Shown here one piece after another: positions 1 through 64,000 of a stretch of 64,000 nucleotides of DNA. Both the position numbers and the translations under genes were made by a program. Under the pieces are notes generated by a model, which saw only the letters and a program-made list of their open reading frames with translations, was not told the DNA's origin and searched no databases. Source of the stretch: Minisyncoccota bacterium (GTDB lineage Bacteria; Patescibacteriota; Minisyncoccia; Phycocordibacterales; UBA2100). How positions within the stretch are numbered: the stretch's first letter is position 1; each line of letters starts with the position of its first letter. The stretch covers positions 26,767 through 90,766 of the forward strand of contig JAYWCB010000011.1 of the NCBI GenBank assembly GCA_043780835.1, given 5' to 3'.

Positions 1-2120
<2,120 letters not shown>

Positions 2121-2121
2121 T

Positions 2122-3546
2122 ATGGATCTTACTACGCTCACCATCGCCGAAGCGCGACGCGCGCTCGACGAAAAAGAATATTCAGCGCTCGACCTCACCA
2201 ATGCGTACCTCAAAGCCATTGATGAGAAAGATGGCGATATCCATGCGTACTTGGAAGTCTGGGTTGATAGTGCTCGCGCAGAAGCCCGTGCTGCCGACGA
2301 GCGAATTGCTCGGGGAGAAAGTGCGGCGCTCACCGGTATACCGATTGCAATCAAAGACAATATGCTTATCGAAGGGCGACGCGTAAGCGCTGCTTCAAAG
2401 ATTTTGGAGCACTATGTAGCAACCTACGACGCCACCGTCATACAAAAACTGAAGGCACAGGGTGCCGTGTTTCTTGGCCGCACAAATATGGACGAATTCG
2501 CGATGGGAAGCTCGACGGAAACATCTGCGTTCGGTACGACAAAAAATCCTCGCGACCTTACTCGAGTTCCCGGCGGATCCTCGGGTGGTTCTGCCGCTGC
2601 AGTAGCAGGGAATCTTGCGCTCGTGTCGCTCGGCTCCGATACCGGCGGTTCTATTCGCCAACCGGCATCACTGACCGGAATCGTCGGCATGAAACCCACA
2701 TACGGAGAGGTCTCACGATTCGGTCTGATGGCGCTTTCTTCATCACTTGATCAAATCGGACCATTCGGTAAAACCGTAGACGATGTTCGTATAGTGTTTG
2801 ATGCAATCCGTGGCCACGACTCAAACGACAGCACCTCGCTGCCGGCAGGCTATTCGCAAATCCCCGTGGAAAATCAAAAAGTGCTCGGCGTGCCACGCGC
2901 ATTCCTCGAAACGGGATCAGATTCGGACGTGCTACTTCGCTTTGAAGAAACGCTCGAGAAGCTGCGCTCAAAAGGATATGAGATTCGCGACATCGAAATG
3001 CCGAACTTGCCCTATTCACTTGCGGTTTACTACATTATTCAACCGGCAGAAGCCTCGACCAATCTTGCGCGCTATGACGGCATCCGCTATGGGATGTCGG
3101 TGCCGGCGGAGACGATCGGAGATGTGTATGAAAAAACACGGGGCGCGGGATTTGGTCGGGAGGTTCGGCGTCGCATTCTGATCGGTACATTTGTACTCTC
3201 ATCCGGTTACGCGGACGCATACTATCGAAAAGCGAGGGACGTGCGCGCTAGCATCCGTAAGGAATTTGAAGATGTGTTTGCAAGCGGCATTGATGCGGTG
3301 GTCACACCTACCACACCGTCTCCTGCATTTAAATTCGGCGCCAAAACCGATCCTGTCTCTATGTATGCAGAAGACGTGTTTGCGGTACCGCTTAATCTTG
3401 CGGGTGTTCCCGGTGTGTCAGTACCATGCGGGAGTGTTACGCGCGACGATGTGCAGCTGCCTGTGGGATTTCAAATTGTTGCAGCGCACGGCAATGATGA
3501 CTTGTTGTTCAAAATCGGCAGCGATGTAGAAAACAGCGCGCTATAA
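2122..3546 (+). CDS. gatA: Glutamyl-tRNA(Gln) amidotransferase subunit A (amidase family)
   Basis: Amidase signature GGSSGGSAAAVA and a GSDTGGSIRQPA motif over about 475 aa. The true start is the ATG at 2122 (MDLTTLTIAEARRAL); the ORF-track extension from 1825 overlaps gatC in another frame and is rejected. Confidence 0.9.
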   Translation: MDLTTLTIAEARRALDEKEYSALDLTNAYLKAIDEKDGDIHAYLEVWVDSARAEARAADERIARGESAALTGIPIAIKDNMLIEGRRVSAASKILEHYVATYDATVIQKLKAQGAVFLGRTNMDEFAMGSSTETSAFGTTKNPRDLTRVPGGSSGGSAAAVAGNLALVSLGSDTGGSIRQPASLTGIVGMKPTYGEVSRFGLMALSSSLDQIGPFGKTVDDVRIVFDAIRGHDSNDSTSLPAGYSQIPVENQKVLGVPRAFLETGSDSDVLLRFEETLEKLRSKGYEIRDIEMPNLPYSLAVYYIIQPAEASTNLARYDGIRYGMSVPAETIGDVYEKTRGAGFGREVRRRILIGTFVLSSGYADAYYRKARDVRASIRKEFEDVFASGIDAVVTPTTPSPAFKFGAKTDPVSMYAEDVFAVPLNLAGVPGVSVPCGSVTRDDVQLPVGFQIVAAHGNDDLLFKIGSDVENSAL

Positions 3547-3554
3547 TCTGAAGG

Positions 3555-4256
3555 ATGGAACCACACTCCACCGCGCACGGCGTCGGATGGCTCGTCGGCT
3601 ATATTGGCGACGTGGTCTTTCGTTATGTTCCGGCAACGCTTGCGGTGCTATCCGGTAATGTGCCCGATGTAGGCATCGTAAATCCGATCACTCAGCCGAT
3701 TACACAACCGGTTACCACTGATCAACTGATCAATTTTCTAAGCCTGACTTCGCAGCCGGGCTACATAGACGAACTCTATCGATGGTGGGGAACGTGGGTG
3801 GTAATTTCAGTATTGTTTTCGCTGTTCCTCACCGCGGGGACCATTTATTCTGTCATCCGCATTCTTCAAATTCGAAAACATGAAGAAAACAGATTTGCAG
3901 CCGCGGCGCACCCGGTAGCAGCGCATGACATACCCAAAGCGCAGTTACGATGGAACAGAATCAAAGAAGAGATTTCTTCCGAGAGCGAACAAAGCTGGCG
4001 TCTCGCTATACTCGAAGGCGACATCATGTTGAACGAATTGCTGGACCTACTCGCGTATCGTGGCGAGACCATGGCAGATAAAATGAAACAGGTAGAGCGC
4101 GCGGATTGGAAAACCATCGATCTCGCATGGGAAGCGCATCGGATGCGAAATGCGATCGCACACCAGGGTTCCATGCAGCGGTTGAGCGATCGTGAAGCCC
4201 GTCGGGTGATCGGTCTCTACGAGCAGGTGTTTAAGGAATTTAAATTCATAGAATAA
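3555..4256 (+). CDS. Hypothetical membrane-anchored protein with HEPN-like C-terminal region
   Basis: One predicted TM helix (WWGTWVVISVLFSLFLTAGTIYSVIRIL) is followed by an alpha-helical C-terminal region carrying an Rx4-6H motif (RMRNAIAH), as in HEPN/DUF4145-type domains. No confident family match by eye. Confidence 0.5.
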   Translation: MEPHSTAHGVGWLVGYIGDVVFRYVPATLAVLSGNVPDVGIVNPITQPITQPVTTDQLINFLSLTSQPGYIDELYRWWGTWVVISVLFSLFLTAGTIYSVIRILQIRKHEENRFAAAAHPVAAHDIPKAQLRWNRIKEEISSESEQSWRLAILEGDIMLNELLDLLAYRGETMADKMKQVERADWKTIDLAWEAHRMRNAIAHQGSMQRLSDREARRVIGLYEQVFKEFKFIE

Positions 4257-4264
4257 CAAAATGG

Positions 4265-4303
4265 ACCACACAAAAAGCCGCTTCATAAGCGGCTTTTTGT
4301 GTG
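4265..4303. terminator. Bidirectional rho-independent terminator between convergent genes
   Basis: The perfect hairpin CCACACAAAAAGCCGCTTCATAAGCGGCTTTTTGTGTGG has T-runs on both strands and sits between the 3' ends of 3555..4256 (+) and 4317..4754 (-). Confidence 0.65.
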
Positions 4304-4316
4304 GTGCGCTAATTCG

Positions 4317-4754
4317 TTAGAGATCGGAATTCGAGTTTTCGCTATCACTTGTTCCCGACGGTGCTTTGCAGGCGGCGGCTGCTGTGCGGAACTTTGCCCA
4401 GGCAGAACTTCGTGCGCTCTGCCACGTCTTGCGTGCTGATTTCTCGGATGCGTTAAATGTTGACCACGCCGTTTTTACAGCAGTTCGAACGCTCTGAACA
4501 GTCGTCCCGGTATACGCCTGTTGAAGTGCGGTTGCGCGTGCGCTGTACGCAGCGTTTGATGCTGCGGAAGACGCTGTCATTGCTGTATCAATTGCAGTTT
4601 CCCGAGCGTTTACCGCTGCGCCCACGCACGCAATTTTTGCAGTTGCGTTTGGTTTCATAGACGTGCTTGAGGACGCGGTTTCAGCGAATGCAGGGCTCAC
4701 GAGTAATGCGGAGAGAGCGAATGTTGCAACGGCGGTACGAATTATTTTTTTCAT
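4317..4754 (-). CDS. Small secreted Ala/Ser/Thr-rich protein (signal peptide)
   Basis: It starts at MKKIIRTAVATFALSALLVSPAFA, a classical signal peptide. The upstream in-frame ATG at 4799 is an unlikely start. Low-complexity Ala-rich mature part; no family assignable. Confidence 0.5.
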   Translation of the reverse strand: MKKIIRTAVATFALSALLVSPAFAETASSSTSMKPNATAKIACVGAAVNARETAIDTAMTASSAASNAAYSARATALQQAYTGTTVQSVRTAVKTAWSTFNASEKSARKTWQSARSSAWAKFRTAAAACKAPSGTSDSENSNSDL

Positions 4755-4795
4755 GATTTCAGTTTTAGATTTTATTAGGTGTCGATCGATACTGT

Positions 4796-5110
4796 TCATG
4801 CGGGCGGTCCTCGAACGGTGCTCGTATTAGGAGATATGGTGTGTGAAGCAATAGCGGCATCTGCGATAGTGCTTGAACGTGAGGAAAACGCGCCGATATG
4901 GAGGGTATTGTGTGAGACGTACACAAGCTTTTCAGGAGTATCAACCCCGCGCTTGCCCAGATGCGTATTGTCGAAGAGCGATACATTCGCGCCGTCCCTG
5001 TCATCAGGTGCGAGGAGGGTTGAGAGACCTGCTGATGGCACGAGAAAGACTACAGTGAGGGCTGAGAGCGAAATGGCAATCCGAACATATACCTGCTGTA
5101 GGGATTTCAT
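4796..5110 (-). CDS. Hypothetical small secreted protein (uncertain)
   Basis: The ORF was trimmed to the internal Met (MKSLQQVYVRIAISLSALTVVFLVPSAG, signal-peptide-like) so it does not overlap tRNA-Met. An opposite-strand ORF of similar size also exists, so coding status is uncertain. Confidence 0.25.
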   Translation of the reverse strand: MKSLQQVYVRIAISLSALTVVFLVPSAGLSTLLAPDDRDGANVSLFDNTHLGKRGVDTPEKLVYVSHNTLHIGAFSSRSSTIADAAIASHTISPNTSTVRGPPA

Positions 5111-5195
5111 TCCTCGAGTATACCAAGCGACTACGCGCGTCTGCGATGCAAATTCATTGCGGGTAAAATTGCAATGTAGTACAATCCGCCCCGAT

Positions 5196-5270
5196 AGCGG
5201 GGTGGAGCAGTAGTAGCTCGCCAGGCTCATAACCTGGAGGTCGGGGGTGCAAGTCCCTCCCCCGCAACAA
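5196..5270 (+). tRNA. tRNA-Met (CAT), initiator-like
   Basis: The sequence AGCGGGGTGGAGCAG...GGCTCATAACCTGG...GGGGGTGCAAGTCCCTCCCCCGCAAC aligns closely with E. coli tRNA-fMet, including an unpaired 1:72 (A1/A72). The anticodon loop is CTCATAA and CCA is not fully encoded. Confidence 0.8.
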
Positions 5271-5272
5271 GA

Positions 5273-5308
5273 AACAAAAAACTCCCCATGTGGGGAGTTT
5301 TTTGTTTC
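5273..5308 (+). terminator. Rho-independent terminator after tRNA-Met
   Basis: AAAAAACTCCCCATGTGGGGAGTTTTTTG is a 7-bp GC-rich stem followed by a T-run. Confidence 0.7.
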
Positions 5309-5477
5309 TTAGCGGGAGCAACAGCGGAGGTGCTGCGAGAGGGACTTGCAAGGTTTTGCGTGGGAATCCGCCAGTAGGCGGGATCGCAAAACCAGGGCCG
5401 AGCGGAGATTTTCGCGACGGCGAAAATCGAGCGCTTGGCCAAGCCGTGTCGCAATACGCCGTAAAAGCCAACGCTAT

Positions 5478-5642
5478 TTACTCCGACAGCACTCCAATCA
5501 CCATCTGCGCCGTAGTCGAAATCGCAAACAGCAGAATCGCGATGATAAAAAGTTTCCACTCAAAAAAAAGCGCGAGACGGCCGATCGAATAGACAAGAAA
5601 AATGAATGTGATGGGCCAGACGAAGAACGAATTCACTGCCAT
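5478..5642 (-). CDS. Small hydrophobic membrane protein (54 aa), co-transcribed downstream of a response regulator
   Basis: Not in the ORF track (under 60 aa). It translates to MAVNSFFVWPITFIFLVYSIGRLALFFEWKLFIIAILLFAISTTAQMVIGVLSE. A perfect AGGAGG lies 9 nt upstream of the ATG, in the 20-nt gap after the response-regulator stop. Confidence 0.45.
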   Translation of the reverse strand: MAVNSFFVWPITFIFLVYSIGRLALFFEWKLFIIAILLFAISTTAQMVIGVLSE

Positions 5643-5662
5643 GATCGAACTCCACATACCTC

Positions 5663-6028
5663 CTATGCAAGGATTGAGCGGACTTTTGCGACGATTTGTT
5701 TCGGTTCAAACTCAACTTTCACCATGTAGTCAATGGCGCCAAGTTCGCGCCCTCGTTGAATGTCTTCCGGCTGTCCGAGATTTGAGAGAATAACGACGGG
5801 TATGAGTGCTAATGCAGCGTCCTCTTTCAGGGTTTGTAAGACTTCAAAGCCGTTCTTGCGAGGCAAAAGTATATCGAGCAGCACGAGATCGGGATGGACC
5901 TCCCGCGTTACCGCGACAGCTTGCTCACCGTCAAAAGCATTTGCCACCTCAAAGCCGGCATCGGATAGTTCGCGCGAAAGTATAGAAAAGATCAGTTGGT
6001 CATCCTCGACAATCAGTACTTTTTTCAT
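5663..6028 (-). CDS. Stand-alone response regulator receiver domain (CheY-like)
   Basis: MKKVLIVEDD...D (phospho-acceptor in LLDILLP)...K matches REC-domain residues. At 121 aa it has no output domain. The start was trimmed to the Met preceded by AAGG. Confidence 0.8.
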   Translation of the reverse strand: MKKVLIVEDDQLIFSILSRELSDAGFEVANAFDGEQAVAVTREVHPDLVLLDILLPRKNGFEVLQTLKEDAALALIPVVILSNLGQPEDIQRGRELGAIDYMVKVEFEPKQIVAKVRSILA

Positions 6029-6094
6029 AGGTACCTTACAGTATAGCCCCTCCGGAGGGGGATTCCACAAGCACACAATTTGTAGAATCCTGGC

Positions 6095-6322
6095 CTATCT
6101 CTGAGTTGTGCTTGACGTCGACGTGCCAACAGTTCGCAATGGCACACCCATACCGGTATACACCTGCAGTCGAGGAAAATCATAGGTGCGCATTATATTT
6201 TTTGTATCCTGCATATCCTGATATTGCATTCCCAGATAGAAAAATAATACCGGTATCAGACCGACGAACACGATAATTGCCAGCATGCGCGAAACAGGAG
6301 TTACTTCGTGCCAGTTGACCAT
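6095..6322 (-). CDS. Hypothetical small membrane protein
   Basis: A 75-aa ORF with one clear TM helix (LAIIVFVGLIPVLFFYLGM). It has no homology signal I can recognise. Confidence 0.3.
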   Translation of the reverse strand: MVNWHEVTPVSRMLAIIVFVGLIPVLFFYLGMQYQDMQDTKNIMRTYDFPRLQVYTGMGVPLRTVGTSTSSTTQR

Positions 6323-6353
6323 GAAGAAAGTATAGCGCCTTTCTGCTTTTCGT

Positions 6354-7205
6354 TTATTGCGCCCAGATGACGAAGGTCATGACTTTGGTGTCATTACCGA
6401 GATCGCGAATATACAGCGATTCCTTGCCGTCTCGGGATGTGCGAATGACCTTGCCCCATTCTGCTGCGTTCTCGAAATCATCACTCTGAGCTACAGCTGA
6501 TGCTCGTGACGCTTTCGACAGTGAAACGGTAGTGTTTGTATCGAGGTGTGCATAGATCAAACCGAGCTCCTCGTAATCATGCGTGTTGGGATGCTCGTTG
6601 CTCAGTCCATAATCAAATCCATTGTAGATACCGCCCGCCGGCGCATTTGTGTAATCCATGCATGTACCAAGGTTCGTGTTGGCAAAAGCCTCGTCTTGAT
6701 GATCAAGGCCAAAGGTGTGCGCAATTTCCTGACACATCACCATATTGCGCCACGCGGATGTATTGTATTTCGCTGTATTGAAGTACGTGTCATTCAACTT
6801 TGCCGTGCCCTGAGTAATGTGCGTACCGCTTATCGAAATTTGCGCGATTCCAAGCCATCCGGTATTTCCGTAGGAGTTGTTGCACACTTGTACGGTGCCC
6901 GAAATCGCTCTGCAATTTCTCGCAGTGGTACCGCCTGGTACAACGGTCGTGTGGAGTGCTTGTGCGATACCTGCGCCAGGATAGAGAACGCTTGGATCCG
7001 CATTCCAGTCATTCGCTGCACTGCGAAGGTATGCGTCCCATACTCCGCCTACATTGTCGCCGAGTTTGAGCGTGAACGGCGTTGCCGTACGAGCCCAATG
7101 ATAACCGCCCCACGAATGGCTCGCCTCCGCTGTGAGAGCGACACCGCATACTGCCATTATAAGTAACGCTACCGAGCTACCCGCAACAATTCGAGATGTA
7201 TTCAT
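6354..7205 (-). CDS. Secreted zinc metalloprotease, metzincin-type (HExxHxxGxxH)
   Basis: The HEIAHTFGLDH motif is an extended zinc-binding consensus. The start was trimmed to MNTSRIVAGSSVALLIMAVCGVALTAEA (signal peptide); the ORF-track start at 7439 adds an implausible 78-aa leader. Confidence 0.7.
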   Translation of the reverse strand: MNTSRIVAGSSVALLIMAVCGVALTAEASHSWGGYHWARTATPFTLKLGDNVGGVWDAYLRSAANDWNADPSVLYPGAGIAQALHTTVVPGGTTARNCRAISGTVQVCNNSYGNTGWLGIAQISISGTHITQGTAKLNDTYFNTAKYNTSAWRNMVMCQEIAHTFGLDHQDEAFANTNLGTCMDYTNAPAGGIYNGFDYGLSNEHPNTHDYEELGLIYAHLDTNTTVSLSKASRASAVAQSDDFENAAEWGKVIRTSRDGKESLYIRDLGNDTKVMTFVIWAQ

Positions 7206-7296
7206 ATGCGCATCATTGTATGCCTCGAATTCTCTGTTGTCATTATCAAAACAAATCAGGCCTTCATCTAGTCCCGACGCAGAGTGACTCATGCTC

Positions 7297-7847
7297 GCAA
7301 GTGAGGGGACTCGGTCACGAATCACTAAGTATTTTCTTCGCAAACTCGAAAATACTAAGTGTTCTCGACCCCGACTCAGCCCTTCTTCGGCCCCCGGCCG
7401 CGGGCTTCTGTCTTTCGAGTCCGCGTTTACAAGAAGCAAACCAAAAGGTCACCCTTTAAGGTGACCTTTTGACTTGCTAGCGCGGGCTGGTGGACGATGT
7501 TAGAACCGAAATAATGAAATCCGAAAGGAGTGTGGCTGAGAAGGGTATACTTCATATATGGGCATATCTTCTGAAATTGGACCGCTGATCGTTGGCTCAC
7601 TAGTATTCATGCTCTTCATCGCACCTTTCGTTTTAGCTCTTGCACTACTCTCGCACGGTGTAAAGCGAAAATCATATGTGCACTTCGGCGCGGGCATTGG
7701 GCTGCTCCTTCTTTCATGGTTTTTCTTATTGCCATTCTTTTTTGGTAAGAATTGAGGTGATTTTTTCAAGGAGTTGCCAGCTTAAAGTGACGCGACTCGG
7801 TCAAGCGCTCAAAATGTTGCCGTCGCAAGTGATGGGACTCGGTCAGG
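7297..7847. repeat. Three dispersed copies of a ~23-bp repeat resembling the 3' end of tRNA-Asp
   Basis: The three copies share the core AAGTGAnGGGACTCGGTCA; the third reads GCAAGTGATGGGACTCGGTCAGG. All have the same orientation as the tRNA-Asp 3' end (TGCGCAAGTGACGGGACTCGAACC at 8002..8025). Confidence 0.45.
7443..7470. terminator. Hairpin terminator downstream of the metalloprotease gene
   Basis: AAAAGGTCACCCTTTAAGGTGACCTTTT is a perfect 7-bp stem flanked by A/T runs and is usable on either strand. Confidence 0.5.
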
Positions 7848-7966
7848 AATAATTCAGTTGCCGTCGCAACTGAATTTTCACGACCCTGGCTCGCGATTCG
7901 CCGTGCTCGGCTCATATCGCTCCGCCTTTCGAGTCCCGTCGCCGCTTACGCGGCTTCAGTCATATG

Positions 7967-7995
7967 AAAATAGCCGGCAGGAAGCCGGCCATTTT
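7967..7995 (-). terminator. Putative terminator hairpin just 3' of tRNA-Asp
   Basis: AAAATAGCCGGCAGGAAGCCGGCCATTTT has palindromic GCCGGC arms. On the minus strand it is followed by a T-rich run. Confidence 0.35.
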
Positions 7996-8001
7996 CAATG
8001 A

Positions 8002-8077
8002 TGCGCAAGTGACGGGACTCGAACCCGCAGCCTCTCCCGTGACAGGGGAGTGCTCTAACCAATTGAGCTACACCTGC
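8002..8077 (-). tRNA. tRNA-Asp (GTC)
   Basis: The minus-strand sequence GCAGGTGTAGCTCAATTGGTTAGAGCACTCCCCTGTCACGGGAGAGGCTGCGGGTTCGAGTCCCGTCACTTGCGCA has a 7-bp acceptor stem, anticodon loop CTGTCAC and a T-loop GTTCGAGTC. Confidence 0.85.
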
Positions 8078-8134
8078 ATTTTGGCGAATCATATGACCCG
8101 CAACGGGCACAGAATACAACGAATCTGACTGATC

Positions 8135-8383
8135 TCAAACCTTTTGAACGCCCCAGAAGTACTTCACGACATCGAATCCCGACACCAGCGCCCATACCGC
8201 ATTGATCGCCATAAACGGAAGCGATCCGAGGTGTGACGCATATATCAACAAACCCATGGATGCGACAAAGTTCAACGCATCGTACAGGATGCTATCCGCG
8301 GTGAGTTTGCCGTATTCATTGCCGACGAACGCAATCAGTGTAAGTAGTGCGGAAACGGCTCCCACAATTTCGATCATTTCCAT
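8135..8383 (-). CDS. Hypothetical small membrane protein (2 TM)
   Basis: Trimmed to MEMIEIVGAVSALLTLIAFVG... so it does not overlap tRNA-Met at 8407..8478. Two hydrophobic helices. Confidence 0.4.
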   Translation of the reverse strand: MEMIEIVGAVSALLTLIAFVGNEYGKLTADSILYDALNFVASMGLLIYASHLGSLPFMAINAVWALVSGFDVVKYFWGVQKV

Positions 8384-8406
8384 GGGTACATTGTACCTGT
8401 TTTTTG

Positions 8407-8478
8407 TGCCGGAGGACGGGAACGATCCGTCGACCTGACGCTTATGAAACGTCCGCTCTACCACTGAGCTACCCCGGC
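8407..8478 (-). tRNA. tRNA-Met (CAT) elongator, or tRNA-Ile(CAT, lysidine) - not distinguishable by eye
   Basis: The minus-strand sequence GCCGGGGTAGCTCAGTGGTAGAGCGGACGTTTCATAAGCGTCAGGTCGACGGATCGTTCCCGTCCTCCGGCA has fully paired 1:72 and anticodon CAT. Confidence 0.8.
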
Positions 8479-8731
8479 GTTCATCGAAAAGTACTACACT
8501 TCAGACCCGCTATCAACCCGAGAATTTTGTATTTTAAATGAGTGCTAGGTAAAATGAGAAATCAGTATGTCCTTTTTGGTATACTGTCGGTATGAACCTC
8601 ATCTATACATTTCTTAAAACAATACTCGATTTTTTTGTGCAAATAATCATGCTGTTTATCAGTATGTTCGTTTACATTCTGCACTTCATCGGTGCTCTCA
8701 TTCAAAGCCTTGCGCATTCCGTCTAAGCGAT

Positions 8732-9322
8732 ATGTCACTTTTCTCGCGCGGTGTGCCGTCGCCGGAGCATCCGGAGCGGAAAAGTAGTCTCATTTTTGAG
8801 GTGTTTAAATACACGATCATTTCCTTGATCATCGTCGCACCATTCCGCCTTTACATAGCTCAACCGTTCATAGTGTCGGGTCTGTCGATGAGCAGCACCC
8901 TCATGCCCAAAGAGTATCTGATTGTCGACCAATTGACCTATCGCAGCGAAACACCTGCGCGCGGAGATGTGGTGATTTTTAAATATCCGTTGGATCCGAG
9001 CGTGTATTTTGTAAAGCGTATTATCGGCTTGCCGGGTGAGACAATTCGTATTGATCACGCGGTAGTCACGGTGCAGGGTGCTTCTTCGAGCGCACCGATT
9101 CGACTTGATGAGCCGTATGTCTCTTCAGTTGCAAACCAAACTGCGCCGAGCGAGATCAAACTCGCTGCTGATGAATATTTTGTTCTCGGCGATAATAGAA
9201 AGGAAAGTTCAGATTCTCGCATATGGGGACCTCTGCAGCGTAAATTTATTGTCGGACGCGCATTCGCGCGCATATTTCCGCTCACACGCGCAGTATTATT
9301 TCCCGGCGAACATCGTTTTTAA
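8732..9322 (+). CDS. lepB: Signal peptidase I (S26 family)
   Basis: An N-terminal TM anchor is followed by catalytic-Ser box GLSMSSTL, Lys box YFVKRIIGLPGE, and GDNRKESSDSRIWGP (boxes D/E). Confidence 0.85.
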   Translation: MSLFSRGVPSPEHPERKSSLIFEVFKYTIISLIIVAPFRLYIAQPFIVSGLSMSSTLMPKEYLIVDQLTYRSETPARGDVVIFKYPLDPSVYFVKRIIGLPGETIRIDHAVVTVQGASSSAPIRLDEPYVSSVANQTAPSEIKLAADEYFVLGDNRKESSDSRIWGPLQRKFIVGRAFARIFPLTRAVLFPGEHRF

Positions 9323-9423
9323 CACACATCGTTCGACGTGAAGACGCTATCCACATGGAAGCAGTCTGAAACAACGTACGCAACTACAGAGACGCGTTAT
9401 ACTGAACGTTACGATCTTTCTAT

Positions 9424-9900
9424 ATGTCGTCTTTTTTACAACGCCTCAAATCAAAAGATGTAATCCCTGGTGCACCGGAAGATAAAAAGCAGGAAAAAGT
9501 CGCGCTGCAAGTCGAGAAATCGCCCGGGAGTCCCTCGACCGACGAGCAGCTTGCGGTCGACATCTACAAAATTCCGGGAGCAATCATCATTTACGCACAA
9601 CTCGCCGGGTCGAACATCGAAGACTATGGCGTCACCATCGAAGGGGACGGCGACATCGTCACGATAAAGGGTGAGCGCAAGCGGCCGCAAGGCGAGCACT
9701 TTCAACTTCCGACTGCTGAGGGTCGTGAGAAAATTCTTGAAGAATGCTCGTGGGGCGGATTTTACCGTCAAATCATTCTTCCGTCCGAGGTCGACTCGGA
9801 AAAGACTGAGGCAATCATGAAAGAAGGAGTGCTCATGCTGCTCCTTCCGCTCAAAAGCGGACAGGGTAACGGTATCCGTATTCGGGTCAATAAAGCTTGA
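9424..9900 (+). CDS. Hsp20/alpha-crystallin family small heat-shock protein
   Basis: The alpha-crystallin domain pattern AVDIYKIPGAIIIYAQLAGSNIEDYGVTIEGD.VTIKGERK...ECSWGGFYRQIILPSEVD...MKEGVLMLLLPL is present. Confidence 0.8.
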   Translation: MSSFLQRLKSKDVIPGAPEDKKQEKVALQVEKSPGSPSTDEQLAVDIYKIPGAIIIYAQLAGSNIEDYGVTIEGDGDIVTIKGERKRPQGEHFQLPTAEGREKILEECSWGGFYRQIILPSEVDSEKTEAIMKEGVLMLLLPLKSGQGNGIRIRVNKA

Positions 9901-9949
9901 TCACAATCGAGTCTGTTTTCGCGTTACGCGAAACGCTTCACACATTTGC

Positions 9950-11443
9950 ATGATGACCCGTCGCATATTGCAGGCATTATTTCTCGGGCTCGCTCTTATC
10001 GCGGTGCCTTCGCTCGCAAGTGCAGCGGAACTCTCATTTTCACCTGCGAGCGGGAGTTTTCCCAGCGGAAAAGAATTTGCGGTCAAAGTGCTGGTAAATC
10101 CCGGAGTTGATAGCATAAATGCCGCCGATGGAGTCATTGCATTCGATAAAGACGTTTTGTCAGTTTCAAGCGTTTCAAAAGACGGTTCGGCATTCTCCCT
10201 TTGGACTGCGGATCCTGCATTTTCTAATACGGACGGAACCATTGAATTTAGCGGCGGCACACCGACTGCATTTTCAAAATCGGGTACCGTTATTACGATC
10301 AAGTTCAAGGGCAAAAAAGTCGGTTCAGGCAAAGTGAGCTTCACGAAAGGTTCAGTACTCGCTGCCGACGGTAAGGGCACCAACGTGTATTCCAAAGGTG
10401 GCGAAGCGACATTTACCATCGAAGAAGCCGCGGCACCACCACCACCGCCGAAAGCCGTCGTTGCACCTCCTGCTGAAGTACCGCCTTCGGGTGAAGCGTT
10501 CGGCGGTTCTCCGCCTATCGCGCCGACGATGACCTCACCCACGCATCCCAAGCCTGAGAATTATTACGGTACGAGCACCGTAACTGTCGAGTGGAAAATC
10601 CCGCCCGACGTTATTGGGATCAAGATGCTTTTTTCAGATAAGGATACTGCGACGCCGAATGTTCTACTGAAAGCGGATGCGTCGTCTTCAACTCAGCGCA
10701 ACGTAGGTGATGGTGTGTGGTATTTTTACCTCCAATTTAAAAACGAGGCAGGGTGGGGAGAAGTCGGTAAACGAAAAATAATGATCGACACGGTGCCGCC
10801 TGCCGAATTTCAGATCGCACTCCTTGATCAGGGAGACGATGCAACGACTCCAAAAATAAGCATGAAAACAACTGACGACCTGGCCGGGATGGATCGGTAC
10901 GAAATATATTTTAATGACGCATCCGTTGGTACCGTAAAAGAGGCGGATCTCGGAACGGGTTTTTTGATACCACCGCAAGCGGGCGGTCCGACGAAAGTAA
11001 AAGTGAAGGCGTACGACAAAGCGGGAAACATACGTGAATCATCAAAAGAACTCACGCTTCCGCTCGTTGCGAAGCCGGTAAAAGGTGCCAAACCCGGTGA
11101 GGTGGTCGCGGTTCCCGGATTCTTTACGACCGAGCGAATACTGCTGCTTATATTCGCATTTGTAATCGGTGTACTTTCAACACTCAATCTCCGAAACCGA
11201 AAATCGAGCGAACGAGATCGTCTCCATATACTCACCGAAGTGGCGGCGGTGCGGGATAAAAACGATAAAATTTTCTCCGCCATGCGTGAAGAATTCGAAC
11301 AAATGGTTCAAGATTTGGATGAAAAACCTCAACTCACGCCGACTGAGCGCGACTTACTTGAGCGCATAAAAGAAGTGCTCGAGGTCTCTGAAGAAATCGT
11401 CGATACGGGAATGGACGCGCTCAAAAAGACGATACGGGGATAA
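9950..11443 (+). CDS. Secreted cohesin-domain protein with Pro-rich linker, C-terminal TM helix and coiled-coil tail
   Basis: Signal peptide MMTRRILQALFLGLALIAVPSLASA, then a cohesin-like beta-sandwich (ELSFSPASGSFPSGKEFAVKVLVNPGVDSINAADGVIAFDKDVLSV...DGTIEFSGG) and an APPPPPKAVVAPPAEVPP linker. It ends with a C-terminal TM (ILLLIFAFVIGVLSTL) and a charged helical tail. Confidence 0.7.
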   Translation: MMTRRILQALFLGLALIAVPSLASAAELSFSPASGSFPSGKEFAVKVLVNPGVDSINAADGVIAFDKDVLSVSSVSKDGSAFSLWTADPAFSNTDGTIEFSGGTPTAFSKSGTVITIKFKGKKVGSGKVSFTKGSVLAADGKGTNVYSKGGEATFTIEEAAAPPPPPKAVVAPPAEVPPSGEAFGGSPPIAPTMTSPTHPKPENYYGTSTVTVEWKIPPDVIGIKMLFSDKDTATPNVLLKADASSSTQRNVGDGVWYFYLQFKNEAGWGEVGKRKIMIDTVPPAEFQIALLDQGDDATTPKISMKTTDDLAGMDRYEIYFNDASVGTVKEADLGTGFLIPPQAGGPTKVKVKAYDKAGNIRESSKELTLPLVAKPVKGAKPGEVVAVPGFFTTERILLLIFAFVIGVLSTLNLRNRKSSERDRLHILTEVAAVRDKNDKIFSAMREEFEQMVQDLDEKPQLTPTERDLLERIKEVLEVSEEIVDTGMDALKKTIRG

Positions 11444-11522
11444 CTTTTATAGAAGTGAGGTTTTTACCCCTCAAAATTGTCCAGTCTTGGCTTGAAATCA
11501 GGACGAAATAACGAATTGCGGG

Positions 11523-11531
11523 TGATAAAAT
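11523..11531 (+). promoter_or_regulatory. Candidate extended -10 element (TGaTAAAAT) for the giant gene
   Basis: GTGATAAAAT lies 57 nt upstream of the ATG at 11588, with no convincing -35. Weak, sequence-only call. Confidence 0.25.
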
Positions 11532-11587
11532 GAGGGGACGGATTTATACCGCATGCGGTGTGTTTTCCGTACACAAAAAAATACCCT

Positions 11588-14500
11588 ATGTTCCCGAGTG
11601 GAATTCTCAAAAAAAGACGCGCGCAACGAGTGCTCGCGGCACTTTTGGTTTTGGGAATTCTTGCATACCTCGCATATTCTTCGAGCGATCTTGTTGGGGC
11701 ATTTGGTGGCACGCGCGAAGCACACATATTTTCTACATCGGTTTCCGCTCAGGGGTGGGATCATTCTGAACGTGCCATATCCCAAGACCTTCCGGCGAAT
11801 GCACCGCTTGAATCGTTCAATGACACAAATTCCGCAGTCGCGGTCATGGTTGCGGTACCGAATGCAAATTCTGGAGGCAGCGGAAACGACACGGGAACTA
11901 CCACGCCTCAAGAAATACACTCCGATGCGTCTTCGACGCCTACGATCGCAACTTCTTCTCCTTCCGAAACGACAGCGCCCCAACAGAGTGCACCCAATCC
12001 CGCGCAACCCGCTCAGATCGTCGCGCCAGCTACGCCGCCGGTTGTAACGCCACCCACAGATACGCCTGCGATCCATGAATCGATTCCGTCGCAAACGCCT
12101 CCGGCAACTGATCCGGGACCCACTTCGTTGATCAGACAATTTATTCATACAACTGAGGAGATTGTGTTTGCACCGTTCGTACCAACGGTCTTTGCAACGA
12201 CGAGCGATGCCTCATCTTCGCCGGACGCGCCGTCGCTTCCGCAAGATTCGACGTCGAAGGATGAATACGTAGCGAGCTGCTTCTTGCAGCAGACCGAGTG
12301 TCATACGCTCGCGTTTTCCGGATTCGGTGTTACGGGTGACATTACGAAAAAGCATTTCAAACACGCACTGGTCAATTTTTCGTTTGCCGATTCCGCGGGA
12401 CGTGAGAACGGAACGCTCGATGACAAGCTCGAGGTTCGCTATTACCACGCCGGTAAATGGAAACAGGCCGGCGAAATGTATCTCAATAAGGACCTTTCGA
12501 ATGAATCGAACGGTGGCTATTTCTCCGCACCGCTCGACGATATAACCGATTGGCAATCGCTCGACGATTTGAAAGTGGTCATAGAGTACGTGCGCGCCGA
12601 CACCGGTAAATCCACCCGTTTGTATCTGGACAGTCTGTGGATCAACGCGCAGTACACGGATACGGTATTGAATATTTTGAATGGTTCGGCAGATCAAGCG
12701 ACGGACTCATCCGATAATGTCTCCCTTTCATTACGGGGACAGGATGACGCGCATCGTACGCTTGTGCTCCCCGACGGAAACAATATTTCATTCAATTTCA
12801 CAGACGATCTCGATGACGGGCTGCCGATGCGTTCAGATCGAAAAGTGTATACGTCTGATGCCTCATCAAGCGACGGGTTATTCCGATCGACCGTATACGT
12901 GAGCGTCTCGAATCCGGGAGATAGCCCCGACTCGTTTACGTGGTCCGGAGCGTTTTTCGAGGGGAAGGGCAGTGTGACCGGCATTTCGCAGTTTTTACGC
13001 AATGTTGCGAGTTCCACAGAAGCATCGGTTCAGAACGACGTCACATATCTCTGCGATTCGCAGTGGCAGAGTGCAACGACTACTGGCAGTTACAGTTGCT
13101 CAGCGACAGGGGAAGTACATCAATGTTCATGGTTGAACGCGACGAAACAAAATTGTCTCGAGTCCGACGTGACGGTGGCGACAAGCAGCAGTGTCGCGTA
13201 TCTCAATGATTGGGTACCACAGGATATCGAGGTCGTGCAAAGTGCCGATGACACGAAACTACCCAACGGCTACAAAACGAAGAACCGCACTCGTAAATCA
13301 TTTGATATTCTACCGGGCCAAACATTGTATTTCCGTGTGCAGCTCGAAACCACACAGCCTGATCCGCAAAAGTTTTATCTGTATGTAAACGGCGGTACTA
13401 AATCCGGCGATCTTGAATCGGCACGTCTTAAAAAAGAAAGCGATCTCGTCGCACAAAAAAACCGGAAAGGCACCGTGCACAAAGGGGTGCCGCATGTGAA
13501 GCGTGCGCAACTCAATGACCAGCTGTCAGAAAAGACAGAATTCAATGCCGACGACCGGCCCTCGTTTGAATTTAAGTTCAAGACGCAGCGCGGATTATTT
13601 ACACGAATCAAAGACCGATTGCTCGGAACGAAGGTTGCGTTTGAAATCAAAGATACGAAAATCGAAGATGCCAACGGCGATGAGACACGGTTACCGGTCG
13701 ACATCAATTACGGAAGCGACGAGACCTGGAATCTGACGCTCGGCTCGCCGACGAGGGAAATTAAACCGGGAAAATACACGATCGATATGACAATCATCGA
13801 GGCGGGTCATACATACACCGATACGGTCGACTTCTTTTGGGGAGTGCTTGCAGAGAACACGGACAAAGCGACGTATGAACCTGGGGAAAACGCGCATTTT
13901 GAAATGGCTGCACTGACCGACAGCGGTAACACGATGTGCGATGCATCATTAGTGCTTTCCATCACCGCGCCCTCGGGCGAGATCACCGACGTGCCGGTGC
14001 AAAACGGACTCGGCTGCGGTATGAACAATGTGACTGATCAGCCTGACTATTTTGCAGACTACACAGTCGATGAAATCGGCACGTCGACGGTTACTCTTTC
14101 CCGTCTTGATCAGAATGGCTCCGTCATTAATTCCGTCACGGATGTGTTTTATGTGGAAGTGGCCCCCGCCCTTTCGGTATCTCGTACCGGTCCGACGCGT
14201 ATCTACCCAATCGCAACATATCCGATGTCGATTGAAGTCACGGCGAACGAGGCATTTACCGGAACCGTTACAGAAAGCCTGCCCGAAGGATTCACTGTCC
14301 CTGATGCCGGGGGTGCCACACTCACGCGAGACAAAGGCGTTGTGTATCTTACCTGGAACGTGTCGCTCGCGGTGGGCGAAACTGCGGATTTCTCCTATGT
14401 GTTTGACGCGCCCGATGCGAGCCCGTATCTCTACTTGCTCGGACCGCTCAAATTTACGCGCTCAGATGGGTCTGGTTTTGAAGAAGGCCGCACGTGGAAA

Positions 14501-17500
14501 GTTGCGTCCGACGCAGTGCCTGTTGCAACCGGTGTCGCATGGCTCACCGGCACCTCAACCACAAACGGAAATGATCTTAACAACAACACGCCATTCGCGC
14601 TGCAATTTGATAAATCAGAAGATTACGACGATGCGTATTATTCACACTCCACATCTACGAGTCCGTCGCGGCTCACGGTCAATATTGCCGGTGATTATTT
14701 GGTTGCGGTCAACGTACCGTGGGAGCGAGCAGACACGAGTAGAAATCCGACAACACTCGAAGTCGATATCCGTGTAAACGGCGCAAAACAAACCGTAGGC
14801 GTCGGTCGCAGTTACACGCTTACCCGAAGCGGCGTCGGTGAATCATCGAGTCACGTGTACGCACTCGTCAGAAATTTGAGCGTCGGTGACTACATTGAGG
14901 CATATTCGCACACAATCACAACAGTTACCGCGGGAGATGTCATGCTTGTAGGAACGCGCGCATCAATGTATGTGGAATATATTCCCTCGACTGAAACTGT
15001 GTACACCGCAACCGCAACGACAACCGTCGCGGATACAAATCTGAACACAACCGGTGCAACAAAAGTGGTGTGGTACGACGGACGCAAGGATACCGGATAT
15101 ACGCACGCAAATGCAACCACATCCTCACCGGAGAATGTCACGATTGCCGCGACGGGAGATTACATGACATTTATTAATATTCCGCTCAACGGCGCTGTTG
15201 CCGGAGAAAACGTGCGGGCACGCGTGGTACTCAACGGAGTCGTCGTGACCGGAGGAAATTTCAAGCAGGGCTATATTTCAAATTCGGCGGGAGCAACACA
15301 ATCATCGCTGCAATGGAGCGGTGTGGTACACGCAACATCTTCGAATTCGGTATTCACCGTCGATGTGCAGCAGGAAGGCGCCGCGGGGACCATGACCGTG
15401 GGAAGTGACGTCGGATCGTTGTTTATGCAAAAACTGCCGTCAACTGATGTATATTTCGGCAGCGGTCAAACGCTTTCAGGCGGTGGAACCAACTTCAACA
15501 TTACGCCGGCACAATCGATCCGGTATGCCACGGATACCGTTGCCGACCTTAATGCGTACACACACTCAACGACAACAAATTCCCACCAAGTTACGGTAAA
15601 AAAAGCAGGGGATTACCTCCTCGCGATTAATGATTCGCTCTCGGGCGCAGTCACACGCGGCAACATCATTATTCAAGTGCAGAAGAACGGTGTCGATGTA
15701 AGCGGAGCTGCGACAAAAAATCATTACATGTCAGGTGTGAGCACGCATTCGGAATATTCCGGATCGCTTGTCTTTATGCTGCGCGATCTGGCGGTGAACG
15801 ACGTCATTTCGGTAACAACGGTTCTCACAGGAACTGCAGGTACGGTAACCGCAGATGAGGGCGCATCGATTATGTTGTGGCGGAAAAATCCACAAAGCTT
15901 GTATCAGCAAAACACCTATCGTTGGTACGCAAACGTGAACGGGGAACCGCCCACGGATCCGTGGCCATCCGGCGCAGTCGATGTGCTTCAGGGTGATCCG
16001 ATCACCAACGGTATTCCCATAAAGTCGTCCGATGTAGTGCGTTTGCGGATGAACCTCCTTGCGGTTTCAACCACAACCGCATTTGCCGACTCATTTAAAC
16101 TGCAATACGCGGCCGGATCAACGTGCTCGGCGGCACTTTCTTGGACGGATGTAGGAGCAATCGGAAGCGGTGCAATCTGGCGGGGATATGATAACGCCGG
16201 CGTGACGAATAACACGACACTCTCTTCAACCACACTCACAAATTCAAATGTAAAAGAATCGTATGTCGAACAGAACCCCTCGACGACCACGCCCAACGGC
16301 GTGGGCACCGGACAAAATGCCGAGTACGACTGGACGCTGCAAGACAACGGCGCGACTGTCGGCGGAGATTATTGTTTCCGTATGGTGGACGCAACGACCG
16401 GTCAAGGACTCAAAAGTTATCTTGATTATCCGGCGCTCACCACAAACTCGACGCCGGACATACCGGTACTGGCGGCCCCGTTCGATAACGAGAAATCGAC
16501 CAGTACCACGCCATGGTTCGATTTTGCCGCTGCAGAAATAAACGGAGAGAATGTGCATTACGAAGTACAGGTTTCGACCGATCCCAATTTCGGTACAACG
16601 CTTTTGGATCGCGATTCGTTTACAAATTATGTCGAGTTCCAAAACACGACGTCTCCCGCGAATAAATCCCCGTTCAATCAATCCGATAAAATACGATTTA
16701 TTCCGACAACCGCGCTTTCAAACGGGACAACCTACTGGTGGCGAGTCCGGGCAAAAGACCCGACAGGCACCAACACCTACGGAAGTTGGTCGATATCGCG
16801 CAGTGTCACGGTGGATACCTCGGTGACTGTCTCCACATGGCATCAAACAACGCAGGCGCAGTTCCTCGAAGATCAATTGCTGAGTGCGACAACGACCATT
16901 GCCAATGACGTGCAAATCAGCGGCGTACTTGCAACCAGTACCGTCATTTCGCCACAGATTAATTTCAGTGGTATGACCTACGGTAATACGTGGGGATCAT
17001 TGACGTGGAACGATGCACACGTGCTCGGCACGATCATGTACCAGGTGCAATATTTTACATCGACCTCATCGTGGGCACTGATTCCTGATACGGATTTACC
17101 GGGCAATTCGCTCGGCACATCCACACAACCTATTTCACTTGCCAATCTCGATGTGACAACGTATGGCGCACTGCGCGTTGTTGCAAATATGACGAGAACA
17201 ACGGGAACTCCAACACTCTTTGACTGGACCGTAAACACCGCGCTCTCCGTCACGAAACCGGTGTTATCAAAACCCTTCGATAATGAAAAGACCGCAACAA
17301 CGACGCCAACATTCCAATTTATATCAACAGATCCACAGAGCGATCGTCTTCGGTATCAAGTCGAATGGTCGACCGATTCGGCGTTTGGTACCGGAACATT
17401 CCGCATATCCGGCACAAATGCGGGCTTTAGTAATACCGCCTCGTCAACCGACACCGATCCATTTACACAGAACAATACGATACAGTTTCAACTACAGAGT

Positions 17501-20500
17501 GCAGACGTGCTCACCAACGGAACGACGTATTGGTGGCGTGTTCGGGCAATTGACCCGACGGGAGGTAACGCGTTTTCACAGTGGTCTGCGGGGAACAGCT
17601 TTACGGTCGACACATCGCTTGCGGTTTCGACGTGGTTCCAGACAACACAGGCACAATTTGCGAAAGACACGTTCATTCGTACGATAGCGTCGACTTCGAA
17701 TTCGGTGATTTCATCCGTCGATACGGGAAAAATCGCAATCTTCCGTACTGCGACGGCAGGTGAGGCACTGACGACATCGGTATTCACACATGGATTCGAT
17801 ACGACTGTACGGCGCGATGATGTGTATGCGCTTTCAGGCACAACGACTGTCGGATTGAAGAAAGGTCACTATGCAGTGCTCTATAGTACGCGATTTGATT
17901 CCACCGGCGGCACAAACAGAACGGATGCACAAACGAATTTGAATATTGCTGGCGTGAACAGTCCAATCGGATGGTCGTCGTCATATCTGCGCCGCTTAAA
18001 CGGTGCGCAAGAAGGATTCAATGCGGGCGGTGGCATTATTTATGCACCTGCAGACTCGACGCAAGTGCTGTTGCAATCATTCCGAACTGATGCCAACGTC
18101 GCAGCGACAGAGACGCGTGTCGCAAGTACTACGCTGCAATTTGTAAAACTGGACGATGCATGGGATTACGTGCGACTGGGAAAGAAAGTTAAACAAACCG
18201 GACCGACGTCCGCCTCGTGGTTGACGATTTCGTATGATCGTCAGGATGAACTCGACACAGGATCGTTTGATCATACTGTCGGATCAGGCAACATCACACT
18301 CAAGAGTGTTGGTCACTATCTTATATTTGCAAACACGTACGGATCACTCGCAACCGGATCCACCATTCCATCTCAAGTGAAACAAAAAATCATCTTGAAC
18401 GGTGCAGATGTGGAAGGCAGCTTCACGACGGTCTATATGAACGGCAACGCCAACGGAAATGCCGTCTATCAAGGTGCGGCCGCAATCGGTATGATTATTG
18501 AATCAACAACCACAAACACCGTGTTGAACGTGCAGCTTGCTCGATCGATCGGCACCTCAGCGTGGTCAATCGATGCAGATAATACGGGTGCGTATGTAGA
18601 TCGCACCGGTGTGACGATTGTAAAAATTCCGGACGGGAGCTTCGTTCGTTTGCAGAATTCAAGCGCGATCAATATCAATACCGCCACCACGAGTGCATAT
18701 GTATGGGATACCGAGAACGAAAAAGACGCCTCATTTACGCACAGTAATTCGACAAACAACTCCCGCATTACGGCGACGGTTGCCGGTGACTACCTCTTGT
18801 TCGGTAACCTTTTTGCCCAAGGAGCGAACTTGACCGACGGTGAACCGGGATTCTCGTGGGCGAAAAATGCAGCGCTCATTCCGTATGGCGTCTCGGGAAC
18901 ATACAGTGCAAATATAACAACCAGCGATGCCGGAAATTGGTCGGGTATGATCATGCCGAGCGTTGTGAACGGTGATTTCTTCGAGTTTATGTCGGAAGCA
19001 TACGGGCTTGCCGGGTCCATGCCGGGCGATCGTAAGGCGCTCGAAGGTATGCGAATCGCATCACTCACCGAAGCCGACACCAACCCGGTCACTGTCGAAT
19101 CTCAAAGTATCAATTTCTCCGATGGCACCGGTCCGAAATGGGCAACGTTTTCGTGGAGCGCAACACAGCCCGCGTCGACTTCGCTCAAAATGCAATTGGA
19201 ATACTTGAACGCCTCGGGAACATACGCACTCGTTCCGGATAATGCCGGCTTTATCGCGGGGTATCTCAACTCTGTGGGTACTACATCGACCTCTACTATT
19301 AACATTTCAGGCCTCTCGCGTATTACATACGCCACCATTCGCGGTCTTGCGACCTTTACGTGCGGTAACAACAATTGTCCGACACTCGATGATTGGACCG
19401 CAAGTTGGGCGCAAGGAATTCAGATTTCAGGTACGGCCAAGAAATTCGATGAAACCACGAATGTAACGAGCGGTACCGTAGCGGTTGCGGTGAACGGCGT
19501 GCTGCAAGCGGGAAAAACAGGTACGATTTCTGCCGGTGTGTGGACGATCGCAAACGTGACGGCTTTTACCGGTGATGTGATCACGGTCTATATTTCCGGC
19601 GCTGCTGATCCCAATGAGGCGGTTGCCGTTAGTAAATATCTTACGACCGGAGATGTAACCGGCATGGAGCTCTACGAAGATCATTTGTCACTCGGTTCAA
19701 ATGACAACCCGACACTGACGAATGCCGATATTGACCTCTATGATAATTCAACATCCGGCAACGAAGATATTTTCGACAATGTAACCGCAGGGCCCGATTT
19801 GCTCGTGTGTGCAATTACCGGCTGTTCCGGTAACAAATTATATATTCGCGTAGGAACCACCTTTGAGCCAAATGTCTCACTCAGTCGCAGTGTCACCACA
19901 AAGGATATTTCCATCAAAGGTATCCTCATCGCCGACGGCAACTCGATAAACGTAAGCGGCTCGTGGGCCGATAGCGGACAATTTGCGAAGGGCAATTCAA
20001 CCGTGAATTTCACCGCAACATCTACCACGGAAAGCGTTGACTTCACCGGTGCAACGTCAACGTCATTCAATAACGCGACGTTCGGTTCATCGGGTACTGC
20101 AACGTGGAACCTCTTGAGCGCACTCGACGTTACGGGCACGCTCACCATCAACAACGGTACGCTCTCACAAAACGGTAATCACCTCATTACGCTCTCCGGC
20201 GATCTCACGATCGGTTCGAGCGGTGCATTCACAAAAGGGACGGCATCCACCACGTTCAACGGTACGACATCAAAGATTTGGACCGATAGTAGTGCATCAA
20301 AACAAGATCTGGGCGATGTATTTATAGACGGCGCTGCAAAAACAGTGACGCTCGGTTCCAGCGTAAAGGCGACGAACATCACGATCGGAGCGGACGATAC
20401 GTTCAATTTGGGCGGTGCAAATACTGTCACCGTAAATGGTAATTGGACAAACAATAATGCGTTCGTGCCGCAAACCGGCACCGTGCTTTTCGCCGCAATG

Positions 20501-23500
20501 ACAACCGGAAACACAATTACCCCGGGAACATCCGGTTTCTATAACCTCACGTTCAACGGCTCGGGCGGTAACTGGGCATTCTCCGGCGCGACCGCTTCAA
20601 TTACAAATGACTTCACCGTCACCAACGGTACGATTACACTCCCGACCGGCACCACCACCATTGCCGGCAATTTTTCAAACAGCGCCACCTTCCAACATAA
20701 CAACGGCACCGTACTGCTTACCGCCGCTTCTGCAAAAACAATCACGACGGGGGCATCTACTTTTTACGACCTCACGTTTAACGGATCAGGTTCATGGTCG
20801 TTCACCGCAGCGAATGCCACATCATCACGCAATGTCACGATAACGACAGGCACCGTTACCATGCCGTCGGGTACCTTTGCAATCGGCGGATTCTTTGCAA
20901 AGAACGGCGGATCATTTACGCACAATAGCGGTACGCTCAAATTCACCGCAACAACCGCGCAAACACTGAAGCTCGGCGGATCAGATGCAAATAACCTCAC
21001 ATTCTCCGGAGTCGGTGGGTCGTGGAGTTTTGCCGATACAAATGCCACATCGACCGGCACGTTCAGGATAGAAAACGGCACGACGACGCTTCCATCGGGA
21101 CTCTTTACGGTTGCCGGCTCGTGGACAATCGCGGGTGGTGCATTCGTGCACAACAGCGGTACCGTGAAATTCAATGCTGGCTCGTCCGGTCAAACGATCC
21201 AGCCGAACGGCTCAAACTTCTTCAATATTGATTTCAATGGTGCGTCAGGCGGCTGGACCATTGCACAAAGCGCAACCTCGACCAATAATTTCACCCTCAC
21301 CAACGCCGCCACATTTACGCTCGGGAGCGGATTCTCGCTTGGTGTTGGCGGGACGTTTACGAATGCGGTTGCACCAGCAACAACAACATGGAGCGGTAGC
21401 ACTCTCACGCTGTATTCCGGCGGTACGTATTCGATCAACACAAAATCAAACGCGGGAGATACGTACGCGACGCTTGTCATCTCTTCAACGACGAAAATTT
21501 CAATGTGGAATTCTTCGGCTTCCACGTCCACTGTCTCAAGCGGAAGCTATCTATACTCACAAAACAATGCCGCCGTTTCCGGCGATCTCTACATTGCGGG
21601 TGTTTACACACGATCGTCCGGTACCGAATATTGGAGTTATGCGACAGACTTCGATGGTACTGCACTCGGCGGCTCATCGAGAAGAGTCAACGTGCGCGTC
21701 GCGACCTCGTCCACGCTCACGTTCTCCGGTGGGACGCTTCAGATTTTGGGTTCAGCAAGTGCGTCTACCACCATTGATAATCAGGGAAGCGGCGCATACG
21801 CGTTTGCGGTTTCAGGAGGCACGCTGAACGCGCAGTACTACCAGGTGCGCAACACTGATTTGAATGGACTCAATATTTCCGGCGCGACGTCTATTTCGTC
21901 GCTTTCTGATGGTGATTTCCAACTCGGCGTGAACGGCGGGACCATGATCAAAGTTGCGAGTACGGTCATTGATGCGAACGTTGCATTCCAAATTTTACGC
22001 AACCGCTTCGCCACGTCGTCGGGTGTGAGCGTTGGTTCAAACGTGACGGAAACCGGCGTGCCCGGTTCGTATTGGTGGTTCAGAAGCCACTACGGCAATT
22101 ATGCGGGAGAAAGCTTCGACAACGATCCCAAAGTAAGCGATGGCGGTAATCCCGGATACATTCGGTGGGATGACTCAAATCTCTCGATCAATATTTCCGG
22201 CCGCGTATATTCTGATCACGGTTCGACAGTGATCGGCAATCCGCCGTGCGATGGCGTAACACCGGTCGTGAAGCTCGTTGTAAATAGCGGCACCTCATAT
22301 ACCGCTGCGTGTAATGCAGGTACCGGTTTGTATACGATCTCCGGTGTGACCGTTGTGGGCGACGTTGTGCTCACTGCATTTTTGGATACCAACGGCGGCA
22401 CGCGCGCGGTAACCATTTCGCGTACGCCGAGCGCCGACATCGCGAATTTCGATCTCTATCAGGACGTGGTTATTGTCCGTCACGAAGACGTAACGCCGAT
22501 CACCATCGCACAACTCGCGTTTTACGACAGCACAAAAGATACGGACATTCCGTTTACGGCATCGACGAGTACACCGCCATCCACGCTCGCTGTGAAGCCG
22601 GGCACAGAATTGTATGTGTGGGCAGGCAAAACATTTACACCGGGCGGCAACGTGACATTGCAGAGCGGAGGAAACGGCAACATACGAGACGGGCGACTCA
22701 TGCTTGCAACGAGCTCTGCGTACCTTGCAACCGGATCCGAAACACACGCAATCGGAGGCGGCCTGTCACTTGCAAGCGGAGACACGTTCGGGACGGCAAG
22801 CTCAACATTTACATTCACCGCAACCACCACGAATAAATCATTCAATTCTTCAATCGCGCTCTCGTTTTACAATCTCGTGTTCAACGGAACCGGCGGCGGA
22901 TGGTCGCTCGATAGTGCAGCTACCACGAGCGTGACAAATTCGTTTGCAATGACTGCGGGCACACTTTCGGGGACGGGGGACATGAATATTACTTCGGGAA
23001 GCGCGACTGGCGGGGGCACCATCGCGATGACAGGCGGCACACTCCAACTGACGGGAAGCGGATCAATTGGCAGCGCCTCATCATGGACGTTCAACAACCT
23101 TATTCTTGGAAGTGGCGCGGTTGATTCAACATCAAAAACGGGTGTGGGCACCACGACCGTCAGCGGCATGCTGCGAATAACGTCCGGCCAAACGCTGAAC
23201 GCGAGCTCAACAAATTGGGTATTTACCGGCGGCGGGTCTCCGTTTGTGGTAAACGGTACATTCAATGTGCAATCCGCGCCGTTCTTCTTCACTTCGAATG
23301 CTTCAACCACCATTGCCGACGTCACGTATGCCATGCTCACGCTCGCACCGGCGAGCGCGGGAACACCGGTGTACACACTGAAAGGTGGAGCGCTCTCAGC
23401 AAGCGTGCTTACGCTCGGTGGTGTGAATCCCGTCCTTGTCGATGCAGACTTCAATGACCCGTCGATTGGAATAACCGGAACCGTGACGATTGGCGCGGGC

Positions 23501-26500
23501 AGCACCTTTAAAGCATCAAACACAGGCGCGTTTGATGTGGGAGGAAGTTGGCAAAACAATGGATCATTCCTGCATCAGAACGGTTCACTTAATTTCAATT
23601 CTTCTGCGACTGGAAACACAGTGAACCCGGGATCGAGTTCCTTCTACGATCTTTCATTCAATAATGTAGCTGGTGGATGGACTATCGCACAGAACGCAAC
23701 GACGTCTCGACATTTTACTCTCACCCGTGCGACGAATTTCACTCTCGCGAGCGGCAAGTCGCTCTCAGTCGGCGGCACGTTTACCAACGGTGTCGGCGGT
23801 GCTGCTACTACGTGGGCAACAACCACTCTTTCTCTCACATCGGGTACCGCGTACGCGATGAATACAAAATCTGTTTCAGGAGATGTATACGGCACGCTCT
23901 CGGTAAGCTCCAACACCAATGTGAATATGTGGAATTCGAGCGCGGCAACAACGACTGTCGCATCCGGCAGTTCACTGTATTCGCAAAACAATGCAAGCGT
24001 GTCCGGTGATCTCTACATATGGGGCGATTACTCGCGCTCGTCGGGCACTGAGTATTGGGATTACGCCACCGACTTCGACGGCACGTCGCTTGCAACGTCT
24101 ACGCCTCGGGCGGTCACCGTGCGCATCGCAACCTCCTCAACACTCACGTTCACAGGGGGAACGCTCGAAATACTCGGAACCACAACTGCGACCACGTCGA
24201 TTGCAGTACAAGGAAGCGGGCGCTACGCGTTCTCAGTTTCCGGCGGCACGTTGAATGCGCAGTATTACAAAATCCGCGACACCGATATAAACGGACTCAA
24301 TATTACCGGCACGACGGTAGTTACTTCGCTCTCCGACGGTGATTTCCTCCTTGCATCCAACGGAGGTACCACCATGACCGTTGCCGCATCGGTCATCGAT
24401 GCGAATCCGCTCAAGATTATTATGAGAAACAATTTCGCAACGACGTCTGTCATTACCGGCGGATCAAACGTAAAAGAATCGGGCGCTCCTGCAAGTTCGT
24501 GGAAGTTCAATCTTCATTACGGAAATTTCGCGGGCGAGGCATACGATAATGATCCCGCCGGCGATCCGGGATATCTGCGATGGGACGATAGTTCGTCGCA
24601 AATCACCATATCCGGAAAGGTGTATTCCGACGAAGGCACAACCACGAGCGCGGTGTGTAACGGCGTCACGCAAGTCGTTCGTTTGAAAATTCAGGGTGCA
24701 GGAATACTCACCTCATCGTGCAGTGGCACGGGTCTCTATTCGATTCCGGGAGTGGCGTATAATCCCGGCGACGTTATTACGGTGTATCTCGACACCAACG
24801 GCGGCGTACGTGCCGCTACCGTATCACTTGATCCGATCAGTAGTATCGCGAATTTTGATCTCTACGAAAACCGCGTCATTGTTCGGCACGAAGACGTCAA
24901 TCCGATCACGATTGCAAAACTGGCGACCTACGATTCCGACAACGATACCGACATTCCATACAATGCGACTGTGGGGGCACCAAATACGCTCGTGCTTTTG
25001 CCCAATACGAAGCTCATTGTGTGGGACGGCAAAATATTTACACCCGGCGGCAATGTGACGCTGCAAAGCGGCGGATCCGGGAGCGCCTGGGACGGCACGC
25101 TCGAGCTGCGCACCAATGCAACGTGGATCGGTGCGAATAATCAATCGCATTCTATCGGCGGCAGCCTCAGCGTGGATAACGGAGCGTTGCTCACGAGTGC
25201 ATCCTCCACGTTTACCTTTACCGCCACAACATCCGGTAAAACGATTGCGCTGCAGAATTCATCGCTCTTCACTGCTGTCTTCAACGGCGGCGGGGGCAAC
25301 TGGTCGTTCCCGAGCGGTTCTGCGATTGTGCAAAATGATTTCTCGATTGCAACGGGGACTGTTACATTCGGCGTCGGCACCACCACCATCGGCGGATCGT
25401 TGTTCAATAGCGGCGGTATATTCCAGCACAATAACGGTACGATCGTGTTGAACGCGTCCTCAACCGGAAAATCGATAAAGGCAAACGGCAATTCGTTCTA
25501 TAATCTCACGCTCAATGGCAGCGGCGGCGCGTGGACCTTTAGCGATACAAATGCCACCTCGTCGAACAACTTTATTGTTACCAACGGTTCCACCACGCTT
25601 CCGGTGGGTATCTTTGCGGTCGGAGCAGTATTCGACAATTCAGGAACGTTCACTGCCGGCGTCGGTACCGTGAAGCTCATTGCAACCGCGAGTGGAAAAA
25701 ATCTGAAAGCCGGAGGTTCATCGTTCTACAACCTTACACTCGACGGCATTGGTGGTGTCTGGAGCTTCCTTGATGCGAACGCCACGACCACCCGCGACTT
25801 CACAATTACCAACGGATCAACGACGCTTCCGAGTAGCACGTTCAACGTCGGGGGCTCATTTGTGAATGCGGGTGCATTCAGTGCAGGCACCGGTCTCGTT
25901 ACGTTGAGCGCAACGACGACGGGTAAATTAATAACCGCAAGCTCATCCACGTTCTACGATCTCACACTCAATAGCGCAGCCGGCGGTTGGACGATAACGG
26001 GCAACGCCACATCCTCAAATAATTTCTCATTGACGAATGCCGCAAGCTTTACGCTCACCAGCGGTAAAACCCTCGCAGTCGGCGGCGCCTTTACCAACGG
26101 TGTCGGAGGTGCGCCAACAACATGGGCAACCACCACGCTCTCTTTGTATTCGGGTACCGGATATAGCATGAACACAAAAACGACCGGCGGTGATACATAT
26201 GGCACACTGCTCGTCGCATCGAGCACAAACATTCGATTGTGGAATTCCAGTGCAGCAACCACAACCGTTCTTGGCTCCGGCTCCGTATATTCGCAAAACA
26301 ACGCCAATGTTCCCGGCGATCTCTATATATGGGGCACCTATGCGCATTCCTCCGGTACAGAGTATTGGGATTACGCGACCGACTTCGACGGCACCGCACT
26401 CGGCGGATCGTCACGCGCGGTCAATGTGCGTATTGCCACGTCATCCTCGCTCAGCTTTAGCGGCGGAACACTCGAGGTGTTGGGTACCGCGTCGGCTACG

Positions 26501-29212
26501 ACGACCATACAAAATCAAGGCCTCGGCCGTTACGCGTTTGCGATTTCCGGCGGCACCGTAAATGCGCAGTACTATCAAGTACGTAACACCGATCCGAGCG
26601 GTATTAATTTCACAGGATCACCGACGCTCACGTCGCTCGATGCGGGAGATCTCGAGCTCGGTGTTTCCGGCGGCGCTCTCATAACAGTCGCCGGCTCAGT
26701 GATCGATGCCAACGCGAGCAAAGTGATTACCAATGTACGCTTTGCGACGTCGACGGGCATACTTGCCGGAAACAACATCGTGCGAACCGGATCTCCGATC
26801 TCGGCGTGGACCTTTACGAGTCACTACGGAAACATTGCCGGCGAAGCCTACGACACTGACGGTGTTGACGCCTGCGGCGCATTACGATGGAGCGATTCCG
26901 TCTGTCTGTTTGTAAGTCAGGAACATTACCGATGGCGCAATGACGACGGCGGCGACGGTGCACCGAACACGGAATGGTACAGCCTCTCATGGGCAAAGCG
27001 CGAAAAAATCGCAATCTCGAATCCGAATGGTTCCGTACTCACCAGTCAGCCGGTTAAGATAATCATTCCGTACACGTCGTCGATGCAGAGTAACTTCAGT
27101 GATCTGCGTTTCACCGATTCATCCGGTACGACAACCATCCCGTATTGGATAGAAAAATACACCGCATCTGCCTCATCAACAGTGTGGGTAAAAGTACCGT
27201 CGCTGCCTGCATCGGGTTCGGCAAATGTGTATATGTATTATGGCAACAATGCCGTTACCGACGGATCAAGCGGCACGACGACGTTTAAGACCTTCGAAGA
27301 TTTTGAATCAAACAGCATCTCGGGATACTCAGGAAATACAACAATGTTCCAGACCGCGGTTACGTTCAATCACAACCACTCCTACGGGCTCGATGCCGGC
27401 TCAAGTGCTGCGCTGAAAACTACGACGGGACTCTATAAAACAGGTTCACTGATTGCGCAGGGCGACACCCTTCGCTTCTATCAGTATGTCGATTCCACAC
27501 AAACGGATGAACCGTGTACGCTCTTTGCGGTGGGAGGATCCGGATCGAACTACGCGGTGTGTCTCGATCAGTACCCGACAGCAAAAGTCGTAATCTCAAA
27601 GGATGTGACGGCCAACGATCAAAGTGGAACCGTACTCGCGTCTACCACCGTTACGTATACGACCGGGTGGTACGAGGTGGTCGTTGATTGGTTGGCGACA
27701 AATGTAATTAACGTAAACGTGTATACAGACACCGGCACACTCTTCGCCACGACAAGCGTTACCGATTCTTCCCATACTGCCGCGGGAGGCTACGGATTTT
27801 CATACTGGTTCATGCATGGCGGATGGGATTTCCTGAGCGTGCGTCCGTACATTGCGAGTCAGCCCACGTATGTGATCGGCACCGAGCAGGTGAGTGGCGG
27901 TGCTTCGTGGAAGGTTGCCGAAGACACACTCGTGCCGAATCTTTCTGCCGGGCAAAACGTGCGCTTACGTTTCTCGATTCAAGACTCGGGTGCATCGGTC
28001 TTTGGTCAACTGTACCGATTGCAGTACGCACCGAAGGGCGTCTCTTTGAATTGTGAATCAGTCGCGCACAGTAATTACAGCGACGTTCCCACAACCTCAG
28101 GCGCCGGTTGTGGTTCCGCTGCCGCGTGTATGACAACCACGGCCCAATACTCCGACGGTGCGAGCACCGCCGGATTGCTTTCGTATCCTGCGGCGATGAG
28201 TTTTATAAATGGTCACGTGGTATCAGATCCATCGCAACAAACGGCGAGCTCAACAATTGCCGCATCGGCAGCTAGCGAAGTCGAATATAATCTCCAGATA
28301 AAAGCGGCGGCAACGGCAAATGCGTACTGCTTCCGCGTTGCAAACGATGGTCCCAATAGCAATTCGAATTTCGATCTCGACAACTACGCGCACGTGGCCG
28401 AAGCAACGATGGCGTACGCGCCGACAATCTCAAATTTTAACTGGCCGCTCAGCTACATTCTCTCGGGCATCGCGCTCACCGAAGGCACGACGACCACTGT
28501 CTCTGCGACGGGTACCGTCACGGACTATAACGGCTACGCTGATATCGTGAGTGCGACATCATCTATCTATCGCTCGGGCGTCGGTTCGTCGTGCACATCG
28601 AATAGCAACAACTGCTATCCGATTCCTGCGTGCACGCTCTCGAATTGCGCGGGTACTTCGTGCACGATTACATGCTCGGCGAATGTACAGTATCTTGCGG
28701 ATCCGACGGACGTGGGCAGTGCAAATAGTGCAGAAAATTGGCTCGCATCGTTGCGCATCCAGGATTCAATCGGATTATCTGCCACAAGCAGTACCTCGGG
28801 TGCAGAAATAAATACACTCTTCGGACTCACCGTGAATACCGGCGCGATCGACTTCGGAGCGCTCTCCGTCGGTACCGATACCGGCACATTCAATGCAACG
28901 TCCACGGTCGTGAATACCGGCAATGCAATCATCGATATTCAACTTTCAGGCACCGATCTTGCGGGATCAAATGGTTCTCTTGCAGTCGGACAGCAGCGGT
29001 ATGCGACGAGCACATTTACCTATGGGTCGTGCTCCGTGTGTCAGTTCTTGACCGGTAGTTCGACTCCGGTCGATGTGAATATTCCCAAAGCAACCACAAC
29101 GGCTACGTCCACTCAAACCCAGACGAGCCTCTTCTGGGGCATCAACGTGCCCATTGGAACGACTGCTGAATTGCACCAGGGAACCAATACCTTCATCGCG
29201 GTACACAATTAA
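11588..29212 (+). CDS. Giant cell-surface protein (5,874 aa from ATG 11588): signal anchor, FN3-like and beta-helix-like repeats, 2.4-kb tandem repeats, C-terminal DUF2341/LamG-like region
   Basis: A single uninterrupted 17.6-kb ORF, trimmed to MFPSGILKKRRAQRVLAALLVLGILAYLAY (TM anchor), with a Pro/Thr-rich linker. Two FN3-like modules end in TYWWRVRAxDPTG. Dozens of roughly 100-aa Gly/Thr/Asn-rich modules (..NNGT..L.A.S.GKTI....S.FYNLT.NGSGG.W.F..) suggest a parallel beta-helix. The C-terminal HYRWRNDDGGDG...SDLRFTDSSGTTTIPYWIEKY...VWVKVPSLPASGSANVYMYYGN matches the DUF2341 pattern, followed by a concanavalin/LamG-like region. Confidence 0.85.
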   Translation: MFPSGILKKRRAQRVLAALLVLGILAYLAYSSSDLVGAFGGTREAHIFSTSVSAQGWDHSERAISQDLPANAPLESFNDTNSAVAVMVAVPNANSGGSGNDTGTTTPQEIHSDASSTPTIATSSPSETTAPQQSAPNPAQPAQIVAPATPPVVTPPTDTPAIHESIPSQTPPATDPGPTSLIRQFIHTTEEIVFAPFVPTVFATTSDASSSPDAPSLPQDSTSKDEYVASCFLQQTECHTLAFSGFGVTGDITKKHFKHALVNFSFADSAGRENGTLDDKLEVRYYHAGKWKQAGEMYLNKDLSNESNGGYFSAPLDDITDWQSLDDLKVVIEYVRADTGKSTRLYLDSLWINAQYTDTVLNILNGSADQATDSSDNVSLSLRGQDDAHRTLVLPDGNNISFNFTDDLDDGLPMRSDRKVYTSDASSSDGLFRSTVYVSVSNPGDSPDSFTWSGAFFEGKGSVTGISQFLRNVASSTEASVQNDVTYLCDSQWQSATTTGSYSCSATGEVHQCSWLNATKQNCLESDVTVATSSSVAYLNDWVPQDIEVVQSADDTKLPNGYKTKNRTRKSFDILPGQTLYFRVQLETTQPDPQKFYLYVNGGTKSGDLESARLKKESDLVAQKNRKGTVHKGVPHVKRAQLNDQLSEKTEFNADDRPSFEFKFKTQRGLFTRIKDRLLGTKVAFEIKDTKIEDANGDETRLPVDINYGSDETWNLTLGSPTREIKPGKYTIDMTIIEAGHTYTDTVDFFWGVLAENTDKATYEPGENAHFEMAALTDSGNTMCDASLVLSITAPSGEITDVPVQNGLGCGMNNVTDQPDYFADYTVDEIGTSTVTLSRLDQNGSVINSVTDVFYVEVAPALSVSRTGPTRIYPIATYPMSIEVTANEAFTGTVTESLPEGFTVPDAGGATLTRDKGVVYLTWNVSLAVGETADFSYVFDAPDASPYLYLLGPLKFTRSDGSGFEEGRTWKVASDAVPVATGVAWLTGTSTTNGNDLNNNTPFALQFDKSEDYDDAYYSHSTSTSPSRLTVNIAGDYLVAVNVPWERADTSRNPTTLEVDIRVNGAKQTVGVGRSYTLTRSGVGESSSHVYALVRNLSVGDYIEAYSHTITTVTAGDVMLVGTRASMYVEYIPSTETVYTATATTTVADTNLNTTGATKVVWYDGRKDTGYTHANATTSSPENVTIAATGDYMTFINIPLNGAVAGENVRARVVLNGVVVTGGNFKQGYISNSAGATQSSLQWSGVVHATSSNSVFTVDVQQEGAAGTMTVGSDVGSLFMQKLPSTDVYFGSGQTLSGGGTNFNITPAQSIRYATDTVADLNAYTHSTTTNSHQVTVKKAGDYLLAINDSLSGAVTRGNIIIQVQKNGVDVSGAATKNHYMSGVSTHSEYSGSLVFMLRDLAVNDVISVTTVLTGTAGTVTADEGASIMLWRKNPQSLYQQNTYRWYANVNGEPPTDPWPSGAVDVLQGDPITNGIPIKSSDVVRLRMNLLAVSTTTAFADSFKLQYAAGSTCSAALSWTDVGAIGSGAIWRGYDNAGVTNNTTLSSTTLTNSNVKESYVEQNPSTTTPNGVGTGQNAEYDWTLQDNGATVGGDYCFRMVDATTGQGLKSYLDYPALTTNSTPDIPVLAAPFDNEKSTSTTPWFDFAAAEINGENVHYEVQVSTDPNFGTTLLDRDSFTNYVEFQNTTSPANKSPFNQSDKIRFIPTTALSNGTTYWWRVRAKDPTGTNTYGSWSISRSVTVDTSVTVSTWHQTTQAQFLEDQLLSATTTIANDVQISGVLATSTVISPQINFSGMTYGNTWGSLTWNDAHVLGTIMYQVQYFTSTSSWALIPDTDLPGNSLGTSTQPISLANLDVTTYGALRVVANMTRTTGTPTLFDWTVNTALSVTKPVLSKPFDNEKTATTTPTFQFISTDPQSDRLRYQVEWSTDSAFGTGTFRISGTNAGFSNTASSTDTDPFTQNNTIQFQLQSADVLTNGTTYWWRVRAIDPTGGNAFSQWSAGNSFTVDTSLAVSTWFQTTQAQFAKDTFIRTIASTSNSVISSVDTGKIAIFRTATAGEALTTSVFTHGFDTTVRRDDVYALSGTTTVGLKKGHYAVLYSTRFDSTGGTNRTDAQTNLNIAGVNSPIGWSSSYLRRLNGAQEGFNAGGGIIYAPADSTQVLLQSFRTDANVAATETRVASTTLQFVKLDDAWDYVRLGKKVKQTGPTSASWLTISYDRQDELDTGSFDHTVGSGNITLKSVGHYLIFANTYGSLATGSTIPSQVKQKIILNGADVEGSFTTVYMNGNANGNAVYQGAAAIGMIIESTTTNTVLNVQLARSIGTSAWSIDADNTGAYVDRTGVTIVKIPDGSFVRLQNSSAININTATTSAYVWDTENEKDASFTHSNSTNNSRITATVAGDYLLFGNLFAQGANLTDGEPGFSWAKNAALIPYGVSGTYSANITTSDAGNWSGMIMPSVVNGDFFEFMSEAYGLAGSMPGDRKALEGMRIASLTEADTNPVTVESQSINFSDGTGPKWATFSWSATQPASTSLKMQLEYLNASGTYALVPDNAGFIAGYLNSVGTTSTSTINISGLSRITYATIRGLATFTCGNNNCPTLDDWTASWAQGIQISGTAKKFDETTNVTSGTVAVAVNGVLQAGKTGTISAGVWTIANVTAFTGDVITVYISGAADPNEAVAVSKYLTTGDVTGMELYEDHLSLGSNDNPTLTNADIDLYDNSTSGNEDIFDNVTAGPDLLVCAITGCSGNKLYIRVGTTFEPNVSLSRSVTTKDISIKGILIADGNSINVSGSWADSGQFAKGNSTVNFTATSTTESVDFTGATSTSFNNATFGSSGTATWNLLSALDVTGTLTINNGTLSQNGNHLITLSGDLTIGSSGAFTKGTASTTFNGTTSKIWTDSSASKQDLGDVFIDGAAKTVTLGSSVKATNITIGADDTFNLGGANTVTVNGNWTNNNAFVPQTGTVLFAAMTTGNTITPGTSGFYNLTFNGSGGNWAFSGATASITNDFTVTNGTITLPTGTTTIAGNFSNSATFQHNNGTVLLTAASAKTITTGASTFYDLTFNGSGSWSFTAANATSSRNVTITTGTVTMPSGTFAIGGFFAKNGGSFTHNSGTLKFTATTAQTLKLGGSDANNLTFSGVGGSWSFADTNATSTGTFRIENGTTTLPSGLFTVAGSWTIAGGAFVHNSGTVKFNAGSSGQTIQPNGSNFFNIDFNGASGGWTIAQSATSTNNFTLTNAATFTLGSGFSLGVGGTFTNAVAPATTTWSGSTLTLYSGGTYSINTKSNAGDTYATLVISSTTKISMWNSSASTSTVSSGSYLYSQNNAAVSGDLYIAGVYTRSSGTEYWSYATDFDGTALGGSSRRVNVRVATSSTLTFSGGTLQILGSASASTTIDNQGSGAYAFAVSGGTLNAQYYQVRNTDLNGLNISGATSISSLSDGDFQLGVNGGTMIKVASTVIDANVAFQILRNRFATSSGVSVGSNVTETGVPGSYWWFRSHYGNYAGESFDNDPKVSDGGNPGYIRWDDSNLSINISGRVYSDHGSTVIGNPPCDGVTPVVKLVVNSGTSYTAACNAGTGLYTISGVTVVGDVVLTAFLDTNGGTRAVTISRTPSADIANFDLYQDVVIVRHEDVTPITIAQLAFYDSTKDTDIPFTASTSTPPSTLAVKPGTELYVWAGKTFTPGGNVTLQSGGNGNIRDGRLMLATSSAYLATGSETHAIGGGLSLASGDTFGTASSTFTFTATTTNKSFNSSIALSFYNLVFNGTGGGWSLDSAATTSVTNSFAMTAGTLSGTGDMNITSGSATGGGTIAMTGGTLQLTGSGSIGSASSWTFNNLILGSGAVDSTSKTGVGTTTVSGMLRITSGQTLNASSTNWVFTGGGSPFVVNGTFNVQSAPFFFTSNASTTIADVTYAMLTLAPASAGTPVYTLKGGALSASVLTLGGVNPVLVDADFNDPSIGITGTVTIGAGSTFKASNTGAFDVGGSWQNNGSFLHQNGSLNFNSSATGNTVNPGSSSFYDLSFNNVAGGWTIAQNATTSRHFTLTRATNFTLASGKSLSVGGTFTNGVGGAATTWATTTLSLTSGTAYAMNTKSVSGDVYGTLSVSSNTNVNMWNSSAATTTVASGSSLYSQNNASVSGDLYIWGDYSRSSGTEYWDYATDFDGTSLATSTPRAVTVRIATSSTLTFTGGTLEILGTTTATTSIAVQGSGRYAFSVSGGTLNAQYYKIRDTDINGLNITGTTVVTSLSDGDFLLASNGGTTMTVAASVIDANPLKIIMRNNFATTSVITGGSNVKESGAPASSWKFNLHYGNFAGEAYDNDPAGDPGYLRWDDSSSQITISGKVYSDEGTTTSAVCNGVTQVVRLKIQGAGILTSSCSGTGLYSIPGVAYNPGDVITVYLDTNGGVRAATVSLDPISSIANFDLYENRVIVRHEDVNPITIAKLATYDSDNDTDIPYNATVGAPNTLVLLPNTKLIVWDGKIFTPGGNVTLQSGGSGSAWDGTLELRTNATWIGANNQSHSIGGSLSVDNGALLTSASSTFTFTATTSGKTIALQNSSLFTAVFNGGGGNWSFPSGSAIVQNDFSIATGTVTFGVGTTTIGGSLFNSGGIFQHNNGTIVLNASSTGKSIKANGNSFYNLTLNGSGGAWTFSDTNATSSNNFIVTNGSTTLPVGIFAVGAVFDNSGTFTAGVGTVKLIATASGKNLKAGGSSFYNLTLDGIGGVWSFLDANATTTRDFTITNGSTTLPSSTFNVGGSFVNAGAFSAGTGLVTLSATTTGKLITASSSTFYDLTLNSAAGGWTITGNATSSNNFSLTNAASFTLTSGKTLAVGGAFTNGVGGAPTTWATTTLSLYSGTGYSMNTKTTGGDTYGTLLVASSTNIRLWNSSAATTTVLGSGSVYSQNNANVPGDLYIWGTYAHSSGTEYWDYATDFDGTALGGSSRAVNVRIATSSSLSFSGGTLEVLGTASATTTIQNQGLGRYAFAISGGTVNAQYYQVRNTDPSGINFTGSPTLTSLDAGDLELGVSGGALITVAGSVIDANASKVITNVRFATSTGILAGNNIVRTGSPISAWTFTSHYGNIAGEAYDTDGVDACGALRWSDSVCLFVSQEHYRWRNDDGGDGAPNTEWYSLSWAKREKIAISNPNGSVLTSQPVKIIIPYTSSMQSNFSDLRFTDSSGTTTIPYWIEKYTASASSTVWVKVPSLPASGSANVYMYYGNNAVTDGSSGTTTFKTFEDFESNSISGYSGNTTMFQTAVTFNHNHSYGLDAGSSAALKTTTGLYKTGSLIAQGDTLRFYQYVDSTQTDEPCTLFAVGGSGSNYAVCLDQYPTAKVVISKDVTANDQSGTVLASTTVTYTTGWYEVVVDWLATNVINVNVYTDTGTLFATTSVTDSSHTAAGGYGFSYWFMHGGWDFLSVRPYIASQPTYVIGTEQVSGGASWKVAEDTLVPNLSAGQNVRLRFSIQDSGASVFGQLYRLQYAPKGVSLNCESVAHSNYSDVPTTSGAGCGSAAACMTTTAQYSDGASTAGLLSYPAAMSFINGHVVSDPSQQTASSTIAASAASEVEYNLQIKAAATANAYCFRVANDGPNSNSNFDLDNYAHVAEATMAYAPTISNFNWPLSYILSGIALTEGTTTTVSATGTVTDYNGYADIVSATSSIYRSGVGSSCTSNSNNCYPIPACTLSNCAGTSCTITCSANVQYLADPTDVGSANSAENWLASLRIQDSIGLSATSSTSGAEINTLFGLTVNTGAIDFGALSVGTDTGTFNATSTVVNTGNAIIDIQLSGTDLAGSNGSLAVGQQRYATSTFTYGSCSVCQFLTGSSTPVDVNIPKATTTATSTQTQTSLFWGINVPIGTTAELHQGTNTFIAVHN
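21160..26900 (+). repeat. Intragenic tandem repeat of about 2.3-2.4 kb, ~2.4 copies, inside the giant gene
   Basis: Three collinear blocks begin near 21160, 23580 and 25890. Each encodes ...WTIAQ/TGNAT.S..F.LT.A..FTL.SG..L.VGG.FTNGVGGA.TTW...TL.L.SG..Y.MNTK...GD.YGTL.V.S.T......WNSSA.T.TV... ...YWDYATDFDGT.L...........GGTLE.LG.......GSG.YAF..SGGT.NAQYY..R.TD..G.N..G. The third copy is truncated where the DUF2341 region begins. Confidence 0.7.
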
Positions 29213-29215
29213 TAT

Positions 29216-29908
29216 ATGCACAAGGCTCCAACTCATTCGATAGGCAGACGGCGGCGAGTGACTGCGCTTGTCATCATTATTCTTTTGGTGGTTATTGCGT
29301 TTGCGCTCACCGTATATATCACCGGACATCGATTAAAATCAGAGTACGATACATTCATCGCAGCGGAAGCAGATTTTGAGACTGCCGCAAACAAACCGGC
29401 TTCCGGATCGAATCCGGTCCGCCAACAAGTCGGATACCTGCTTTCGCAAGTGGTGCAAGTAACCATGTCACCTGAAGAGCGACTCAAACTGTCTCGCGAA
29501 GGCATTGCTCATTTAAACGATCTTGAGGGACAGATTGATGCAATTCAAACAGCGGGTGAGCGGGTTTCTCCGCTGTTGGATACGTTGGCAAAAACCGCAT
29601 CATCACCCGTTCATATCCAAAAACGCGCAGGTTTGAATGAGATTATTGCGCTCAGTCGTAAAAACGCACTCATCATTGCCGATATTCGTGGCTTGTCGTA
29701 TCGCGCCGATTACTACACCGACGAAGTATTTGAGCGCATTATTGATGATCAGGGGAACATGACTGACGAGCACAAGACCCACCTCAACGACCTCATCCCG
29801 GATCTCGAAACGCAATTTAATCGCCGGACCAATCTCTATACCGACCTCAAGAAAAACAGTGATCGAATACATGCGATTGCAAAAGATCTCGGCTATGCAG
29901 TTCAGTAA
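29216..29908 (+). CDS. Hypothetical membrane-anchored helical protein
   Basis: The start is 4 nt after the giant gene stop, suggesting co-transcription. N-terminal TM (VTALVIIILLVVIAFALTVYI) followed by a roughly 190-aa alpha-helical domain. No recognisable family. Confidence 0.5.
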   Translation: MHKAPTHSIGRRRRVTALVIIILLVVIAFALTVYITGHRLKSEYDTFIAAEADFETAANKPASGSNPVRQQVGYLLSQVVQVTMSPEERLKLSREGIAHLNDLEGQIDAIQTAGERVSPLLDTLAKTASSPVHIQKRAGLNEIIALSRKNALIIADIRGLSYRADYYTDEVFERIIDDQGNMTDEHKTHLNDLIPDLETQFNRRTNLYTDLKKNSDRIHAIAKDLGYAVQ

Positions 29909-29944
29909 TACGTGGGGATGGCAGGAGCGCGGGCATAGAGTACA

Positions 29945-30289
29945 ATGGTTTCGACTATGGAGGATACATATATAGAACATTCACACGAGAATTCGCGACG
30001 TCGTTCGGGAGCCGTGATGAGAAGCATCGAGTCGTTGTTTGAATTTGTAACAAGCAGTCTCAGGATCATTGCGCACGAAAAAGCATTGTTTATGGGTGTT
30101 GCACTCACTCTGGTAGGACTCTTAAGCTTTGAAAGCGGAAAGTTCTGCGACGGAAATACCGCTGATTATCTTTCGTGCACACGACCGTCAACGTATTACT
30201 TTTTTAGCCCGCTCGAGATTACGATTATCGTCATCGGGGTATTTTTCATTTTGATCTGGTTGCTCGGACGACCAAAGCATCGTTCCTGA
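29945..30289 (+). CDS. Hypothetical small membrane protein (2 TM)
   Basis: A 114-aa ORF with two hydrophobic segments (LFMGVALTLVGLLSF and ITIIVIGVFFILIWLL). Weak call. Confidence 0.3.
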   Translation: MVSTMEDTYIEHSHENSRRRSGAVMRSIESLFEFVTSSLRIIAHEKALFMGVALTLVGLLSFESGKFCDGNTADYLSCTRPSTYYFFSPLEITIIVIGVFFILIWLLGRPKHRS

Positions 30290-30292
30290 TTT

Positions 30293-30336
30293 TTTTCCAC
30301 GCGATAAAAATAGTGTGCGTACTCGGGTGATACAAT
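30293..30336 (+). promoter_or_regulatory. Candidate promoter for the FN3-repeat gene: DnaA-box-like TTTTCCACG plus extended -10 TGaTACAAT
   Basis: TTTTCCACG (30293..30301) lies 29 nt upstream of TACAAT (30331..30336), which is preceded by TG. The ATG at 30367 follows. Confidence 0.3.
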
Positions 30337-30366
30337 TTAACGGTGCGGAGTGCACTGTTTTTCGAT

Positions 30367-31806
30367 ATGCAATTCATTTTTCAATCTCGCGCACGTATTG
30401 GTATCGGCGGAATCGCCCTTATTGTGCTGCTTATCGCGCTCCACGCGTATGCGGCGGAAATTTCGAGTGTCAAAATTAGCGACGTAAAGCCCGACGCTGC
30501 GACCGTTTCCTGGACGACAGATAAAAACACCGATGCAACGATTAATTTCGGTTTGGACGAACGGTTCGGCACCGTTCGTGACAGCGCATTCGATAAAAAA
30601 GACCATACCCTCACCATTGATAGTCTCGAGCCGGCAACGACGTATCACTTCCGTGTGGTTTCCACAGATGCTGATGGCAACAAAAGTACCACCGCAGGCT
30701 TCGTGTTCACTACTAAAGATGATCAGAAGAAAATCAAGGAGCGGATCATCAAAGACATCAAAAAGATTACCGATCCGAAGGCTATTATTGAGATCAATGA
30801 TCAGGTCAAAGAGACAGCGGGTGATATTTTGAAACCACCGACGATTCTGGGACTGCCCCGTGTAAACGTAGACCAAACGAAGGCGGAAATTATCTGGACC
30901 ACCGATCGCGATTCGAGCTCGATGGTGTATCTGTCACCCGATAAAGACTACAACGGGGGATCGAGCGATTACACGATTGCGCAGGGCGATCCGAACGATG
31001 CTGTGTCCAAACACACGGTAGAGGTTATCGGACTCGATCCGTCAACCACGTACCACTTCAAAGTGGTCTCGAACGATTCAACGGGACTGACCGGAGAGTC
31101 TGGCGATGACACCTTTAAGACCAAATCCATCCTTCCTTCTGTACGAAATGTAAAAGTGTCTCGTATTCAGCAAACCACGGCCGTGATTTCTTGGGATACA
31201 AGTGGGGTACTCGCACGTGGCATCGTTGAATACACGAATACCCGCACCAAAGTTACGAAAGTTGCGGGAAGCTCTGTGTTTGCGGCACAGCAAAACGTGC
31301 AACTTGCAGATTTGGAGTTTGGCACGCGCTACAGTGCCCTTGTGCGCACGACCAACCAGGATGGCGACAACGCAGAGAGTACGCCGTTCCAGTTCATTAC
31401 GATACGCGACGTGATTGCTCCTGCGATCACCAAGGTGAAGAATGAATCGACACTCTTTCCGGGCGAAGACGTGAAGATCCAAACCATCATTGCGTGGGAG
31501 ACCGATGAGCCTGCCACGTGCCAGGTGTTCTACTCGCAAGGTCTTTCAACAGGCGGTTCCAATGCAGGTGCTGAGTCCACGCCGAAAGAGACAAATCCGC
31601 TCACATCGCACACGCAGGTGATCGTCGGGTTTACCCCGGCAACGGTGTATCAGTTTTGGGTCGTGTGCAACGACGAAGCGCTGAATGAGTCGCGCTCAGA
31701 AGATTTCGTATTAATCACACCGATCAAAGAGAAGAGTATTATCGACATCATTCTTCAAAACTTCCAAGGCACATTCGGGTGGGTCAACAACATCGGCAAG
31801 AAGTAG
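30367..31806 (+). CDS. Secreted protein with four fibronectin type III-like repeats
   Basis: Signal peptide MQFIFQSRARIGIGGIALIVLLIALHAYAA. Repeats match V.WTTD...s.v.yg.....Y......t.Y.fkVvs.D..GN: VSWTTDKNTDATINFG...TTYHFRVVSTDADGN, IIWTTDRDSSSMVYLSP...TTYHFKVVSNDSTG, VISWDTSG...TRYSALVRTTNQDGD, and IIAWETDEPATCQVFYS...VYQFWVVCNDEALN. Confidence 0.75.
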   Translation: MQFIFQSRARIGIGGIALIVLLIALHAYAAEISSVKISDVKPDAATVSWTTDKNTDATINFGLDERFGTVRDSAFDKKDHTLTIDSLEPATTYHFRVVSTDADGNKSTTAGFVFTTKDDQKKIKERIIKDIKKITDPKAIIEINDQVKETAGDILKPPTILGLPRVNVDQTKAEIIWTTDRDSSSMVYLSPDKDYNGGSSDYTIAQGDPNDAVSKHTVEVIGLDPSTTYHFKVVSNDSTGLTGESGDDTFKTKSILPSVRNVKVSRIQQTTAVISWDTSGVLARGIVEYTNTRTKVTKVAGSSVFAAQQNVQLADLEFGTRYSALVRTTNQDGDNAESTPFQFITIRDVIAPAITKVKNESTLFPGEDVKIQTIIAWETDEPATCQVFYSQGLSTGGSNAGAESTPKETNPLTSHTQVIVGFTPATVYQFWVVCNDEALNESRSEDFVLITPIKEKSIIDIILQNFQGTFGWVNNIGKK

Positions 31807-31810
31807 CGAT

Positions 31811-33157
31811 ATGGCAAAAACATCTATACGCACGGAAGGCATGCATATTACCTACAACAAAGGCCAGGTGAATGAATTCAAAGCGCTACAAGACGTCAAT
31901 ATAGAGATCTATCCGCGCGAATACATCATTCTCTTCGGTCCGTCCGGCTGCGGGAAGTCAACACTGTTGTACACAATGCTCGGCGGCGTACCTCCATCGG
32001 ATGGGAAAATGCTTGTGCAGAACGAAGACATTTATGCGTACACTCCGGCGGAGCTCAATCGCTATCAACAAACCACCATCGGCATCGTGTACCAGCAATT
32101 CAATCTTATTGCTTCGTTGAATGTGCTCGATAATGTGGCGCTTCCCATGCTCTTTCTGGGAATCGAGCAGAAAGAACGATGGGCGCGGGCCGCGACACTC
32201 CTGCGCCGCTTTGGCGTGCCTGAGCGTGTGGAAAATAAGTTGCCCGCCCTCATGTCCGGCGGACAGCAGCAACGCGTGGCCGTTGCGCGTGCACTCATCA
32301 ACGACCCGGAAATTCTGCTCGCAGACGAGCCAGTGGGCAACCTCGACTCTATTTCTGCAGAACACGTGATGGACTCCTTTAAGGAAATTAATGAGAAAGA
32401 CCGTAAAACAGTGATACTCGTTACGCACGACGCGAAATATCTTCCGTATGCGCATCGTGTGTTCTATATGCGCGACGGACGATTGCGTCGAATCGTCGCG
32501 AATCCGGGAAAGCAGCAGATTATGCATGTGAAGCCGGGCGAAAACATCGTGACCGAAATCGAACAGCTCGCACGCATGTATCCGTATGCGGAGCCGGTGG
32601 AGCTCAAAGTGAAGAGCGTGGTGAACTTTGTGACGCAATCCATCGGCTTCTCACAGCTTGAGCGTCTTGAGCAAGGAATTCTGTATGTATTGAAGGGAAC
32701 CATGAACGAGCAGATGTTTTCCGAGTTTCTCACGAAGCCGTTCCATCTGGGCGGGGTTGGCATTCACCCCGAAGAAGTTCCTGAAATGTCGCGGCGAGTA
32801 TTTAGTTTGATTCGATACTCAATTGATGTGCAGCGATTCCGACAAGAGGTAAAAAGCGATAACGCGTTTATGCACCAACAGAAATTTGTGGAACGGCTGC
32901 TCACATACTTGAACGAAGAAGTCGGATTTCACATCTCACAAGCCGAATTTCAAATTCTGCGCGAAGCGGTGGCGGATCGCGTGGGGGGAATTACAGATGC
33001 GGATCAGTTTGCGGAGCGATTGATTCTCGCCAAAAATCTTAACGGTGCAGAACTTGAAGAGCGGATCGCGTATCTCATTAGCGTGCATATGGAAAAGCTG
33101 ATTGCGCAGGGCGGCTACATTATTCTTCCAAACGAACTCGAAGGAGGTCACACGTGA
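31811..33157 (+). CDS. ABC transporter ATP-binding protein (MacB/LolD-like) with ~220-aa C-terminal extension of unknown function
   Basis: Walker A GPSGCGKST, Q-loop, ABC signature LSGGQQQRVAVARAL, Walker B ILLADEPVGNLD and H-loop VTHD occupy the first ~225 aa. Residues ~230-448 form a helical extension not typical of MacB/FtsE ATPases. Confidence 0.85.
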   Translation: MAKTSIRTEGMHITYNKGQVNEFKALQDVNIEIYPREYIILFGPSGCGKSTLLYTMLGGVPPSDGKMLVQNEDIYAYTPAELNRYQQTTIGIVYQQFNLIASLNVLDNVALPMLFLGIEQKERWARAATLLRRFGVPERVENKLPALMSGGQQQRVAVARALINDPEILLADEPVGNLDSISAEHVMDSFKEINEKDRKTVILVTHDAKYLPYAHRVFYMRDGRLRRIVANPGKQQIMHVKPGENIVTEIEQLARMYPYAEPVELKVKSVVNFVTQSIGFSQLERLEQGILYVLKGTMNEQMFSEFLTKPFHLGGVGIHPEEVPEMSRRVFSLIRYSIDVQRFRQEVKSDNAFMHQQKFVERLLTYLNEEVGFHISQAEFQILREAVADRVGGITDADQFAERLILAKNLNGAELEERIAYLISVHMEKLIAQGGYIILPNELEGGHT

Positions 33158-33290
33158 TATGCCTGTCACACGAAACGGCATGAATATCAGAGATATTGCC
33201 CTGTATACTTTCCTTATCTCGTATGAATTTAGACTCGATAACTACTTCGAAACGCGCTTCATAGCGCAATGTCGTTTCGTGTGAACAGGT

Positions 33291-34499
33291 ATGCAGATAC
33301 GCGACGTTGCAATGCTTTCCACTCGTATGTTCAAGACGAACCCGTCGCGTACGTGGCTCACAATTTTGGGCATGGGCGTGGGTACCGGCGCCGTGGTTGC
33401 GCTTGTCGGCCTCGGGTTCGGATTACAAAGCATTATTCTCGACAAAATCGTGCTCGGTGATTCACTTCTCTCACTCAACGTGACAAATCCCGCATCGAAA
33501 ATCGTGGTGCTTGATCCGGCAACCATAGAATTATTTTCGGCGATGGACGCGGTGAAAGACGTGTCAGGCGTTGTCACGTTTCCAACACTTGTCACCTATG
33601 AGGGTCTTACCGGCAACGCCAACATCCAAGGCCTTGCACCGTCGTACCTCCTCTACACCGGTGCACAAGCAGTCGCCGGTGATTTGTTTACCAATGACAG
33701 TGCCGTCGAAGATCGCAATGCCGTCGTTATCTCGAGCGCGATGCTCAAGCTCTTCGGTGTCGAAAAGCCGGAGGATGTCATTGGCAAGACGATCACGTTC
33801 CGGGTGTTCGTGCCCAATGAAGGGAGCGATCAATCAACTGAAGTCCAGCTCTCAAAGCAATACAAGATCAAAGGTGTCACGAGTGATTCGGGGAATCTTT
33901 CGGCAGCGATCACACTCGAGGAATTTCAGTCGAACTTCAAAATCCCGTATTTCGATCGGGTGCAGGTGCGCGTGATCGATAGTAAATCCTTGACGGAGGT
34001 GCAGGACGCGATCATTGCGAAAGGATTTACGGTGACTGCGCTCTCAAAAACCGTCGCCCAGGCTAACAAGATTTTCCAAGGCATTCAGGCGGTACTGGCT
34101 ATATTCGGCGGTATCGCGCTCACGGTCTCTGCAATCGGCATGTTCAATACCATGACGGTTACGCTGCTGGAGCGTACGGCCGAAATCGGAGTTATGCGTA
34201 CGATCGGTGCGTCATCTGCGGATATCGTCATCCTTTTCGTTGCGGAAGCGATCATCGTGGGGCTGCTCGGTGGGGTGGTGGGGATTCTCATTGGAGGCGG
34301 CATCGGTGTGTTTTTCAATGGGCTGCTCTCGGTTGCGGCGAGTAAATTTGGCGGAGAATCGGTGAGTCTTTTTAAATATCCGATTTGGTTCTTAATATTC
34401 ATTTGTTCGTTCTCTGGCGGCGTCGGCTTTTTAACGGGACTCTTTCCGGCGCGACGCGCAGCAAAGATTAACCCTCTCGACGCGATTCGCTATAAATAG
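33291..34499 (+). CDS. ABC transporter permease, FtsX/MacB family (N-terminal TM, large extracytoplasmic domain, C-terminal FtsX 3-TM bundle)
   Basis: The topology TM1 (WLTILGMGVGTGAVVALVGLGFGL), then a roughly 230-aa periplasmic-type domain, then three C-terminal TM helices is characteristic of MacB-type permeases. It sits directly after the ATPase. Confidence 0.8.
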   Translation: MQIRDVAMLSTRMFKTNPSRTWLTILGMGVGTGAVVALVGLGFGLQSIILDKIVLGDSLLSLNVTNPASKIVVLDPATIELFSAMDAVKDVSGVVTFPTLVTYEGLTGNANIQGLAPSYLLYTGAQAVAGDLFTNDSAVEDRNAVVISSAMLKLFGVEKPEDVIGKTITFRVFVPNEGSDQSTEVQLSKQYKIKGVTSDSGNLSAAITLEEFQSNFKIPYFDRVQVRVIDSKSLTEVQDAIIAKGFTVTALSKTVAQANKIFQGIQAVLAIFGGIALTVSAIGMFNTMTVTLLERTAEIGVMRTIGASSADIVILFVAEAIIVGLLGGVVGILIGGGIGVFFNGLLSVAASKFGGESVSLFKYPIWFLIFICSFSGGVGFLTGLFPARRAAKINPLDAIRYK

Positions 34500-34541
34500 C
34501 GGTGCTTCATAAACGCCTCATTCAAGCCACAAAAACACCAG

Positions 34542-34586
34542 TTATCCACACGGGGCTAACGTATTGAAAGGCGACAGTGGTACGAT
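34542..34586 (+). promoter_or_regulatory. Candidate promoter: perfect DnaA-box 9-mer TTATCCACA plus extended -10 TGgTACGAT
   Basis: TTATCCACA (34542..34550) is followed 30 nt later by TACGAT (34581..34586), which is preceded by TG. The ATG at 34599 has an AAGG SD. Confidence 0.3.
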
Positions 34587-34598
34587 TTCTTCTAAGGT

Positions 34599-36506
34599 AT
34601 GTCCGAGCAATTTCACCGGAAACTCAGCATGTTCTTGAAAGGGGCGCGAAGCATGGAAGGTAAAATCACGATTTTCACATCGGTGATCGGCTGTTTGGTG
34701 CTTGTGGGCTTCGTTACCATCTTTAATGTGAACGTGCCGCTCGCGACCGCGAGCAACGTTGTGACGTCTGTCACTGTTTTGAACACACCGCCTACATGGA
34801 CGGTCGACGCTCAAGAATCTGCGCAATCGTCAACCTCTACACCGACAAATGCGGGACAGAGTATTACGTTTGTCGCCACCGGCACTGACTCAAGTAACGA
34901 CAACTACTATCTATTGATTTGCAAGAACAGCACCTCACCGACAGCGAATAACGGTACCGCTCCATCGTGCAACGGTGGTGTGACCAACCAGTGGGCGGTC
35001 TCAACTTCTACTACAAGCGGTCTGCAGGCGAGTGCTGCGACGACCACAACGGAGCTTTTTGCAGAGAAAAACGACTGGTGGGCCTGGATTTGCGATAACA
35101 ACGCAACGCTTTCGCGCTGCAATCTTGTTTCAAAAACAGGAAGCGGTTTGACGGCGTCTCCATTCGTAGTCAACCATCCGCCGGTTTTTATATCGGTCGC
35201 CAATAACAGTCCGCAAAATCCCGGCAGCAACGTTACCTGGACGACGGTCGCGTCTGACAGTGACACCATACGAGGCAGTGACACAGTGATTGTTGTTTTA
35301 TGTAAAACGTCGGGATCATTTAATGGTACTACGTGTACCACAGGAGGCGAATATGCTACGTCCACTTTTGCAGCATCCAACCCCTCAACATCTTCTCCAA
35401 TTGTCATACCGACGCAGGATCGTCTCTATAACGCGTTCGCGTACGTAGCGGATAACCTCGGACTCGCTGCCACCTCTACTGCGCAGGGAACGAATTCGTT
35501 CTATCAAGTATCAAATGTAGCCCCGACGATCGTAGCGTCGTCGATCGCTTTTATAGATTACAACGCAACGACGAGCACCGGTAGCCTGACGCTCACGGTA
35601 GCTTCTGCGACGTCGGGTCCGTTTAAGGTTGTATTCACTGCTGTGGATAACAATGGCTGTCAGAATGCATCGTCCACAAATGAAATTGTTTCGAATATAA
35701 TCAATGTCTATCGCTCTGGCATTTCGTCCACCTCGTGCCAGACTTCGGGTCAATATAATTCCAATAATTGCTATTCCGCGGCATCGGGTAATTTCTCGCC
35801 ATTTTTCAATTGTACGCAAGATGGCGGGAGTTGTAGCGGAGCAACAGACTCGGATGCAACGTTTACCTGCACATTCTCCCTGTGGTTTAACGCCGATCCG
35901 ACAGACGCGGCGACACAATTCACTGCCGAATCATGGCTTGCAACGGTCCGAGCGACTGACGACAACGCGACTACGAGTGCACTCACTGAAAAGACGGTCG
36001 GCACCACAGATGTCATCAGTTTCCTTGCGTTTAATGTTTCTACTTCCACGGTCGCGTATGGAGCATTGCAGCCTGGTGATACAACTACGCCACTCGTTGC
36101 AAATACAGACATGCAGGCTATTGGTAACATCGGACTTGATGAAGATCTTTATGGATCGACGATGTGCACAACATGGGTAGCAGGTGGTGGTGGTACTGCA
36201 CCGGACAACTGCGACATAGGAGGCGCGAACGCTGCTACGAAGATTCCAGTGACGCAACAGGTGGTTGCTACGGGTACCATCACCTACACGTTGGCATCAG
36301 CATCAACCACGCTTACGGGAGCACTGCCTGCATCTACGTCACCACGAGCCATACTCCTCAACGTGCCTAAGACTACATCAACGAGTACCATCCAAACTCG
36401 AAATACGTTCTGGGGTATTGCTATTCCGTCCACGATCACGCAATCAGGCAGCTATCAGGGACAAAACACCATTACCGCAAAAAAGAGTTCTTCTGCAAAC
36501 TGGTAA
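34599..36506 (+). CDS. Secreted Thr/Ser-rich surface protein sharing a C-terminal domain with the giant protein
   Basis: Signal anchor (ITIFTSVIGCLVLVGFVTIF). The C-terminal ~200 aa (ESWLATVRATDDN...FLAFNVSTSTVAYGALQPGDTT...TFWGIAIPSTITQSGSYQGQNTITA) is collinear with the giant protein C-terminus (ENWLASLRIQDS...FGLTVNTGAIDFGALSVGTDTG...LFWGINVPIGTTAELHQGTNTFIAV). Confidence 0.6.
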   Translation: MSEQFHRKLSMFLKGARSMEGKITIFTSVIGCLVLVGFVTIFNVNVPLATASNVVTSVTVLNTPPTWTVDAQESAQSSTSTPTNAGQSITFVATGTDSSNDNYYLLICKNSTSPTANNGTAPSCNGGVTNQWAVSTSTTSGLQASAATTTTELFAEKNDWWAWICDNNATLSRCNLVSKTGSGLTASPFVVNHPPVFISVANNSPQNPGSNVTWTTVASDSDTIRGSDTVIVVLCKTSGSFNGTTCTTGGEYATSTFAASNPSTSSPIVIPTQDRLYNAFAYVADNLGLAATSTAQGTNSFYQVSNVAPTIVASSIAFIDYNATTSTGSLTLTVASATSGPFKVVFTAVDNNGCQNASSTNEIVSNIINVYRSGISSTSCQTSGQYNSNNCYSAASGNFSPFFNCTQDGGSCSGATDSDATFTCTFSLWFNADPTDAATQFTAESWLATVRATDDNATTSALTEKTVGTTDVISFLAFNVSTSTVAYGALQPGDTTTPLVANTDMQAIGNIGLDEDLYGSTMCTTWVAGGGGTAPDNCDIGGANAATKIPVTQQVVATGTITYTLASASTTLTGALPASTSPRAILLNVPKTTSTSTIQTRNTFWGIAIPSTITQSGSYQGQNTITAKKSSSANW

Positions 36507-36583
36507 TTTGTCCTCTCGTATAGCCACATAATAACCACTCTCCGCTGGACATTCGAGGAGGGGACCGTGATACTATTGAGACC

Positions 36584-37579
36584 ATGATGTCACTGCCGTG
36601 GCGGCTCTTAGGAATGCGCACATTTGCAGTGCTCCTCCTTGTTCTGGTGTTTTTCGGCGGATTCCGGTTTGCCTCTGCCGGTTTTGGAATCACGCCTCCA
36701 TACGTGCGAAACGAACGTCTCACTCGCGGAACCGTATATGAGCAGCGCATCACACTTGTTCGTTCCGATCCGATTGACGATCAAAAGGCGGAAATTAGCA
36801 TGAATATACCGGGAGTAGAATCCTGGTTTAGTGTCGACAAAGGTACGTCATTTATCCTACCCGCGGGACAAACGCAGGTATCGATAGTGATATCTGTGCA
36901 TGTGCCGGCGGATGCAGAGTACACGCGCCACCAAGGTACTATTCGCATTCGAACATCGTCTGCCACAAATCAACCGGAAGGAGGGGGCGTATCTATCGCA
37001 CTCGGAGCGCAGATCGATGTGGATGTACTTGTCGTCGACAAAATTTATGACTTCGAGGTGCGTCGCATTCGTACATCGGATCTGGAAGAACCGCGTCATA
37101 AGTGGGGATTGTTGTTTCCTGCAAAAATTCGATTCTTTATGACGATCTCAAATACAGGGAACGCGGTCTATGGCCCGACCAAGGTAAAGCTCGATATTTA
37201 CGACAGTGAAGTTGAACGGTTGCAAGAGACGACGTATAACACAAACAAGATTGAACAAATTGCGCCGTTCGCGACCAAAGAGATTCTCGCGGAACTACCA
37301 ACGAGGCTTTCCGCGGGGCGCTATACGGCGAAATACACTATTTATAAAGGCGAGGACATCGCGCAGCAGGAGCAAATCAATCTCAGTGTGGCGGCAATTG
37401 GTGCAGTGCAAGGCTACAGCGGATACGGATTCGAGGGGCTTTCAACACCGGATAAATTAAAGGTGGCAGGGGTGCTCGCCATACCCGTCGTGGTTCTGCT
37501 CACACTGTTTACAATATTTGGCGTTCGTCGTCGTCGGAATCGGGCACGCAGATCTCAAGTGCCGCCGCGCATGCGGTAA
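36584..37579 (+). CDS. Secreted protein with C-terminal TM anchor and Arg-rich tail (paralog of 50859/52211/55094 family; DUF916-like architecture)
   Basis: Signal peptide, a beta-rich roughly 270-aa domain (GITPPYVRNERLTRGTVYEQRITL...SWFSV...ILPAGQTQVSIVISVHVPADA..HQGTIRI), then TM (VLAIPVVVLLTLFTIF) and a GVRRRRNRARRS tail. Confidence 0.55.
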   Translation: MMSLPWRLLGMRTFAVLLLVLVFFGGFRFASAGFGITPPYVRNERLTRGTVYEQRITLVRSDPIDDQKAEISMNIPGVESWFSVDKGTSFILPAGQTQVSIVISVHVPADAEYTRHQGTIRIRTSSATNQPEGGGVSIALGAQIDVDVLVVDKIYDFEVRRIRTSDLEEPRHKWGLLFPAKIRFFMTISNTGNAVYGPTKVKLDIYDSEVERLQETTYNTNKIEQIAPFATKEILAELPTRLSAGRYTAKYTIYKGEDIAQQEQINLSVAAIGAVQGYSGYGFEGLSTPDKLKVAGVLAIPVVVLLTLFTIFGVRRRRNRARRSQVPPRMR

Positions 37580-37587
37580 TCGCGCAT

Positions 37588-38727
37588 ATGCGTATGGCAC
37601 GTAAACCGCTCGTTGTTTCGGGAATTATTGTTGCATCGGCAATACTGTTCGGAGGCATGATACACATTGTTACTGCAGCGGATGTCCGCACATCGGTGAC
37701 CATGATTGTGTGTGGTGATGCGGTCGTGAGCCCATCCGGCGAGGCCTGTGACGACGGGACCAATCTGGGTGGATACGGTTCGACGACCGCGCAGCGTCGG
37801 TGCAATCCCGGGTGCCAATCTTTTGCGGAATACTGCGGCGACGGTGTGTTACAGGTGCGATTCAGTGAGCAATGCGACGACGGCAACACGATTGCAACTG
37901 ACCTCTGTTCGCTCACCTGTCGCACGCTTGCTCCTGCGGGTTCGACGCAGGTTTCCGGGTCGCCGACCGTCGGTTCGACGCCGTTTATTCCCGGAGCTTC
38001 TCCGGGCAACATTTCGTCTGAAACTAAAACGCGTGTGGTTTTGCGCGGAAAAGCATACCCCAATAGCACGGTGAGTATTTTGCTCGATGGCAAAGTAAAG
38101 GGTACAACCCTGGCCGATTCAAACGCTGATTTTCAATTCTCTTCGACCGATATTACCCCGGGTACCGCAACGTTCGGCTTTTCAGCCAAGGACGCAAAAG
38201 GTGTTGAATCGATCACGACGTCCGTGGTGTTTGATGTGGCTCAGAGCGCGGTATCGACGGTGGCAAACGTGTTCTTCCCGCCCACGATCTCAGTGAGTGA
38301 GCGACAAGTACCAAAAGGTGACCCATTGACCGTTTCAGGATATTCCGTGCCCAAAGCGTCGGTTTCAACCGAAATCGGGGGAGGTACGAAATCGGTACTG
38401 AGCGCGAATGCCGATGCGACGGGTGCGTGGGCGCTGCAAGTTGATACGAAGTCTCTCACTGACGGAATGCATACGGTGAAAGCGTTTTTCAAGCAGGATG
38501 GCGGCATACAGTCAGGGTTCGGTAAATCAATATCGTTTAGCGTCGGAGCCGGTGCGTTTGCTGATACGGGTTCGGCCGATCTCAACGGCGACCACAAAGT
38601 GAATCTGGTAGACTTTTCAATCTTCTTGCTCAAGTGGAACACGGATGATATTCAGGCCGATTTTAATGGCGACGGAACGGTAAACTTGGGAGACTTCTCA
38701 ATTATGTTGTTCAATTGGACCGGCTAG
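37588..38727 (+). CDS. Secreted protein: myxo-type Cys-rich repeats, Ig-like (Big) domains, C-terminal dockerin
   Basis: The signal anchor is followed by Cys-rich repeats (CGDAVVSPSGEACDDGTN...CNPGCQSFAEYCGDGVLQVRFSEQCDDGNTIATDLC), the pattern of Myxococcales-type disulfide repeats. Two Ig-like beta domains follow. The C-terminus ADLNGDHKVNLVDFSIFLLKWN...DFNGDGTVNLGDFSIMLFNW is a duplicated Ca-binding dockerin repeat. Confidence 0.65.
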   Translation: MRMARKPLVVSGIIVASAILFGGMIHIVTAADVRTSVTMIVCGDAVVSPSGEACDDGTNLGGYGSTTAQRRCNPGCQSFAEYCGDGVLQVRFSEQCDDGNTIATDLCSLTCRTLAPAGSTQVSGSPTVGSTPFIPGASPGNISSETKTRVVLRGKAYPNSTVSILLDGKVKGTTLADSNADFQFSSTDITPGTATFGFSAKDAKGVESITTSVVFDVAQSAVSTVANVFFPPTISVSERQVPKGDPLTVSGYSVPKASVSTEIGGGTKSVLSANADATGAWALQVDTKSLTDGMHTVKAFFKQDGGIQSGFGKSISFSVGAGAFADTGSADLNGDHKVNLVDFSIFLLKWNTDDIQADFNGDGTVNLGDFSIMLFNWTG

Positions 38728-38765
38728 ATCGATATATGCATACAAAAAACCGCTATACTACTCTT

Positions 38766-39695
38766 ATGTCACGTGCAATTACGATGTTTGTTGCGGTGGT
38801 AAGCATTTTTGCGCCGCTCACGGCCTCCGCTGCAATTTTGTATGTAAATCCCACGCAAGGTACGTACGGCGTGTCTGACACCTTTATTGCAGATGTTCGC
38901 CTCGATAATCAAAACGAATGCGTCAATGCTGCGCACGTAGAAATTCGCTATCCGACTGATGTGTTACGGGCGGTTGATTTCAGTAAGGGGAATTCGATCC
39001 TCAGTTTGTGGATTGAAGAGCCAAAAATCGATACCGAGAAGGGAATTATTACATTCTCCGGCGGAATTCCAGGAGGGTACTGCGGGCGTATTCCGGGGGA
39101 TCCCGTTCTTTCAAACGTATTGGGCAAAATCGTGTTCAGTGTCATTGCGACCGATAAAAGAAGTGCCACGGTTTCTATTGCTGACACCTCCGTGATGTAT
39201 CTCAACGACGGACAAGCAACGCCGGCAAAATTAGCGCTCCAGAGCGCGACGTATTTGATTTCGCAGACACCGCTTTCAGCAGCGAATCCATGGCTCTCCC
39301 AGGTCGGCGAAGACAAAACACCGCCCGATGCGTTCGTCATTTCGGTTGAATCAACACGCGGCGTTTTTGGCGGGAATTTTTATGCGGTTTTTGCCACCCA
39401 AGATAAGCAAAGCGGCGTTGATCACTACGAAATATTCGAACGAGGTACATGGCTACCCGTTACGAGTCCGCATGAACTCAAAGATCAAAAACTGATTGCG
39501 GAGGTGCAGATCAAAGCAATCGATAAAGCGGGCAATGAGCGCCTTGGCACGTACGTCACAGGTTCCGCGCCGCCTCGTGTTCCAAAAGAAGTGAACTACC
39601 CGATTTTGGTCGCAGTACTCATCGTGCTGCTCGCCCTCGGATTGTATATGTGGCATCGTGATCATACGCCCAGAATCATTCCGCCGAGTGCATGA
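38766..39695 (+). CDS. Secreted cohesin-domain protein with C-terminal TM anchor
   Basis: Trimmed to MSRAITMFVAVVSIFAPLTASAA. The cohesin-like domain is ILYVNPTQGTYGVSDTFIADVRLDNQNECVNAAHVEIRYPTDVLRAVDFSKGNSILSLWIEEPKIDTEKGIITFSGGIPGG, with a C-terminal TM (ILVAVLIVLLALGLYMW). Confidence 0.6.
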   Translation: MSRAITMFVAVVSIFAPLTASAAILYVNPTQGTYGVSDTFIADVRLDNQNECVNAAHVEIRYPTDVLRAVDFSKGNSILSLWIEEPKIDTEKGIITFSGGIPGGYCGRIPGDPVLSNVLGKIVFSVIATDKRSATVSIADTSVMYLNDGQATPAKLALQSATYLISQTPLSAANPWLSQVGEDKTPPDAFVISVESTRGVFGGNFYAVFATQDKQSGVDHYEIFERGTWLPVTSPHELKDQKLIAEVQIKAIDKAGNERLGTYVTGSAPPRVPKEVNYPILVAVLIVLLALGLYMWHRDHTPRIIPPSA

Positions 39696-40678
39696 TGAAA
39701 CAATTTCTCTTTGTTGCGCTGGTACTCATCCTTACTCCGTCGATTTCGTACGCTGCTGATGGATCACTGTACCTCTGGCCGGCACGCGACATCCATGCAA
39801 TCGGAGACATCTTCGAAGTAGCGGTGCGTGCAAATACAGACGGTGTCTCCGCCAACGCCGCGGAAGCCGACATCGCGTTTAACACCAACGCGCTCGCTGT
39901 CGAGAGTATTTCGACTACCGGTTCGGTGTTATCGTTCTGGCCGACGGCAGCCACATTTTCTAACGACAAAGGCACAATCCGATTTTCCGGAACCGCAGCG
40001 GGAAGTTTTAATTCCGATGCTGCGACACTCGTCTCGATAAAATTCCGCGCTAAAAGTAATGTTCCTGGGGATGTGCATATCGATTCAGGTGCACTGCTTT
40101 TAAATGATGCGCGCGCGACAAACATAATTGCGAGTATGCATTCCGGCCTGTACACCGTGACCGCGCGAGCGCTTCCTCCTGCAGCAGAATCGATACCGCT
40201 TGCGGCTACGACCACTGAGGCGACTGCGCCTGTGCCCGAAGTAAAAGGCGTCGCAATTCAAGTGCCAACAATAAAAGCGTACGACGATCACATCTTGAGT
40301 GGTGAGCGTATTGCGCTGCAAGGTACGGCTGCCCCCAGTTCGAAGCTTTCGGTTTTTCTGCAGTACGGGGACGATGCGCCGCGGGAAAGTGCAGTGCTTT
40401 CCACGAGCGATGGCACATTTATATATGTTTCCGCCGAACCCGCCCATCGCGGTGTCTATCACGCGTGGGCTGTGGTTCAGACGGCTCGCAATCAACTTTC
40501 GTCAGATAAAATTGTGATCAGTGCACAGTCGCGCGGGCTTTCCGCTGCGGGCGAATCGATTGGGCCGATCCTCACGCGTGCGTTACCGTACGTGGTGCTT
40601 CTTATAGGAGCGGTTCTATTGCTCGGCTATTTTTATAATCGTAAATCGCGCGCTGGCGTTACTGGCGCATCCGTGTAA
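39692..40678 (+). CDS. Secreted cohesin-domain protein with C-terminal TM anchor
   Basis: Signal peptide MMKQFLFVALVLILTPSISYA. Cohesin-like pattern: LYLWPARDIHAIGDIFEVAVRANTDGVSANAAEADIAFNTNALAVESISTTGSVLSFWPTAATFSNDKGTIRFSGTAAG. C-terminal TM LPYVVLLIGAVLLLGYFY. Its start overlaps the stop of the preceding gene. Confidence 0.6.
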   Translation: MMKQFLFVALVLILTPSISYAADGSLYLWPARDIHAIGDIFEVAVRANTDGVSANAAEADIAFNTNALAVESISTTGSVLSFWPTAATFSNDKGTIRFSGTAAGSFNSDAATLVSIKFRAKSNVPGDVHIDSGALLLNDARATNIIASMHSGLYTVTARALPPAAESIPLAATTTEATAPVPEVKGVAIQVPTIKAYDDHILSGERIALQGTAAPSSKLSVFLQYGDDAPRESAVLSTSDGTFIYVSAEPAHRGVYHAWAVVQTARNQLSSDKIVISAQSRGLSAAGESIGPILTRALPYVVLLIGAVLLLGYFYNRKSRAGVTGASV

Positions 40679-41441
40679 AGAAAATGGAAAGGTCGGCAAG
40701 CGTAACAGCGCCATCGCGATCGAGATCAAATTTTGAGTTATACGGTGCAATCATTTGAAACGCCATGATGGAAAGATCGACAACGTTGATTTTGCCGTCG
40801 CCATTAAAATCGATTGTCGGGGGCGCCAGGGTTTCATCATTCATATGACCTCCAGACGAGGCAACCGCGCGTGTTGTTTCGGGAATATCAAAGCTCAGCA
40901 CCCGCTTACTGCTCGGCACCTCTGACCCTCGTCCGTCTGCCGCAAAAATTTGAGCGTCTTTAAAAAACAATTCCGCGGTCCCGGATTTTTTTGCTTTGAC
41001 GGTGAGTGTAACGACCGTACCCACACCGCTCAAACCGCCGGGTGCGAGCGTGCCGCCGCTGAAATGCACTTCTCCGATACCTTCCTTAATAGTTGTCTCT
41101 TCGGTCCATAAATCCAGAAATGATTGTTCTTTGCTGATACCAACAACCTCGAGCGTGTCTTCCGGAAATTTTATAGTTGCACCGACCGTATTGACAGGAG
41201 TTTTCGTGTTGATACGCACATCGATGTCTGTTGTTTCTCCAACTTTGAGAGTGGACGAACTATGCGGAGAAAAGTAGAGCACGGTATCGGTACTGACAGA
41301 CGCGGCGCTACCGGCAATGAGTGTCACAATCGAGCCGCCACGATTGATGAGTACGGTAGTCGATGCGATGAGGAGCACGAGAACCGCGACTGCGTGAAAG
41401 AGGCCTATGGTATGTACAAAATCAACGACCCGCCGAAACAT
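40659..41441 (-). CDS. Membrane-anchored protein with one cohesin domain and a C-terminal type-I-like dockerin
   Basis: N-terminal TM. Cohesin-like domain: VLYFSPHSSSTLKVGETTDIDVRINTKTPVNTVGATIKFPEDTLEVVGISKEQSFLDLW...GEVHFSGGTLAPGG. Dockerin repeats: DFNGDGKINVVDLSIMAF and DLDRDGAVTLADLSIFF. It is convergent with 39692..40678, with a 20-nt 3' overlap. Confidence 0.7.
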   Translation of the reverse strand: MFRRVVDFVHTIGLFHAVAVLVLLIASTTVLINRGGSIVTLIAGSAASVSTDTVLYFSPHSSSTLKVGETTDIDVRINTKTPVNTVGATIKFPEDTLEVVGISKEQSFLDLWTEETTIKEGIGEVHFSGGTLAPGGLSGVGTVVTLTVKAKKSGTAELFFKDAQIFAADGRGSEVPSSKRVLSFDIPETTRAVASSGGHMNDETLAPPTIDFNGDGKINVVDLSIMAFQMIAPYNSKFDLDRDGAVTLADLSIFFTRMRQ

Positions 41442-41456
41442 ACAAAAAGTCTAACA

Positions 41457-42233
41457 TTATTCCGTATTGGTCGGGGTAGCAAATACTTCAGGTGTGTTTA
41501 CACGCAAAATTGTGCTCGTTGCAACATAGCCGTCACTTAAAAAATGGATCATGCGAATGTGGGCGCCCTCATCCACCCACACATCCACAGTCCCTGTAGA
41601 GATAATGCCGATCAGTGCCTTTAAAGGGCCGGTCGCTTTCGTGGTCGACTTTTTCGAAATCGTGAACGTATATACCGAGTACGTGGTGCTTGCGATTGTA
41701 TGAAGTGTCGATTTTCCGATAAGCGACAGATACGATCCGTTTTGGCCTAAAAGCGCGAGGTTGTCGAGAATTGGACCGGGAACCGCAATATCAACAAATC
41801 GCTCAGGTATTGCCTCTGCTTTGAAATGTCTCCATTTCGCACCGTAGGGGATCGTTTTACGTAAGAGAGCGCTCGTTGTTTGGATTTTCACGTATACGTC
41901 GTCATTGAGTGAGAGGTGTTCGAGCGTAAAGACATGCGTGTTCTTTGGCGGTCGCATATCGAGCAGGGTGAGCGTTGTGGTGGCGATCGATCCGTAGCGA
42001 TGCGCATCAAAATCGAGTCTATAGAGCCCAGAAATGTCGATTGTACGTTGCTCCATCTCGGCATGCGTATCATCCTGCATTTCGTACGAATGAAGTCCTT
42101 GCACCTCATTGAGAGCCGTTTGGAGGCGTTCATCATAGGCGGGTGCGATCGCGTGGCGATACAGCAGAAATGCGCCCGCAACGATCGTAAGCGCGGTAAT
42201 CGGTATCAATACCGTGAGGAGTCGATTTTTCAT
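41457..42233 (-). CDS. Hypothetical membrane-anchored protein
   Basis: Trimmed to MKNRLLTVLIPITALTIVAGAFLLY (signal anchor). A roughly 230-aa extracytoplasmic domain of unknown family. Confidence 0.5.
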   Translation of the reverse strand: MKNRLLTVLIPITALTIVAGAFLLYRHAIAPAYDERLQTALNEVQGLHSYEMQDDTHAEMEQRTIDISGLYRLDFDAHRYGSIATTTLTLLDMRPPKNTHVFTLEHLSLNDDVYVKIQTTSALLRKTIPYGAKWRHFKAEAIPERFVDIAVPGPILDNLALLGQNGSYLSLIGKSTLHTIASTTYSVYTFTISKKSTTKATGPLKALIGIISTGTVDVWVDEGAHIRMIHFLSDGYVATSTILRVNTPEVFATPTNTE

Positions 42234-42400
42234 GAGCAATGCATATTCAGTGTATAGGTGATCTGCGCCCCCACAAGTAAAAAATGTGCTCAAGAGTGCA
42301 AAGGGATTCGTGCACTCATTTGATTGATACCCAAAAACTCACGAAAGTTGTCCACACCGAAAAATAGGCTAAAAACCTAGGGATTATACAATTGCTCTAT

Positions 42401-42458
42401 GAGATCTCGACCCCCGAGATTGCATAAATAAGCCAAACTCGACCCTCGAGATTTGCAT
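42401..42458 (+). promoter_or_regulatory. Two ~21-bp direct repeats, each containing a palindrome, immediately upstream of the HTH gene (candidate operators)
   Basis: ATCTCGACCCCCGAGATTGCATA (42404..) and ACTCGACCCTCGAGATTTGCATA (42438..). Inner palindromes are ATCTCG-N5-CGAGAT and CTCGA-N3-TCGAG. The second copy abuts the start codon region at 42453..42461. Confidence 0.45.
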
Positions 42459-42845
42459 ATGATGAACAAAAAAGACGAATACATATCTCTTCGCGAAGCG
42501 GCAGCGATTGCTGGGTATACACCGGACTATGTCGGGCAACTCATTCGCAGCGGCAAAATTCCAGGAAAGCAGGTGTTTGCGAACGTTGCATGGATGACTA
42601 CCGAGGAAGCCGTGCGGAGCTACGCGGGGCAAAAGAAAGGAAAAAACTCCGGAAAAGATGTGATTGCCCCCACAATATTCGAAACCCTCCAGCGTGAGAT
42701 CGACTCGCCTCGAATCGTAAAGCGTCTTTCGATTGCGCTCATCGTGATGAGTGTCGCATTTATGCTCTTGCTCTTCTATATCTTTTCAACGTCGCTCGAC
42801 CAGCGACTCAATCAGCGCGCGATACAGCGGCTCGAGCAAACATAA
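42459..42845 (+). CDS. HTH_17 (excisionase/MerR-like) DNA-binding domain protein with C-terminal TM helix
   Basis: The N-terminal ISLREAAAIAGYTPDYVGQLIRSGKIPGKQV matches the HTH_17/excisionase-type helix-turn-helix. C-terminal TM IALIVMSVAFMLLLFYIF. The ORF track begins at TTG 42453; ATG 42459 was chosen. The stop lies 4 nt before the next giant gene. Confidence 0.6.
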   Translation: MMNKKDEYISLREAAAIAGYTPDYVGQLIRSGKIPGKQVFANVAWMTTEEAVRSYAGQKKGKNSGKDVIAPTIFETLQREIDSPRIVKRLSIALIVMSVAFMLLLFYIFSTSLDQRLNQRAIQRLEQT

Positions 42846-42849
42846 AATC

Positions 42850-45800
42850 ATGAACACACACAGTCAATCATGGGTACGCATGATTCGGGAGACAACGCGA
42901 CTGGCCGCGATTCTTTCATGTACGGTATTTGTGCTCGGATCGTTTGCTCCGGTGGCGCTCGCTGCAACCGGTGTACCACGAATCATGAACTACCAGGGAC
43001 GTCTCATGAATGCGGGTGGATCATTGCTTGGTGGTGCAGGAACTGATTACTGCGTACGTTTTTCACTGTATGACAATGCGTCGGTTGGATCAGGGGCAAA
43101 ATTGTGGCCGTCAACCGCACCGTCAACCATGACTGTTGTTGTAAAAAACGGCGTGTTCAACGCGGGCGTCGGTGATACCAATGCCGGCGGCGACACGCTC
43201 AACTTTAATTTTGAAGACACCGATACCGCATATCTCAATGTGGAGGTTGCAACAAAAGTTGGTCCGACCTGTGCTCCGGGCGATGGTGTAGAAGTTTTTG
43301 AAAACCTTTCGCCGCGACAGCGCGTAACCGCCTCGGGATATGCAATTAATTCCGCCACCCTCAACGGAAAGAGCGGGAGTTACTATCTCGCAAATTCCTA
43401 TGCAACCACGAGCGCCGCATACAACCTCAACACGTACGACAAAGGATATTTCTTTTCCACCACGTCGGTTACCTATTGGGACACCACACAGTTTCGTTGG
43501 GCAACAACGAGTTCTGATGCATGGTTTGCAACGAAAACAACAGACGGCCTAACCCAAGGTTCAACAAATCTTTATTACTCGAACAATCTCGTCAACGGTT
43601 TCATTGCAGGATCTTCTACTATCCCAAAGTCTTATACAAACAATGCATATACCGGTACGAACTCGTTTACCGGTGATGTAACACTCGCAAATGCGACGAC
43701 TTCTAATTTCAATATCACGAACACGATCTCCGGAGCCGGACTCATATCGTGCTCGAGTTCGACAGATAAAGTGATATGGAATGCAAGCACTCGTCAGTTT
43801 GGCTGCGGGGCAGACGCAGGTGCGGGCGGCGGAATTACCGCACTCGGTGCGCAGTATTCGGTATTCCAAACGGGCGCATCGCAAACATTTGCAACCTCAT
43901 CTGACACCAATATCGGAATCACCATAACCTCATCGGGAGACACGCACACGTTTGCGCCAAAGTGGTTCGGATCACTTGCTGCCGGTCGCGGCGGTACCGG
44001 TATTACATCGATTTCTCAAAACGGGATATTGATCGGCGGAGCAGGTAACACGTGGGGACAAGTCGCAACATCATCGCTTGGGCTACCCACCTATGGTGAT
44101 CTCGGGGCATACCTAGGTCTCGCTGCGTGGTATGCAACGACGACTGACGCACTTGCCGAAGGCTCAAACAATAAATACTTTACGACCAACCGTGTTGCCG
44201 GCGTGCTCGCAGGAACCACCACTGATGCAATTGCTGAAGGTGCAACAAACAAGTACTATACGGACCCACGCGTGCAAACCTACCTCAATGGTGTGTCAAA
44301 AGGGTTTTTCTTCTCCACCACATCGACCGATTTCTGGAAAACCCAAAACAATTTCTTCTCGACCACGTCCGCGTCGCACTTTTCTTCGCTTGGCCTCGCG
44401 TTTTCGACAACCTCAAGTGCATTCTTCCTGTCGCAAAATCAGGGCGCTGCGTTTTCTACCACATCTACCGACTACTATGTGGGAGCGACAACATCGATTC
44501 CTAAAACATACACAAACAATACCTATAGCGGCACCAATTCATTCCAAAATGTTTCCGCAACGGGTGCAACGACCACATCGTCGTACACGGCAACTGCAAG
44601 TTCTACGAATCTCTTCTCGAATCTCGCAACGATCGGATCGCTGATTTCCGGCGCAATTACCGGCAACACACTGACTGCAACCAACGCGACCACCACGGTA
44701 CTCTCTGCAGGCACCGCATCGACTTCGAATCTCACGATCTCGAACATTCAGAACTCGATGCTATACACCGGCCCGGGTGGCGTTGTAACTGCGGCTAGTA
44801 TTTCAGGCCCGCTTTCATTTAGCGCAGGTGCGCTTTCAATTTCGCAGGCAAACGCGTCAACAAATGGATACCTTTCATCCGGTGATTGGAATGCGTTCAA
44901 TAGCCGACTCTCCACGTCTTCGTTGGGGACGATCGACAAGGGTTATTTCTTCTCCACAACCTCAACCGACTTCTGGAAAACGCAGAATAATTTCTTCTCC
45001 ACCACGTCCGCGTCGCATTTTTCTTCGCTTGGCCTCGCGTTCTCCACAACCTCTAGCGCATTCTTCCTGTCGCAAAATCAGGGCGCCGCGTTTTCTACGA
45101 CATCCGCGTCGCACTTTGCGTCTGTCGGTCTCGCACACTCAACGACATCAGATGCGTATTTCCTTTCACAAAATCAGGGGAGCGCGTACTCGACCACATC
45201 AGAGAACTACTATCAGCACTCGTCATCAACTGTTGCAACAACCTATAAAAGTAATACGTTCACCGGTACGAACGGTTTCCAGAATATTTCGGCAACGGGT
45301 GCAACAACCACATCGCTTTCAACCGGAATCGCTTCCACGACAAACCTCACGATCTCCGCGTTGCAAAATTCGATGCTCTACACGGGACCGGGCGGCATCG
45401 TGTCGGCTGCGAGTATCACAGGGCCGCTTTTGTTTAGCGCCGGCACGCTTTCGATGCAGCAATCAGGCGGCACGCTGAGCGGGTATCTGTCTTCGTCGGA
45501 TTGGAACTCGTTCAACAGTCGACTCTCTACCTCGACACTCGGGCTTATTGATAAAGGATTCTTTTATTCAACGACATCTGAAGATGCATACATTGGTGCA
45601 ACCACATCAATACCGAAAACATATACCGCAAACACATTTATTGCACTGAACAGCTTTGCAAACATAACCGCAACCGGTGCTACAACCACGTCGCTCTTTT
45701 CCACGACCGCATCGTCCACAAATATATTCGCAAACGCGGCTCGCTTCGGTTCGCTCGGCGCGTTCTCGCTCGTCGGATCAGTCGCAGCTGCAGCGAACAG

Positions 45801-47694
45801 TATTACGGGGATCAGCATCGCATCGACGACTGACTTATGGATTTCAAATATTCGTGACGGATTACTTGCGACAAACGCACAGGGGAATGTGGTCGCCTCA
45901 TCCACACCGACCGCAGCGAGCTTCAATGCAACAAGCAATACGGTCGCATCACAACTCCCATATGCATCCACCACCGCAGTCTCCGTATTGCAGCAACTTT
46001 CAATCGGTGCCGCCAACGGAACGATCTTTCAGGGTGCTGTTGCCGGCACGTCGACCGTTGCAGGAGTCATCAACGTAACGGGCACGAACTCCACTTCAAC
46101 ATTTTCGGGTGGAGTAGCGGCAACCCGTTTGAATCTCACGTCGGGTACGTCAACCGCTGCGAACGGATTTAGTATCGCAAACGGCTGCTATTCTATTAAC
46201 GGTGTATGCGAACTGTCTTCAGTAACTGCGGCAAACTCGACGATCACGGTCACTCCGGGTAATGGCACAGCTGCTATTTCGCTGAATCTTGCAAACCCGA
46301 ATGTGTGGTCTGGTCTACAGCAATTTGGTAATGCAACAACAAGCCTACTCGAAGCCACGCAGTTCTATGCACGAACCATCCAATCCACATCTACGAATGC
46401 ACTCATCCTTAAATCAAACTTTTCTTCAACGGCGGGCCTCACCTTCGGTAGTACATCAACTCCGCAGGTGCTCGGTATCGATACGATCAATAATCGCGTA
46501 ACACTCGGCACAGGTGGTGCGAATCCGAGCCTCCTTGTGTTCGATACAAAAAACACGTTGGGTGATCCCGTTGGGGTCGCGGGTGCGGAATACTACAATA
46601 GTAATAGTGGTGCTTTTCGCTGCTTTGCATCAAGTTGGGTGACCTGTGGGGGACAGGCCGCCAGCTCAACCGGCGATGTACAGTTCAGAAATGTTGACGG
46701 CTCATTCACAGCCACGTCCAACTTCAACTGGTCGCTCGCAAGTAATAGCCTTTCAATTAAAGGTGTTGCCGGGCAAACGGCCGGTATTTTCACTATTGCC
46801 TCGTCGACCGGCGTTGCGTTATTCGGTGTAAGTGCAAACGGAGTTCTGGAATTCGCGACGACCACGGATCCTGCAACGCCGTCCCTTGGTTTGGATGTCT
46901 ACGCAAAAACAATTGCGACCCGTGCCTTCATTGCCACAAAGGATCAAAACGGTCTTGTCGGATCGCTGCAACCGCTCATGGCCCGTAACAAAGTCGGTTT
47001 CTGGAATCCGGCGGGCAATAGCGTAAGCGCTCCGGGCGTCTTTGGATTTCCGGCATTTACGACAACGGGCACGGTAACGGCGCGCAGCGTTGCTACTACG
47101 AACCTCGCGAACCGGCTTCGGCGTATCGGTTATGTGAGCACTGCCGTTGCGGGTAACTTTGCAGAAACGCGCGTAGCTGTCGCGCAATATTCAATCGGCA
47201 CGGGCACCGGAGTCGGCGGCTTTACAATGATTGCGCGATTCGTCCCGTCAGATGCTGCCGCGGTGGCGGGTGAACGATTTTTTCTCGGTCTCACGTCTAC
47301 AACGATCGCTGCGACCAACGTTGAACCCACGACGCTCACGAATTCTATCGGCATTGCGCAAATCAGTACGTCTACGAACTTGTTCCTGGTGTACGGAGGA
47401 AGTGTTCCTCAAACACCGATTGATCTTGGTGCGAACTTTCCGGCCGCAGGTCTATCGACTGACGCGTACGAGCTCAGTCTGTTTTCAAGTCCCAATGCCT
47501 CCACGACAATCGGATACGAAGTGACGCGTATCAATACCGGTGACACGGTTTCCGGAACGCTCACGGGTGCAGGCGGGACGGCGATTCCACTTTCGACAAC
47601 ACTCCTTACCTTTAAAGCGTGGAAAACCAACAATGCGACGGCTGCAGCAGCGGCGTTCGACCTCTCATCTATTTACTTAGAAACCGATAATTAA
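42850..47694 (+). CDS. Giant fibrous Ser/Thr/Gly-rich surface protein (1,614 aa) with signal peptide and internal tandem repeats
   Basis: Trimmed to MNTHSQSW...AAILSCTVFVLGSFAPVALAATG (signal peptide). The conserved-looking N-terminal domain (IMNYQGRLMNAGG...CVRFSLYDNASVGSGAKLWPS...VVVKNGVFNAGVGD...YLNVEVA...LSPRQRVTASGYAINSATLNG) is followed by very long S/T/G/A/N-rich fibrous sequence. Confidence 0.8.
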   Translation: MNTHSQSWVRMIRETTRLAAILSCTVFVLGSFAPVALAATGVPRIMNYQGRLMNAGGSLLGGAGTDYCVRFSLYDNASVGSGAKLWPSTAPSTMTVVVKNGVFNAGVGDTNAGGDTLNFNFEDTDTAYLNVEVATKVGPTCAPGDGVEVFENLSPRQRVTASGYAINSATLNGKSGSYYLANSYATTSAAYNLNTYDKGYFFSTTSVTYWDTTQFRWATTSSDAWFATKTTDGLTQGSTNLYYSNNLVNGFIAGSSTIPKSYTNNAYTGTNSFTGDVTLANATTSNFNITNTISGAGLISCSSSTDKVIWNASTRQFGCGADAGAGGGITALGAQYSVFQTGASQTFATSSDTNIGITITSSGDTHTFAPKWFGSLAAGRGGTGITSISQNGILIGGAGNTWGQVATSSLGLPTYGDLGAYLGLAAWYATTTDALAEGSNNKYFTTNRVAGVLAGTTTDAIAEGATNKYYTDPRVQTYLNGVSKGFFFSTTSTDFWKTQNNFFSTTSASHFSSLGLAFSTTSSAFFLSQNQGAAFSTTSTDYYVGATTSIPKTYTNNTYSGTNSFQNVSATGATTTSSYTATASSTNLFSNLATIGSLISGAITGNTLTATNATTTVLSAGTASTSNLTISNIQNSMLYTGPGGVVTAASISGPLSFSAGALSISQANASTNGYLSSGDWNAFNSRLSTSSLGTIDKGYFFSTTSTDFWKTQNNFFSTTSASHFSSLGLAFSTTSSAFFLSQNQGAAFSTTSASHFASVGLAHSTTSDAYFLSQNQGSAYSTTSENYYQHSSSTVATTYKSNTFTGTNGFQNISATGATTTSLSTGIASTTNLTISALQNSMLYTGPGGIVSAASITGPLLFSAGTLSMQQSGGTLSGYLSSSDWNSFNSRLSTSTLGLIDKGFFYSTTSEDAYIGATTSIPKTYTANTFIALNSFANITATGATTTSLFSTTASSTNIFANAARFGSLGAFSLVGSVAAAANSITGISIASTTDLWISNIRDGLLATNAQGNVVASSTPTAASFNATSNTVASQLPYASTTAVSVLQQLSIGAANGTIFQGAVAGTSTVAGVINVTGTNSTSTFSGGVAATRLNLTSGTSTAANGFSIANGCYSINGVCELSSVTAANSTITVTPGNGTAAISLNLANPNVWSGLQQFGNATTSLLEATQFYARTIQSTSTNALILKSNFSSTAGLTFGSTSTPQVLGIDTINNRVTLGTGGANPSLLVFDTKNTLGDPVGVAGAEYYNSNSGAFRCFASSWVTCGGQAASSTGDVQFRNVDGSFTATSNFNWSLASNSLSIKGVAGQTAGIFTIASSTGVALFGVSANGVLEFATTTDPATPSLGLDVYAKTIATRAFIATKDQNGLVGSLQPLMARNKVGFWNPAGNSVSAPGVFGFPAFTTTGTVTARSVATTNLANRLRRIGYVSTAVAGNFAETRVAVAQYSIGTGTGVGGFTMIARFVPSDAAAVAGERFFLGLTSTTIAATNVEPTTLTNSIGIAQISTSTNLFLVYGGSVPQTPIDLGANFPAAGLSTDAYELSLFSSPNASTTIGYEVTRINTGDTVSGTLTGAGGTAIPLSTTLLTFKAWKTNNATAAAAAFDLSSIYLETDN
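44290..45700 (+). repeat. 645-bp intragenic tandem duplication (2 full copies plus a partial) in the 42850..47694 gene
   Basis: Blocks at 44306..44460 and 44950..45105 are about 93% identical at nucleotide level. They encode (K/I)GFFFSTTSTDFWKTQNNFFSTTSASHFSSLGLAFSTTSSAFFLSQNQGAAFSTTS twice; a third, more diverged copy starts near 45545. Confidence 0.7.
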
Positions 47695-47701
47695 TCGTCG
47701 T

Positions 47702-48601
47702 ATGAAAAAAATATATAACACACCGGTCTTTCTCCTCCTCGTATCGATGGTTTTTGCACCGATTGCGTCGGCCCAAACAATGCAGGAAACATCTGACAAT
47801 GCGTCGCGCATTACACAAAGCAGCACATCGTCACCGACTACCGATGAAATGAAAGTCGTGGCACTGACGAGTGGGACCGACTCGTCTCAGGAGGGTACAA
47901 CAACCGTGTCAGTCTCGATTGCCGGCGTACAAGACGCAACAACATCGCAGCAGACCGCAGCAGCATCTGCCTTAGAGACAACCGCAGACCCTCAGGCAAC
48001 ATCTACCCAGGAAAGTCAGACGATCGTAGACGTACATATTGCGACGACTGACGCGTCAACGAGTATCATCGTAATTGAGCGTGAACCGAGTGCGCAGTCC
48101 GAGGTCGTCGCGAGCATTGACCCACCGACGCTCAATCTTGTAGCAGCGGCCCTTCCAAGGGAAGATGTGCATGATACAGCGTCGTCTACCGAATTCGCAG
48201 TCGACATTGATCCGTCGTACGTGTTTGAACTTTCGGGTAAAAAAATTGCGACGAAACGAACTGATCCGAAACATGGTAATGCTGTAGAAGTGCTCACGGC
48301 TCAGACTGAGGCAATGGTTGATAGCGTCTCAGGCTTAGTGAAAATTTCCGGGGTATGCACGGGCACATATTACGTGGTGCTCTTATTCAAGAATCAGACC
48401 GACTACGAAACTGACCCGCGATCGTTCATAGTCAATCGGGCCTATCCGTGTGAACACGGTGCATACTCCTATTCAATCGACAGGCTTCCGGCTACGCTAC
48501 CGAACGGTACGTACTACCTAATGGTTGGGGATCAGAGCGAAAACGGACCGTGGACGCCGGCAACCGGCCTCACGGAAGTCTCTATTAATAGAAGCAATTA
48601 G
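47702..48601 (+). CDS. Secreted Thr/Ser-rich protein (signal peptide), unknown function
   Basis: Signal peptide MKKIYNTPVFLLLVSMVFAPIASA. A T/S/Q-rich low-complexity N-terminal half and a folded C-terminal roughly 130 aa (Cys pair, YYVVLLFKNQ). Confidence 0.55.
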   Translation: MKKIYNTPVFLLLVSMVFAPIASAQTMQETSDNASRITQSSTSSPTTDEMKVVALTSGTDSSQEGTTTVSVSIAGVQDATTSQQTAAASALETTADPQATSTQESQTIVDVHIATTDASTSIIVIEREPSAQSEVVASIDPPTLNLVAAALPREDVHDTASSTEFAVDIDPSYVFELSGKKIATKRTDPKHGNAVEVLTAQTEAMVDSVSGLVKISGVCTGTYYVVLLFKNQTDYETDPRSFIVNRAYPCEHGAYSYSIDRLPATLPNGTYYLMVGDQSENGPWTPATGLTEVSINRSN

Positions 48602-48608
48602 GACCGCT

Positions 48609-49013
48609 ATGACGCACACCATCATCAAAAGTCTTGTGAAAGGAATCATATACGCGCTAATCGCCGTATGTGCCGTATGGTTCGTGACGACGCATACGAG
48701 CATCGCCGGCGGCGCGACCGATTCGTTTCCGACAGTCCCATCCGCAAAATGGCAGGCTGTATTTCTAACAGGCGGACAAGTGTATTTCGGAAAACTCTCC
48801 GACGTGGGGCATGGCTACGTGTCACTGAGTGATGTCTACTACCTCAAATCGGTGAGCGAGCTTGAGCAGAAAAATTTGAATCTCGTAAAACTCGGCGGCG
48901 AACTGCATGGTCCGGAGGACACGATCTTTATCCGTAAGGAAAGCATTTCGTTTTGGGAAAACATGAAAGACACCTCGCGCGTCGTGCAATCGATCGCGGG
49001 CTCCAAACAATAA
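48609..49013 (+). CDS. Hypothetical membrane-anchored small protein
   Basis: Trimmed to MTHTIIKSLVKGIIYALIAVCAVWFV (TM), then a roughly 100-aa domain. Confidence 0.45.
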   Translation: MTHTIIKSLVKGIIYALIAVCAVWFVTTHTSIAGGATDSFPTVPSAKWQAVFLTGGQVYFGKLSDVGHGYVSLSDVYYLKSVSELEQKNLNLVKLGGELHGPEDTIFIRKESISFWENMKDTSRVVQSIAGSKQ

Positions 49014-49015
49014 AC

Positions 49016-49486
49016 ATGACCATTGACCTGCGCAAAGCGAATCATCAAGCAGCGCAGCACGCAGTACGTGTGCCTGATGCACCGCGCGCGCAGGTGGAGG
49101 CGCATATTCCACGCACGCGCGTTGCACCCAGGCGCGCGCAAGAGCGTGCGGTAATGGCAATTGCTGCAGGAGCGGCACTCATCATCGTACTAATTCTATT
49201 GGTTTTCGGCGTCACAAAGGTGTGGGATCGTTTTTTTGGCGGCACTGATGCAGAAGTCCGCTCGCTCGTCTCGAGCGTTGGTCATCACATGCTTTTGCCC
49301 ACAGACGAAACACCCACGCTCGCAACTGTAAGCGACATGCACGCCCTCGAGGGTCAGGAATTCTTCAAAAACGCAAAAGAAGGCGACAAGGTGCTTATGT
49401 ATCTGCGCACACATCGCGCGATCATTTACCGCCCGTCTATTGATCGCATCATCGAAGTCGGCCCCATAACGGGCAAGGCACAATAA
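49016..49486 (+). CDS. Hypothetical membrane-anchored small protein
   Basis: Trimmed to MTIDLRKANHQ. A basic N-terminus, then TM (MAIAAGAALIIVLILLVFGV), then a roughly 80-aa domain. Confidence 0.45.
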   Translation: MTIDLRKANHQAAQHAVRVPDAPRAQVEAHIPRTRVAPRRAQERAVMAIAAGAALIIVLILLVFGVTKVWDRFFGGTDAEVRSLVSSVGHHMLLPTDETPTLATVSDMHALEGQEFFKNAKEGDKVLMYLRTHRAIIYRPSIDRIIEVGPITGKAQ

Positions 49487-49488
49487 CT

Positions 49489-50826
49489 ATGCACATCTCG
49501 CAGAACATAAAACGAATCGTGCTTGGCGCATGTAGTGCGCTCATGATCGTTTCTATTTCCGCATCGTATGTATTTGCGCAGGAGCTCACGAGTTCGAGTT
49601 TTAGCCTCAACAACAACGGTTTTACCGCATGGGGCGGGTATTCTACAACGAGCAATTTTTCTTCGTTTGGCAGCGAGGCGCAGCCGGGCAGCGGGGAATC
49701 ATCGAGTGCGAGTTTCTCGCTTGCGAGCGGGTATCTCTATCCAGTCGATACCAGCCCGCTCGCGACGCAGAATTGGAAATGGTTTGATGATTCAACGAAT
49801 TTCACACCGACGATTGCGCTCGCCGGCGAAAACGTGTCACCGTCAAATGTTGGATTCGATGATCCCTTGAAGCTTCGCATTACGGTGAAGGATATTGGCG
49901 GGTCCGGTGTAACAGGACTCAAGCTTCGCTTGCAATACGCAACGTCGTCCGACTTTTCCGCCGGCGCAATCTTTGTTGCTGAGCAGGGGCAGTGTAATTT
50001 GACAATCTGGTGCTACGCGGATGGCGCTGGAGTTGATAATACTGTCATTAGCGATACTGTTTTGTCTGATCCCGATGCGTGTTCCGGAGGATTGGGTACC
50101 GGATGCGGCACCTACAATGAATCCGGCACCACCACATCAACTTTTTATCACTCCCCGGGAAAAAAGACCGAATACGAGTTCACGTTGAAACAAATTCTGG
50201 GCGTTCAGAGTACGGTGTATTTCTTTCGTCTGGTAGACGCGAGCACCGGTATTCCCGTGCCGCTCAACACGGGGGCCACGTATCCGAGTCTGATGATTAA
50301 CGGTGCGTCGTTAACATTTTCTATTGGCGGACTGACTTCCGGCACCTCAACCGAAGGCGTGACGACTGACATTGCAACGTCGCCCACGACTATTAGTTTT
50401 GGAACGTTGCTTCTCAACACACCAAGAATCGCCGCGCATCGATTGACGGTGACGACAAACGCAACGTCGGGGTACAAAATTTATACCTATCAGCGACAAG
50501 GGCTTTTGAACCAAAGCGCGCGAGAGCTTCCACCCGTAAATACCACTAATAGCGCGCCGTCCGGCTGGGCGTCTGCGTGCACGTCGACCTCGACCGGATG
50601 CTACGGTTATCACTCCGGTCAGGACGTGCTAGAAGGAGGCTCAACGCGCTTTGCAGCGGATGACAGCTATGCGCAATTTACGTCGTCGCCCGACGAAGTC
50701 GCGTTTAGTGCAGGTCCCGCAACAAATGCAATGACCGACATGGTCTATAAAATTGAAGCGAAAGATTTACAAGACTCTGGCGTGTACGAAAGCACGATTG
50801 TCTATATCGCAACCCCCGTTTTCTAA
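49489..50826 (+). CDS. Secreted protein, family A (paralog of 53804..54955); WxL-like C-terminal region (tentative)
   Basis: Signal peptide MHISQNIKRIVLGACSALMIVSISASYVFA. The C-terminal part has APSGWASACT and the terminal YKIEAKDLQDSGVYESTIVYIATPVF, which parallels YKVEIGSLQEAGSDYTNILTYVATPIF in the paralog. Confidence 0.6.
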   Translation: MHISQNIKRIVLGACSALMIVSISASYVFAQELTSSSFSLNNNGFTAWGGYSTTSNFSSFGSEAQPGSGESSSASFSLASGYLYPVDTSPLATQNWKWFDDSTNFTPTIALAGENVSPSNVGFDDPLKLRITVKDIGGSGVTGLKLRLQYATSSDFSAGAIFVAEQGQCNLTIWCYADGAGVDNTVISDTVLSDPDACSGGLGTGCGTYNESGTTTSTFYHSPGKKTEYEFTLKQILGVQSTVYFFRLVDASTGIPVPLNTGATYPSLMINGASLTFSIGGLTSGTSTEGVTTDIATSPTTISFGTLLLNTPRIAAHRLTVTTNATSGYKIYTYQRQGLLNQSARELPPVNTTNSAPSGWASACTSTSTGCYGYHSGQDVLEGGSTRFAADDSYAQFTSSPDEVAFSAGPATNAMTDMVYKIEAKDLQDSGVYESTIVYIATPVF

Positions 50827-50858
50827 ACTGTGCATAAAAATACAATACTTTTCTTGCT

Positions 50859-52214
50859 ATGCTTGCGATATTCGTCTCTATGACATTGAAGAAAACGATA
50901 CTCCCGTTTTTTGTGTTGTGTATTCTTGCTGCGGGGCTTCTTCCATTCGTCGTGCGGGCGGACTCTGATCTCACCGTTTTGCCCATTGTTGTTGATGAAA
51001 AAGCAAAAGCACGCGATATCTTGAAAGAATCGGTCACGATCACAAATAATAGTGCGCGCGTGCTCCAAATATATCCGTCGGTCAACGACGTAAAACCGCA
51101 GGAAGGCCAAAGGGCATTTATTGAGGCACAAAGCGGCACCGAACGCTCTGACTCATTGGCCAATTGGATAGAAATCTCTCGCGGAGTCATTGAATTGAAG
51201 CCGAAAGAGTCAAAAGAGATTCCGTTTGTCATTCGTGTGAATCTCAATGCGGTCGCAGGCACCTATCACGCTGACGTTTCTTTCTATGAAGGCGGTAACC
51301 GTGAGGACGCCGAGAAAACGCACCCGCTCTCAGTCGTGACCGTAAACACCGAGGTGCAGGCGAATATAAAAGAGTCAATGCAGTTGAATAAATTTGTTAC
51401 GGATAGTTTTTTCTTCTCCGGAGATGACGTGTTGTTCAACTATCAGCTAGAGAATATCGGTAACCAGGAATTGAAACCGAAAGGGGAGATTCGTATTTAT
51501 GATCGCAAGGGCCACGAGGTTGCGACGGTGCCGGTGAACCCGGACGGCAAAAGCTTTACACCCGATCAGGCTGCACAGCTTGCAAGTGCATGGAGCGCAG
51601 CCAGAGGGTTCGGTAAATTCAAGGCGTTTCTCAATATAGATTACGGCAACGGTAACGGCTCGCTGCAGGATACTGTCTTTTTCTGGATTATTCCATGGCA
51701 GCAGTTGCTCGCAATTGTGGTGGTGAGCATCATTGGGATCATTGTGTCTGCGTTGTATTTCCACCGATGGCTTGAACAGCGTCACATGCAGCGCTTTGCG
51801 CTCGCAACCGGAATGCCAATGGCCGGAGCGGGTGTTGCAGCCATGCAAGCACCTCCTGGGATGCTCACACAGAAAAGACCCCCGCACATGACGACCGTCA
51901 TGCCGGTAATTCCAAAACAGGAGAAAAAGAGCTTCTTTTCACGATTTCGTCGCGCGAATAAGGCGCCCATCGTTGCAAGTGTGCAAAACACTTCGCCAAT
52001 TCCCACCGTGGTGCCGGCAGCTGCGCTGCTCACACCACCTGTGCATAATGCCGATCAATCACAAATTATTGTCCACGGGGAGGAGTCGGCATCTGCTCCG
52101 GTGCAGACGCTCGCGCCACAATCCAATCGCACCATCAATCTGTCGTCGACCAACATGGGCACGTCGCCGCAAAAAAACCCGGGGCGCGTGATAAATCTAA
52201 AAAACGGCTCATGA
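50859..52214 (+). CDS. Secreted protein, family B (DUF916-like architecture): signal peptide, beta-rich domain, C-terminal TM and long cytoplasmic tail
   Basis: Signal peptide (ILPFFVLCILAAGLLPFVVRA). The domain (LTVLPIVVDEKAKARDILKESVTITNNSARVLQIYPSVNDV...SLANWIEISRGVIELKPKESKEIPFVIRVNLNAVAGTYHADVSF) is followed by TM (LLAIVVVSIIGIIVSALYF) and a roughly 140-aa tail. Confidence 0.6.
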   Translation: MLAIFVSMTLKKTILPFFVLCILAAGLLPFVVRADSDLTVLPIVVDEKAKARDILKESVTITNNSARVLQIYPSVNDVKPQEGQRAFIEAQSGTERSDSLANWIEISRGVIELKPKESKEIPFVIRVNLNAVAGTYHADVSFYEGGNREDAEKTHPLSVVTVNTEVQANIKESMQLNKFVTDSFFFSGDDVLFNYQLENIGNQELKPKGEIRIYDRKGHEVATVPVNPDGKSFTPDQAAQLASAWSAARGFGKFKAFLNIDYGNGNGSLQDTVFFWIIPWQQLLAIVVVSIIGIIVSALYFHRWLEQRHMQRFALATGMPMAGAGVAAMQAPPGMLTQKRPPHMTTVMPVIPKQEKKSFFSRFRRANKAPIVASVQNTSPIPTVVPAAALLTPPVHNADQSQIIVHGEESASAPVQTLAPQSNRTINLSSTNMGTSPQKNPGRVINLKNGS

Positions 52215-53536
52215 TGCACAGTTTTCGCACGGTCTTTTTTACTGCACTCATCCTGTGCACATGGCTTTTCGGCATCACGAGTGTGTCCGCCCAGGAATCA
52301 CTCTCTGTTACGGTCACGCCGCCACTGTTTCAGCTCAGTATCGGTCCCGGTGAATCATGGACGAGCACGATCAAAGTTATCAACAATAATTCGTATGACG
52401 TACAGTATGCGCCGCAGGTCGTCGATTTTGAAGCGCAAGGGGAGACCGGCCAGGGAAAGTTTGTGCCGCTCATTAATGCGTTCGGAGGTGGCGAACAAAG
52501 CAGTAATTCACTCGGGAGCTGGATAGAAATTTCCAAAGATCCGGTGCTTATACGTTCTGGACAGAGCGCGCAACTCAATTTTACGGTCCATGTACCGCAA
52601 AACGCCGAACCGGGCGGGCATTACGCTGCGATCATGGTCGGACCCCACGAAGCAGATACCGCACAAGGATCGCACATGAAAATATCGAGCTATGTTACGT
52701 CGCTTATCATGGTGCGAATCAAGGGGGATATTGTGGAAAGCGGGCGTATTCGTGAATTCACGACTGATAGATCGCTCTATCAGAAGCCGGAAGCGCAGTT
52801 TGTTCTGCGATTCGAAAACACCGGCAATACGCACTTGCGCCCACAGGGTCTTATTACGCTTCACAACATGTGGGGAAAAGAGCGCGGTCAAGTGCTCATT
52901 AATGAGAAGAGTAATTTCGGCAACGTGTTACCGCACTCAATTCGCAAGTTCGAATTCACGTGGAATGGTGAAGACAGCCTATTTGATATCGGTTTATATA
53001 GTGCGGTCGTTACGCTCAACTATGGCGACGATGCGAAGCAAAATGCTTCCGCAACAAGTTATTTTTGGGTGGTCCCGGTGGTGCCGGTGACTATCACGCT
53101 CATCATAGTGCTTAGTATTGTGCTTATTCTAATGTGGTTTATACGACGGTATGTACGCCGCGCGCTCTCACTCGAGCATCTTCATGTCGCGGCTGGCGCA
53201 CACCCGAATGTGCCGGATCGCCAGGAACCGCCTATGATTGAACACGTCTCTACGCTTCGCGCGCTCGTGCAGCCCATAAAAGACGGTGTTGTTGACCTTC
53301 GAAGCGTCGGCACTGTTATTGAACAGAATGGGGTAGTCGCGACACCTACATATATTCGTCCGCTTACATTTGGCGGTTTTGTTCGCAAATACCGACTTTT
53401 CTTTGCTTTTTTACTGGTGCTCGCGGTACTTCTCGTTGGTATATCGCTCTATTTCAAGGCAGTGCTCGTGTCGCACCGTGATTTCCAAATCAAAGCAATC
53501 GCACCCGCGAGCAGCTCATCTGCCTCAGTTCGCTAG
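52211..53536 (+). CDS. Secreted protein, family B paralog (DUF916-like architecture)
   Basis: Signal peptide. The domain (LSVTVTPPLFQLSIGPGESWTSTIKVINNNSYDVQYAPQVVDF...GSWIEISKDPVLIRSGQSAQLNFTVHVPQNAEPGGHYAAIMVGP) is collinear with 50859 and 55094. TM VVPVTITLIIVLSIVLILMWF. Its start overlaps the preceding stop. Confidence 0.6.
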   Translation: MMHSFRTVFFTALILCTWLFGITSVSAQESLSVTVTPPLFQLSIGPGESWTSTIKVINNNSYDVQYAPQVVDFEAQGETGQGKFVPLINAFGGGEQSSNSLGSWIEISKDPVLIRSGQSAQLNFTVHVPQNAEPGGHYAAIMVGPHEADTAQGSHMKISSYVTSLIMVRIKGDIVESGRIREFTTDRSLYQKPEAQFVLRFENTGNTHLRPQGLITLHNMWGKERGQVLINEKSNFGNVLPHSIRKFEFTWNGEDSLFDIGLYSAVVTLNYGDDAKQNASATSYFWVVPVVPVTITLIIVLSIVLILMWFIRRYVRRALSLEHLHVAAGAHPNVPDRQEPPMIEHVSTLRALVQPIKDGVVDLRSVGTVIEQNGVVATPTYIRPLTFGGFVRKYRLFFAFLLVLAVLLVGISLYFKAVLVSHRDFQIKAIAPASSSSASVR

Positions 53537-53602
53537 TTTTCCACAGGATATCAACCGGGTTTTCCACCGACATATCCTCTGATCGAGACCGTTATCCACA
53601 TG
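53537..53602 (+). promoter_or_regulatory. Cluster of three DnaA-box-like 9-mers (TTTTCCACA, TTTTCCACC, perfect TTATCCACA) with an embedded inverted repeat
   Basis: TTTTCCACA at 53537..53545, TTTTCCACC at 53560..53568 and TTATCCACA at 53592..53600. AGGATAT and ATATCCT (53547..53553 and 53572..53578) form a 7-bp inverted repeat around the second box. A TATACT -10-like hexamer lies at 53643..53648 upstream of the gene at 53804. Confidence 0.35.
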
Positions 53603-53803
53603 GTTGTGCTTGATATCAACTGATTTGTCAACAGTATGCCGTATACTTTACCCATGCGAGTTTATTCGGCGCCGTACGTTTCTAGCTGCTTTGGTCGAGC
53701 AATAGCAGGTGGATGCGTATTTTCTCTCTAGGCGCAGAACAGATCGCTCATTAGAAGAAACTATTAGTACGCTTAAAAACAAACGACAGTTCAATTTATT
53801 TAT

Positions 53804-54955
53804 ATGAACGTATTCGAACAAGCAAAGAAAAATCCGATCGCATCGTTCTTGTCGTCGCCGATCGCGTTGGTTCTCATTATATCGACCCTCTTGTGGGCGA
53901 CAGGACTCCCGCTCTTGGTTTCGCGAGCCGACGCTGCGCAGCTCACGTTAGTGAGTGACACACTGACCGACTCTAATCCGAGTACCGCGAATCGCAACGT
54001 TATCAAATTCACATCAGCCACATCATCAATCGCAGGTCAGACTATAGCGATAGTGTGGGATCCAGTAGGAAGCGCGTTCTCACAAGTTGCACTTACCGCA
54101 ACGACGACGCAGATAACAGTCACCGGCATGACGCTCGTGACTACATGCGGTGGTGCTGCCGATGAAGTCACGGTACAGCAGGTATACACAGCGGGTAGTG
54201 AAGGTGTCGTATTTACGGTGTGTGCTACTGACACGGTGACCCCTGGAGCAAAGATCATTACCCTGGGAACATCCACGCCCTTCATTTCGAATCCTGCTGC
54301 CGCAGGTTCGTATCGGATTACTGTCACCGGCACAAATGGTGATACGGGAGAAGCGCGGGTCGCAATACTTCCACATGTAACCGTAACCGCTGCAGTGGAC
54401 ACCACGTTCACCTTTACTGTTGCAGGTCTCGCGACCTCAACGACGGTGAACGGTGATACGTTGACGGGTTCTACAACGGCCACGGTGATTGCATTCGGAA
54501 CGCTTGCTCCGACGGTTGCAAAGATAATGGGTCAACAGTTAAGCGTAACCACAAACGCATCAAACGGATTCTCCGTTACCGTTGTTGAGAATCAAAACCT
54601 CTTATCGGCAACGGGAGCAGACATTGACCTCTTCCAGGATGGCGCTGCTACCGCAGTTCCGATCGCCTGGGCGTCTCCCACAAACACACTTGCGGCAGGT
54701 GAAGCGAGTTATGGTCACATAGGTGTGACAAGCGAAGACACTACATTGTCCGCTGGCGCTGAATTCTCGGGCACAAAATATGCTGGTAACTTCAATACCG
54801 CGCGACAAGTGTTCTACAGCACAACGCCGGCCGATGGTACAACTGCCGGTGTAGGCACAACGAAAGTTGCGTACAAGGTAGAAATCGGTTCACTGCAGGA
54901 AGCAGGTTCTGATTACACCAACATCCTCACGTACGTTGCAACGCCGATCTTCTAA
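53804..54955 (+). CDS. Secreted protein, family A paralog; WxL-like C-terminal region (tentative)
   Basis: A signal anchor (IASFLSSPIALVLIISTLLWA), a Thr-rich beta domain, a C-terminal roughly 180 aa with PIAWASPTNTL, and the terminal YTNILTYVATPIF. Confidence 0.6.
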   Translation: MNVFEQAKKNPIASFLSSPIALVLIISTLLWATGLPLLVSRADAAQLTLVSDTLTDSNPSTANRNVIKFTSATSSIAGQTIAIVWDPVGSAFSQVALTATTTQITVTGMTLVTTCGGAADEVTVQQVYTAGSEGVVFTVCATDTVTPGAKIITLGTSTPFISNPAAAGSYRITVTGTNGDTGEARVAILPHVTVTAAVDTTFTFTVAGLATSTTVNGDTLTGSTTATVIAFGTLAPTVAKIMGQQLSVTTNASNGFSVTVVENQNLLSATGADIDLFQDGAATAVPIAWASPTNTLAAGEASYGHIGVTSEDTTLSAGAEFSGTKYAGNFNTARQVFYSTTPADGTTAGVGTTKVAYKVEIGSLQEAGSDYTNILTYVATPIF

Positions 54956-54975
54956 GCTCGAAAAACAGTCAAACA

Positions 54976-55003
54976 AAAACCCGCGAACTACGCGGGTTTT
55001 TGT
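54976..55003 (+). terminator. Rho-independent terminator
   Basis: AAAAACCCGCGAACTACGCGGGTTTTTG is a perfect 7-bp GC stem with a T-run. Confidence 0.65.
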
Positions 55004-55093
55004 TTGGAATTTTATCCAGAGTAGCGCTGCAAGCCGATGGCAAGCCGATGGCAAGCCGTGGTACAGTTCACGCATAATAATAGCCGCATTGAT

Positions 55094-56158
55094 ATGAGAG
55101 ATTCCCGCACCACATACGTTTTTTACGGTTTTTTGATCGCATTTTTAACATTGGTCGGTGCGCAGAGTGCAGGCGCGCAAGCGCAGGGGATCTCTATTAA
55201 ACCCGCAGTGATTGAAGATCGGGTTGCCCCGGGTGCTGTGTACAACTACTCAATCAAAGTCACCAATGTTTCTGATGCGGAAAAGACATATTTTCTCAGT
55301 GCGCAGGATATCAAAGGGCTCGATAACGGCGGGCTTCCGATATTCGCAACCGATAGCGAAAAGACGCCATACGAACTGAGTTCATGGATCTCGCTTTCAG
55401 TAACATCGGTAACGATCGCCCCGCATCAGGAAAAAGAAGTTTCTTTTTCGGTTCGTGTGCCGCAGGATGCTTCACCCGGCGCGCACTTTGGGGGAATTTT
55501 CCTCGACGACACACCGGCGAAATTACACTCAACCGGATCTTCTATCGCTATGAAAGTCGGACCGATTATCAACCTGCGCATTGCGGGGAATGCGACAGAG
55601 GACGCACAAATGCGAGAATTCTCGACTGCGCACATTGTGTACGGGTCAGCGGGAGATGTGTCATTTCAGGTGAAGGTCGCAAACCTCGGTAATGTGCTGG
55701 TGCGACCACGCGGATTTATCGAAATTACTGACATGCGCGGATCCAAAATCGATGTTATTAAACTGAATGATGCGGGCGCCGGAGTTTTTCCTGCTGCAGA
55801 CAAGATCTTTAGTGTGGCGTGGAAATACGACAGGTTTGCATTTGGTCGTTATCAAGCGGTCGCGAGCTTGGTGTACGGAGAAGATGGGCAGAAAACTATC
55901 AGTGCAGCAACGAGCTTCTGGGTATTGCCGTTGAAACCGATTCTCACGGTGCTTGGTTCCATCTTTGTGGTATTACTCATACTCTACGTACTCGTACGCA
56001 CCTATATCTCCCGCAAACTTCGCGAGATGGGCGGTAGCAGGAGTGATTTATATGCGAAGCGGAATCAGTCTCCGGTGCCGCGACTGCTCGTCGTTGCGCT
56101 TTCTTTGCTATTCCTTGCGATTGTGTTTCTCGTGCTCTTGTTCCTCATGTTTGCCTAA
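55094..56158 (+). CDS. Secreted protein, family B paralog (DUF916-like architecture)
   Basis: Trimmed to MRDSRTTYVFYGFLIAFLTLVGAQSAGAQA. The domain is GISIKPAVIEDRVAPGAVYNYSIKVTNVSDAEKTYFL...SSWISLSVTSVTIAPHQEKEVSFSVRVPQDASPGAHFGGIFL. TM (ILTVLGSIFVVLLILYVLV) and a tail containing a second hydrophobic segment. Upstream lie a TTATCCAGA motif at 55011 and a TGgTACAGT extended -10 at 55059. Confidence 0.6.
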   Translation: MRDSRTTYVFYGFLIAFLTLVGAQSAGAQAQGISIKPAVIEDRVAPGAVYNYSIKVTNVSDAEKTYFLSAQDIKGLDNGGLPIFATDSEKTPYELSSWISLSVTSVTIAPHQEKEVSFSVRVPQDASPGAHFGGIFLDDTPAKLHSTGSSIAMKVGPIINLRIAGNATEDAQMREFSTAHIVYGSAGDVSFQVKVANLGNVLVRPRGFIEITDMRGSKIDVIKLNDAGAGVFPAADKIFSVAWKYDRFAFGRYQAVASLVYGEDGQKTISAATSFWVLPLKPILTVLGSIFVVLLILYVLVRTYISRKLREMGGSRSDLYAKRNQSPVPRLLVVALSLLFLAIVFLVLLFLMFA

Positions 56159-56161
56159 ACA

Positions 56162-56557
56162 ATGCGTATGGCGAGACGCAAGCATACATACGCTGACGAA
56201 AAAGAAGTCATTCGGCGAACCGTGGTGGTTATAGCGTTGGTTTTGTTTATCTATGCCACGTCGATTGATTCACCGCGCGCGCTTGTGCAGACAGCTGGCT
56301 CAATGGTGGGGAGCGCGGTTGTGGGAATGTCGGCCGGCGTTGAGGCGAATCCGTATAACAAAGTTGCAGCAGAGCTTTCTCAAAAGCAATCTGAGCTTGA
56401 CGCGCGCGAAGCCGCGCTCAATGCGTCGCCCGGCGGATCACTTGCGGGTACGCGGGGGCTCGCCGCAGCAAGTTTTTGTATCAGCATCATCGTGCTCATA
56501 CTCGTGGCCGCGAACTACTATATGGATTTTCGGCGAGGCAGGCGATTATTCGCGTAA
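56162..56557 (+). CDS. Hypothetical small membrane protein (2 TM)
   Basis: Starts 4 nt after the preceding stop. TM helices VVVIALVLFIYA and AASFCISIIVLILVAANYY. Confidence 0.4.
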   Translation: MRMARRKHTYADEKEVIRRTVVVIALVLFIYATSIDSPRALVQTAGSMVGSAVVGMSAGVEANPYNKVAAELSQKQSELDAREAALNASPGGSLAGTRGLAAASFCISIIVLILVAANYYMDFRRGRRLFA

Positions 56558-56593
56558 GTATCTTTTTGTCACGCTATAATAGAGCGAATGAAT

Positions 56594-56703
56594 CCCGTTA
56601 GAAATCGCGGACGCGTGAAATTGAGCATTTTAAAGGTCGATTCTATGAGATCCTATAAATTTAGGACGGGACTCTTTATGGTCCGCGTCCTATTTCTAAC
56701 GGG
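56594..56703 (+). promoter_or_regulatory. Long imperfect inverted repeat (20-nt arms, ~70-nt spacer) ending exactly at the start codon of the FGE-domain gene
   Basis: CCCGTTAGAAATCGCGGACGCG (56594..) pairs with CGCGTCCTATTTCTAACGGG (..56703); the 3' arm abuts the ATG at 56704. An inner hairpin TAGGACGGGA...TCCGCGTCCTA is also present. The ribosome-binding region would be sequestered. Confidence 0.4.
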
Positions 56704-57549
56704 ATGAAAGCGCTCCTTCGATGGATCGTGGTCACACTCTGCACGGTCGTGCTCACGACTGTCGGTTTGAATGCGTTTGATAACAGAGACACGCCGCAAA
56801 ATTCAATGCTCGGCGCCGCATTCAGCGCAGTTGCGGGCCCGGCGAGTAAATGTCCGGCCGGAATGACATTTGTCGGCGCGTCAGGCGGCGGTTTTTGTAT
56901 CGACAAGTACGAAGACTCTGTTGGAGATTCATGTAACAAAAAAGATCCTGGCAGTAAAACCGATTCGAGCGATAATCTTGCAATTACTGCATGCAAACCA
57001 GCGAGCGCAGCTAAGAAATTGCCGTGGAGAAATATTTCCCGCGATCAAGCCGAGCTCGCATGCGCGCGCGCCGGAAAGCGACTGCCGAGCGCCCCGGAGT
57101 GGTATAAAGCCGCGCTCGGCACGCCCGATAGCGATACACCAAACGCTACCAGCTGCAATATCGGTCTCAAGGGCGCAGGATCGCTTGATATGACCGGTGC
57201 CCGCACTGACTGTGTATCGCCCGCAGGTGCGTACGACATGGTAGGCAACGCGTGGGAGTGGATGCAAGACACGGTGACTGACGGCGAGTTTCATGGAAAG
57301 AAATTGCCGACGGAAGGGTATATAACGGGAATCGACGGCGACGGCACACCAATTGCAACGAATCATGATATGCCCGATACATCTTTTTTTAGCGACTACT
57401 TTTGGATTGATCCCACAGATACGCGCGGAATATTGCGCGGTGGCTATTGGAACAGTCAATCGGATGCTGGGCAGTATGCGATCAATATTACCGTTCCGCC
57501 GTCGTTCTCCGGTGAAGCTGCAGGATTCCGATGCGTGAAAGATATTTAG
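56704..57549 (+). CDS. Membrane-anchored FGE-sulfatase (SUMF1/C-type-lectin fold) domain protein
   Basis: N-terminal TM (IVVTLCTVVLTTVGL), then the FGE-fold hallmarks CIDKYE, AGKRLPSAPEW, AYDMVGNAWEWMQD, RGGYWNS and C-terminal GFRCV. Confidence 0.8.
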   Translation: MKALLRWIVVTLCTVVLTTVGLNAFDNRDTPQNSMLGAAFSAVAGPASKCPAGMTFVGASGGGFCIDKYEDSVGDSCNKKDPGSKTDSSDNLAITACKPASAAKKLPWRNISRDQAELACARAGKRLPSAPEWYKAALGTPDSDTPNATSCNIGLKGAGSLDMTGARTDCVSPAGAYDMVGNAWEWMQDTVTDGEFHGKKLPTEGYITGIDGDGTPIATNHDMPDTSFFSDYFWIDPTDTRGILRGGYWNSQSDAGQYAINITVPPSFSGEAAGFRCVKDI

Positions 57550-57550
57550 T

Positions 57551-59266
57551 ATGAAAAGACTTTTCAGTTTTGGTGTTTTCTTTATTATCGTATGTACCGG
57601 TCCGCATACTGCGAACGCGGCATACATGTCTCCGATATCGGATTTATTTTCAACGTCGAATCCTGGAGCCGATGCAGCGCATATTATTACTTTTACGGTA
57701 CGCAATGCTGTTCCCGCGTCGGGCACCATACGTATTACACCGGAAGGCGCCTTCTTCATTCCCGCGAGTTTCGATTTCACCGACGTGGATGTGGCCGTTT
57801 CAAACGGGGGCCCGTATGTCGATCGAAATCTTGCGGCCTCGGCAAGCGGAAGCGCGGACGGGGTTACCGTTATAAGCGGTTCAACGGGCTCAATAATCAT
57901 TACGCTTTCTTCTGCGAGCGGCATTGCCGCCAATTCGTCGGTACGAATCATTCTCGGAACCAATGCGACGTTTCAGCAAACAGGCACGGTCTCACCGATA
58001 AATCCCATCGTACCGGCGTCATATCGCGTTCGTATTGATACGGAAAACGCAGGTGTCCACATCGATGACGCAAAAGCTATGGTTGTGGTGGTGTCGCCCG
58101 TAACACTCACAGCCATTGTGAATGACAATGCGCCGCAAATACTCAATGCGCTTCCGACCGGCATTCTTCCTGCAGGAAGCAACGTGATCGAGCTTTCTTT
58201 TCAAACGAATGTTACGGCAACGTGTCGATATGCGACATCGTCCGGTGTTGCGTACGGGTCAATGACACACACCTTTTCTTCCGTTGGGGGCCAGTTGTTT
58301 TATAGCGTCGTCTCCGGGCACGTTGATAACACCACGTACAGCTACTTTATTCGCTGTCGCGATACCGCGGGCGCGACGGCCCAAACAGATTACGAGCTCA
58401 CCTTTGCCCTGGGCGTGACTCCGACAAATACATCATCGGACGGCAATACGCCAAACATTATTACTGCAGGGCCACCGAGCGGTTCGGGAGGTTCCGGCGG
58501 AGTGGGAGAGTTTGCAGGTGGAAGCGCATCACTGTTCCAATCGTCAATTACGCTCTCCGGTCGAGCGCCCGCAAATAGTGCGGTCACCATATTGAAAGAC
58601 GGCAAACAGCAATCGTCGGTGCAGGCAACAGCAAGCGGAGCATTTGCGGCGACTATCACGAGACTTGATCGCGGCACGTACACACTTGTTACCTTTGCGC
58701 TTGATGACAAACAACGCAAAACGTCACGTTTTTCCTCTACGCTCACACTGAATGCTGGTACAAATAATACGATTTCGAATGTACTTCTTTCTCCAACTAT
58801 TGCAGCAGATGGGGAGTCAGTTCCAATCGGGGAAAACATGCATGTTGCGGGCTTTGGCGTGCCTGACACGATCGTGAATATACTGTTACGTGATGTGCCC
58901 GCTCCAGGAAAGGTGGGTCCACCAAAAGAATACACCGCCTCTACAACACAAACGGGCACATGGGAGTATTCGATTCCGGCCAAAGATCTCAAGCGCGGTA
59001 CCTATGAAATAAAGGTCAAAACGGTGACTCCGGAGGCGTCGAGTGAATACAACGCCCCCGCATATGTGGGTGTGGGCCAAAAACCATCGGCACAAGCCGA
59101 TACCGGCAATCGCTCGGACATCAATAAAGACGGCAAAGTCAATCTCGTTGATTTCTCTATTTTGCTCACGCATTGGAATGAGAGCGATCCCAACGCGGAC
59201 ATAAATCTCGACGGTACCGTCAACCTGGCTGACTTCTCGATACTGCTCTTCAACTGGACAGGGTAG
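57551..59266 (+). CDS. Secreted protein with Ig-like (Big) domains and a C-terminal dockerin
   Basis: Signal peptide MKRLFSFGVFFIIVCTGPHTANA. Ig-like beta domains are similar to those in 37588..38727. The C-terminus SDINKDGKVNLVDFSILLTHWNESDPNADINLDGTVNLADFSILLFNWTG is a duplicated dockerin Ca-binding repeat. Confidence 0.65.
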   Translation: MKRLFSFGVFFIIVCTGPHTANAAYMSPISDLFSTSNPGADAAHIITFTVRNAVPASGTIRITPEGAFFIPASFDFTDVDVAVSNGGPYVDRNLAASASGSADGVTVISGSTGSIIITLSSASGIAANSSVRIILGTNATFQQTGTVSPINPIVPASYRVRIDTENAGVHIDDAKAMVVVVSPVTLTAIVNDNAPQILNALPTGILPAGSNVIELSFQTNVTATCRYATSSGVAYGSMTHTFSSVGGQLFYSVVSGHVDNTTYSYFIRCRDTAGATAQTDYELTFALGVTPTNTSSDGNTPNIITAGPPSGSGGSGGVGEFAGGSASLFQSSITLSGRAPANSAVTILKDGKQQSSVQATASGAFAATITRLDRGTYTLVTFALDDKQRKTSRFSSTLTLNAGTNNTISNVLLSPTIAADGESVPIGENMHVAGFGVPDTIVNILLRDVPAPGKVGPPKEYTASTTQTGTWEYSIPAKDLKRGTYEIKVKTVTPEASSEYNAPAYVGVGQKPSAQADTGNRSDINKDGKVNLVDFSILLTHWNESDPNADINLDGTVNLADFSILLFNWTG

Positions 59267-59276
59267 AATAGCGCCT

Positions 59277-59810
59277 ATGCTTGGTATTCCAAAAACTCGA
59301 AACGCGCGCATTGTGCTCGCCGTACTGTTGGTGGTAGTACTACTATCGGTCGCCTTATTCTATGTTCGATACCATCCGCGTCGAGGATCGGTATCATTCT
59401 TTCCCGAATACGCACTCGTATTGAAAGACTATGCGGGACACGACGTACAGCTTGCGCAATTTAAGCGTGAGACGGTGGTTGTGCATTCATGGGCTACCTG
59501 GTGCACATATTGCGGCGAGGAACTCACGCATCTCGCGACGTTGAAGAAAAAGTACGGCGATCGCATTACAATTATCGCGCCGAATCGCGCCGAATCGGCG
59601 CAGGTGGCAAAACCGTTTACCGATGCGCTCAATACGGGAACGAGCATCGTGTTTCTCATCGATCCCAACGATATTTTTTATAAAGCGATCGGTGGCTACG
59701 CCATGCCCGAGACACTATTTATAAACGATCGGGGCGAGGTGGTGTATCGCCGGCACGGACCGATGACACTCGACGAAGTCGACGCGCAGCTCGTCGTAAT
59801 AACTAAATAG
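59277..59810 (+). CDS. Thioredoxin-fold thiol-disulfide oxidoreductase (TlpA/ResA-like), membrane anchored
   Basis: N-terminal TM (IVLAVLLVVVLLSVALFYV) and a WATWCTYCGEEL CxxC active site in a thioredoxin-like context. Confidence 0.75.
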   Translation: MLGIPKTRNARIVLAVLLVVVLLSVALFYVRYHPRRGSVSFFPEYALVLKDYAGHDVQLAQFKRETVVVHSWATWCTYCGEELTHLATLKKKYGDRITIIAPNRAESAQVAKPFTDALNTGTSIVFLIDPNDIFYKAIGGYAMPETLFINDRGEVVYRRHGPMTLDEVDAQLVVITK

Positions 59811-60228
59811 TACCCGAGGAGCGTCGCGCGGAGTCGTCTTCCTTAAATCGAACAAATTCCTTTTGCAGAGTCTCGAGTTGTTCGTCATCCAAGTCTTCCA
59901 CATCGATGAGTGTATTGCGGGCCGCTTTCTGTGATTTGATCAATTCATCGAGCTTGAGGTGGATCGCGTGCGCATCGCGATTTTGCGTGTTTTGAATGAG
60001 GAAAACCGCCAAGAAGGTGAGCACTGTCGTTGCCGTATTAATGACCAATTGCCATGTATCGGAATAATTAAAAAACGGTCCTGAAACGGCCCATAGTAAT
60101 GTGACGAAGCAGGCAAGTGCGAACGCCCATGGAGCGCCCATTGCTTTGCTCGCCGCCTGTGCAATGGTTCTGAACAAGTCGTGCATATGCCTAGTATATC
60201 CCACCTCGACTGCTATCATGGCCACCAT
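59803..60228 (-). CDS. DUF1003-like membrane protein
   Basis: Two TM helices (AFALACFVTLLWAV and TATTVLTFLAVFLIQNTQNR) are followed by a coiled/charged tail (HAIHLKLDELIKSQKA). This resembles the DUF1003 family layout. The start is uncertain and overlaps its neighbours at both ends. Confidence 0.45.
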   Translation of the reverse strand: MVAMIAVEVGYTRHMHDLFRTIAQAASKAMGAPWAFALACFVTLLWAVSGPFFNYSDTWQLVINTATTVLTFLAVFLIQNTQNRDAHAIHLKLDELIKSQKAARNTLIDVEDLDDEQLETLQKEFVRFKEDDSARRSSGTI

Positions 60229-60877
60229 GACGATTTGGGACGCATATGAAACCTACCGGATTATGCCCAACCTGCGGCTGCATCAATTACGCGTTGCAGC
60301 GCTTGCCCGCACCCTCGCAATTGCAAGACACGCTGCATTCGAGCATGTTACCGTCGCTGCACTGCTGCACGATATGGGCAATATTATGAAAAGCGACTTT
60401 ACGCAATTTCCACCGGATTTTTACGGAGATAAAGATATTTCGTACTGGCACGGCGTCCAGGATGATTGCGCAAAACGATTCGGTAGCGACGAGTACACGG
60501 CTACAGCCGCGATCGCACGCGACATCGGTGTATCGGATGACATCGTGCATCTCATGGGCGCGATGGGGTTTTCTAAGGCAGAGGCGATTTTCAACGACGG
60601 ACCGTTGGAACTGCAGATTCTCGAATATGCAGATCAGCGCGTTGCGCCGTACGGCATTGTTTCGCTGGATGAGCGATTGAAAGAAGGCCATGCACGATAT
60701 CGATCACGCGCTCGGGCTGACTACAGCGACAATGATCGTGAATTCGAAAAAAATAGCGCTCTACTCACACGGCTCGAGCAGACGTTGTTCGAGGGGCTTT
60801 TAATAACACCTCAGATGCTGAGCGAGGCATCGCTCAAAGATACGATCGAGGCGCTTCGCAGCTATGATATTGCGTGA
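60218..60877 (+). CDS. HD-domain phosphohydrolase
   Basis: The H...HD motif (RHAAFEHVTVAALLHDMGNIMK) is typical of HD superfamily metal-dependent phosphohydrolases. Trimmed to MATMTIWDAY to reduce overlap with the minus-strand gene. Confidence 0.6.
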   Translation: MATMTIWDAYETYRIMPNLRLHQLRVAALARTLAIARHAAFEHVTVAALLHDMGNIMKSDFTQFPPDFYGDKDISYWHGVQDDCAKRFGSDEYTATAAIARDIGVSDDIVHLMGAMGFSKAEAIFNDGPLELQILEYADQRVAPYGIVSLDERLKEGHARYRSRARADYSDNDREFEKNSALLTRLEQTLFEGLLITPQMLSEASLKDTIEALRSYDIA

Positions 60878-60903
60878 TATTATCCGCGACGAAACGAATA
60901 GAA

Positions 60904-60979
60904 GCCGATGTAGCTCAGTTGGTAGAGCACGTCATTGGTAATGACGAGGTCTCCGGTTCAATCCCGGACATCGGCTCCA
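60904..60979 (+). tRNA. tRNA-Thr (GGT)
   Basis: GCCGATGTAGCTCAGTTGGTAGAGCACGTCATTGGTAATGACGAGGTCTCCGGTTCAATCCCGGACATCGGCTCCA shows a cloverleaf with a 7-bp acceptor stem, anticodon loop TTGGTAA and encoded CCA. Confidence 0.9.
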
Positions 60980-61030
60980 CTTTTACAGCATCGATGCTAG
61001 TATCGGTCGTGTAAAAGGATTTGTTTTTGC

Positions 61031-61106
61031 GCCGCCTTAGCTCAGTTGGTAGAGCACCGCTTTCGTAAAGCGGGGGTCCCCGGTTCAAATCCGGGAGGCG
61101 GCTCCA
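61031..61106 (+). tRNA. tRNA-Thr (CGT)
   Basis: GCCGCCTTAGCTCAGTTGGTAGAGCACCGCTTTCGTAAAGCGGGGGTCCCCGGTTCAAATCCGGGAGGCGGCTCCA has anticodon loop TTCGTAA and encoded CCA. Confidence 0.9.
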
Positions 61107-61129
61107 ATAATCAGCCCTATACTGCGCCC

Positions 61130-62026
61130 ATGACAGACAAAGCATCAATTGAGGCGAGAATCAAAGAAATCGAAACCGCAATGGTTGCCGCGGATTTTTG
61201 GTCCAATAAAGATCTCGCGCAGGATACGCTCAAGGAGTATCAGGAGCTCAAAGCAAAACTCGAAGGCAAAGGCGCGTACGATAAAAGCGATGCGCTCGTG
61301 ACTATCGTATCGGGTGCCGGTGGCGATGACGCCGAAGATTTTTCTCGTATTTTGTACGAAATGTATTCGAAATACGTATTGTTCAAGGGATGGAAAGTAC
61401 TGCAGCTCTCGTCAAACGCGAACACGATGGGCGGGTACCGTAGTGTGTCGTTCGAAGTGATGGGAGCGAACGCATACGGCACAATGAAGCACGAAGCGGG
61501 TGTGCATCGCTTGGTACGCATGTCACCGTTCAATTCCGCGGGCAAGCGTCAAACGTCATTTTCTCTCGTCGAAGTGTTGCCAAAGCTTCCGGACGCGGGT
61601 GAATTGCAGATCCCGGACAAAGATCTTGATGTGTCGGTTGCGCGCTCCGGCGGGCCGGGCGGGCAAAATGTGAACAAGCGAGACACCGCAGTTCGCATGA
61701 CGCATATTCCGACCGGTCTCGCGGTACAGGTTACGAGCGAACGAAGCCAAGCTCAGAATCGCGACAAAGCAATCGAATTGCTCCGCGGTAAACTTTTTAA
61801 GCTTCGAGAGGCGGCTCAAACTGCGGAATCGCGCGGTCTCTCGGTTGCTGCAACCACCAAGATCGAGTGGGGAAGCCAAATTCGGTCTTACGTATTGCAT
61901 CCGTATCAACTTGTAAAAGACCATCGTACAGAACACGAACGACGCGATGTGGATAAAGTATTAGAAGGAGATATTCAATCGTTCATAGATGAAGAAAAGA
62001 AACTCAGCGAAAACGCCCGTGCGTAG
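61130..62026 (+). CDS. prfB: Peptide chain release factor 2 (shortened N-terminus, no frameshift site)
   Basis: The SPF tripeptide (RMSPFNSAGKRQTSF) is the RF2 signature, with GGQ (GGPGGQNVN). The ATG at 61130 is 24 nt after tRNA-Thr; the ORF-track extension into the tRNA is rejected. At about 298 aa it is short compared with about 365 aa in E. coli. Confidence 0.85.
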   Translation: MTDKASIEARIKEIETAMVAADFWSNKDLAQDTLKEYQELKAKLEGKGAYDKSDALVTIVSGAGGDDAEDFSRILYEMYSKYVLFKGWKVLQLSSNANTMGGYRSVSFEVMGANAYGTMKHEAGVHRLVRMSPFNSAGKRQTSFSLVEVLPKLPDAGELQIPDKDLDVSVARSGGPGGQNVNKRDTAVRMTHIPTGLAVQVTSERSQAQNRDKAIELLRGKLFKLREAAQTAESRGLSVAATTKIEWGSQIRSYVLHPYQLVKDHRTEHERRDVDKVLEGDIQSFIDEEKKLSENARA

Positions 62027-62034
62027 CCACGGTT

Positions 62035-62062
62035 TGGACACTCACCAGGCTCAGGTATAATG
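62035..62062 (+). promoter_or_regulatory. Sigma70-like promoter candidate upstream of ftsE
   Basis: TTGGAC (62035..62040), a 16-nt spacer, then TATAAT (62057..62062). Confidence 0.35.
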
Positions 62063-62183
62063 ATTCAACGTTCGGCGTTTGCGCTGATCTGAGAGTTCTC
62101 TTGAGTTTTTGTACGTTTCCGGCAGGTATACTGCATCGTCCGACATGGCCGCGCGAGTGCGCATTACGGTAATGCAATTTCCC

Positions 62184-62867
62184 ATGATCTATTTCGACAA
62201 AGTGACGAAAATATACGCGGTCGGCACTGCGCCGGCAGTGTCAGAGGTAACGCTCGGTATTGAGCCGGGCGAATTTGTATCCATTGTCGGGCATTCTGGT
62301 GCAGGGAAAACTACGCTGCTCAAAATGCTGTTCGCTGAAGTCTTTCCTACAGAAGGCGCAGTTTATTTCGGTTCAAAACCCATTACGGAGCTTTCCGATA
62401 AAGAACTCTTGCGGATGCGTCGCAACATCGGAACCATTTTTCAAGATTTCAGACTGTTACCCACGAAGAATGTGTACGAAAACATCGCCTTTGCACTCGA
62501 GGTTGCCGGCAAGAGCGACGAAGACATCCAAGCGGACGTGCCGCACGTGCTTGATCTCGTGGGATTGGCAGACAAAATCTGGAGTTTTCCACATCAGCTC
62601 TCGGGCGGTGAACAGCAGCGCATCGCCATTGCACGCGCTATTGTGAATCAGCCCGATGTGCTTATTGCAGACGAACCGACGGGAAATCTGGATCCCATCA
62701 ACGCACATGACGTGGTTGAAATTCTGAAAAAGATCAACGACCTCGGTACCACTGTTTTGCTCACCACGCACAACAAATCCATCGTCGACTCGGTAGGCAG
62801 GCGTGTGGTGACGATGGATCAGGGACGTGTGGTACGGGACGACAAGCAAGGTAAATACGTCATATAA
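62184..62867 (+). CDS. ftsE: Cell division ATP-binding protein FtsE
   Basis: MIYFDKVTKIY start (the ORF-track start at 62109 is an extension). Walker A GHSGAGKTT, signature LSGGEQQRIAIARAI, Walker B VLIADEPTGNLD. Followed by ftsX. Confidence 0.85.
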   Translation: MIYFDKVTKIYAVGTAPAVSEVTLGIEPGEFVSIVGHSGAGKTTLLKMLFAEVFPTEGAVYFGSKPITELSDKELLRMRRNIGTIFQDFRLLPTKNVYENIAFALEVAGKSDEDIQADVPHVLDLVGLADKIWSFPHQLSGGEQQRIAIARAIVNQPDVLIADEPTGNLDPINAHDVVEILKKINDLGTTVLLTTHNKSIVDSVGRRVVTMDQGRVVRDDKQGKYVI

Positions 62868-62903
62868 ATAACAAGCGCAGCGACTATATTTATATGACCC
62901 GAC

Positions 62904-62993
62904 CACATGTCCCAACAAGCGATATAATTAACCAGCAAGAGTCACTATGATACTTCCGATACACAGCATCAAGAACGAACTGCGGGACATGTG
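62904..62993 (+). promoter_or_regulatory. 10-bp perfect inverted repeat (CACATGTCCC ... GGGACATGTG) spanning the ftsE-ftsX spacer
   Basis: The arms at 62904..62913 and 62984..62993 are separated by about 70 nt. A TATAAT hexamer lies at 62922..62927 inside the spacer. Confidence 0.3.
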
Positions 62994-63040
62994 TACGGGT
63001 AAGGTTATTACTAATTCGCTTCGCTCTTAAGCAAAACCTT

Positions 63041-63970
63041 ATGGCTCTCTGGCTCAGCATGAAGCGTGTAACGAGGTACGGCATTGCCGGCTTCGTTCGT
63101 AACGGATTTATTTCTCTCGCGGCGATCCTCATCATGACGATCACGCTGTTCGTTGTTGCAGGGCTCATGATGTCGGCGGCGGCATTGAACGCAACACTCT
63201 CGCAGCTCACCAATAAAGTTGACGTGACCGTTTATTTCACGCCGAGCGCGACGCTGGATCAGATAACGACCATTCAGAATTCGCTCAAAACCTTGCCTGA
63301 AGTGGCGTCGGTCAAATACGTGAGTCGTGACGACGCAATCACCGAATTCCGCGATCGTCACAAAAATGACCAACTGACGCTCCAGGCGCTTGAAGAGCTG
63401 GGAGATAACCCGCTCGGGGCATCACTTGAAATCCGGGCAAAAGAGACGTCGCAGTACGAAGCGATCGCTAAATACCTGCAGGATCAGGCAAGCGGGCAAA
63501 CGGGTTCGTCGGCCTTTATCGACAAAGTGAACTTTTTCCAGAATAAAGGCGCAATCGACCGTTTAACCAATATCATCGAAACATCCCAGAAACTCGGTAT
63601 TGCAATCACTATTATTCTTGCGATTTCGTCGGTTCTGATCGCGTTCAATACGATTCGACTCGCCATTTACACCGCGCGCGATGAAATCGGGGTCATGAAC
63701 CTCGTTGGCGCAGGTCATTGGTATGTGCGAGGTCCGTTTATGGTGGCGGGAATCCTCTACGGCATCGTTTCGGCGATTATCGTGCTCATGGTGCTCTATC
63801 CCGTCACGCTCTGGCTTGGTCCGGGTTCCGAGAAATTCCTCGGCTCATTTAATGTGTTTACCTACTATAGCGATTCATTTCCTGTCATGTTCCTCACTCT
63901 CATGGGGGCAGGTATCGGTATCGGGGCGTTATCCAGTTATCTAGCTGTCCGCCGGTACCTCCGGGCGTGA
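63041..63970 (+). CDS. ftsX: Cell division permease FtsX
   Basis: Canonical FtsX topology: TM1 (ISLAAILIMTITLFVVAGLMM), a roughly 130-aa extracellular domain, and three C-terminal TM helices. Located downstream of ftsE. Confidence 0.85.
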   Translation: MALWLSMKRVTRYGIAGFVRNGFISLAAILIMTITLFVVAGLMMSAAALNATLSQLTNKVDVTVYFTPSATLDQITTIQNSLKTLPEVASVKYVSRDDAITEFRDRHKNDQLTLQALEELGDNPLGASLEIRAKETSQYEAIAKYLQDQASGQTGSSAFIDKVNFFQNKGAIDRLTNIIETSQKLGIAITIILAISSVLIAFNTIRLAIYTARDEIGVMNLVGAGHWYVRGPFMVAGILYGIVSAIIVLMVLYPVTLWLGPGSEKFLGSFNVFTYYSDSFPVMFLTLMGAGIGIGALSSYLAVRRYLRA

Positions 63971-64000
63971 TAGTGTAATCCTATATATGCAGCGTGCGCA

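Follow-up and report, generated by a model that had tools for sequence, protein, structure and literature searches.

In Archaeoglobus fulgidus, a single protein carries both a cohesin and a dockerin. Cohesin and dockerin modules outside cellulosomes have long been known (Peer et al., 2009, as cited in PMC9012536), and binding has been shown for archaeal non-cellulosomal pairs, according to work cited in the same article. The Pam pilus of CPR bacteria has been described, mainly from Saccharimonadia and Microgenomatia, with its mechanism and its transmembrane (TM) anchor protein PamR in a preprint that mentions neither cohesins, dockerins nor an ABC transporter (Troman et al., bioRxiv 10.64898/2026.03.03.709456). 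Our literature search found no paper on cohesin and dockerin modules specific to CPR bacteria.

The DNA analyzed here, termed the window, is a stretch of 64,000 nucleotides from a Minisyncoccota bacterium (contig JAYWCB010000011.1, positions 26,767 to 90,766). MAGs under the names Paceibacteria, Adlerbacteria and Kaiserbacteria are closely related to it, which agrees with the CPR origin proposed in a sequence-only reading of the window. The new part is the presence of fixed cohesin-dockerin gene pairs beside pilus-like genes in an ultra-small CPR (Paceibacteria) bacterium. The claim of that reading that the system is not a described one holds for the cohesin-dockerin part of the locus; it has to be restricted in that non-cellulosomal modules are known and NCBI naming exists.

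Cohesin and dockerin modules

Four proteins (A, C, D and E) contain one cohesin module each, and a canonical duplicated dockerin occupies the C-terminal end of three (B, E and F). Both kinds of module are real, as Pfam, paralogy and the AlphaFold/Foldseek test concur, and the two counts, together with the presence of both modules in E, are those of the sequence-only reading. In the Pfam check that it had proposed, Cohesin (PF00963) exceeded its gathering score of 24.1 in A only (27.4 bits, residues 38-146); C scored 15.3 bits, under the gathering score, and the Pfam scan gave no PF00963 match for D and E. The N-terminal domains of A, C, D and E have mutual identities of 30-35% and align without internal gaps, and many E orthologues bear precomputed PF00963 and/or PF00404 annotation. 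When the AF2 model of E (pLDDT 81.6) was compared with the PDB by Foldseek, all 50 of the matches listed were cohesins (best E-value 2.6e-9), including the non-cellulosomal cohesins 2jh2, 2vo8 and 2xdh (TM 0.80).

With a gathering score of 22.9, Dockerin_1 (PF00404) was above threshold in all three dockerin proteins: B scored 23.4, E 24.5 and F 31.0. In each of them, the loop D-x-[ND]-x-D-(G)-x-[VI]-[NT]-x-x-D occurs twice, followed by helices, at the exact C-terminus. HMMs made from the domains themselves detected exactly four cohesins and three dockerins in a six-frame search of the whole window, which confirms the earlier counts; in the same search, neither giant ORF contained a cohesin or a dockerin, and no protein contained more than one cohesin.

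The cohesins form four separate orthologous groups, with identities of 42-55% within and 23-32% between groups, and the nearest neighbor was of the same cohesin type for 74 of 74 sequences. The dockerins belong to two subtypes, class-1 in B and F and class-2 in E, and the dockerin is the most conserved segment in both the B and the F family. Among the 137 listed representatives for the class-1 profile, 76 were F-like and 40 were B-like, where the labels denote the best BLAST match and include some multi-dockerin proteins matching only in the dockerin region. The class-1 subtype is tied almost exclusively to these two cargo families.

Architecture and topology of the carrier proteins

A (9950..11443, + strand) is composed of a signal peptide, the cohesin (nt 10025-10426), a Pro-rich linker, Ig-like domains, a TM helix (aa 397-415) and a cytoplasmic tail of ~80 aa that has a coiled-coil look by eye; of its >630 full-length homologues, many are labelled 'cohesin domain-containing protein' by NCBI. 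C (38766..39695, +; cohesin nt 38832-39269) and D (39692..40678, +; cohesin nt 39758-40165) likewise start with a signal peptide and end with a C-terminal TM helix, preceded by an Ig-like domain in C and an Ig-like region in D. An alternative start of the C ORF is the TTG at 38715. The hydropathy of A, C and D, with an N-terminal signal-like segment and a C-terminal TM helix, is that of type-I membrane proteins, and each presents a single cohesin at the distal tip of an Ig-like stalk.

The dockerin proteins B and F have no anchor of any kind, so that their topology is complementary to that of A, C and D. B (37588..38727, +) contains a signal peptide, Cys-rich DUF4215 repeats, Ig-like domains and the dockerin (nt 38578-38724), and besides Dockerin_1 it matches Pfam DUF4215 and Big_13 as well as TIGR02232. 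F (57551..59266, +) contains a signal peptide, a pilin-like N-terminal beta-sandwich (aa ~22-180), a flexible, strand-like linker of poorly conserved sequence, Fn3/Ig-like domains and the dockerin (nt 59117-59263); its AF2 model (pLDDT 93.5) shows a beta-sandwich that is well folded, with an unstructured tail after it. The domains of B and F support the view that the dockerin cargo consists of Ig/Cys-repeat proteins, as had been suggested. Both proteins are Sec-secreted, and the only feature by which they might be attached is the dockerin at the C-terminus, which is highly conserved.

E (40659..41441) is encoded by the minus strand, a correction to the sequence-only reading, and has an N-terminal TM/signal helix, the cohesin (nt 40875-41288), a linker and the class-2 dockerin (nt 40662-40811), an architecture repeated in 97 homologues. 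Hydropathy revealed an N-terminal hydrophobic segment alone in B and E and no segment at the 19-residue threshold in F, the N-terminus of which is a short signal peptide by eye. The six proteins had been described as secreted or membrane-anchored, and these profiles support that description.

Neighboring genes

The Hsp20 gene (9424..9900, +; Pfam HSP20) lies before A, and giant protein 1 of 5884 aa (11558..29212, +) is always downstream of A in the synteny. In the Pfam scan of the giant proteins, for which the sequence-only reading had put forward a beta-helix, the only matches were DUF2341 and Ig_Rha78A_N, listed for giant protein 1. The final ~208 aa of giant protein 1 are homologous (E-value 3e-25) to the C-terminus of a 635-aa Cys-rich surface protein (34599..36506, +), and this common C-terminal domain has no detectable homology to the Pam pilin C-terminal domain. 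The first gene of the conserved string encodes a secreted protein with four Fn3 domains according to Pfam (30343..31806, +), which is syntenic in 23 genome loci and also in L037 and L050. It is followed by an ABC ATPase with a C-terminal extension (31811..33157, +; Pfam ABC_tran) and a MacB-type permease (33291..34499, +; Pfam MacB_PCD and FtsX), with identities across syntenic loci of 64-94% and 72-95%, respectively. A two-domain chaperone-like protein with a C-terminal TM helix and weak WxLIP/CARDB matches (36584..37579, +) is encoded directly upstream of B. The gene of an N-terminally anchored 278-aa protein (41457..42293, -) is on the same strand as E and directly upstream of it in most loci, and was not found in L008, L014, L023 and L024. 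Just upstream of F, genes for a 131-aa membrane protein (56162-56557, +) and a secreted protein with an FGE-sulfatase domain in Pfam (56704-57549, +) are conserved, the latter with a copy number of 0-3 in relatives. The proteins called between 9950 and 59266 gave no match to glycoside hydrolase or carbohydrate-binding-module (CBM) families, in line with the earlier statement that glycoside hydrolases are absent.

The region 49489-56158, absent from the sequence-only reading, encodes pilin-like proteins and membrane-anchored chaperone-like proteins. The C-terminal domain of the first pilin-like protein (49489..50826, +) matches NCBIfam CPR_Pam_pilin_C (NF058581) over the full model (E-value 2e-7, 31-36 bits), below the cut-off of 55, and 15 of the 16 members of the pilin-like C-terminal domain family match this model. 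A pair of chaperone-like genes follows (50859-52214 and 52211-53536, +), the products of which start with a signal peptide, contain two beta domains, end in a TM helix and match WxLIP_PGBD weakly; the synteny of the pair is kept. The second pilin-like protein (53804..54955, +) has a C-terminal domain homologous to that of the first, and its N-terminal domain is 28% identical to that of F (E-value 5e-6); in F, the dockerin occupies the place of the pilin C-terminal domain. A further chaperone-like protein with C-terminal TM helices (55037..56158, +) matches Pfam WxLIP_PGBD with 36 bits (gathering score 27.3).

Conservation of gene order

The order of the four-Fn3 protein, ABC ATPase, MacB-type permease, 635-aa protein, chaperone-like protein, B, C and D, with E opposite, was found in 21 of 23 species-representative genome loci, among which the identity of E falls to 31%; the other two have a variant gene order. 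A second set comprised 82 further loci with F identities down to 27%, of which 69 had enough downstream DNA to be informative. In 60 of these 69, a cohesin gene lies no more than two genes downstream of the dockerin gene (median 552 bp), the arrangements being F-Hsp20-A (35 loci), B-C (12) and F-C (8); 44 F-like loci have a cohesin gene within this distance. C follows B in every B-containing locus. A chaperone-like gene is located up to four genes upstream of the dockerin gene in 44 of 53 loci, and in most relatives, deeply diverged ones included, the dockerin gene has pilin/chaperone-like genes directly upstream of it and a cohesin gene directly downstream.

Relatives also keep the order LepB-Hsp20-A-giant, and in most of them the Hsp20 gene separates the F-type dockerin gene from the A-type cohesin gene. 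In the lineage of the window itself, a rearrangement parts F from Hsp20-A, and a redoxin gene follows F instead. Some relatives (L087, L106) possess six tandem A-like cohesin genes. The comparison across relatives, also proposed in the sequence-only reading, thus identifies the layout as a conserved system and not a chance cluster.

A proposed model of cognate anchoring pairs

The explanation that we favor, with a probability of roughly 0.55, is that a small, fixed set of putative cognate cohesin-dockerin pairs fastens fibre or surface proteins to the membrane as part of a conserved CPR surface-fibre cluster, without a multi-enzyme scaffold. Once exported, F and B would insert their Ca-loaded dockerins into membrane-anchored cohesins, and this docking would hold B and F on the cell without a wall anchor. 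By the adjacency of their genes, F would bind A and B would bind C; the dockerin sequences of B and F are too alike for partners to be assigned from them. E may be an adaptor or extender. More speculatively, F may be the final, chain-terminating subunit of a donor-strand-exchange pilus, because it retains an N-terminal domain of the Pam-pilin type together with a linker strand and lacks the acceptor C-terminal domain. If this is the case, the F-A bond would be the pilus-to-membrane anchor and would fill the role given to PamR (bioRxiv 10.64898/2026.03.03.709456). The system as a whole probably serves in attachment to host cells.

It is improbable that the locus encodes a cellulosome-style scaffold, in which several cohesin proteins would display a large mixed set of dockerin cargo including the giant adhesins, even though such a layout had been proposed for it and would suit the gathering of four cohesins and three dockerins in a single island beside giant surface proteins, the adaptor-scaffoldin-like combination of modules in E and the tandem A-like genes of L087 and L106. 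There is no multi-cohesin scaffoldin in the window, each cohesin protein having a single module, and cargo diversity is minimal, since the B/F dockerin subtype is almost confined to two families. The absence of CAZyme and CBM matches and the arrangement of one dockerin gene followed by one or more cohesin genes also argue against a scaffold. Adhesins had been named as possible cargo; both giant proteins are without a dockerin and therefore are not cohesin cargo.

The modules might also be unpaired members of a shared surface-protein operon, the cohesin-like one acting as an Ig-like or ligand-binding domain at the distal end and the dockerin-like one as a Ca-stabilized cap or a host- or cell-wall-binding module. 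Orphan modules without known partners are widespread (Peer et al., 2009, as cited in PMC9012536), and a profile search against PDB sequences gave a weak result. This possibility is nevertheless unlikely, because adjacency of dockerin and cohesin genes persists in 60 of the 69 informative loci at F identities as low as 27%, the dockerin is better conserved than any other segment of its proteins, B and F have no other means of cell retention whereas A, C and D have membrane anchors, and the fold match, among the PDB matches listed, is specific to cohesins. Dockerins of the CPR cell could instead bind cohesins of neighboring CPR or host cells, or the reverse, resulting in adhesion and not self-anchoring. 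CPR bacteria are thought to be episymbionts, and the dockerin-cohesin proteins of ANME consortia and Omnitrophota have been suggested to act between cells, as set out in PMC9012536 among other sources. However, the genes of both partners adjoin in a single genome and are jointly conserved, and B and F would diffuse off without a partner on the producer cell, which makes intercellular contacts of this type a very doubtful explanation.

Comparison with known systems

The anchoring of B and F by cognate cohesins, as predicted here, resembles that by cellulosome anchoring scaffoldins with a single cohesin, such as OlpA and OlpC of C. thermocellum, in which one cell-bound cohesin likewise captures a dockerin protein at the surface; the cohesins of OlpC (4dh2) and OlpA (3ul4) are among the fold matches of E. 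Anchoring of the OlpA/OlpC type, however, is to the wall by SLH domains or sortase, whereas a C-terminal TM helix serves here, and enzymes, CBM and a primary scaffoldin are lacking. The chaperone-like proteins share with the surface clusters of the WxL/DUF916 (WxL-interacting protein) kind in Firmicutes a build of two beta domains with a TM helix at the C-terminus, in keeping with the WxLIP_PGBD match of 55037-56158. Those clusters are not known to include cohesin or dockerin; the partner proteins here are without any Pfam family listed at an E-value of 0.1.

Likeness to the Pam pilus lies in the pilin-like C-terminal domain, although its CPR_Pam_pilin_C match is under the NCBI cut-off, in the adjoining two-domain proteins with a C-terminal TM helix, which resemble PamC and PamD, and in a Sec-only assembly logic. 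The present lineage is Paceibacteria, in contrast to the lineages that dominate the Pam preprint, and the cluster ends in F, in which a pilin N-terminal domain is fused to a dockerin, with a cohesin-TM protein coming next, whereas no PamR-like protein (two Fn3 domains with a TM helix at the C-terminus) was seen in the window.

The non-cellulosomal pairs of Archaeoglobus fulgidus, the glycosidase/toxin complexes of Clostridium perfringens and ANME archaea likewise consist of single modules, lack a large scaffoldin and come from non-cellulolytic organisms, and the best fold matches of E include cohesins from two of them (2jh2 and 2vo8 from C. perfringens, 2xdh from A. fulgidus). In ANME, as described in PMC9012536, solute-binding proteins are frequent among the dockerin cargo and proteins with several cohesins occur, unlike in the present locus. 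In contrast to the non-cellulosomal pairs, cohesins here are carried by type-I membrane proteins, two fixed non-enzymatic families make up the cargo, and dockerin and cohesin genes form strict dockerin-then-cohesin pairs within a pilus-like cluster whose conservation spans a CPR class.

Cohesin and dockerin modules of the island

The cohesin and dockerin proteins of the window, taken as a whole, are as the sequence-only reading described them. HMMs built from the modules and run on all six frames of the window find exactly four cohesins, where at least four had been claimed, and exactly the three dockerins that had been claimed. The cohesin of protein A (9950-11443) scores 27.4 bits against Pfam Cohesin PF00963, above the curated score of 24.1, and that of C (38766-39695) scores 15.3 bits, under it; D (39692-40678) and E (40659-41441, minus strand) have no direct PF00963 match in the Pfam profile search. 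The N-terminal domains of all four proteins are paralogues of 30-35% identity that align free of internal gaps. Full-length homologues of A number more than 630, of which most carry PF00963 and some are titled 'cohesin domain-containing protein' at NCBI; for E there are 97 of matching length, and PF00963 and/or PF00404 is annotated in many of these. For an AF2 model of E built from 63 homologues (pLDDT 81.6), all 50 of the 50 PDB matches listed by Foldseek are cohesins (best E 2.6e-9, TM ≤0.80), including the non-cellulosomal ones of C. perfringens and A. fulgidus, and E, the one cohesin whose fold was examined, is predicted to form the nine-stranded, jelly-roll beta-sandwich of this family. 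The fold search supersedes an earlier comparison of a four-cohesin profile with PDB sequences, which returned weak cohesin matches only (E 0.1-1.4) and a nanobody match judged to be spurious. The 74 cohesin domains of the window and of the related loci that carry E fall into four orthologous clades (42-55% identity within, 23-32% between), and all 74 have a nearest neighbour of their own type.

Dockerin_1 (PF00404; cut-off 22.9 bits) is matched by the secreted proteins B (37588-38727; 23.4 bits) and F (57551-59266; 31.0 bits) and by E (24.5 bits), which is, as had been noted, the one protein with both module types. Each dockerin consists of two tandem segments of ~22 residues, a loop followed by a helix, at the exact C-terminus of the protein. 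The loops follow D-x-N/D-x-D...D (positions 1, 3, 5 and 12) and are predicted to bind Ca; in the model of E the helices span residues 220-231 and 248-259. The dockerins of B and F share a subtype whose first helix has DFSI..L..W and whose C-terminus has DFSI.LF.WTG; that of E belongs to a second. As the dockerins of B and F overlap in sequence, partners could not be assigned in that way; the evidence for dockerin binding by these cohesins is the adjacency of their genes, which suggests such pairing.

The claim that the proteins are secreted or membrane-anchored also holds, as all of them have signal-like N-termini or TM helices. A, C and D combine a signal-like N-terminus with a single C-terminal TM helix. 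B and E have an N-terminal hydrophobic segment and nothing further, and F has no hydrophobic segment at the threshold used, its N-terminus being read by eye as a short signal peptide; no second anchor was found in B, E or F beyond the N-terminus. Because a C-terminal TM helix is confined to the former group, the cohesin carriers A, C and D would be fixed in the membrane and the dockerin carriers would not, which is the arrangement expected if the cohesin-dockerin pair serves as a tether. After its TM helix, A continues into a charged, cytoplasmic tail of ~80 residues (11141-11440, aa 416-497), which by eye resembles a coiled coil and could connect the surface anchor with the cell interior.

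Restricted cargo and the absence of a cellulosome

Secreted and membrane proteins fill the island from 9950 to 59266. Housekeeping genes lie on either side (LigA, GatA, LepB, Hsp20, PrfB, FtsE and FtsX, named by reading translations except for LepB and Hsp20, which were named by Pfam), five tRNAs are among the flanking genes, and the GC content of the window is ~51%. An origin in CPR/Patescibacteria is borne out by identical or close proteins from MAGs named Paceibacteria, Minisyncoccia, Adlerbacteria and Kaiserbacteria. Several close TPA MAGs bear the name 'uncultured Candidatus Saccharibacteria', although others of equal similarity are named Paceibacteria or Adlerbacteria; the Saccharibacteria name is probably a placeholder and was given no weight.

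The cohesins and dockerins of the sequence-only reading are real, but the cellulosome-style scaffold that it built on them is not sustained. No multi-cohesin scaffoldin was found in the window or the related loci, where each protein has one cohesin. Pfam assigns no GH or CBM family to any called protein of the island, in agreement with the statement that glycoside hydrolases are lacking, and neither giant ORF contains a dockerin or cohesin detectable in six frames by the module-built HMMs. No SLH domain was found with Pfam, and the anchors are C-terminal TM helices rather than wall attachment of the SLH or sortase kind.

The cargo, too, is restricted. Word-indexed searching with the dockerin profile yielded homologues that were fragments of ≤93 aa only and was uninformative on this point; in an exhaustive search with a profile of the B/F subtype, the representative proteins at E ≤ 0.001 numbered 21,950. 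Among the 137 representatives listed, 76 are F-like and 40 B-like (116/137), these being best-BLAST labels that take in some multi-dockerin proteins alike in the dockerin region only; the other 21 are fragments or multi-dockerin proteins. Because the great majority of those listed are B-like or F-like, the dockerins are of one subtype and the dockerin is the best-conserved segment in both the B and F families, the cargo of the B/F dockerins appears to be fixed and of minimal diversity.

Conservation of gene order

Synteny across relatives was compared at 23 loci obtained by scanning species-representative genomes for the E family, and 21 of them keep the order of the window as far as the contig extends, with identity of E down to 39%. 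The conserved order is a protein with four Fn3 domains, an ABC ATPase, a MacB permease, a Cys-rich surface protein of 635 aa (34599-36506), a chaperone-like protein, B, C and D, with E on the opposite strand; L023 and L024, which are the furthest removed (31% identity to E), show a variant arrangement with the genes on one strand. In most of the 21 order-keeping loci, E is preceded by a gene for a 278-aa protein (the pair occupies 40659-42293, minus strand, in the window), which is N-terminally anchored and matches no family. Conservation within the cluster is highest for the Fn3 protein, the ABC ATPase, which has a long C-terminal extension, and the MacB-type permease (30343-34499), with 64-95% identity in relatives for the ATPase and permease and 55-90% for the Fn3 protein; their genes travel with the cohesin-dockerin genes. 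In related loci, A always follows LepB-Hsp20 and precedes the giant gene.

Scanning metagenomes for the F family, together with two look-ups of F-like proteins, added 82 loci. A cohesin gene lies at most two genes downstream of the dockerin gene on the same strand in 60 of the 69 loci with sufficient downstream DNA (median 552 bp), in the patterns F-Hsp20-A (35), B-C (12), F-C (8) and B-Hsp20-A (3), and a chaperone-like gene lies at most four genes upstream in 44 of the 53 that include upstream DNA. The commonest string reads pilin-like protein, chaperone-like protein, 131-aa protein, zero to three FGE-domain genes, F, Hsp20, A and giant protein; in two loci, L037 and L050, it runs on into the Fn3, ABC and MacB genes, and in L037 it also reaches the 635-aa protein. 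F followed by redoxin occurs in seven cases, all from the window's own lineage, in which a rearrangement has left F with its redoxin neighbour (57551-59810) ~46 kb from the Hsp20-A pair (9424-11443). Because the string is joined in relatives such as L037, the two ends of the interval 9950-59266 appear to be one system, permuted in this genome.

Several smaller features accompany these genes. Hsp20 (9424-9900), which adjoins A in the window, lies between F-type dockerin and A-type cohesin genes in 35 loci (L029, L037-L050 and others), an apparently cytoplasmic chaperone kept inside a string of surface proteins. Just upstream of F is a secreted FGE-sulfatase-domain protein (56704-57549), and at this site relatives carry from zero to three copies in tandem (L040, L054, L058 and others). 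In the metagenome contigs L087 and L106, B and C are followed by six tandem A-like genes with single cohesins, probably a local expansion of membrane cohesin anchors.

Pam-like pilus genes

The segment 49489-56158 of this Paceibacteria genome is a putative Pam-like pilus operon with two pilin-like and three membrane-anchored chaperone-like genes. Pam pilins, described from Ca. Mycosynbacter amalyticus, have an N-terminal sandwich of nine strands, a linker strand that is donated, and a C-terminal domain of truncated Ig-like form, and their assembly is aided by PapD-like chaperones with a C-terminal TM helix (bioRxiv 10.64898/2026.03.03.709456). Residues 299-445 of the pilin-like protein 49489-50826 match CPR_Pam_pilin_C (NF058581), an NCBIfam model that stems from the same preprint, with full coverage of the model, at 31-36 bits (E 2e-7 to 8e-9), below the curated cut-off of 55 bits, and the C-terminal domain of the second, 53804-54955, is homologous to that of the first. 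Taking window and related loci together, 15 of 16 pilin-like C-terminal domains match NF058581 at E ≤ 0.01 (best E 2.4e-12). The chaperone-like proteins (36584-37579, 50859-52214, 52211-53536 and 55037-56158) match WxLIP_PGBD of Pfam and are predicted to share the topology of Pam chaperones, which have two PapD/FimC-like domains and a C-terminal TM helix.

The last ~208 residues of giant 1 (11558-29212; 5884 aa) and the C-terminal domain of the 635-aa protein are homologous (E 3e-25), with no family assignment. The idea that this domain is a Pam-type acceptor was dropped, as hhalign gave a probability of 2-4% and none of 20 sequences had an NCBIfam match.

F as a possible terminator of the pilus

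Over residues 21-191, F aligns with the pilin-like protein 53804-54955 in its N-terminal domain and in the VT(L/V)TA strand that follows this domain (28% identity, E 5e-6). AF2 predicts a confident beta-sandwich for the N-terminal region of F (pLDDT 93.5), followed by an unstructured tail; a fold search with this domain, against a PDB copy that holds no Pam structures, gave generic adhesin-like sandwiches (TTHA1873, Cna, BslA and MSCRAMMs). Further downstream, F has Fn3/Ig-like domains and the dockerin in place of the pilin acceptor domain. F would therefore be able to donate a strand and unable to accept one, and would end a fibre formed by donor-strand exchange; the cohesin of A would then hold the dockerin of F and so fasten the pilus to the membrane.

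In the Pam system, the fibre is ended and anchored by the TM protein PamR (bioRxiv 10.64898/2026.03.03.709456). No terminator of the PamR type, with an N-terminal strand, two Fn3 domains and a C-terminal TM helix, was found in the window, whose sole multi-Fn3 protein (30343-31806) is without a C-terminal TM helix. Because F would be a donor without an acceptor domain and a PamR-like protein is absent from the window, it is conceivable, with a probability that we put at about 0.3, that F is the proximal terminator and A, via its cohesin, the membrane anchor of a Paceibacteria pilus. More speculatively, B may play the corresponding part in a second, smaller module; its gene comes after those of the 635-aa protein and a chaperone-like protein and ahead of C and D. 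If the proposal for F and A is true, a donor-strand pilus and a cohesin-dockerin bond, two assembly principles not previously seen together, would be combined, and a cohesin-dockerin pair would have its first defined structural role outside polysaccharide degradation.

Comparison with known systems

Non-cellulosomal cohesins and dockerins occur in each of the three domains of life, with functions that are for the most part obscure. The system described here is compact and lineage-wide; its gene pairs are fixed, its cargo families number only two or three and its topological logic is clear, which makes it unusually tractable as a test case. In CPR biology, its proteins may be those that keep pili or surface fibres attached to cells without an outer membrane, and they are candidates for host-attachment machinery.

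Pam pilins have been reported mainly from Saccharimonadia and Microgenomatia, and the preprint does not mention cohesins, dockerins or an ABC transporter (bioRxiv 10.64898/2026.03.03.709456); the genes described here would extend the Pam type to Paceibacteria. The Pam system forms a filament by donor-strand exchange, and the cluster of the window may do so as well. A search of the literature found no paper on CPR cohesin-dockerin systems or on a dockerin-anchored donor-strand pilus. Non-cellulosomal cohesin-dockerin modules were already known from bacteria and archaea; binding of archaeal pairs has been demonstrated (as cited in PMC9012536), and adhesion roles have been proposed for cohesin-dockerin proteins of ANME archaea and Omnitrophota. 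The cohesins and dockerins of the window belong to these known families, and what appears to be new is their deployment as single-cohesin TM anchors with a fixed, non-enzymatic cargo within Pam-like pilus clusters across Paceibacteria.

What the first reader, a model, noticed from the sequence alone, without database searches (positions are those of the whole stretch)
11588..29212. 17.6-kb single ORF encoding a 5,874-aa multi-module surface protein
One gene occupies 27% of the window. Its architecture is a signal anchor, a Pro/Thr linker, two FN3-like modules (TYWWRVRAxDPTG), a very long array of roughly 100-aa Gly/Thr/Asn beta-solenoid-like modules, and a C-terminal DUF2341 + LamG-like lectin region ending in a domain shared with a neighbouring gene. 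Giant proteins of this kind are a hallmark of CPR and DPANN genomes and are proposed host-interaction factors. The next ORF starts 4 nt after its stop, and an ABC exporter lies 2.6 kb downstream.
Basis: seen in the sequence. Interest (0 to 1): 0.7.

Follow-up and report, generated by a model that had tools for sequence, protein, structure and literature searches.

The report
Giant surface fibre protein of Paceibacteria
The 17.6-kb gene is real and encodes a 5,874-residue membrane-anchored surface fibre with a sugar-binding-type tip; it belongs to a family of equally giant proteins in the ultrasmall Paceibacteria (CPR bacteria), so it is a well-supported new member of an already known kind, not a new kind of system.

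Summary
One ORF runs from the ATG at 11588 to the stop at 29210-29212 (5,874 aa). Its internal DNA repeats are only 66-81% identical, so repeat collapse is unlikely. A 5,894-aa protein from an independent metagenome aligns with it end to end at 49% identity. In 46 of 50 related genomes the orthologous ORF stays open for more than 4,090 codons.

The parts in order:
- one N-terminal membrane helix
- a Pro/Thr/Ser linker
- about 2,400 aa of beta-rich modules, including two FN3-like domains and six ~150-aa repeats
- three 730-940-aa supermodules predicted as right-handed beta-helices, with a 76-aa period rather than ~100 aa

The last two tip domains recur in the gene at 34599-36506.

Relatives come from Paceibacteria/Parcubacteria (CPR). 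The gene heads a conserved cluster: FN3 protein, MacB-type ABC ATPase and permease, a 635-aa tip paralogue, a WxLIP-like protein and a dockerin protein. This order is kept in 48 of 60 loci.

The most likely function is a long adhesive or spacer fibre with a glycan-binding tip. Host binding is not tested. Giant DUF2341 proteins of Patescibacteria are already in the literature, so interest is moderate.

The parts
11588..29212 (+). Giant gene, 5,874 codons plus stop.
   Evidence: The ORF is continuous. Orthologue P0152 (5,894 aa) aligns end to end at 49% identity.
11618..11695 (+). N-terminal hydrophobic helix (aa 11-36) after a KKRRAQR stretch: signal anchor or Sec signal.
   Evidence: It is the only membrane-like hydrophobic segment; the one other 19-residue window above threshold lies in a soluble beta region. 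Three family members share no conserved AxA cleavage motif; that it stays uncleaved is inference.
11885..12283 (+). Pro/Thr/Ser-rich linker (aa 100-232).
   Evidence: Composition is P 17%, T 17%, S 14%. It is the least conserved module against P0152, at 30% identity.
12284..14542 (+). N-terminal beta-rich region (aa 233-985) with no family assignment; weak MG2-like signal at aa 758-801.
   Evidence: Pfam MG2 gives E 0.001, below cutoff. The word-indexed database returns only two homologues, and P0149 is colinear with this region.
14543..15907 (+). Three ~150-aa repeats (aa 986-1440).
   Evidence: Self-BLAST and a 151-aa autocorrelation peak define them; they are aligned. A TNF/C1q-like jelly roll is only hinted at (Pfam TNF E 0.022) and PDB holds no sequence match.
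15908..16462 (+). Beta-sandwich-type 'YRW' module, copy 1 (aa 1441-1625).
   Evidence: It is weakly related to ORF 49489-50826 (E 4e-4). The same sequence signature recurs in the tip.
16463..17722 (+). Two FN3-like modules (aa 1626-1780 and 1891-2045) with a ~110-aa module between them.
   Evidence: The two copies are 49% identical. They match Pfam Ig_Rha78A_N. The YWWRVRA motif lies at aa 1716 and 1981.
17765..19072 (+). Three more ~150-aa repeats (aa 2060-2495).
   Evidence: They are defined by self-BLAST and the repeat alignment. The tblastn comparison gives no match for aa 2117-2493 in the split homologue L002.
19496..22324 (+). Supermodule 1 (aa 2637-3579): small beta-sandwich, 76-aa beta-helix repeats, capping helix part.
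   Evidence: Supported by self-BLAST and the 76-aa period.
22325..24700 (+). Supermodule 2 (aa 3580-4371), predicted right-handed beta-helix.
   Evidence: The AF2 model has mean pLDDT 81. Most Foldseek PDB matches are beta-helix proteins, but none is significant (best E 0.013).
24701..26899 (+). Supermodule 3 (aa 4372-5104).
   Evidence: Supported by self-BLAST and the 76-aa period.
26900..29209 (+). Conserved C-terminal tip (aa 5105-5874). It holds DUF2341 (Pfam match aa 5169-5244), a ConA-like lectin/CBM jelly roll (about aa 5250-5425), a 'YRW' beta-sandwich, a Cys-rich Ig-like domain and a terminal Ig-like domain.
28541..29200 (+). Last two tip domains (aa 5652-5871), shared with the protein encoded at 34599-36506.
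   Evidence: BLASTP gives 32% identity, E 2e-17.
29216..29908 (+). 230-aa membrane-helix protein, mostly charged and helical in appearance. Its start is 4 nt after the giant gene's stop.
   Evidence: It hits no family. It is found only in the closer relatives.
30343..31806 (+). Membrane-anchored protein with several FN3 domains; conserved cluster member.
   Evidence: It matches Pfam fn3 and Pur_ac_phosph_N. Synteny is shown.
31811..34499 (+). MacB/Lol-type (FtsX-family) ABC transporter: a 448-aa ATPase with a ~220-aa C-terminal extension, and a 402-aa permease with a MacB periplasmic core domain.
   Evidence: Pfam assigns both parts. NCBIfam gives hits only below every equivalog cutoff. The pair lies downstream in 56 of 60 loci.
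34599..36506 (+). 635-aa membrane-anchored protein that carries the same two terminal domains as the giant protein.
   Evidence: Domain sharing is shown; conserved position.
36584..38727 (+). Two genes: a 331-aa WxLIP/DUF916-like protein with signal peptide and C-terminal membrane helix, and a 379-aa DUF4215/Ig/dockerin protein. Both are conserved cluster members.
   Evidence: Supported.
9950..11443 (+). Upstream neighbour: 497-aa protein with a cohesin-like N-domain and a C-terminal membrane helix. It may belong to the same surface island; a link to the giant protein is not shown.
   Evidence: Pfam Cohesin E 4e-6. It has paralogues at 38715-41441.

Best explanation
The gene encodes a giant fibrillar cell-surface protein of a Paceibacteria (Patescibacteria/CPR) bacterium.

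Proposed mechanism, with steps marked shown or inferred:
- Export is through Sec. The protein stays tethered by its single N-terminal helix, or is retained in some other way after cleavage (inferred).
- The Pro/Thr/Ser linker crosses the wall (inferred).
- About 20 beta-sandwich-type modules and three long right-handed beta-helix rods form a stiff stalk (partly predicted). From generic domain dimensions its length is on the order of 100-150 nm (inferred).
- The stalk displays a conserved 770-aa tip: a DUF2341 sandwich, a concanavalin-A-like lectin/CBM jelly roll and three further beta-sandwiches (predicted with high confidence).
- The tip most likely binds a glycan or another surface polymer on a partner cell or on the cell's own envelope (inferred).

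The gene is the first of a conserved surface-protein cluster. That cluster also encodes an FN3 protein, a MacB-type ABC transporter, a shorter membrane protein with the same two terminal domains, a WxLIP-like protein and a dockerin protein. These probably act with the giant protein in assembling or operating the envelope structure. This is inferred from gene order only.
For: Real, intact gene:
- The ORF is continuous.
- There are no tandem DNA repeats, and internal repeats are 66-81% identical.
- P0152 (5,894 aa, independent JGI contig) aligns as one HSP, residues 10-5872 against 6-5892, at 49% identity. Every module is 96-100% aligned.
- Of the best 150 cluster representatives, 30 are at least 5,000 aa long.
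- In 46 of 50 genome loci the ORF is open across the full 10 kb upstream.

Surface location:
- There is one N-terminal hydrophobic helix and no membrane-like segment elsewhere.
- The 34 Cys residues are mostly closely spaced.
- Both predicted structures are all-beta.

Stalk:
- Supermodule 2 has AF2 pLDDT 81.
- Its structural matches are mostly beta-helix adhesins, tailspikes and lyases: tapirin, Ag43, IgA1 protease, EspC, Hap.

Tip:
- AF2 pLDDT is 94.2.
- Foldseek matches chains of Ig-like domains in adhesins and alpha-2-macroglobulins.

Conservation:
- The tip is found at 40-61% identity in 122 species-representative genomes named Paceibacteria, Adler-, Kaiser-, Sung-, Lloyd- and Nomurabacteria.

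Gene cluster:
- FN3, ABC and FtsX genes lie downstream in 56 of 60 loci. All six cluster genes occur in the same order in 48 of 60.

Faster change than its neighbours:
- In the closest relative, L054, the ABC ATPase is 94% and the permease 92% identical, but the giant protein only 62%.

Literature:
- Giant Patescibacteria proteins with DUF2341 or FhaB domains, and giant membrane proteins of Vampirococcus, have been proposed as adhesion or host-contact factors (PMC11809585; 10.1101/2020.11.10.374967).
Against: - No ligand, localisation or expression data exist.
- The beta-helix assignment has no statistically significant structural match (best E 0.013).
- About 2,400 aa of the N-terminal half have no fold assignment at all.
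- Pfam detects no LamG or lectin family. A ConA-like fold also occurs in glycoside hydrolases and lyases.
- The whole cluster and the exact module count are conserved across many lineages. That fits a core envelope structure at least as well as a host-specific adhesin.
- Whether the N-terminal helix is cleaved is unknown.
Confidence: 0.65

Rival explanations
1. It is a core structural element of the cell envelope, such as a wall-spanning fibril, spacer or S-layer-like coat. It would be built or maintained by the co-encoded MacB-type ABC system and would not bind hosts.
For: The cluster is conserved in the same order across many Paceibacteria lineages. Module number and length are preserved almost without gaps in a 49%-identical orthologue, as expected if length matters. 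The surrounding 50 kb is full of other envelope proteins carrying cohesin, dockerin or WxLIP-like domains.
Against: A lectin/CBM-type domain at the far end of a long stalk is the usual layout of adhesins such as SraP and Aap. The giant protein diverges much faster than the linked transporter genes. It has no S-layer or wall-binding family hits.
Confidence: 0.2
2. It is a surface-anchored polysaccharide-degrading enzyme. The beta-helix rods would be lyase or hydrolase domains and the ConA-like domain a substrate-binding or catalytic module.
For: The structural matches include PL6 alginate lyases, GH110, exopolygalacturonase and tailspike depolymerases. They also include GH16, GH43 and levanase modules.
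Against: All beta-helix matches are insignificant (E at least 0.013). No glycoside hydrolase, lyase or Beta_helix family is detected. The helix is built from regular 76-aa repeats, as in structural rods. The best ConA-like match is a non-catalytic binding module, CBM66.
Confidence: 0.07
3. It is a contact-dependent toxin or effector delivery filament of the FhaB/CdiA type, or a type IV pilus tip adhesin of the PilY1/DUF2341 type.
For: Beta-helix rods resemble TPS exoproteins such as EtpA. DUF2341 has been described in large proteins of archaeal type IV pilus loci and likened to PilY adhesins (PMC4858521). FhaB and DUF2341 domains co-occur among giant Patescibacteria proteins (PMC11809585).
Against: There is no TPS domain, FhaB repeat or toxin family hit, and the C-terminus is Ig-like rather than a toxin. 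The N-terminus has no class III (prepilin) signal. None of the scanned larger ORFs of the 64-kb window matches a pilus-assembly family.
Confidence: 0.04
4. It is an assembly artefact or a decaying pseudogene.
For: In one relative (L002, GCA_041389025.1) the colinear region is split into three ORFs of 2,998+, 2,498 and 983 aa. Many homologues in databases are contig-end fragments.
Against: The window ORF has no stop in 5,884 codons. Its repeats are too diverged to collapse during assembly. An independent orthologue is colinear end to end. In 46 of 50 loci the ORF stays open.
Confidence: 0.01

Closest known systems
Giant (>4,000 aa) Patescibacteria proteins with DUF2341 and/or FhaB domains (reported with Patescibacterium danicum, PMC11809585)
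   Same: Same phylum and same size class. DUF2341 is present. A surface adhesion or host-contact role has been proposed.
   Different: That paper found no full-length homologues for its own proteins. This protein instead belongs to a family with end-to-end orthologues and a fixed gene neighbourhood. No FhaB family is detected here.
Giant membrane proteins of the CPR predator Vampirococcus lugosii (10.1101/2020.11.10.374967)
   Same: They are very large membrane-anchored proteins rich in adhesion-type domains, proposed to form the fibrous cell surface.
   Different: They come from a different class (Absconditabacteria), are shorter (1,392-4,163 aa) and have a different domain set. Homology was not tested here.
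Beta-helix adhesins: tapirins of Caldicellulosiruptor; autotransporter and TPS passengers (Ag43, Hap, EtpA)
   Same: They share the predicted right-handed beta-helix rod, and these are among the best structural matches.
   Different: The matches are not significant. This protein has no autotransporter barrel, TPS domain or TpsB partner. It has an N-terminal anchor in what own knowledge suggests is a single-membrane lineage. It carries three rods in one chain plus a lectin-type tip.
Gram-positive stalk-and-lectin adhesins (SraP serine-rich repeat adhesin, Aap)
   Different: Those are anchored at the C-terminus by LPXTG with the lectin near the N-terminus. Here the anchor is N-terminal and the lectin C-terminal. 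There is no LPXTG and no serine-rich repeat region.
Giant RTX adhesins exported by type I secretion (LapA, MpIBP)
   Same: They are megadalton-scale repetitive surface adhesins with ligand-binding modules near the far end and an ABC transporter encoded nearby.
   Different: There are no RTX repeats and no C-terminal secretion signal family hit. The neighbouring ABC system is MacB/FtsX-type, not HlyB-type. An N-terminal Sec-type signal is present.
SPEARE proteins of DPANN Nanohaloarchaea (own knowledge, Hamm et al. 2019; not checked here)
   Same: They are >5,000-aa surface proteins of ultrasmall episymbionts, proposed to mediate host contact.
   Different: SPEARE proteins carry protease and nuclease-type domains. 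None is detected here.

Membership tests
Paceibacteria giant-protein family (this protein, P0152 and relatives) | End-to-end colinear alignment with other members. | tested here: met
   A single HSP covers residues 10-5872 against 6-5892 of P0152 at 49% identity. All 20 modules are 96-100% aligned.
Paceibacteria giant-protein family (this protein, P0152 and relatives) | Conserved downstream cluster: FN3 protein, MacB-type ABC ATPase, FtsX permease, 635-aa paralogue, WxLIP-like protein, dockerin protein. | tested here: met
   The window has this order. It is kept in 48 of 60 loci that have enough downstream sequence.
DUF2341 (PF10102) proteins | Pfam match above the gathering score. | tested here: met
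   84-89 bits against a cutoff of 23.4, at aa 5169-5244.
LamG / concanavalin-A-like lectin superfamily | Sequence match to a LamG or lectin family model. | tested here: not met
   No Laminin_G or lectin model is hit, even at E up to 1 on short segments.
LamG / concanavalin-A-like lectin superfamily | Jelly-roll fold superposable on known members. | tested here: met
LamG / concanavalin-A-like lectin superfamily | Carbohydrate or calcium binding. | not testable with these tools
   This needs glycan arrays or binding assays.
Fibronectin type III domains | Match to an FN3-type family model. | tested here: inconclusive
   PF00041 is not hit. The related Ig_Rha78A_N model is hit above cutoff for copy 2 (32.7 against 27.4) and below cutoff for copy 1 (17.4). 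No structure was predicted for these modules.
Right-handed beta-helix adhesins (autotransporter / two-partner secretion) | Beta-helix fold. | tested here: inconclusive
   The AF2 model (pLDDT 81) shows short regular strands. Most Foldseek matches are beta-helix proteins, but the best E is 0.013.
Right-handed beta-helix adhesins (autotransporter / two-partner secretion) | Autotransporter barrel, or a TPS domain with a TpsB partner. | tested here: not met
   No such family is found in the protein or its neighbours.
RTX adhesins with type I secretion | RTX nonapeptide repeats and a HlyB-type ABC with a membrane fusion protein. | tested here: not met
   There is no RTX family hit. The adjacent ABC is MacB/Lol/FtsE-like with a separate FtsX-type permease.
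Type IV pilus-associated adhesins (PilY1-like, archaeal DUF2341 proteins) | Class III signal peptide or location in a pilus locus. | tested here: not met
   The N-terminus MFPSGILKKRRAQRVLAALLVLGILAYLAY has no prepilin motif. None of the scanned larger ORFs in the window matches a pilus-assembly family.
Cohesin-dockerin assemblies | A cohesin or dockerin module in the protein. | tested here: not met
   HMMs built from the window's own three dockerins and four cohesin-like domains do not hit the giant protein.
LPXTG/sortase-anchored adhesins | C-terminal LPXTG motif, hydrophobic helix and charged tail. | tested here: not met
   The protein ends in ...GTNTFIAVHN and has no C-terminal hydrophobic segment.
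Targets of diversity-generating retroelements | A template/variable repeat pair and a nearby reverse transcriptase. | tested here: not met
   No repeat links the gene to another site in the window. No reverse transcriptase appears among the scanned ORFs.

The most novel reading that the evidence does not exclude
The giant protein may be more than a passive adhesin. It could be the working filament of a class-wide, dedicated envelope machine. In this reading the co-conserved MacB-type (mechanotransmitting) ABC transporter, the FN3 protein, the 635-aa protein with the same two terminal domains, and the WxLIP-like and dockerin/cohesin proteins together assemble, anchor or actuate a ~100-nm fibre. 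That would be a new surface apparatus specific to Paceibacteria.
Probability: 0.2. Interest if true: 0.7.

Novelty: new member of a known kind. Interest (0 to 1): 0.4.

Why it matters
Paceibacteria are among the most abundant uncultured ultrasmall bacteria, and how they contact other cells is unknown. This gene takes up roughly 17.6 kb of a genome that, from own knowledge, is probably under 1 Mb, so it represents a large investment. The work here adds three things to 'another giant CPR protein':
- It is a true family with full-length orthologues.
- Its well-conserved tip has a lectin/CBM-type fold.
- It sits at the head of a gene cluster with a MacB-type ABC transporter, conserved in order across many genera.

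This gives concrete targets, namely the recombinant tip and the cluster partners, for binding studies and cryo-tomography. It does not overturn current views.

Tried and rejected
- Whole-protein homology searches failed.
- Exact look-ups of two window proteins found nothing on record, so the source sample stays unknown.
- Tandem Repeats Finder found no arrays.
- NCBIfam found nothing in the giant protein.
- Sequence searches of PDB returned nothing useful. This covered both halves of the protein, the tip profile and the 150-aa repeat profile.
- My idea that the six 150-aa repeats are TNF/C1q-like jelly rolls rests on one Pfam hit at E 0.022.
- A dockerin or cohesin module in the giant protein was sought and not found.
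- A diversity-generating retroelement was sought and not found.
- Promoter and terminator scans gave no more sites than shuffled sequence.
- One Pfam call failed because of a wrong frame.
Full report
**1. The observation**

The window holds one open frame from 11558 (GTG) to the stop at 29210-29212. The first ATG is at 11588, which gives 5,874 residues with no internal stop. By my own arithmetic, a random frame of 5,884 codons stays open with probability near 1e-123. The ATG start is supported by the N-terminus of the orthologue P0152, which aligns from its residue 6 to residue 10 here.

Tandem Repeats Finder reports nothing in the gene. The longest internal DNA repeats are 293 nt in three copies at 66-71% identity, and none exceeds 81%.

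**2. Anatomy**

The protein is rich in Thr (13.8%), Ser (11.5%), Gly (10.1%) and Asn (6.8%). It has only 34 Cys, mostly closely spaced. The only membrane-like hydrophobic segment is at aa 11-36, after a KKRRAQR stretch. A Pro/Thr/Ser linker follows at aa 100-232.

Self-comparison resolves these modules:
- six ~150-aa repeats, at aa 986-1440 and 2060-2495
- two FN3-like modules, at aa 1626-1780 and 1891-2045, 49% identical, each carrying YWWRVRA
- two copies of a ~110-aa module
- three supermodules, at aa 2637-3579, 3580-4371 and 4372-5104

The supermodules are 55-67% identical over their shared parts. Each contains a small beta-sandwich, a variable number of 76-aa repeats and a ~320-aa capping part.

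Pfam recognises very little, even on short segments at E up to 1. It finds DUF2341 at aa 5169-5244 (E about 1e-24). It finds Ig_Rha78A_N on the two FN3-like modules, with only the second above cutoff. NCBIfam finds nothing. No chain in PDB is detectably related by sequence.

**3. Predicted structures**

The C-terminal 775 aa were folded with 69 homologues and gave mean pLDDT 94.2. The model is all-beta and forms a string of about five domains.

- the thrombospondin C-terminal domain
- peanut lectin, ERGIC-53 and VIP36
- an archaeal legume-type lectin
- phage receptor-binding and Dit carbohydrate-binding modules
- the lectin modules of the adhesins Aap and SraP

Foldseek matched the remaining domains to chains of Ig-like domains in adhesins, integrin legs and bacterial alpha-2-macroglobulins.

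Supermodule 2 was folded with 33 related sequences and gave pLDDT 81. Its PDB matches are mostly right-handed beta-helix proteins: tapirin, Ag43, IgA1 protease, EspC, Hap, tailspikes and PL6 lyases. None is significant; the best E is 0.013. The beta-solenoid reading is plausible but not proven.

**4. Relatives and taxonomy**

The tip has 219 database homologues. About 70 of them cover it fully at 40-60% identity. Every named one is a MAG of Minisyncoccia, Paceibacterota, Parcubacteria or Kaiserbacteria. The supermodule has 33 homologues from the same groups, plus a few short contigs binned elsewhere.

An exhaustive profile-free search with aa 1440-2639 found 1,732 cluster representatives at E up to 1e-3 and 314 at E up to 1e-30. 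Of the best 150, 30 are at least 5,000 aa and 8 at least 7,000 aa.

P0152 (5,894 aa, on a 29.5-kb JGI contig) aligns with the window protein in a single segment over residues 10-5872 at 49% identity. Each of 20 modules is 96-100% aligned, at 30-57% identity. Architecture and length are thus under selection. The gene is neither a chimera nor a pseudogene.

A scan of one genome per species found relatives of the tip in 122 genomes. The names include Paceibacteria, Adlerbacteria, Kaiserbacteria, Sungbacteria, Lloydbacteria and Nomurabacteria. Many TPA assemblies carry a generic 'Saccharibacteria' label. In 46 of the 50 loci that have 10 kb upstream, the frame stays open to the locus edge, which means more than 4,090 codons. 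Many contigs start inside the gene, which is the usual fate of giant genes in short-read assemblies. In one genome (L002) the colinear region is split into three ORFs.

**5. Neighbourhood**

The genes downstream of the giant gene, in order:
- a 230-aa membrane-helix protein whose start is 4 nt after the stop
- a membrane-anchored FN3 protein
- a 448-aa ABC ATPase with a C-terminal extension
- a MacB-type FtsX-family permease
- a 635-aa membrane protein whose last ~265 residues match the last two tip domains of the giant protein (32% identity, E 2e-17)
- a 331-aa protein related to WxL-interacting proteins
- a DUF4215/Ig/dockerin protein

The ABC pair scores below every NCBIfam equivalog cutoff. 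It is distinct from the true FtsE/FtsX pair at 62109-63970.

This order recurs in L001 and L002. FN3, ABC and FtsX genes are downstream in 56 of 60 loci with enough sequence. All six genes are present in the same order in 48 of 60.

In the closest relative, L054, the ABC ATPase is 94% identical, the permease 92% and the FN3 protein 85%. The giant protein is only 62% identical and the 635-aa protein 60%. The surface proteins therefore change much faster than the transporter. This is common for exposed proteins and is not by itself evidence of host adaptation.

The giant protein has no dockerin or cohesin module. No retroelement-type repeat pair touches it.

**6. Most likely mechanism**

What is shown: a real, conserved, very long, all-beta (as far as modelled) protein with one N-terminal membrane helix, a well-conserved C-terminal unit containing a lectin/CBM-type fold, and a conserved set of envelope-protein and ABC-transporter neighbours.

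What is inferred:
- The protein is exported by Sec and held at the membrane by its N-terminus.
- The linker crosses the wall.
- The modules form a stalk. If three helix turns make up each 76-aa repeat, at 0.48 nm per turn, and each sandwich domain adds about 4 nm, the stalk would be on the order of 100-150 nm.
- The tip binds a glycan or other polymer on another cell or in the envelope.

I put 0.65 on this fibre-with-binding-tip model. The main rival (0.2) is a core structural envelope fibre with no host-binding role. The class-wide conservation of the cluster and of the module count fits that rival well. Enzyme, toxin-delivery or pilus-tip, and artefact readings get 0.07, 0.04 and 0.01.

**7. 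Comparison with known systems and novelty**

Giant surface proteins are already described for Patescibacteria. Among 2.1 million NCBI proteins of the phylum, 149 exceed 4,000 aa, and 82 of these carry FhaB and/or DUF2341 domains, proposed to act in adhesion (PMC11809585). Vampirococcus carries giant membrane proteins proposed to form its fibrous surface (10.1101/2020.11.10.374967). DUF2341 has been noted in large proteins of archaeal type IV pilus loci (PMC4858521).

This protein fails the defining tests for five groups: autotransporter/TPS adhesins, RTX/T1SS adhesins, LPXTG adhesins, pilus-tip adhesins and cellulosome components (see the membership table). In layout it works most like stalk-and-lectin adhesins.

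It is a new member of a known kind. What this analysis adds is the full-length family, the fold of the tip and the conserved cluster with a MacB-type ABC transporter. Interest is 0.4. The most novel reading still open is that the cluster encodes a dedicated Paceibacteria surface machine in which the ABC transporter assembles or actuates the fibre (probability about 0.2).

Noticed in passing
window 9950-11443, 37588-41441, 57551-59266: There are four proteins with cohesin-like N-terminal domains (9950-11443, 38715-39695, 39692-40678, 40659-41441 on the minus strand). There are three with dockerin modules (37588-38727, 40659-41441, 57551-59266). This suggests a cohesin-dockerin surface assembly in a CPR bacterium. 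The protein at 40659-41441 carries both modules.
   Followed up: partly
window 36584-37579, 50859-52214, 52211-53536, 55037-56158: Four paralogous proteins resemble WxL-interacting proteins (DUF916) of Firmicutes; 36584-37579, whose sequence was read, has a signal peptide and a C-terminal membrane helix. Only 55037-56158 reaches the Pfam WxLIP_PGBD model (E 8e-9). The others are linked to it by BLAST.
   Followed up: partly
window 42751-47694: A second large ORF of 1,647 aa has no Pfam or NCBIfam hit. It contains an internal 167-nt repeat at 89% identity (44299-44465 and 44938-45104). It also coincides with the strongest negative GC skew in the window, -0.17 at 44-46 kb.
   Followed up: no
window 62109-63970: A genuine FtsE (268.5 bits against a cutoff of 264.85) and an FtsX-like permease lie here (197.8 bits, below the 225-bit cutoff). 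They are separate from the MacB-type ABC pair next to the giant gene.
   Followed up: yes
L054 (CAYYEX010000003.1) against window 29216-36506: The closest genome has transporter genes 92-94% identical to the window's. Its giant protein, the 635-aa paralogue and the 230-aa protein are only 62%, 60% and 48% identical. About 3.8 kb lie between the giant gene and the FN3 gene there, against 1.1 kb in the window.
   Followed up: partly
L002 (GCA_041389025.1, JAWKSP010000002.1): The colinear giant region is split there into ORFs of 2,998+, 2,498 and 983 aa, with frame changes at the junctions. The tblastn comparison also shows no match there for window aa 2117-2493. Whether these are real separate genes or sequencing frameshifts was not resolved.
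   Followed up: partly
window 1825-3546: The GatA-type amidase ORF is 573 aa, but the Amidase domain starts only at residue 123. The ~120-aa N-terminal part may be an overcalled GTG start or a fused segment.
   Followed up: no
window 31811-33157: The ABC ATPase of the conserved cluster has a ~220-aa C-terminal extension after the nucleotide-binding domain. The extension hits no family.
   Followed up: no
window 56704-57549: A protein with an FGE-sulfatase-like (formylglycine-generating enzyme) domain lies within the surface-protein island.
   Followed up: no

Follow-up and report, generated by a model that had tools for sequence, protein, structure and literature searches.

DnaA-box-type sites at conserved promoters of a cell-surface-gene island in a CPR bacterium

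In the window analysed here, that is, the whole 64-kb stretch of DNA, which derives from a candidate-phyla-radiation (CPR) bacterium and carries a cell-surface-gene island, the sites at positions 34542, 42348, 50829 and 53592 are, judged by their sequence, conserved operator-type sites of the DnaA-box kind, and the site at 9347 is probably another. Dozens of distant relatives retain them at corresponding positions, which indicates a real regulatory site, and neither a chance occurrence nor a replication origin. The promoter-associated boxes may well constitute a small regulon, whose reader would have the DnaA domain-IV fold and would most probably be the initiator DnaA itself; we favour this reading with some reserve. 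The predicted members are the two-Ig-domain protein encoded at 53804, the 34599 protein, the 42459 HTH-TM/giant-protein unit, the 50859 DUF916-like protein and hsp20. What is established is that the sites exist and are conserved, that -10-like hexamers lie at set distances from them, and that their degeneracy is DnaA-box-like.

Box copies in the window and in relatives

The window contains four copies of the perfect 9-mer TTATCCACA, against 0.40 expected, and a count of at least four was reached in 0 of 100 shuffles. Two copies are intergenic and lie on the plus strand (34542-34550 and 53592-53600). Both had been correctly placed by the first-pass annotation, as had TTTTCCACA at 53537; its count of two perfect copies missed those on the minus strand at 35642 (inside the ORF 34599-36506) and 61948 (inside prfB), which are unconserved. 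Exact TTATNCACA is found at seven sites, three of them within the approximately 4.5 kb (7%) of intergenic DNA. Since 1107 distinct 9-mers occur at least four times in the window, the copy count by itself is weak evidence, and the window alone provides moderate evidence for more than chance.

Several other entries of the earlier site list did not hold. Specifically, 53560 (TTTTCCACC) and 30293 (TTTTCCACG), given as one-mismatch variants, both show two mismatches to TTATCCACA, and TTATCCAGA starts at 55012, not at 55011. Of the six sites on the list, 30293 and 55012 prove to be T-tails of terminator-like hairpins (30266-30285 and a strong one at 54969-55007, respectively), and relatives do not retain either as a box; the near-copies at 32227 and 62585 are likewise unconserved. 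In addition, the list overlooked the conserved intergenic sites at 42348 (TTGTCCACA), 50829 (TGTGCATAA) and 9347 (CTATCCACA). Its core observation stands.

The relatives' DNA sampled is centred on the island and comprises about 98 related loci (L numbers below). Over 826 kb from relatives, the density of TTATNCACA is 1.15/kb in intergenic and 0.034/kb in coding DNA, against a random expectation of 0.031. An unbiased word count upstream of 53804 homologues returned TTATCCACA as the top 9-mer (42 of 69 non-redundant regions), and a box with at most one mismatch is present at the orthologous place in 62 of the 69 upstream regions, compared with 8.5% of shuffles. Perfect boxes reach 1.56/kb upstream of the 383-aa family to which the 53804 protein belongs, versus 0.020/kb elsewhere (788 kb), and in most 20-kb loci of relatives the anchor is the sole perfect box. 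Apart from the conserved sites, the intergenic regions are unalignable between relatives, and conservation reaches relatives whose proteins share only about 40% identity.

Across relatives the evidence against chance is overwhelming. The view that the boxes are functionless chance 9-mers in intergenic DNA can appeal to the many recurrent 9-mers of the window and to the unconserved perfect and near-perfect copies listed above, but it is refuted for 34542, 42348, 50829, 53592 and 9347 by their orthologous conservation, spacing included, amid otherwise unalignable DNA, and we attach practically no probability to it. The claimed recurrence of the motif upstream of secreted- and surface-protein genes is real, being kept in orthologous promoters of deeply diverged relatives.

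Architecture of the box-bearing promoters

Measured to -10 hexamers assigned by consensus alone, the distance from box to -10 is gene-specific and fixed in evolution: N41 at 53592, N30 at 34542, N28 at 42348, N3 at 50829 and N42 at 9347. A recognisable -35 is absent from the box-bearing promoters.

Upstream of gene 53804, the plus-strand anchor box TTATCCACA (53592..53600) is preceded, in the same orientation, by the accessory boxes TTTTCCACA (53537..53545, 55 bp upstream of the anchor) and TTTTCCACC (53560..53568, two mismatches, 32 bp upstream). L005 carries TTTTCCACT and TTATCCACG at the corresponding spacings, and the 53537 box is found in the closest lineage only. The stretch toward the -10 is occupied by two weak box-like 9-mers on the plus strand (53613..53633; offsets from the anchor +21 for ATATCAACT and +33 for TTGTCAACA), which take in the clade-specific block TTGATATCA. 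The -10-like hexamer TATACT (53642..53647, plus strand) follows 41 nt past the anchor. Further downstream, a 47-nt block of the 5' leader (53674..53720, plus strand) is nearly invariant in the alignment of the window with L005, L011 and L070; it contains a hairpin, CTGCW/WGCAG, with one compensatory change, and an Rfam search of the block gave no match. The gene itself (53804..54955, plus strand) encodes a secreted protein of 383 aa that has an N-terminal signal/TM helix, two Ig-like beta-sandwich domains and at least 633 homologues; its AlphaFold model (pLDDT 82) matched in Foldseek the MSCRAMM adhesins ClfB, SdrE and SdrG, and also BslA and TasA.

Of the 34 lineages in the set of 53804-type promoters, 27 have a TATAAT-like hexamer (TATAAT/TATACT) 39-42 nt past the box, and no conserved -35 was found between box and -10. 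A covariation-supported leader RNA of a distant clade begins about 7 nt past the assigned -10. Box-likeness 3' of the anchors peaks at +10, +21 and +32 (34 lineages). Explicit tandem boxes with 2-nt gaps are present in L061, L071, L072, L042, L039 and L034, and many lineages have a single box only.

The box TTATCCACA at 34542..34550 (plus strand) precedes the gene at 34599, which encodes a 635-aa secreted protein, and the -10-like TACGAT (34581..34586, plus strand) begins exactly 30 nt past it. L094, L095 and L096 each carry one perfect box at the same place with N30 spacing to TACGAT/TACCAT, which gives four lineages with the window, while eight further, more distant loci show the reversed TGTG[C/T]ATAA there, often in tandem. 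At 42348..42356 (plus strand), the variant TTGTCCACA lies 28 nt upstream of TATACA (42385-42390) and precedes a small HTH_17+TM gene (42459-42845) and a giant surface-protein gene (42751-47694). L094 and L095 have the same variant at identical spacing; in L096 it precedes the homologous gene, the N28-TATACA spacing not being evident. In L020, L085, L091, L048 and L055, homologous HTH-TM genes are preceded by perfect boxes. The minus-strand box TTATGCACA (50829..50837; TGTGCATAA as read on the plus strand) lies 3 nt before TACAAT (50841-50846) and 30 nt ahead of the ATG of the DUF916-like paralogue 50859-52214; TGTG[C/T]ATAA occupies the equivalent place in L005, L008, L011, L070 and L028.

Outside this group, CTATCCACA (9347..9355, plus strand) lies 42 nt upstream of TATACT (9398-9403), with hsp20 (9424-9900) downstream. 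The hsp20 upstream region reads CTATCCACA-N42-TATAAT in L097 and ATATCCACA-N29-TACAAT in L098, the remainder of the intergenic region having diverged in both. A promoter of like design (11477..11531, plus strand), with the degenerate box TTGTCCAGT, GGCTTGAAATCA and TAAAAT at N40, precedes a 5884-aa gene; it is kept in L097, and its block GGCTTGAWATCA is shared with the 53804-type promoters of L005, L011 and L070.

Origin or titration locus as an alternative

The first-pass annotation had also suggested a non-canonical origin-like cluster at 53537..53602. Taken as the whole 53537-53633 cluster, a replication origin or origin-like DnaA assembly site, or, more softly, a datA/DBC-like titration locus without a transcriptional role, would accommodate the three to five same-orientation box-like 9-mers at near-integral helical turns (23, 32, 21 and 12 bp), the raw cumulative GC-skew minimum at about 53-55 kb and the fact that B. 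subtilis DnaA-box clusters outside oriC titrate DnaA (PMC3245932). However, the skew minimum is due to two giant genes, per-gene GC3 skew has no step at 53.6 kb, and the flanking genes on both sides are co-directional. The region is 42% GC and has no AT-rich DNA-unwinding element (DUE), the most AT-rich 20-mer lying 150 bp off and adjoining the RBS. Most relatives keep one box at the place equivalent to 53592, the box is coupled to the -10 at fixed spacing and to the downstream gene, and similar sites occur at no fewer than four further promoters of the window. A dnaA gene is absent from the 64-kb window and from the approximately 98 related loci (none within 10 kb). Single boxes in relatives, together with the missing unwinding element, GC3-skew step and dnaA, largely refute an oriC at 53537..53602, and we consider the origin or titration reading very improbable. 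Of the earlier interpretation, the promoter element is supported and the origin-like cluster is not.

Candidate readers and proposed mechanism

In the upstream regions of the 53804 family, mismatches cluster at box position 5 (13 of 32) and position 3 (6 of 32), which are the degenerate positions of the classical TTWTNCACA, and at orthologous sites C, G, A and T are all represented at position 5. Against the DnaA reading, position 7 is changed from A to C in three lineages (TTATCCCCA), and this is not known as a classical tolerated variant. The site is asymmetric and occurs in both orientations, as would be expected for monomeric contact by domain IV. The extended consensus, (A)G-TTATCCACA-G, has the flanks of R1 and R4 of E. 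coli oriC (NC_000913). Sequence, degeneracy profile and flanks thus make DnaA acting as a transcription factor, already suggested by the first-pass annotation, the leading reading; we assume canonical-box use by the host's DnaA from the general conservation of domain IV.

Alternatively, as the first-pass annotation also allowed with its different island-specific regulator, the 9-mer could be bound as an operator by a protein that has no relation to DnaA, most plausibly the HTH_17+TM protein (42459-42845); the likeness of the 9-mer to a DnaA box would then be coincidental. The gene lies inside the island and its product scores 18-21 bits against Pfam HTH_17 (curated cut-off 27; E=0.0005-0.0035); some relatives carry it joined to an extracellular protein of about 790 aa, an arrangement like that of ToxR. 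Its own promoter is boxed in the window, in L094-096 and in the five loci with perfect boxes named above, which fits a local autoregulator, and nearly all conserved sites lie in or beside the island. This reading, however, requires the 9/9 match to the DnaA consensus, the degenerate positions and the R1/R4 flanks all to be coincidence, and the perfect boxes would be bound regardless by whatever canonical DnaA the cell has. It must also contend with the conserved site upstream of hsp20, a cytoplasmic chaperone gene, and with conserved palindromes of the HTH-TM leader itself, ATCTCGA-N-TCGAGAT (42403-42455), which have the look of an RNA hairpin or of a dimeric operator in its own right. We regard it as unlikely, but as a contender of some substance.

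A stand-alone DnaA domain-IV paralogue without the AAA+ module, acting as a small dedicated transcription factor, would suit the many one-box lineages. Such a protein exists in L081, where a 187-aa product matches Pfam Bac_DnaA_C (54.7 bits, E=1e-14); its gene lies between a trxB-like gene and ftsZ, 6.4 kb from the island, and has a perfect TTATCCACA upstream, which, like the site at hsp20, also adds to the breadth of the proposed regulon. It is present in one of about 98 loci, however, and a stand-alone Bac_DnaA_C is absent from the 64-kb window; moreover, the tandem 11-bp arrays of many lineages better suit an oligomerising full-length DnaA. As the general reader of the boxes, this paralogue appears quite improbable.

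With the initiator DnaA as the preferred reader, we infer the binder's identity, the sign of regulation and a link to replication status along the following lines. The high-affinity anchor box would be occupied first; in several lineages, weaker same-orientation boxes about 11 bp apart would reach toward the -10, and oligomerisation of ATP-DnaA from the anchor would set promoter activity. Because the promoters lack a -35, activation via RNA polymerase recruitment is slightly favoured over occlusion; at the 50829 promoter, where the box falls within the spacer, repression would be more likely. In vivo, the DnaA of E. coli favours two sites lying close together (PMC11317965), and the single box of many lineages counts against the DnaA reading.

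DnaA activates or represses many genes via promoter boxes in E. coli (dnaA, nrdAB, mioC, rpoH), B. subtilis (dnaA-dnaN, sda, ywlC, yydA, vpr) and Caulobacter (gcrA, ftsZ, podJ) (PMC8203912). As in those promoters, canonical 9-mer boxes of either orientation are located here, by sequence, within promoters or a short way 5' of them, and the replication initiator is proposed to double as activator or repressor. A heat-shock parallel may be drawn between the repression of rpoH by E. coli DnaA and the box upstream of hsp20. Unlike the model promoters, those of the island often have a single anchor box at a rigid N30 or N40 from the -10 and no -35, and their box is conserved among homologues with as little as about 40% protein identity, the DnaA link being here a proposed one. 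The targets also differ, being secreted- and surface-protein genes of a CPR bacterium; to our knowledge, surface-protein genes are unprecedented as DnaA targets.

In E. coli oriC, R1/R4 anchor arrays of low-affinity DnaA sites. The island resembles it in the identical flanks of the anchor, G-TTATCCACA-G, and, in several lineages, in the weaker same-orientation boxes that follow the anchor with 2-nt gaps and an 11-bp period. In contrast to oriC, the array ends at a promoter -10 and not at a DUE, and there is one array in one orientation, with no DUE and no skew switch. Like the B. subtilis DBCs (PMC3245932) and E. coli datA/DARS, the island boxes lie outside oriC, in intergenic DNA beside putatively regulated genes; unlike DBCs and datA, which have many boxes and serve titration or nucleotide exchange, they are mostly single and promoter-locked. 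With at least five strong boxes, the island could account for a considerable fraction of the chromosomal DnaA sites of a genome of about 1 Mb.

The gene content recalls the WxL/Csc clusters (DUF916/WxLIP) of Firmicutes, but the host belongs to the CPR, a WxL domain was not detected, and no description of DnaA-box control of WxL clusters was found in the literature searched. The likeness consists of several DUF916-like membrane proteins together with secreted beta-sandwich proteins, and the paralogue at 55037-56158 matches Pfam WxLIP_PGBD (E=8e-9).

Box copies in the window and in related loci

The perfect DnaA-box 9-mer, TTATCCACA, occurs four times in the window, at 34542 and 53592 on the plus strand and at 35642 and 61948 on the minus strand, against a mean of 0.40 copies in dinucleotide shuffles, none of 100 of which reached four. 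The first-pass annotation had reported two perfect copies; the two plus-strand ones were indeed found, while the total had to be raised to four, as it had overlooked the minus-strand copies inside the ORF 34599-36506 (35642) and inside prfB (61948). Degenerate forms are also in excess: TTWTCCACA was observed seven times against about one expected, and for TTWTNCACA there were 12 copies where 4.9 were expected. Intergenic DNA makes up roughly 7% of the window and holds three of the seven exact TTATNCACA sites. Nevertheless, four copies of TTATCCACA are unremarkable by themselves, because 1107 different 9-mers reach the same count, and the window alone therefore offers moderate support only.

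Some of the near-copies originally listed did not survive inspection. Specifically, 53560 (TTTTCCACC) and 30293 (TTTTCCACG), described as one-mismatch variants, each carry two mismatches, and the near-copy placed at 55011, TTATCCAGA, starts at 55012. Both 30293 and 55012 coincide with the T-tail of a terminator-like hairpin (30266-30285 and 54969-55007, respectively, the latter with a 17-bp stem); neither these two sites nor 35642 and 61948 were found to be conserved in the relatives' loci.

The decisive evidence for the putative sites is comparative. Orthologous loci were gathered from genomes, through exact-protein look-ups and, via the family alignment, from metagenomes. Around gene 53804, which encodes a 383-aa secreted protein, synteny is kept, while the intergenic DNA cannot be aligned between relatives; since the orthologous intergenic alignment is uninformative except for the box, we argue that the box itself is under selection. 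Ten related loci (L001-L010) carry a plus-strand TTATCCACA in the intergenic region upstream of the 53804 orthologue, as the only perfect box of each 20-kb locus, and three more (L011-L013) show the one-mismatch TTATCCCCA at that position instead.

In an unbiased word count, TTATCCACA was the commonest 9-mer, present in 42 of 69 non-redundant upstream regions of 53804 orthologues, and the best site has at most one mismatch in 62 of these 69 regions, compared with 8.5% of shuffled regions. The density of perfect boxes is 1.56 per kb upstream of 53804 orthologues versus 0.020 per kb in the other 757 kb. Across all loci, TTATNCACA is 34-fold denser in intergenic than in coding DNA, and its coding density equals the random expectation. 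A repeat, a mobile element or an uptake sequence was also considered and rejected, as the flanks are not conserved and the coding density is that expected at random.

Spacing of the conserved boxes to -10-like hexamers

At the 53804 promoter, on the plus strand, the anchor box (53592-53600) is followed by a 41-nt spacer and by the hexamer TATACT (53642-53647). Plus-oriented boxes have a TATAAT/TATACT-type hexamer 39-42 nt downstream in 27 of 34 lineages, and no conserved -35 element is present between box and -10. In a scan with the sigma-70 consensus, promoter-like sites were no commoner than in shuffles and none coincided with the boxes; the -10 hexamers were therefore assigned from comparative spacing.

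In many lineages the interval between box and -10 holds further degenerate boxes of the same orientation, separated by 2-nt gaps. In L061 the array reads TTATCCACA-gc-TATTCACA-gt-TTGTCCAC-tc-TTTTTCCACA-ggcagg-TTATAAT, and similar arrays are present in L071, L072, L042, L039 and L034. On average over the 34 lineages, box-likeness is highest at +10, +21 and +32. The window's anchor at 53592 has weak boxes at +21 and +33, together with upstream accessory boxes at -32 and -55, which it shares at identical spacing with L005. Other arrangements were also seen: some clades carry a reversed box, TGTGGATAA, 29-32 nt from the -10 and accompanied by a TTGnnn -35-like element, and in a distant clade TGTGTATAA precedes TACAAT by 27 nt.

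A second conserved site is the perfect box at 34542, upstream of the gene for a 635-aa secreted protein (34599). Three closer relatives, fetched via 34599 homologues (L094-L096), each have one perfect plus-strand box, and in the window as well as in these relatives the box is followed, after exactly 30 nt, by TACGAT/TACCAT upstream of the 34599 homologue. In eight distant loci the reversed form TGTG[C/T]ATAA, often as a tandem pair, lies 25-27 nt upstream of the -10. The possibility that 34599 and 53804 are paralogues with a duplicated promoter was tested, and they are not paralogues.

Three more conserved sites had been missed by the first-pass annotation. The box at 42348 (TTGTCCACA) is followed after 28 nt by TATACA and precedes a small gene with an HTH_17 domain and a TM helix as well as a 1647-aa gene; it recurs in L094-L096, with the 28-nt spacing kept in L094 and L095, and perfect boxes are found before homologous genes in five more loci. 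The box at 50829 (TTATGCACA/TGTGCATAA) has TACAAT 3 nt and the ATG of 50859 30 nt downstream, and is kept in L005, L008, L011, L070 and L028. Finally, the box at 9347 (CTATCCACA), 42 nt before TATACT and upstream of hsp20, is matched in two relatives by CTATCCACA-N42-TATAAT (L097) and ATATCCACA-N29-TACAAT (L098).

A role of the box as an alternative -35 element was rejected because the spacing depends on the gene (3, 21-22, 27-32 or 39-42 nt) and both orientations occur. The fixed spacing of the boxes to -10-like hexamers is positional evidence for a possible control of the adjacent genes by DnaA. As to the sign of such control, the -35-less design together with an anchor near -55 leans slightly towards activation, and the box lying inside the spacer at 50829 towards repression there.

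The promoter of the 5884-aa gene (11477-11531) repeats the 53804-type design with a degenerate box, TTGTCCAGT, a block, GGCTTGAAATCA, and TAAAAT at a 40-nt spacer, and is conserved in L097; the block corresponds to GGCTTGATATCA at the 53804-type promoters of L005, L011 and L070. Downstream of the 53804 promoter, a 47-nt block of the 5'-leader (53674-53720) is near-invariant in the window, L005, L011 and L070, while the proteins downstream of it are just 62-65% identical. A hairpin in this block, CTGCW/WGCAG, shows one compensatory change. The leaders of 53804-family genes, this block included, have no counterpart in Rfam.

In the distant clade, genes of the 383-aa family are preceded by a leader RNA of about 230 nt, located between -10 and ATG (L064:9785-10015; also in L062, L063, L075, L078, L080, L082, L087, L088, L090 and L093). 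It has a conserved multi-stem fold with 42 pairs, 25 of them with compensatory double changes, and invariant single-stranded blocks (GGAGGTAT, GTGGAGACC and CTAATACAACGTAGA). It has no match in Rfam, its motif is absent from the window, and we regard it as a candidate new cis-regulatory RNA. Covariation support is strong and the RNA starts about 7 nt after TACAAT, a position which therefore lends independent support to the promoter assignment.

Origin, titration and the candidate reader of the boxes

The alternative that the boxes at 53537-53602 form an origin-like cluster, also raised in the first-pass annotation, was rejected on box number, GC content, skew, gene direction and the search for dnaA. 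Three recognisable boxes are present in the window and in L005, while only one is found at the orthologous position in L001, L003, L008, L014 and many others. The intergenic region (42% GC versus 51% for the window) contains no AT-rich DNA-unwinding element, its sole AT-rich stretch (53750) adjoining the RBS of 53804. The per-gene GC3 skew is about zero on both sides of 53.6 kb, with no step there; the minimum of the raw cumulative skew near this point stems from two giant genes with GC3 skews of -0.13 and -0.15. The flanking genes all lie on the plus strand, with no switch of orientation at 53.6 kb. A tblastn search with a DnaA query, run to look for linkage to origin-proximal genes, detected nothing in the window or L001-L093, its approximate query making this a weak test for a very divergent DnaA. 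As for a titration site of the datA/DBC type, up to five box-like 9-mers were counted at 53537-53633 and four-box tandems in some relatives; all clusters are locked to a -10, and in many lineages there is a single box.

The signature of the sites points to a reader of the DnaA type. The relaxed consensus TTWTNCACA is matched at all five conserved sites, by perfect boxes at 34542 and 53592 and by variants at 50829, 42348 and 9347. At orthologous sites, 19 of the 32 mismatches fall at positions 5 (13) and 3 (6), versus 7 expected if they were uniform. The extended consensus is A(-1) G(0) TTATCCACA G(+10), with flanks identical to those of the high-affinity boxes of E. coli oriC (NC_000913), where R1 is G-box-G and R4 AG-box-G. 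The site is asymmetric and used in both orientations, and tandem arrays with an 11-bp period occur in many lineages. At box-bearing promoters, DnaA has been documented as an activator and as a repressor (PMC8203912), and in B. subtilis non-origin box clusters adjoin regulated genes (PMC3245932). E. coli DnaA is reported to prefer paired sites in vivo (PMC11317965), whereas many lineages here have a single box. For Saccharibacteria and Patescibacteria, the searchable literature yielded no work on DnaA boxes.

Of the interpretations originally offered, DnaA acting as a transcription factor on surface genes is the best supported. Judged from sequence, a reader of the DnaA type is probable, and we incline, with less assurance, towards full-length DnaA. 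That a stand-alone paralogue of domain IV is the sole reader seems improbable: a 187-aa protein of this kind (Pfam Bac_DnaA_C, E=1e-14) is encoded at L081:13479-14138, between trxB-like and ftsZ/ftsA genes and with a perfect TTATCCACA upstream of its own gene, but it was found in this one relative. A regulator unrelated to DnaA is unlikely, although somewhat less so. The island's own HTH_17 membrane protein is an alternative candidate for this role, and four mismatches at position 7 (TTATCCCCA) are not in line with DnaA-box degeneracy; the distribution of the other mismatches and the oriC-like flanks argue for DnaA.

Promoters controlled by DnaA boxes are already known; what would be new here is a conserved regulon of surface genes and hsp20 in the candidate phyla radiation (CPR), with a fixed-spacing, -35-less design. 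CPR bacteria have tiny genomes, few regulators (very few transcription factors among them) and almost no mapped promoters, so that their gene regulation is almost uncharted. Tentatively, DnaA or a stand-alone domain-IV offshoot might be the master regulator of the surface/attachment island and hsp20 in Saccharibacteria-like CPR, through single high-affinity boxes replacing the -35. If so, the synthesis of surface fibres or adhesins would be tied to replication and cell-cycle state, and the island in turn would be a major chromosomal sink for DnaA. With DnaA as the reader, this would be the first DnaA regulon beyond the classical model phyla and a direct link from replication initiation to the cell surface. 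The analysis also provides a cis-element of phylum-scale conservation with a defined promoter design (box, fixed spacer and -10, without a -35), a concrete candidate regulon of surface proteins, which probably mediate the epibiotic lifestyle, and alignments that can serve directly as positive controls when promoters are predicted in CPR genomes.

Gene content of the island and the 53804 protein

By Pfam, the window is a chromosomal segment with, in order, ligA, gatA, lepB, hsp20, the surface-gene stretch, prfB, ftsE and ftsX, and nearly every gene lies on the plus strand. Among genome records, the closest are MAGs carrying the label Candidatus Saccharibacteria, and other homologues are labelled Parcubacteria or Paceibacterota, which places the organism in the CPR/Patescibacteria. 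The stretch of secreted/surface-protein genes, about 48 kb between hsp20 and prfB, encodes a 5884-aa and a 1647-aa ORF, FN3, cohesin, dockerin and Big-domain proteins, a MacB-type ABC pair and four DUF916/WxLIP-like membrane proteins. The last (starting at 49489, 50859, 52211 and 55037) belong to a conserved CPR gene array at 47702-56557, which recalls the Firmicute WxL/Csc surface clusters and also includes the two-Ig-domain secreted protein, a 131-aa TM protein, an FGE-sulfatase-like protein, a dockerin protein and a redoxin.

The family of the 383-aa protein (53804-54955) has more than 633 members. The protein was modelled with confidence (pLDDT 82) as two Ig-like beta-sandwich domains preceded by a signal/TM helix, and Foldseek matched it to the two-domain MSCRAMM adhesins ClfB, SdrE and SdrG, as well as to BslA and TasA. 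The protein is probably an abundant surface, fibre or adhesin subunit.

Searches of the island ORFs against Pfam and NCBIfam for regulator domains yielded just a weak HTH_17 match and a sub-threshold anti-sigma match. The former belongs to the HTH-TM protein (42459-42845), in which an HTH_17-like domain (ISLREAAAIAGYTPDYVGQLIRSGKIPGKQV) at the N-terminus precedes a TM helix; L048 and L055 encode this module as a fusion with a surface protein of about 790 aa, in a ToxR-like design. In all lineages seen, two conserved palindromes (ATCTCGA-N-TCGAGAT) in the leader of this gene (42403-42455) immediately precede its ATG. The anti-sigma match (NCBIfam, E=3e-4, 20.7 bits against a cut-off of 100) lies in a 177-aa ORF (48953-49486) and could hint at sigma/anti-sigma control inside the island.

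Finally, the prfB ORF as mechanically called (61046-62026, with a TTG start) overlaps the tRNA-Thr gene at 61031-61106, and the true start must therefore lie further downstream. The gene normally carries a programmed frameshift; it is called at 294-302 aa in relatives versus 326 aa here.
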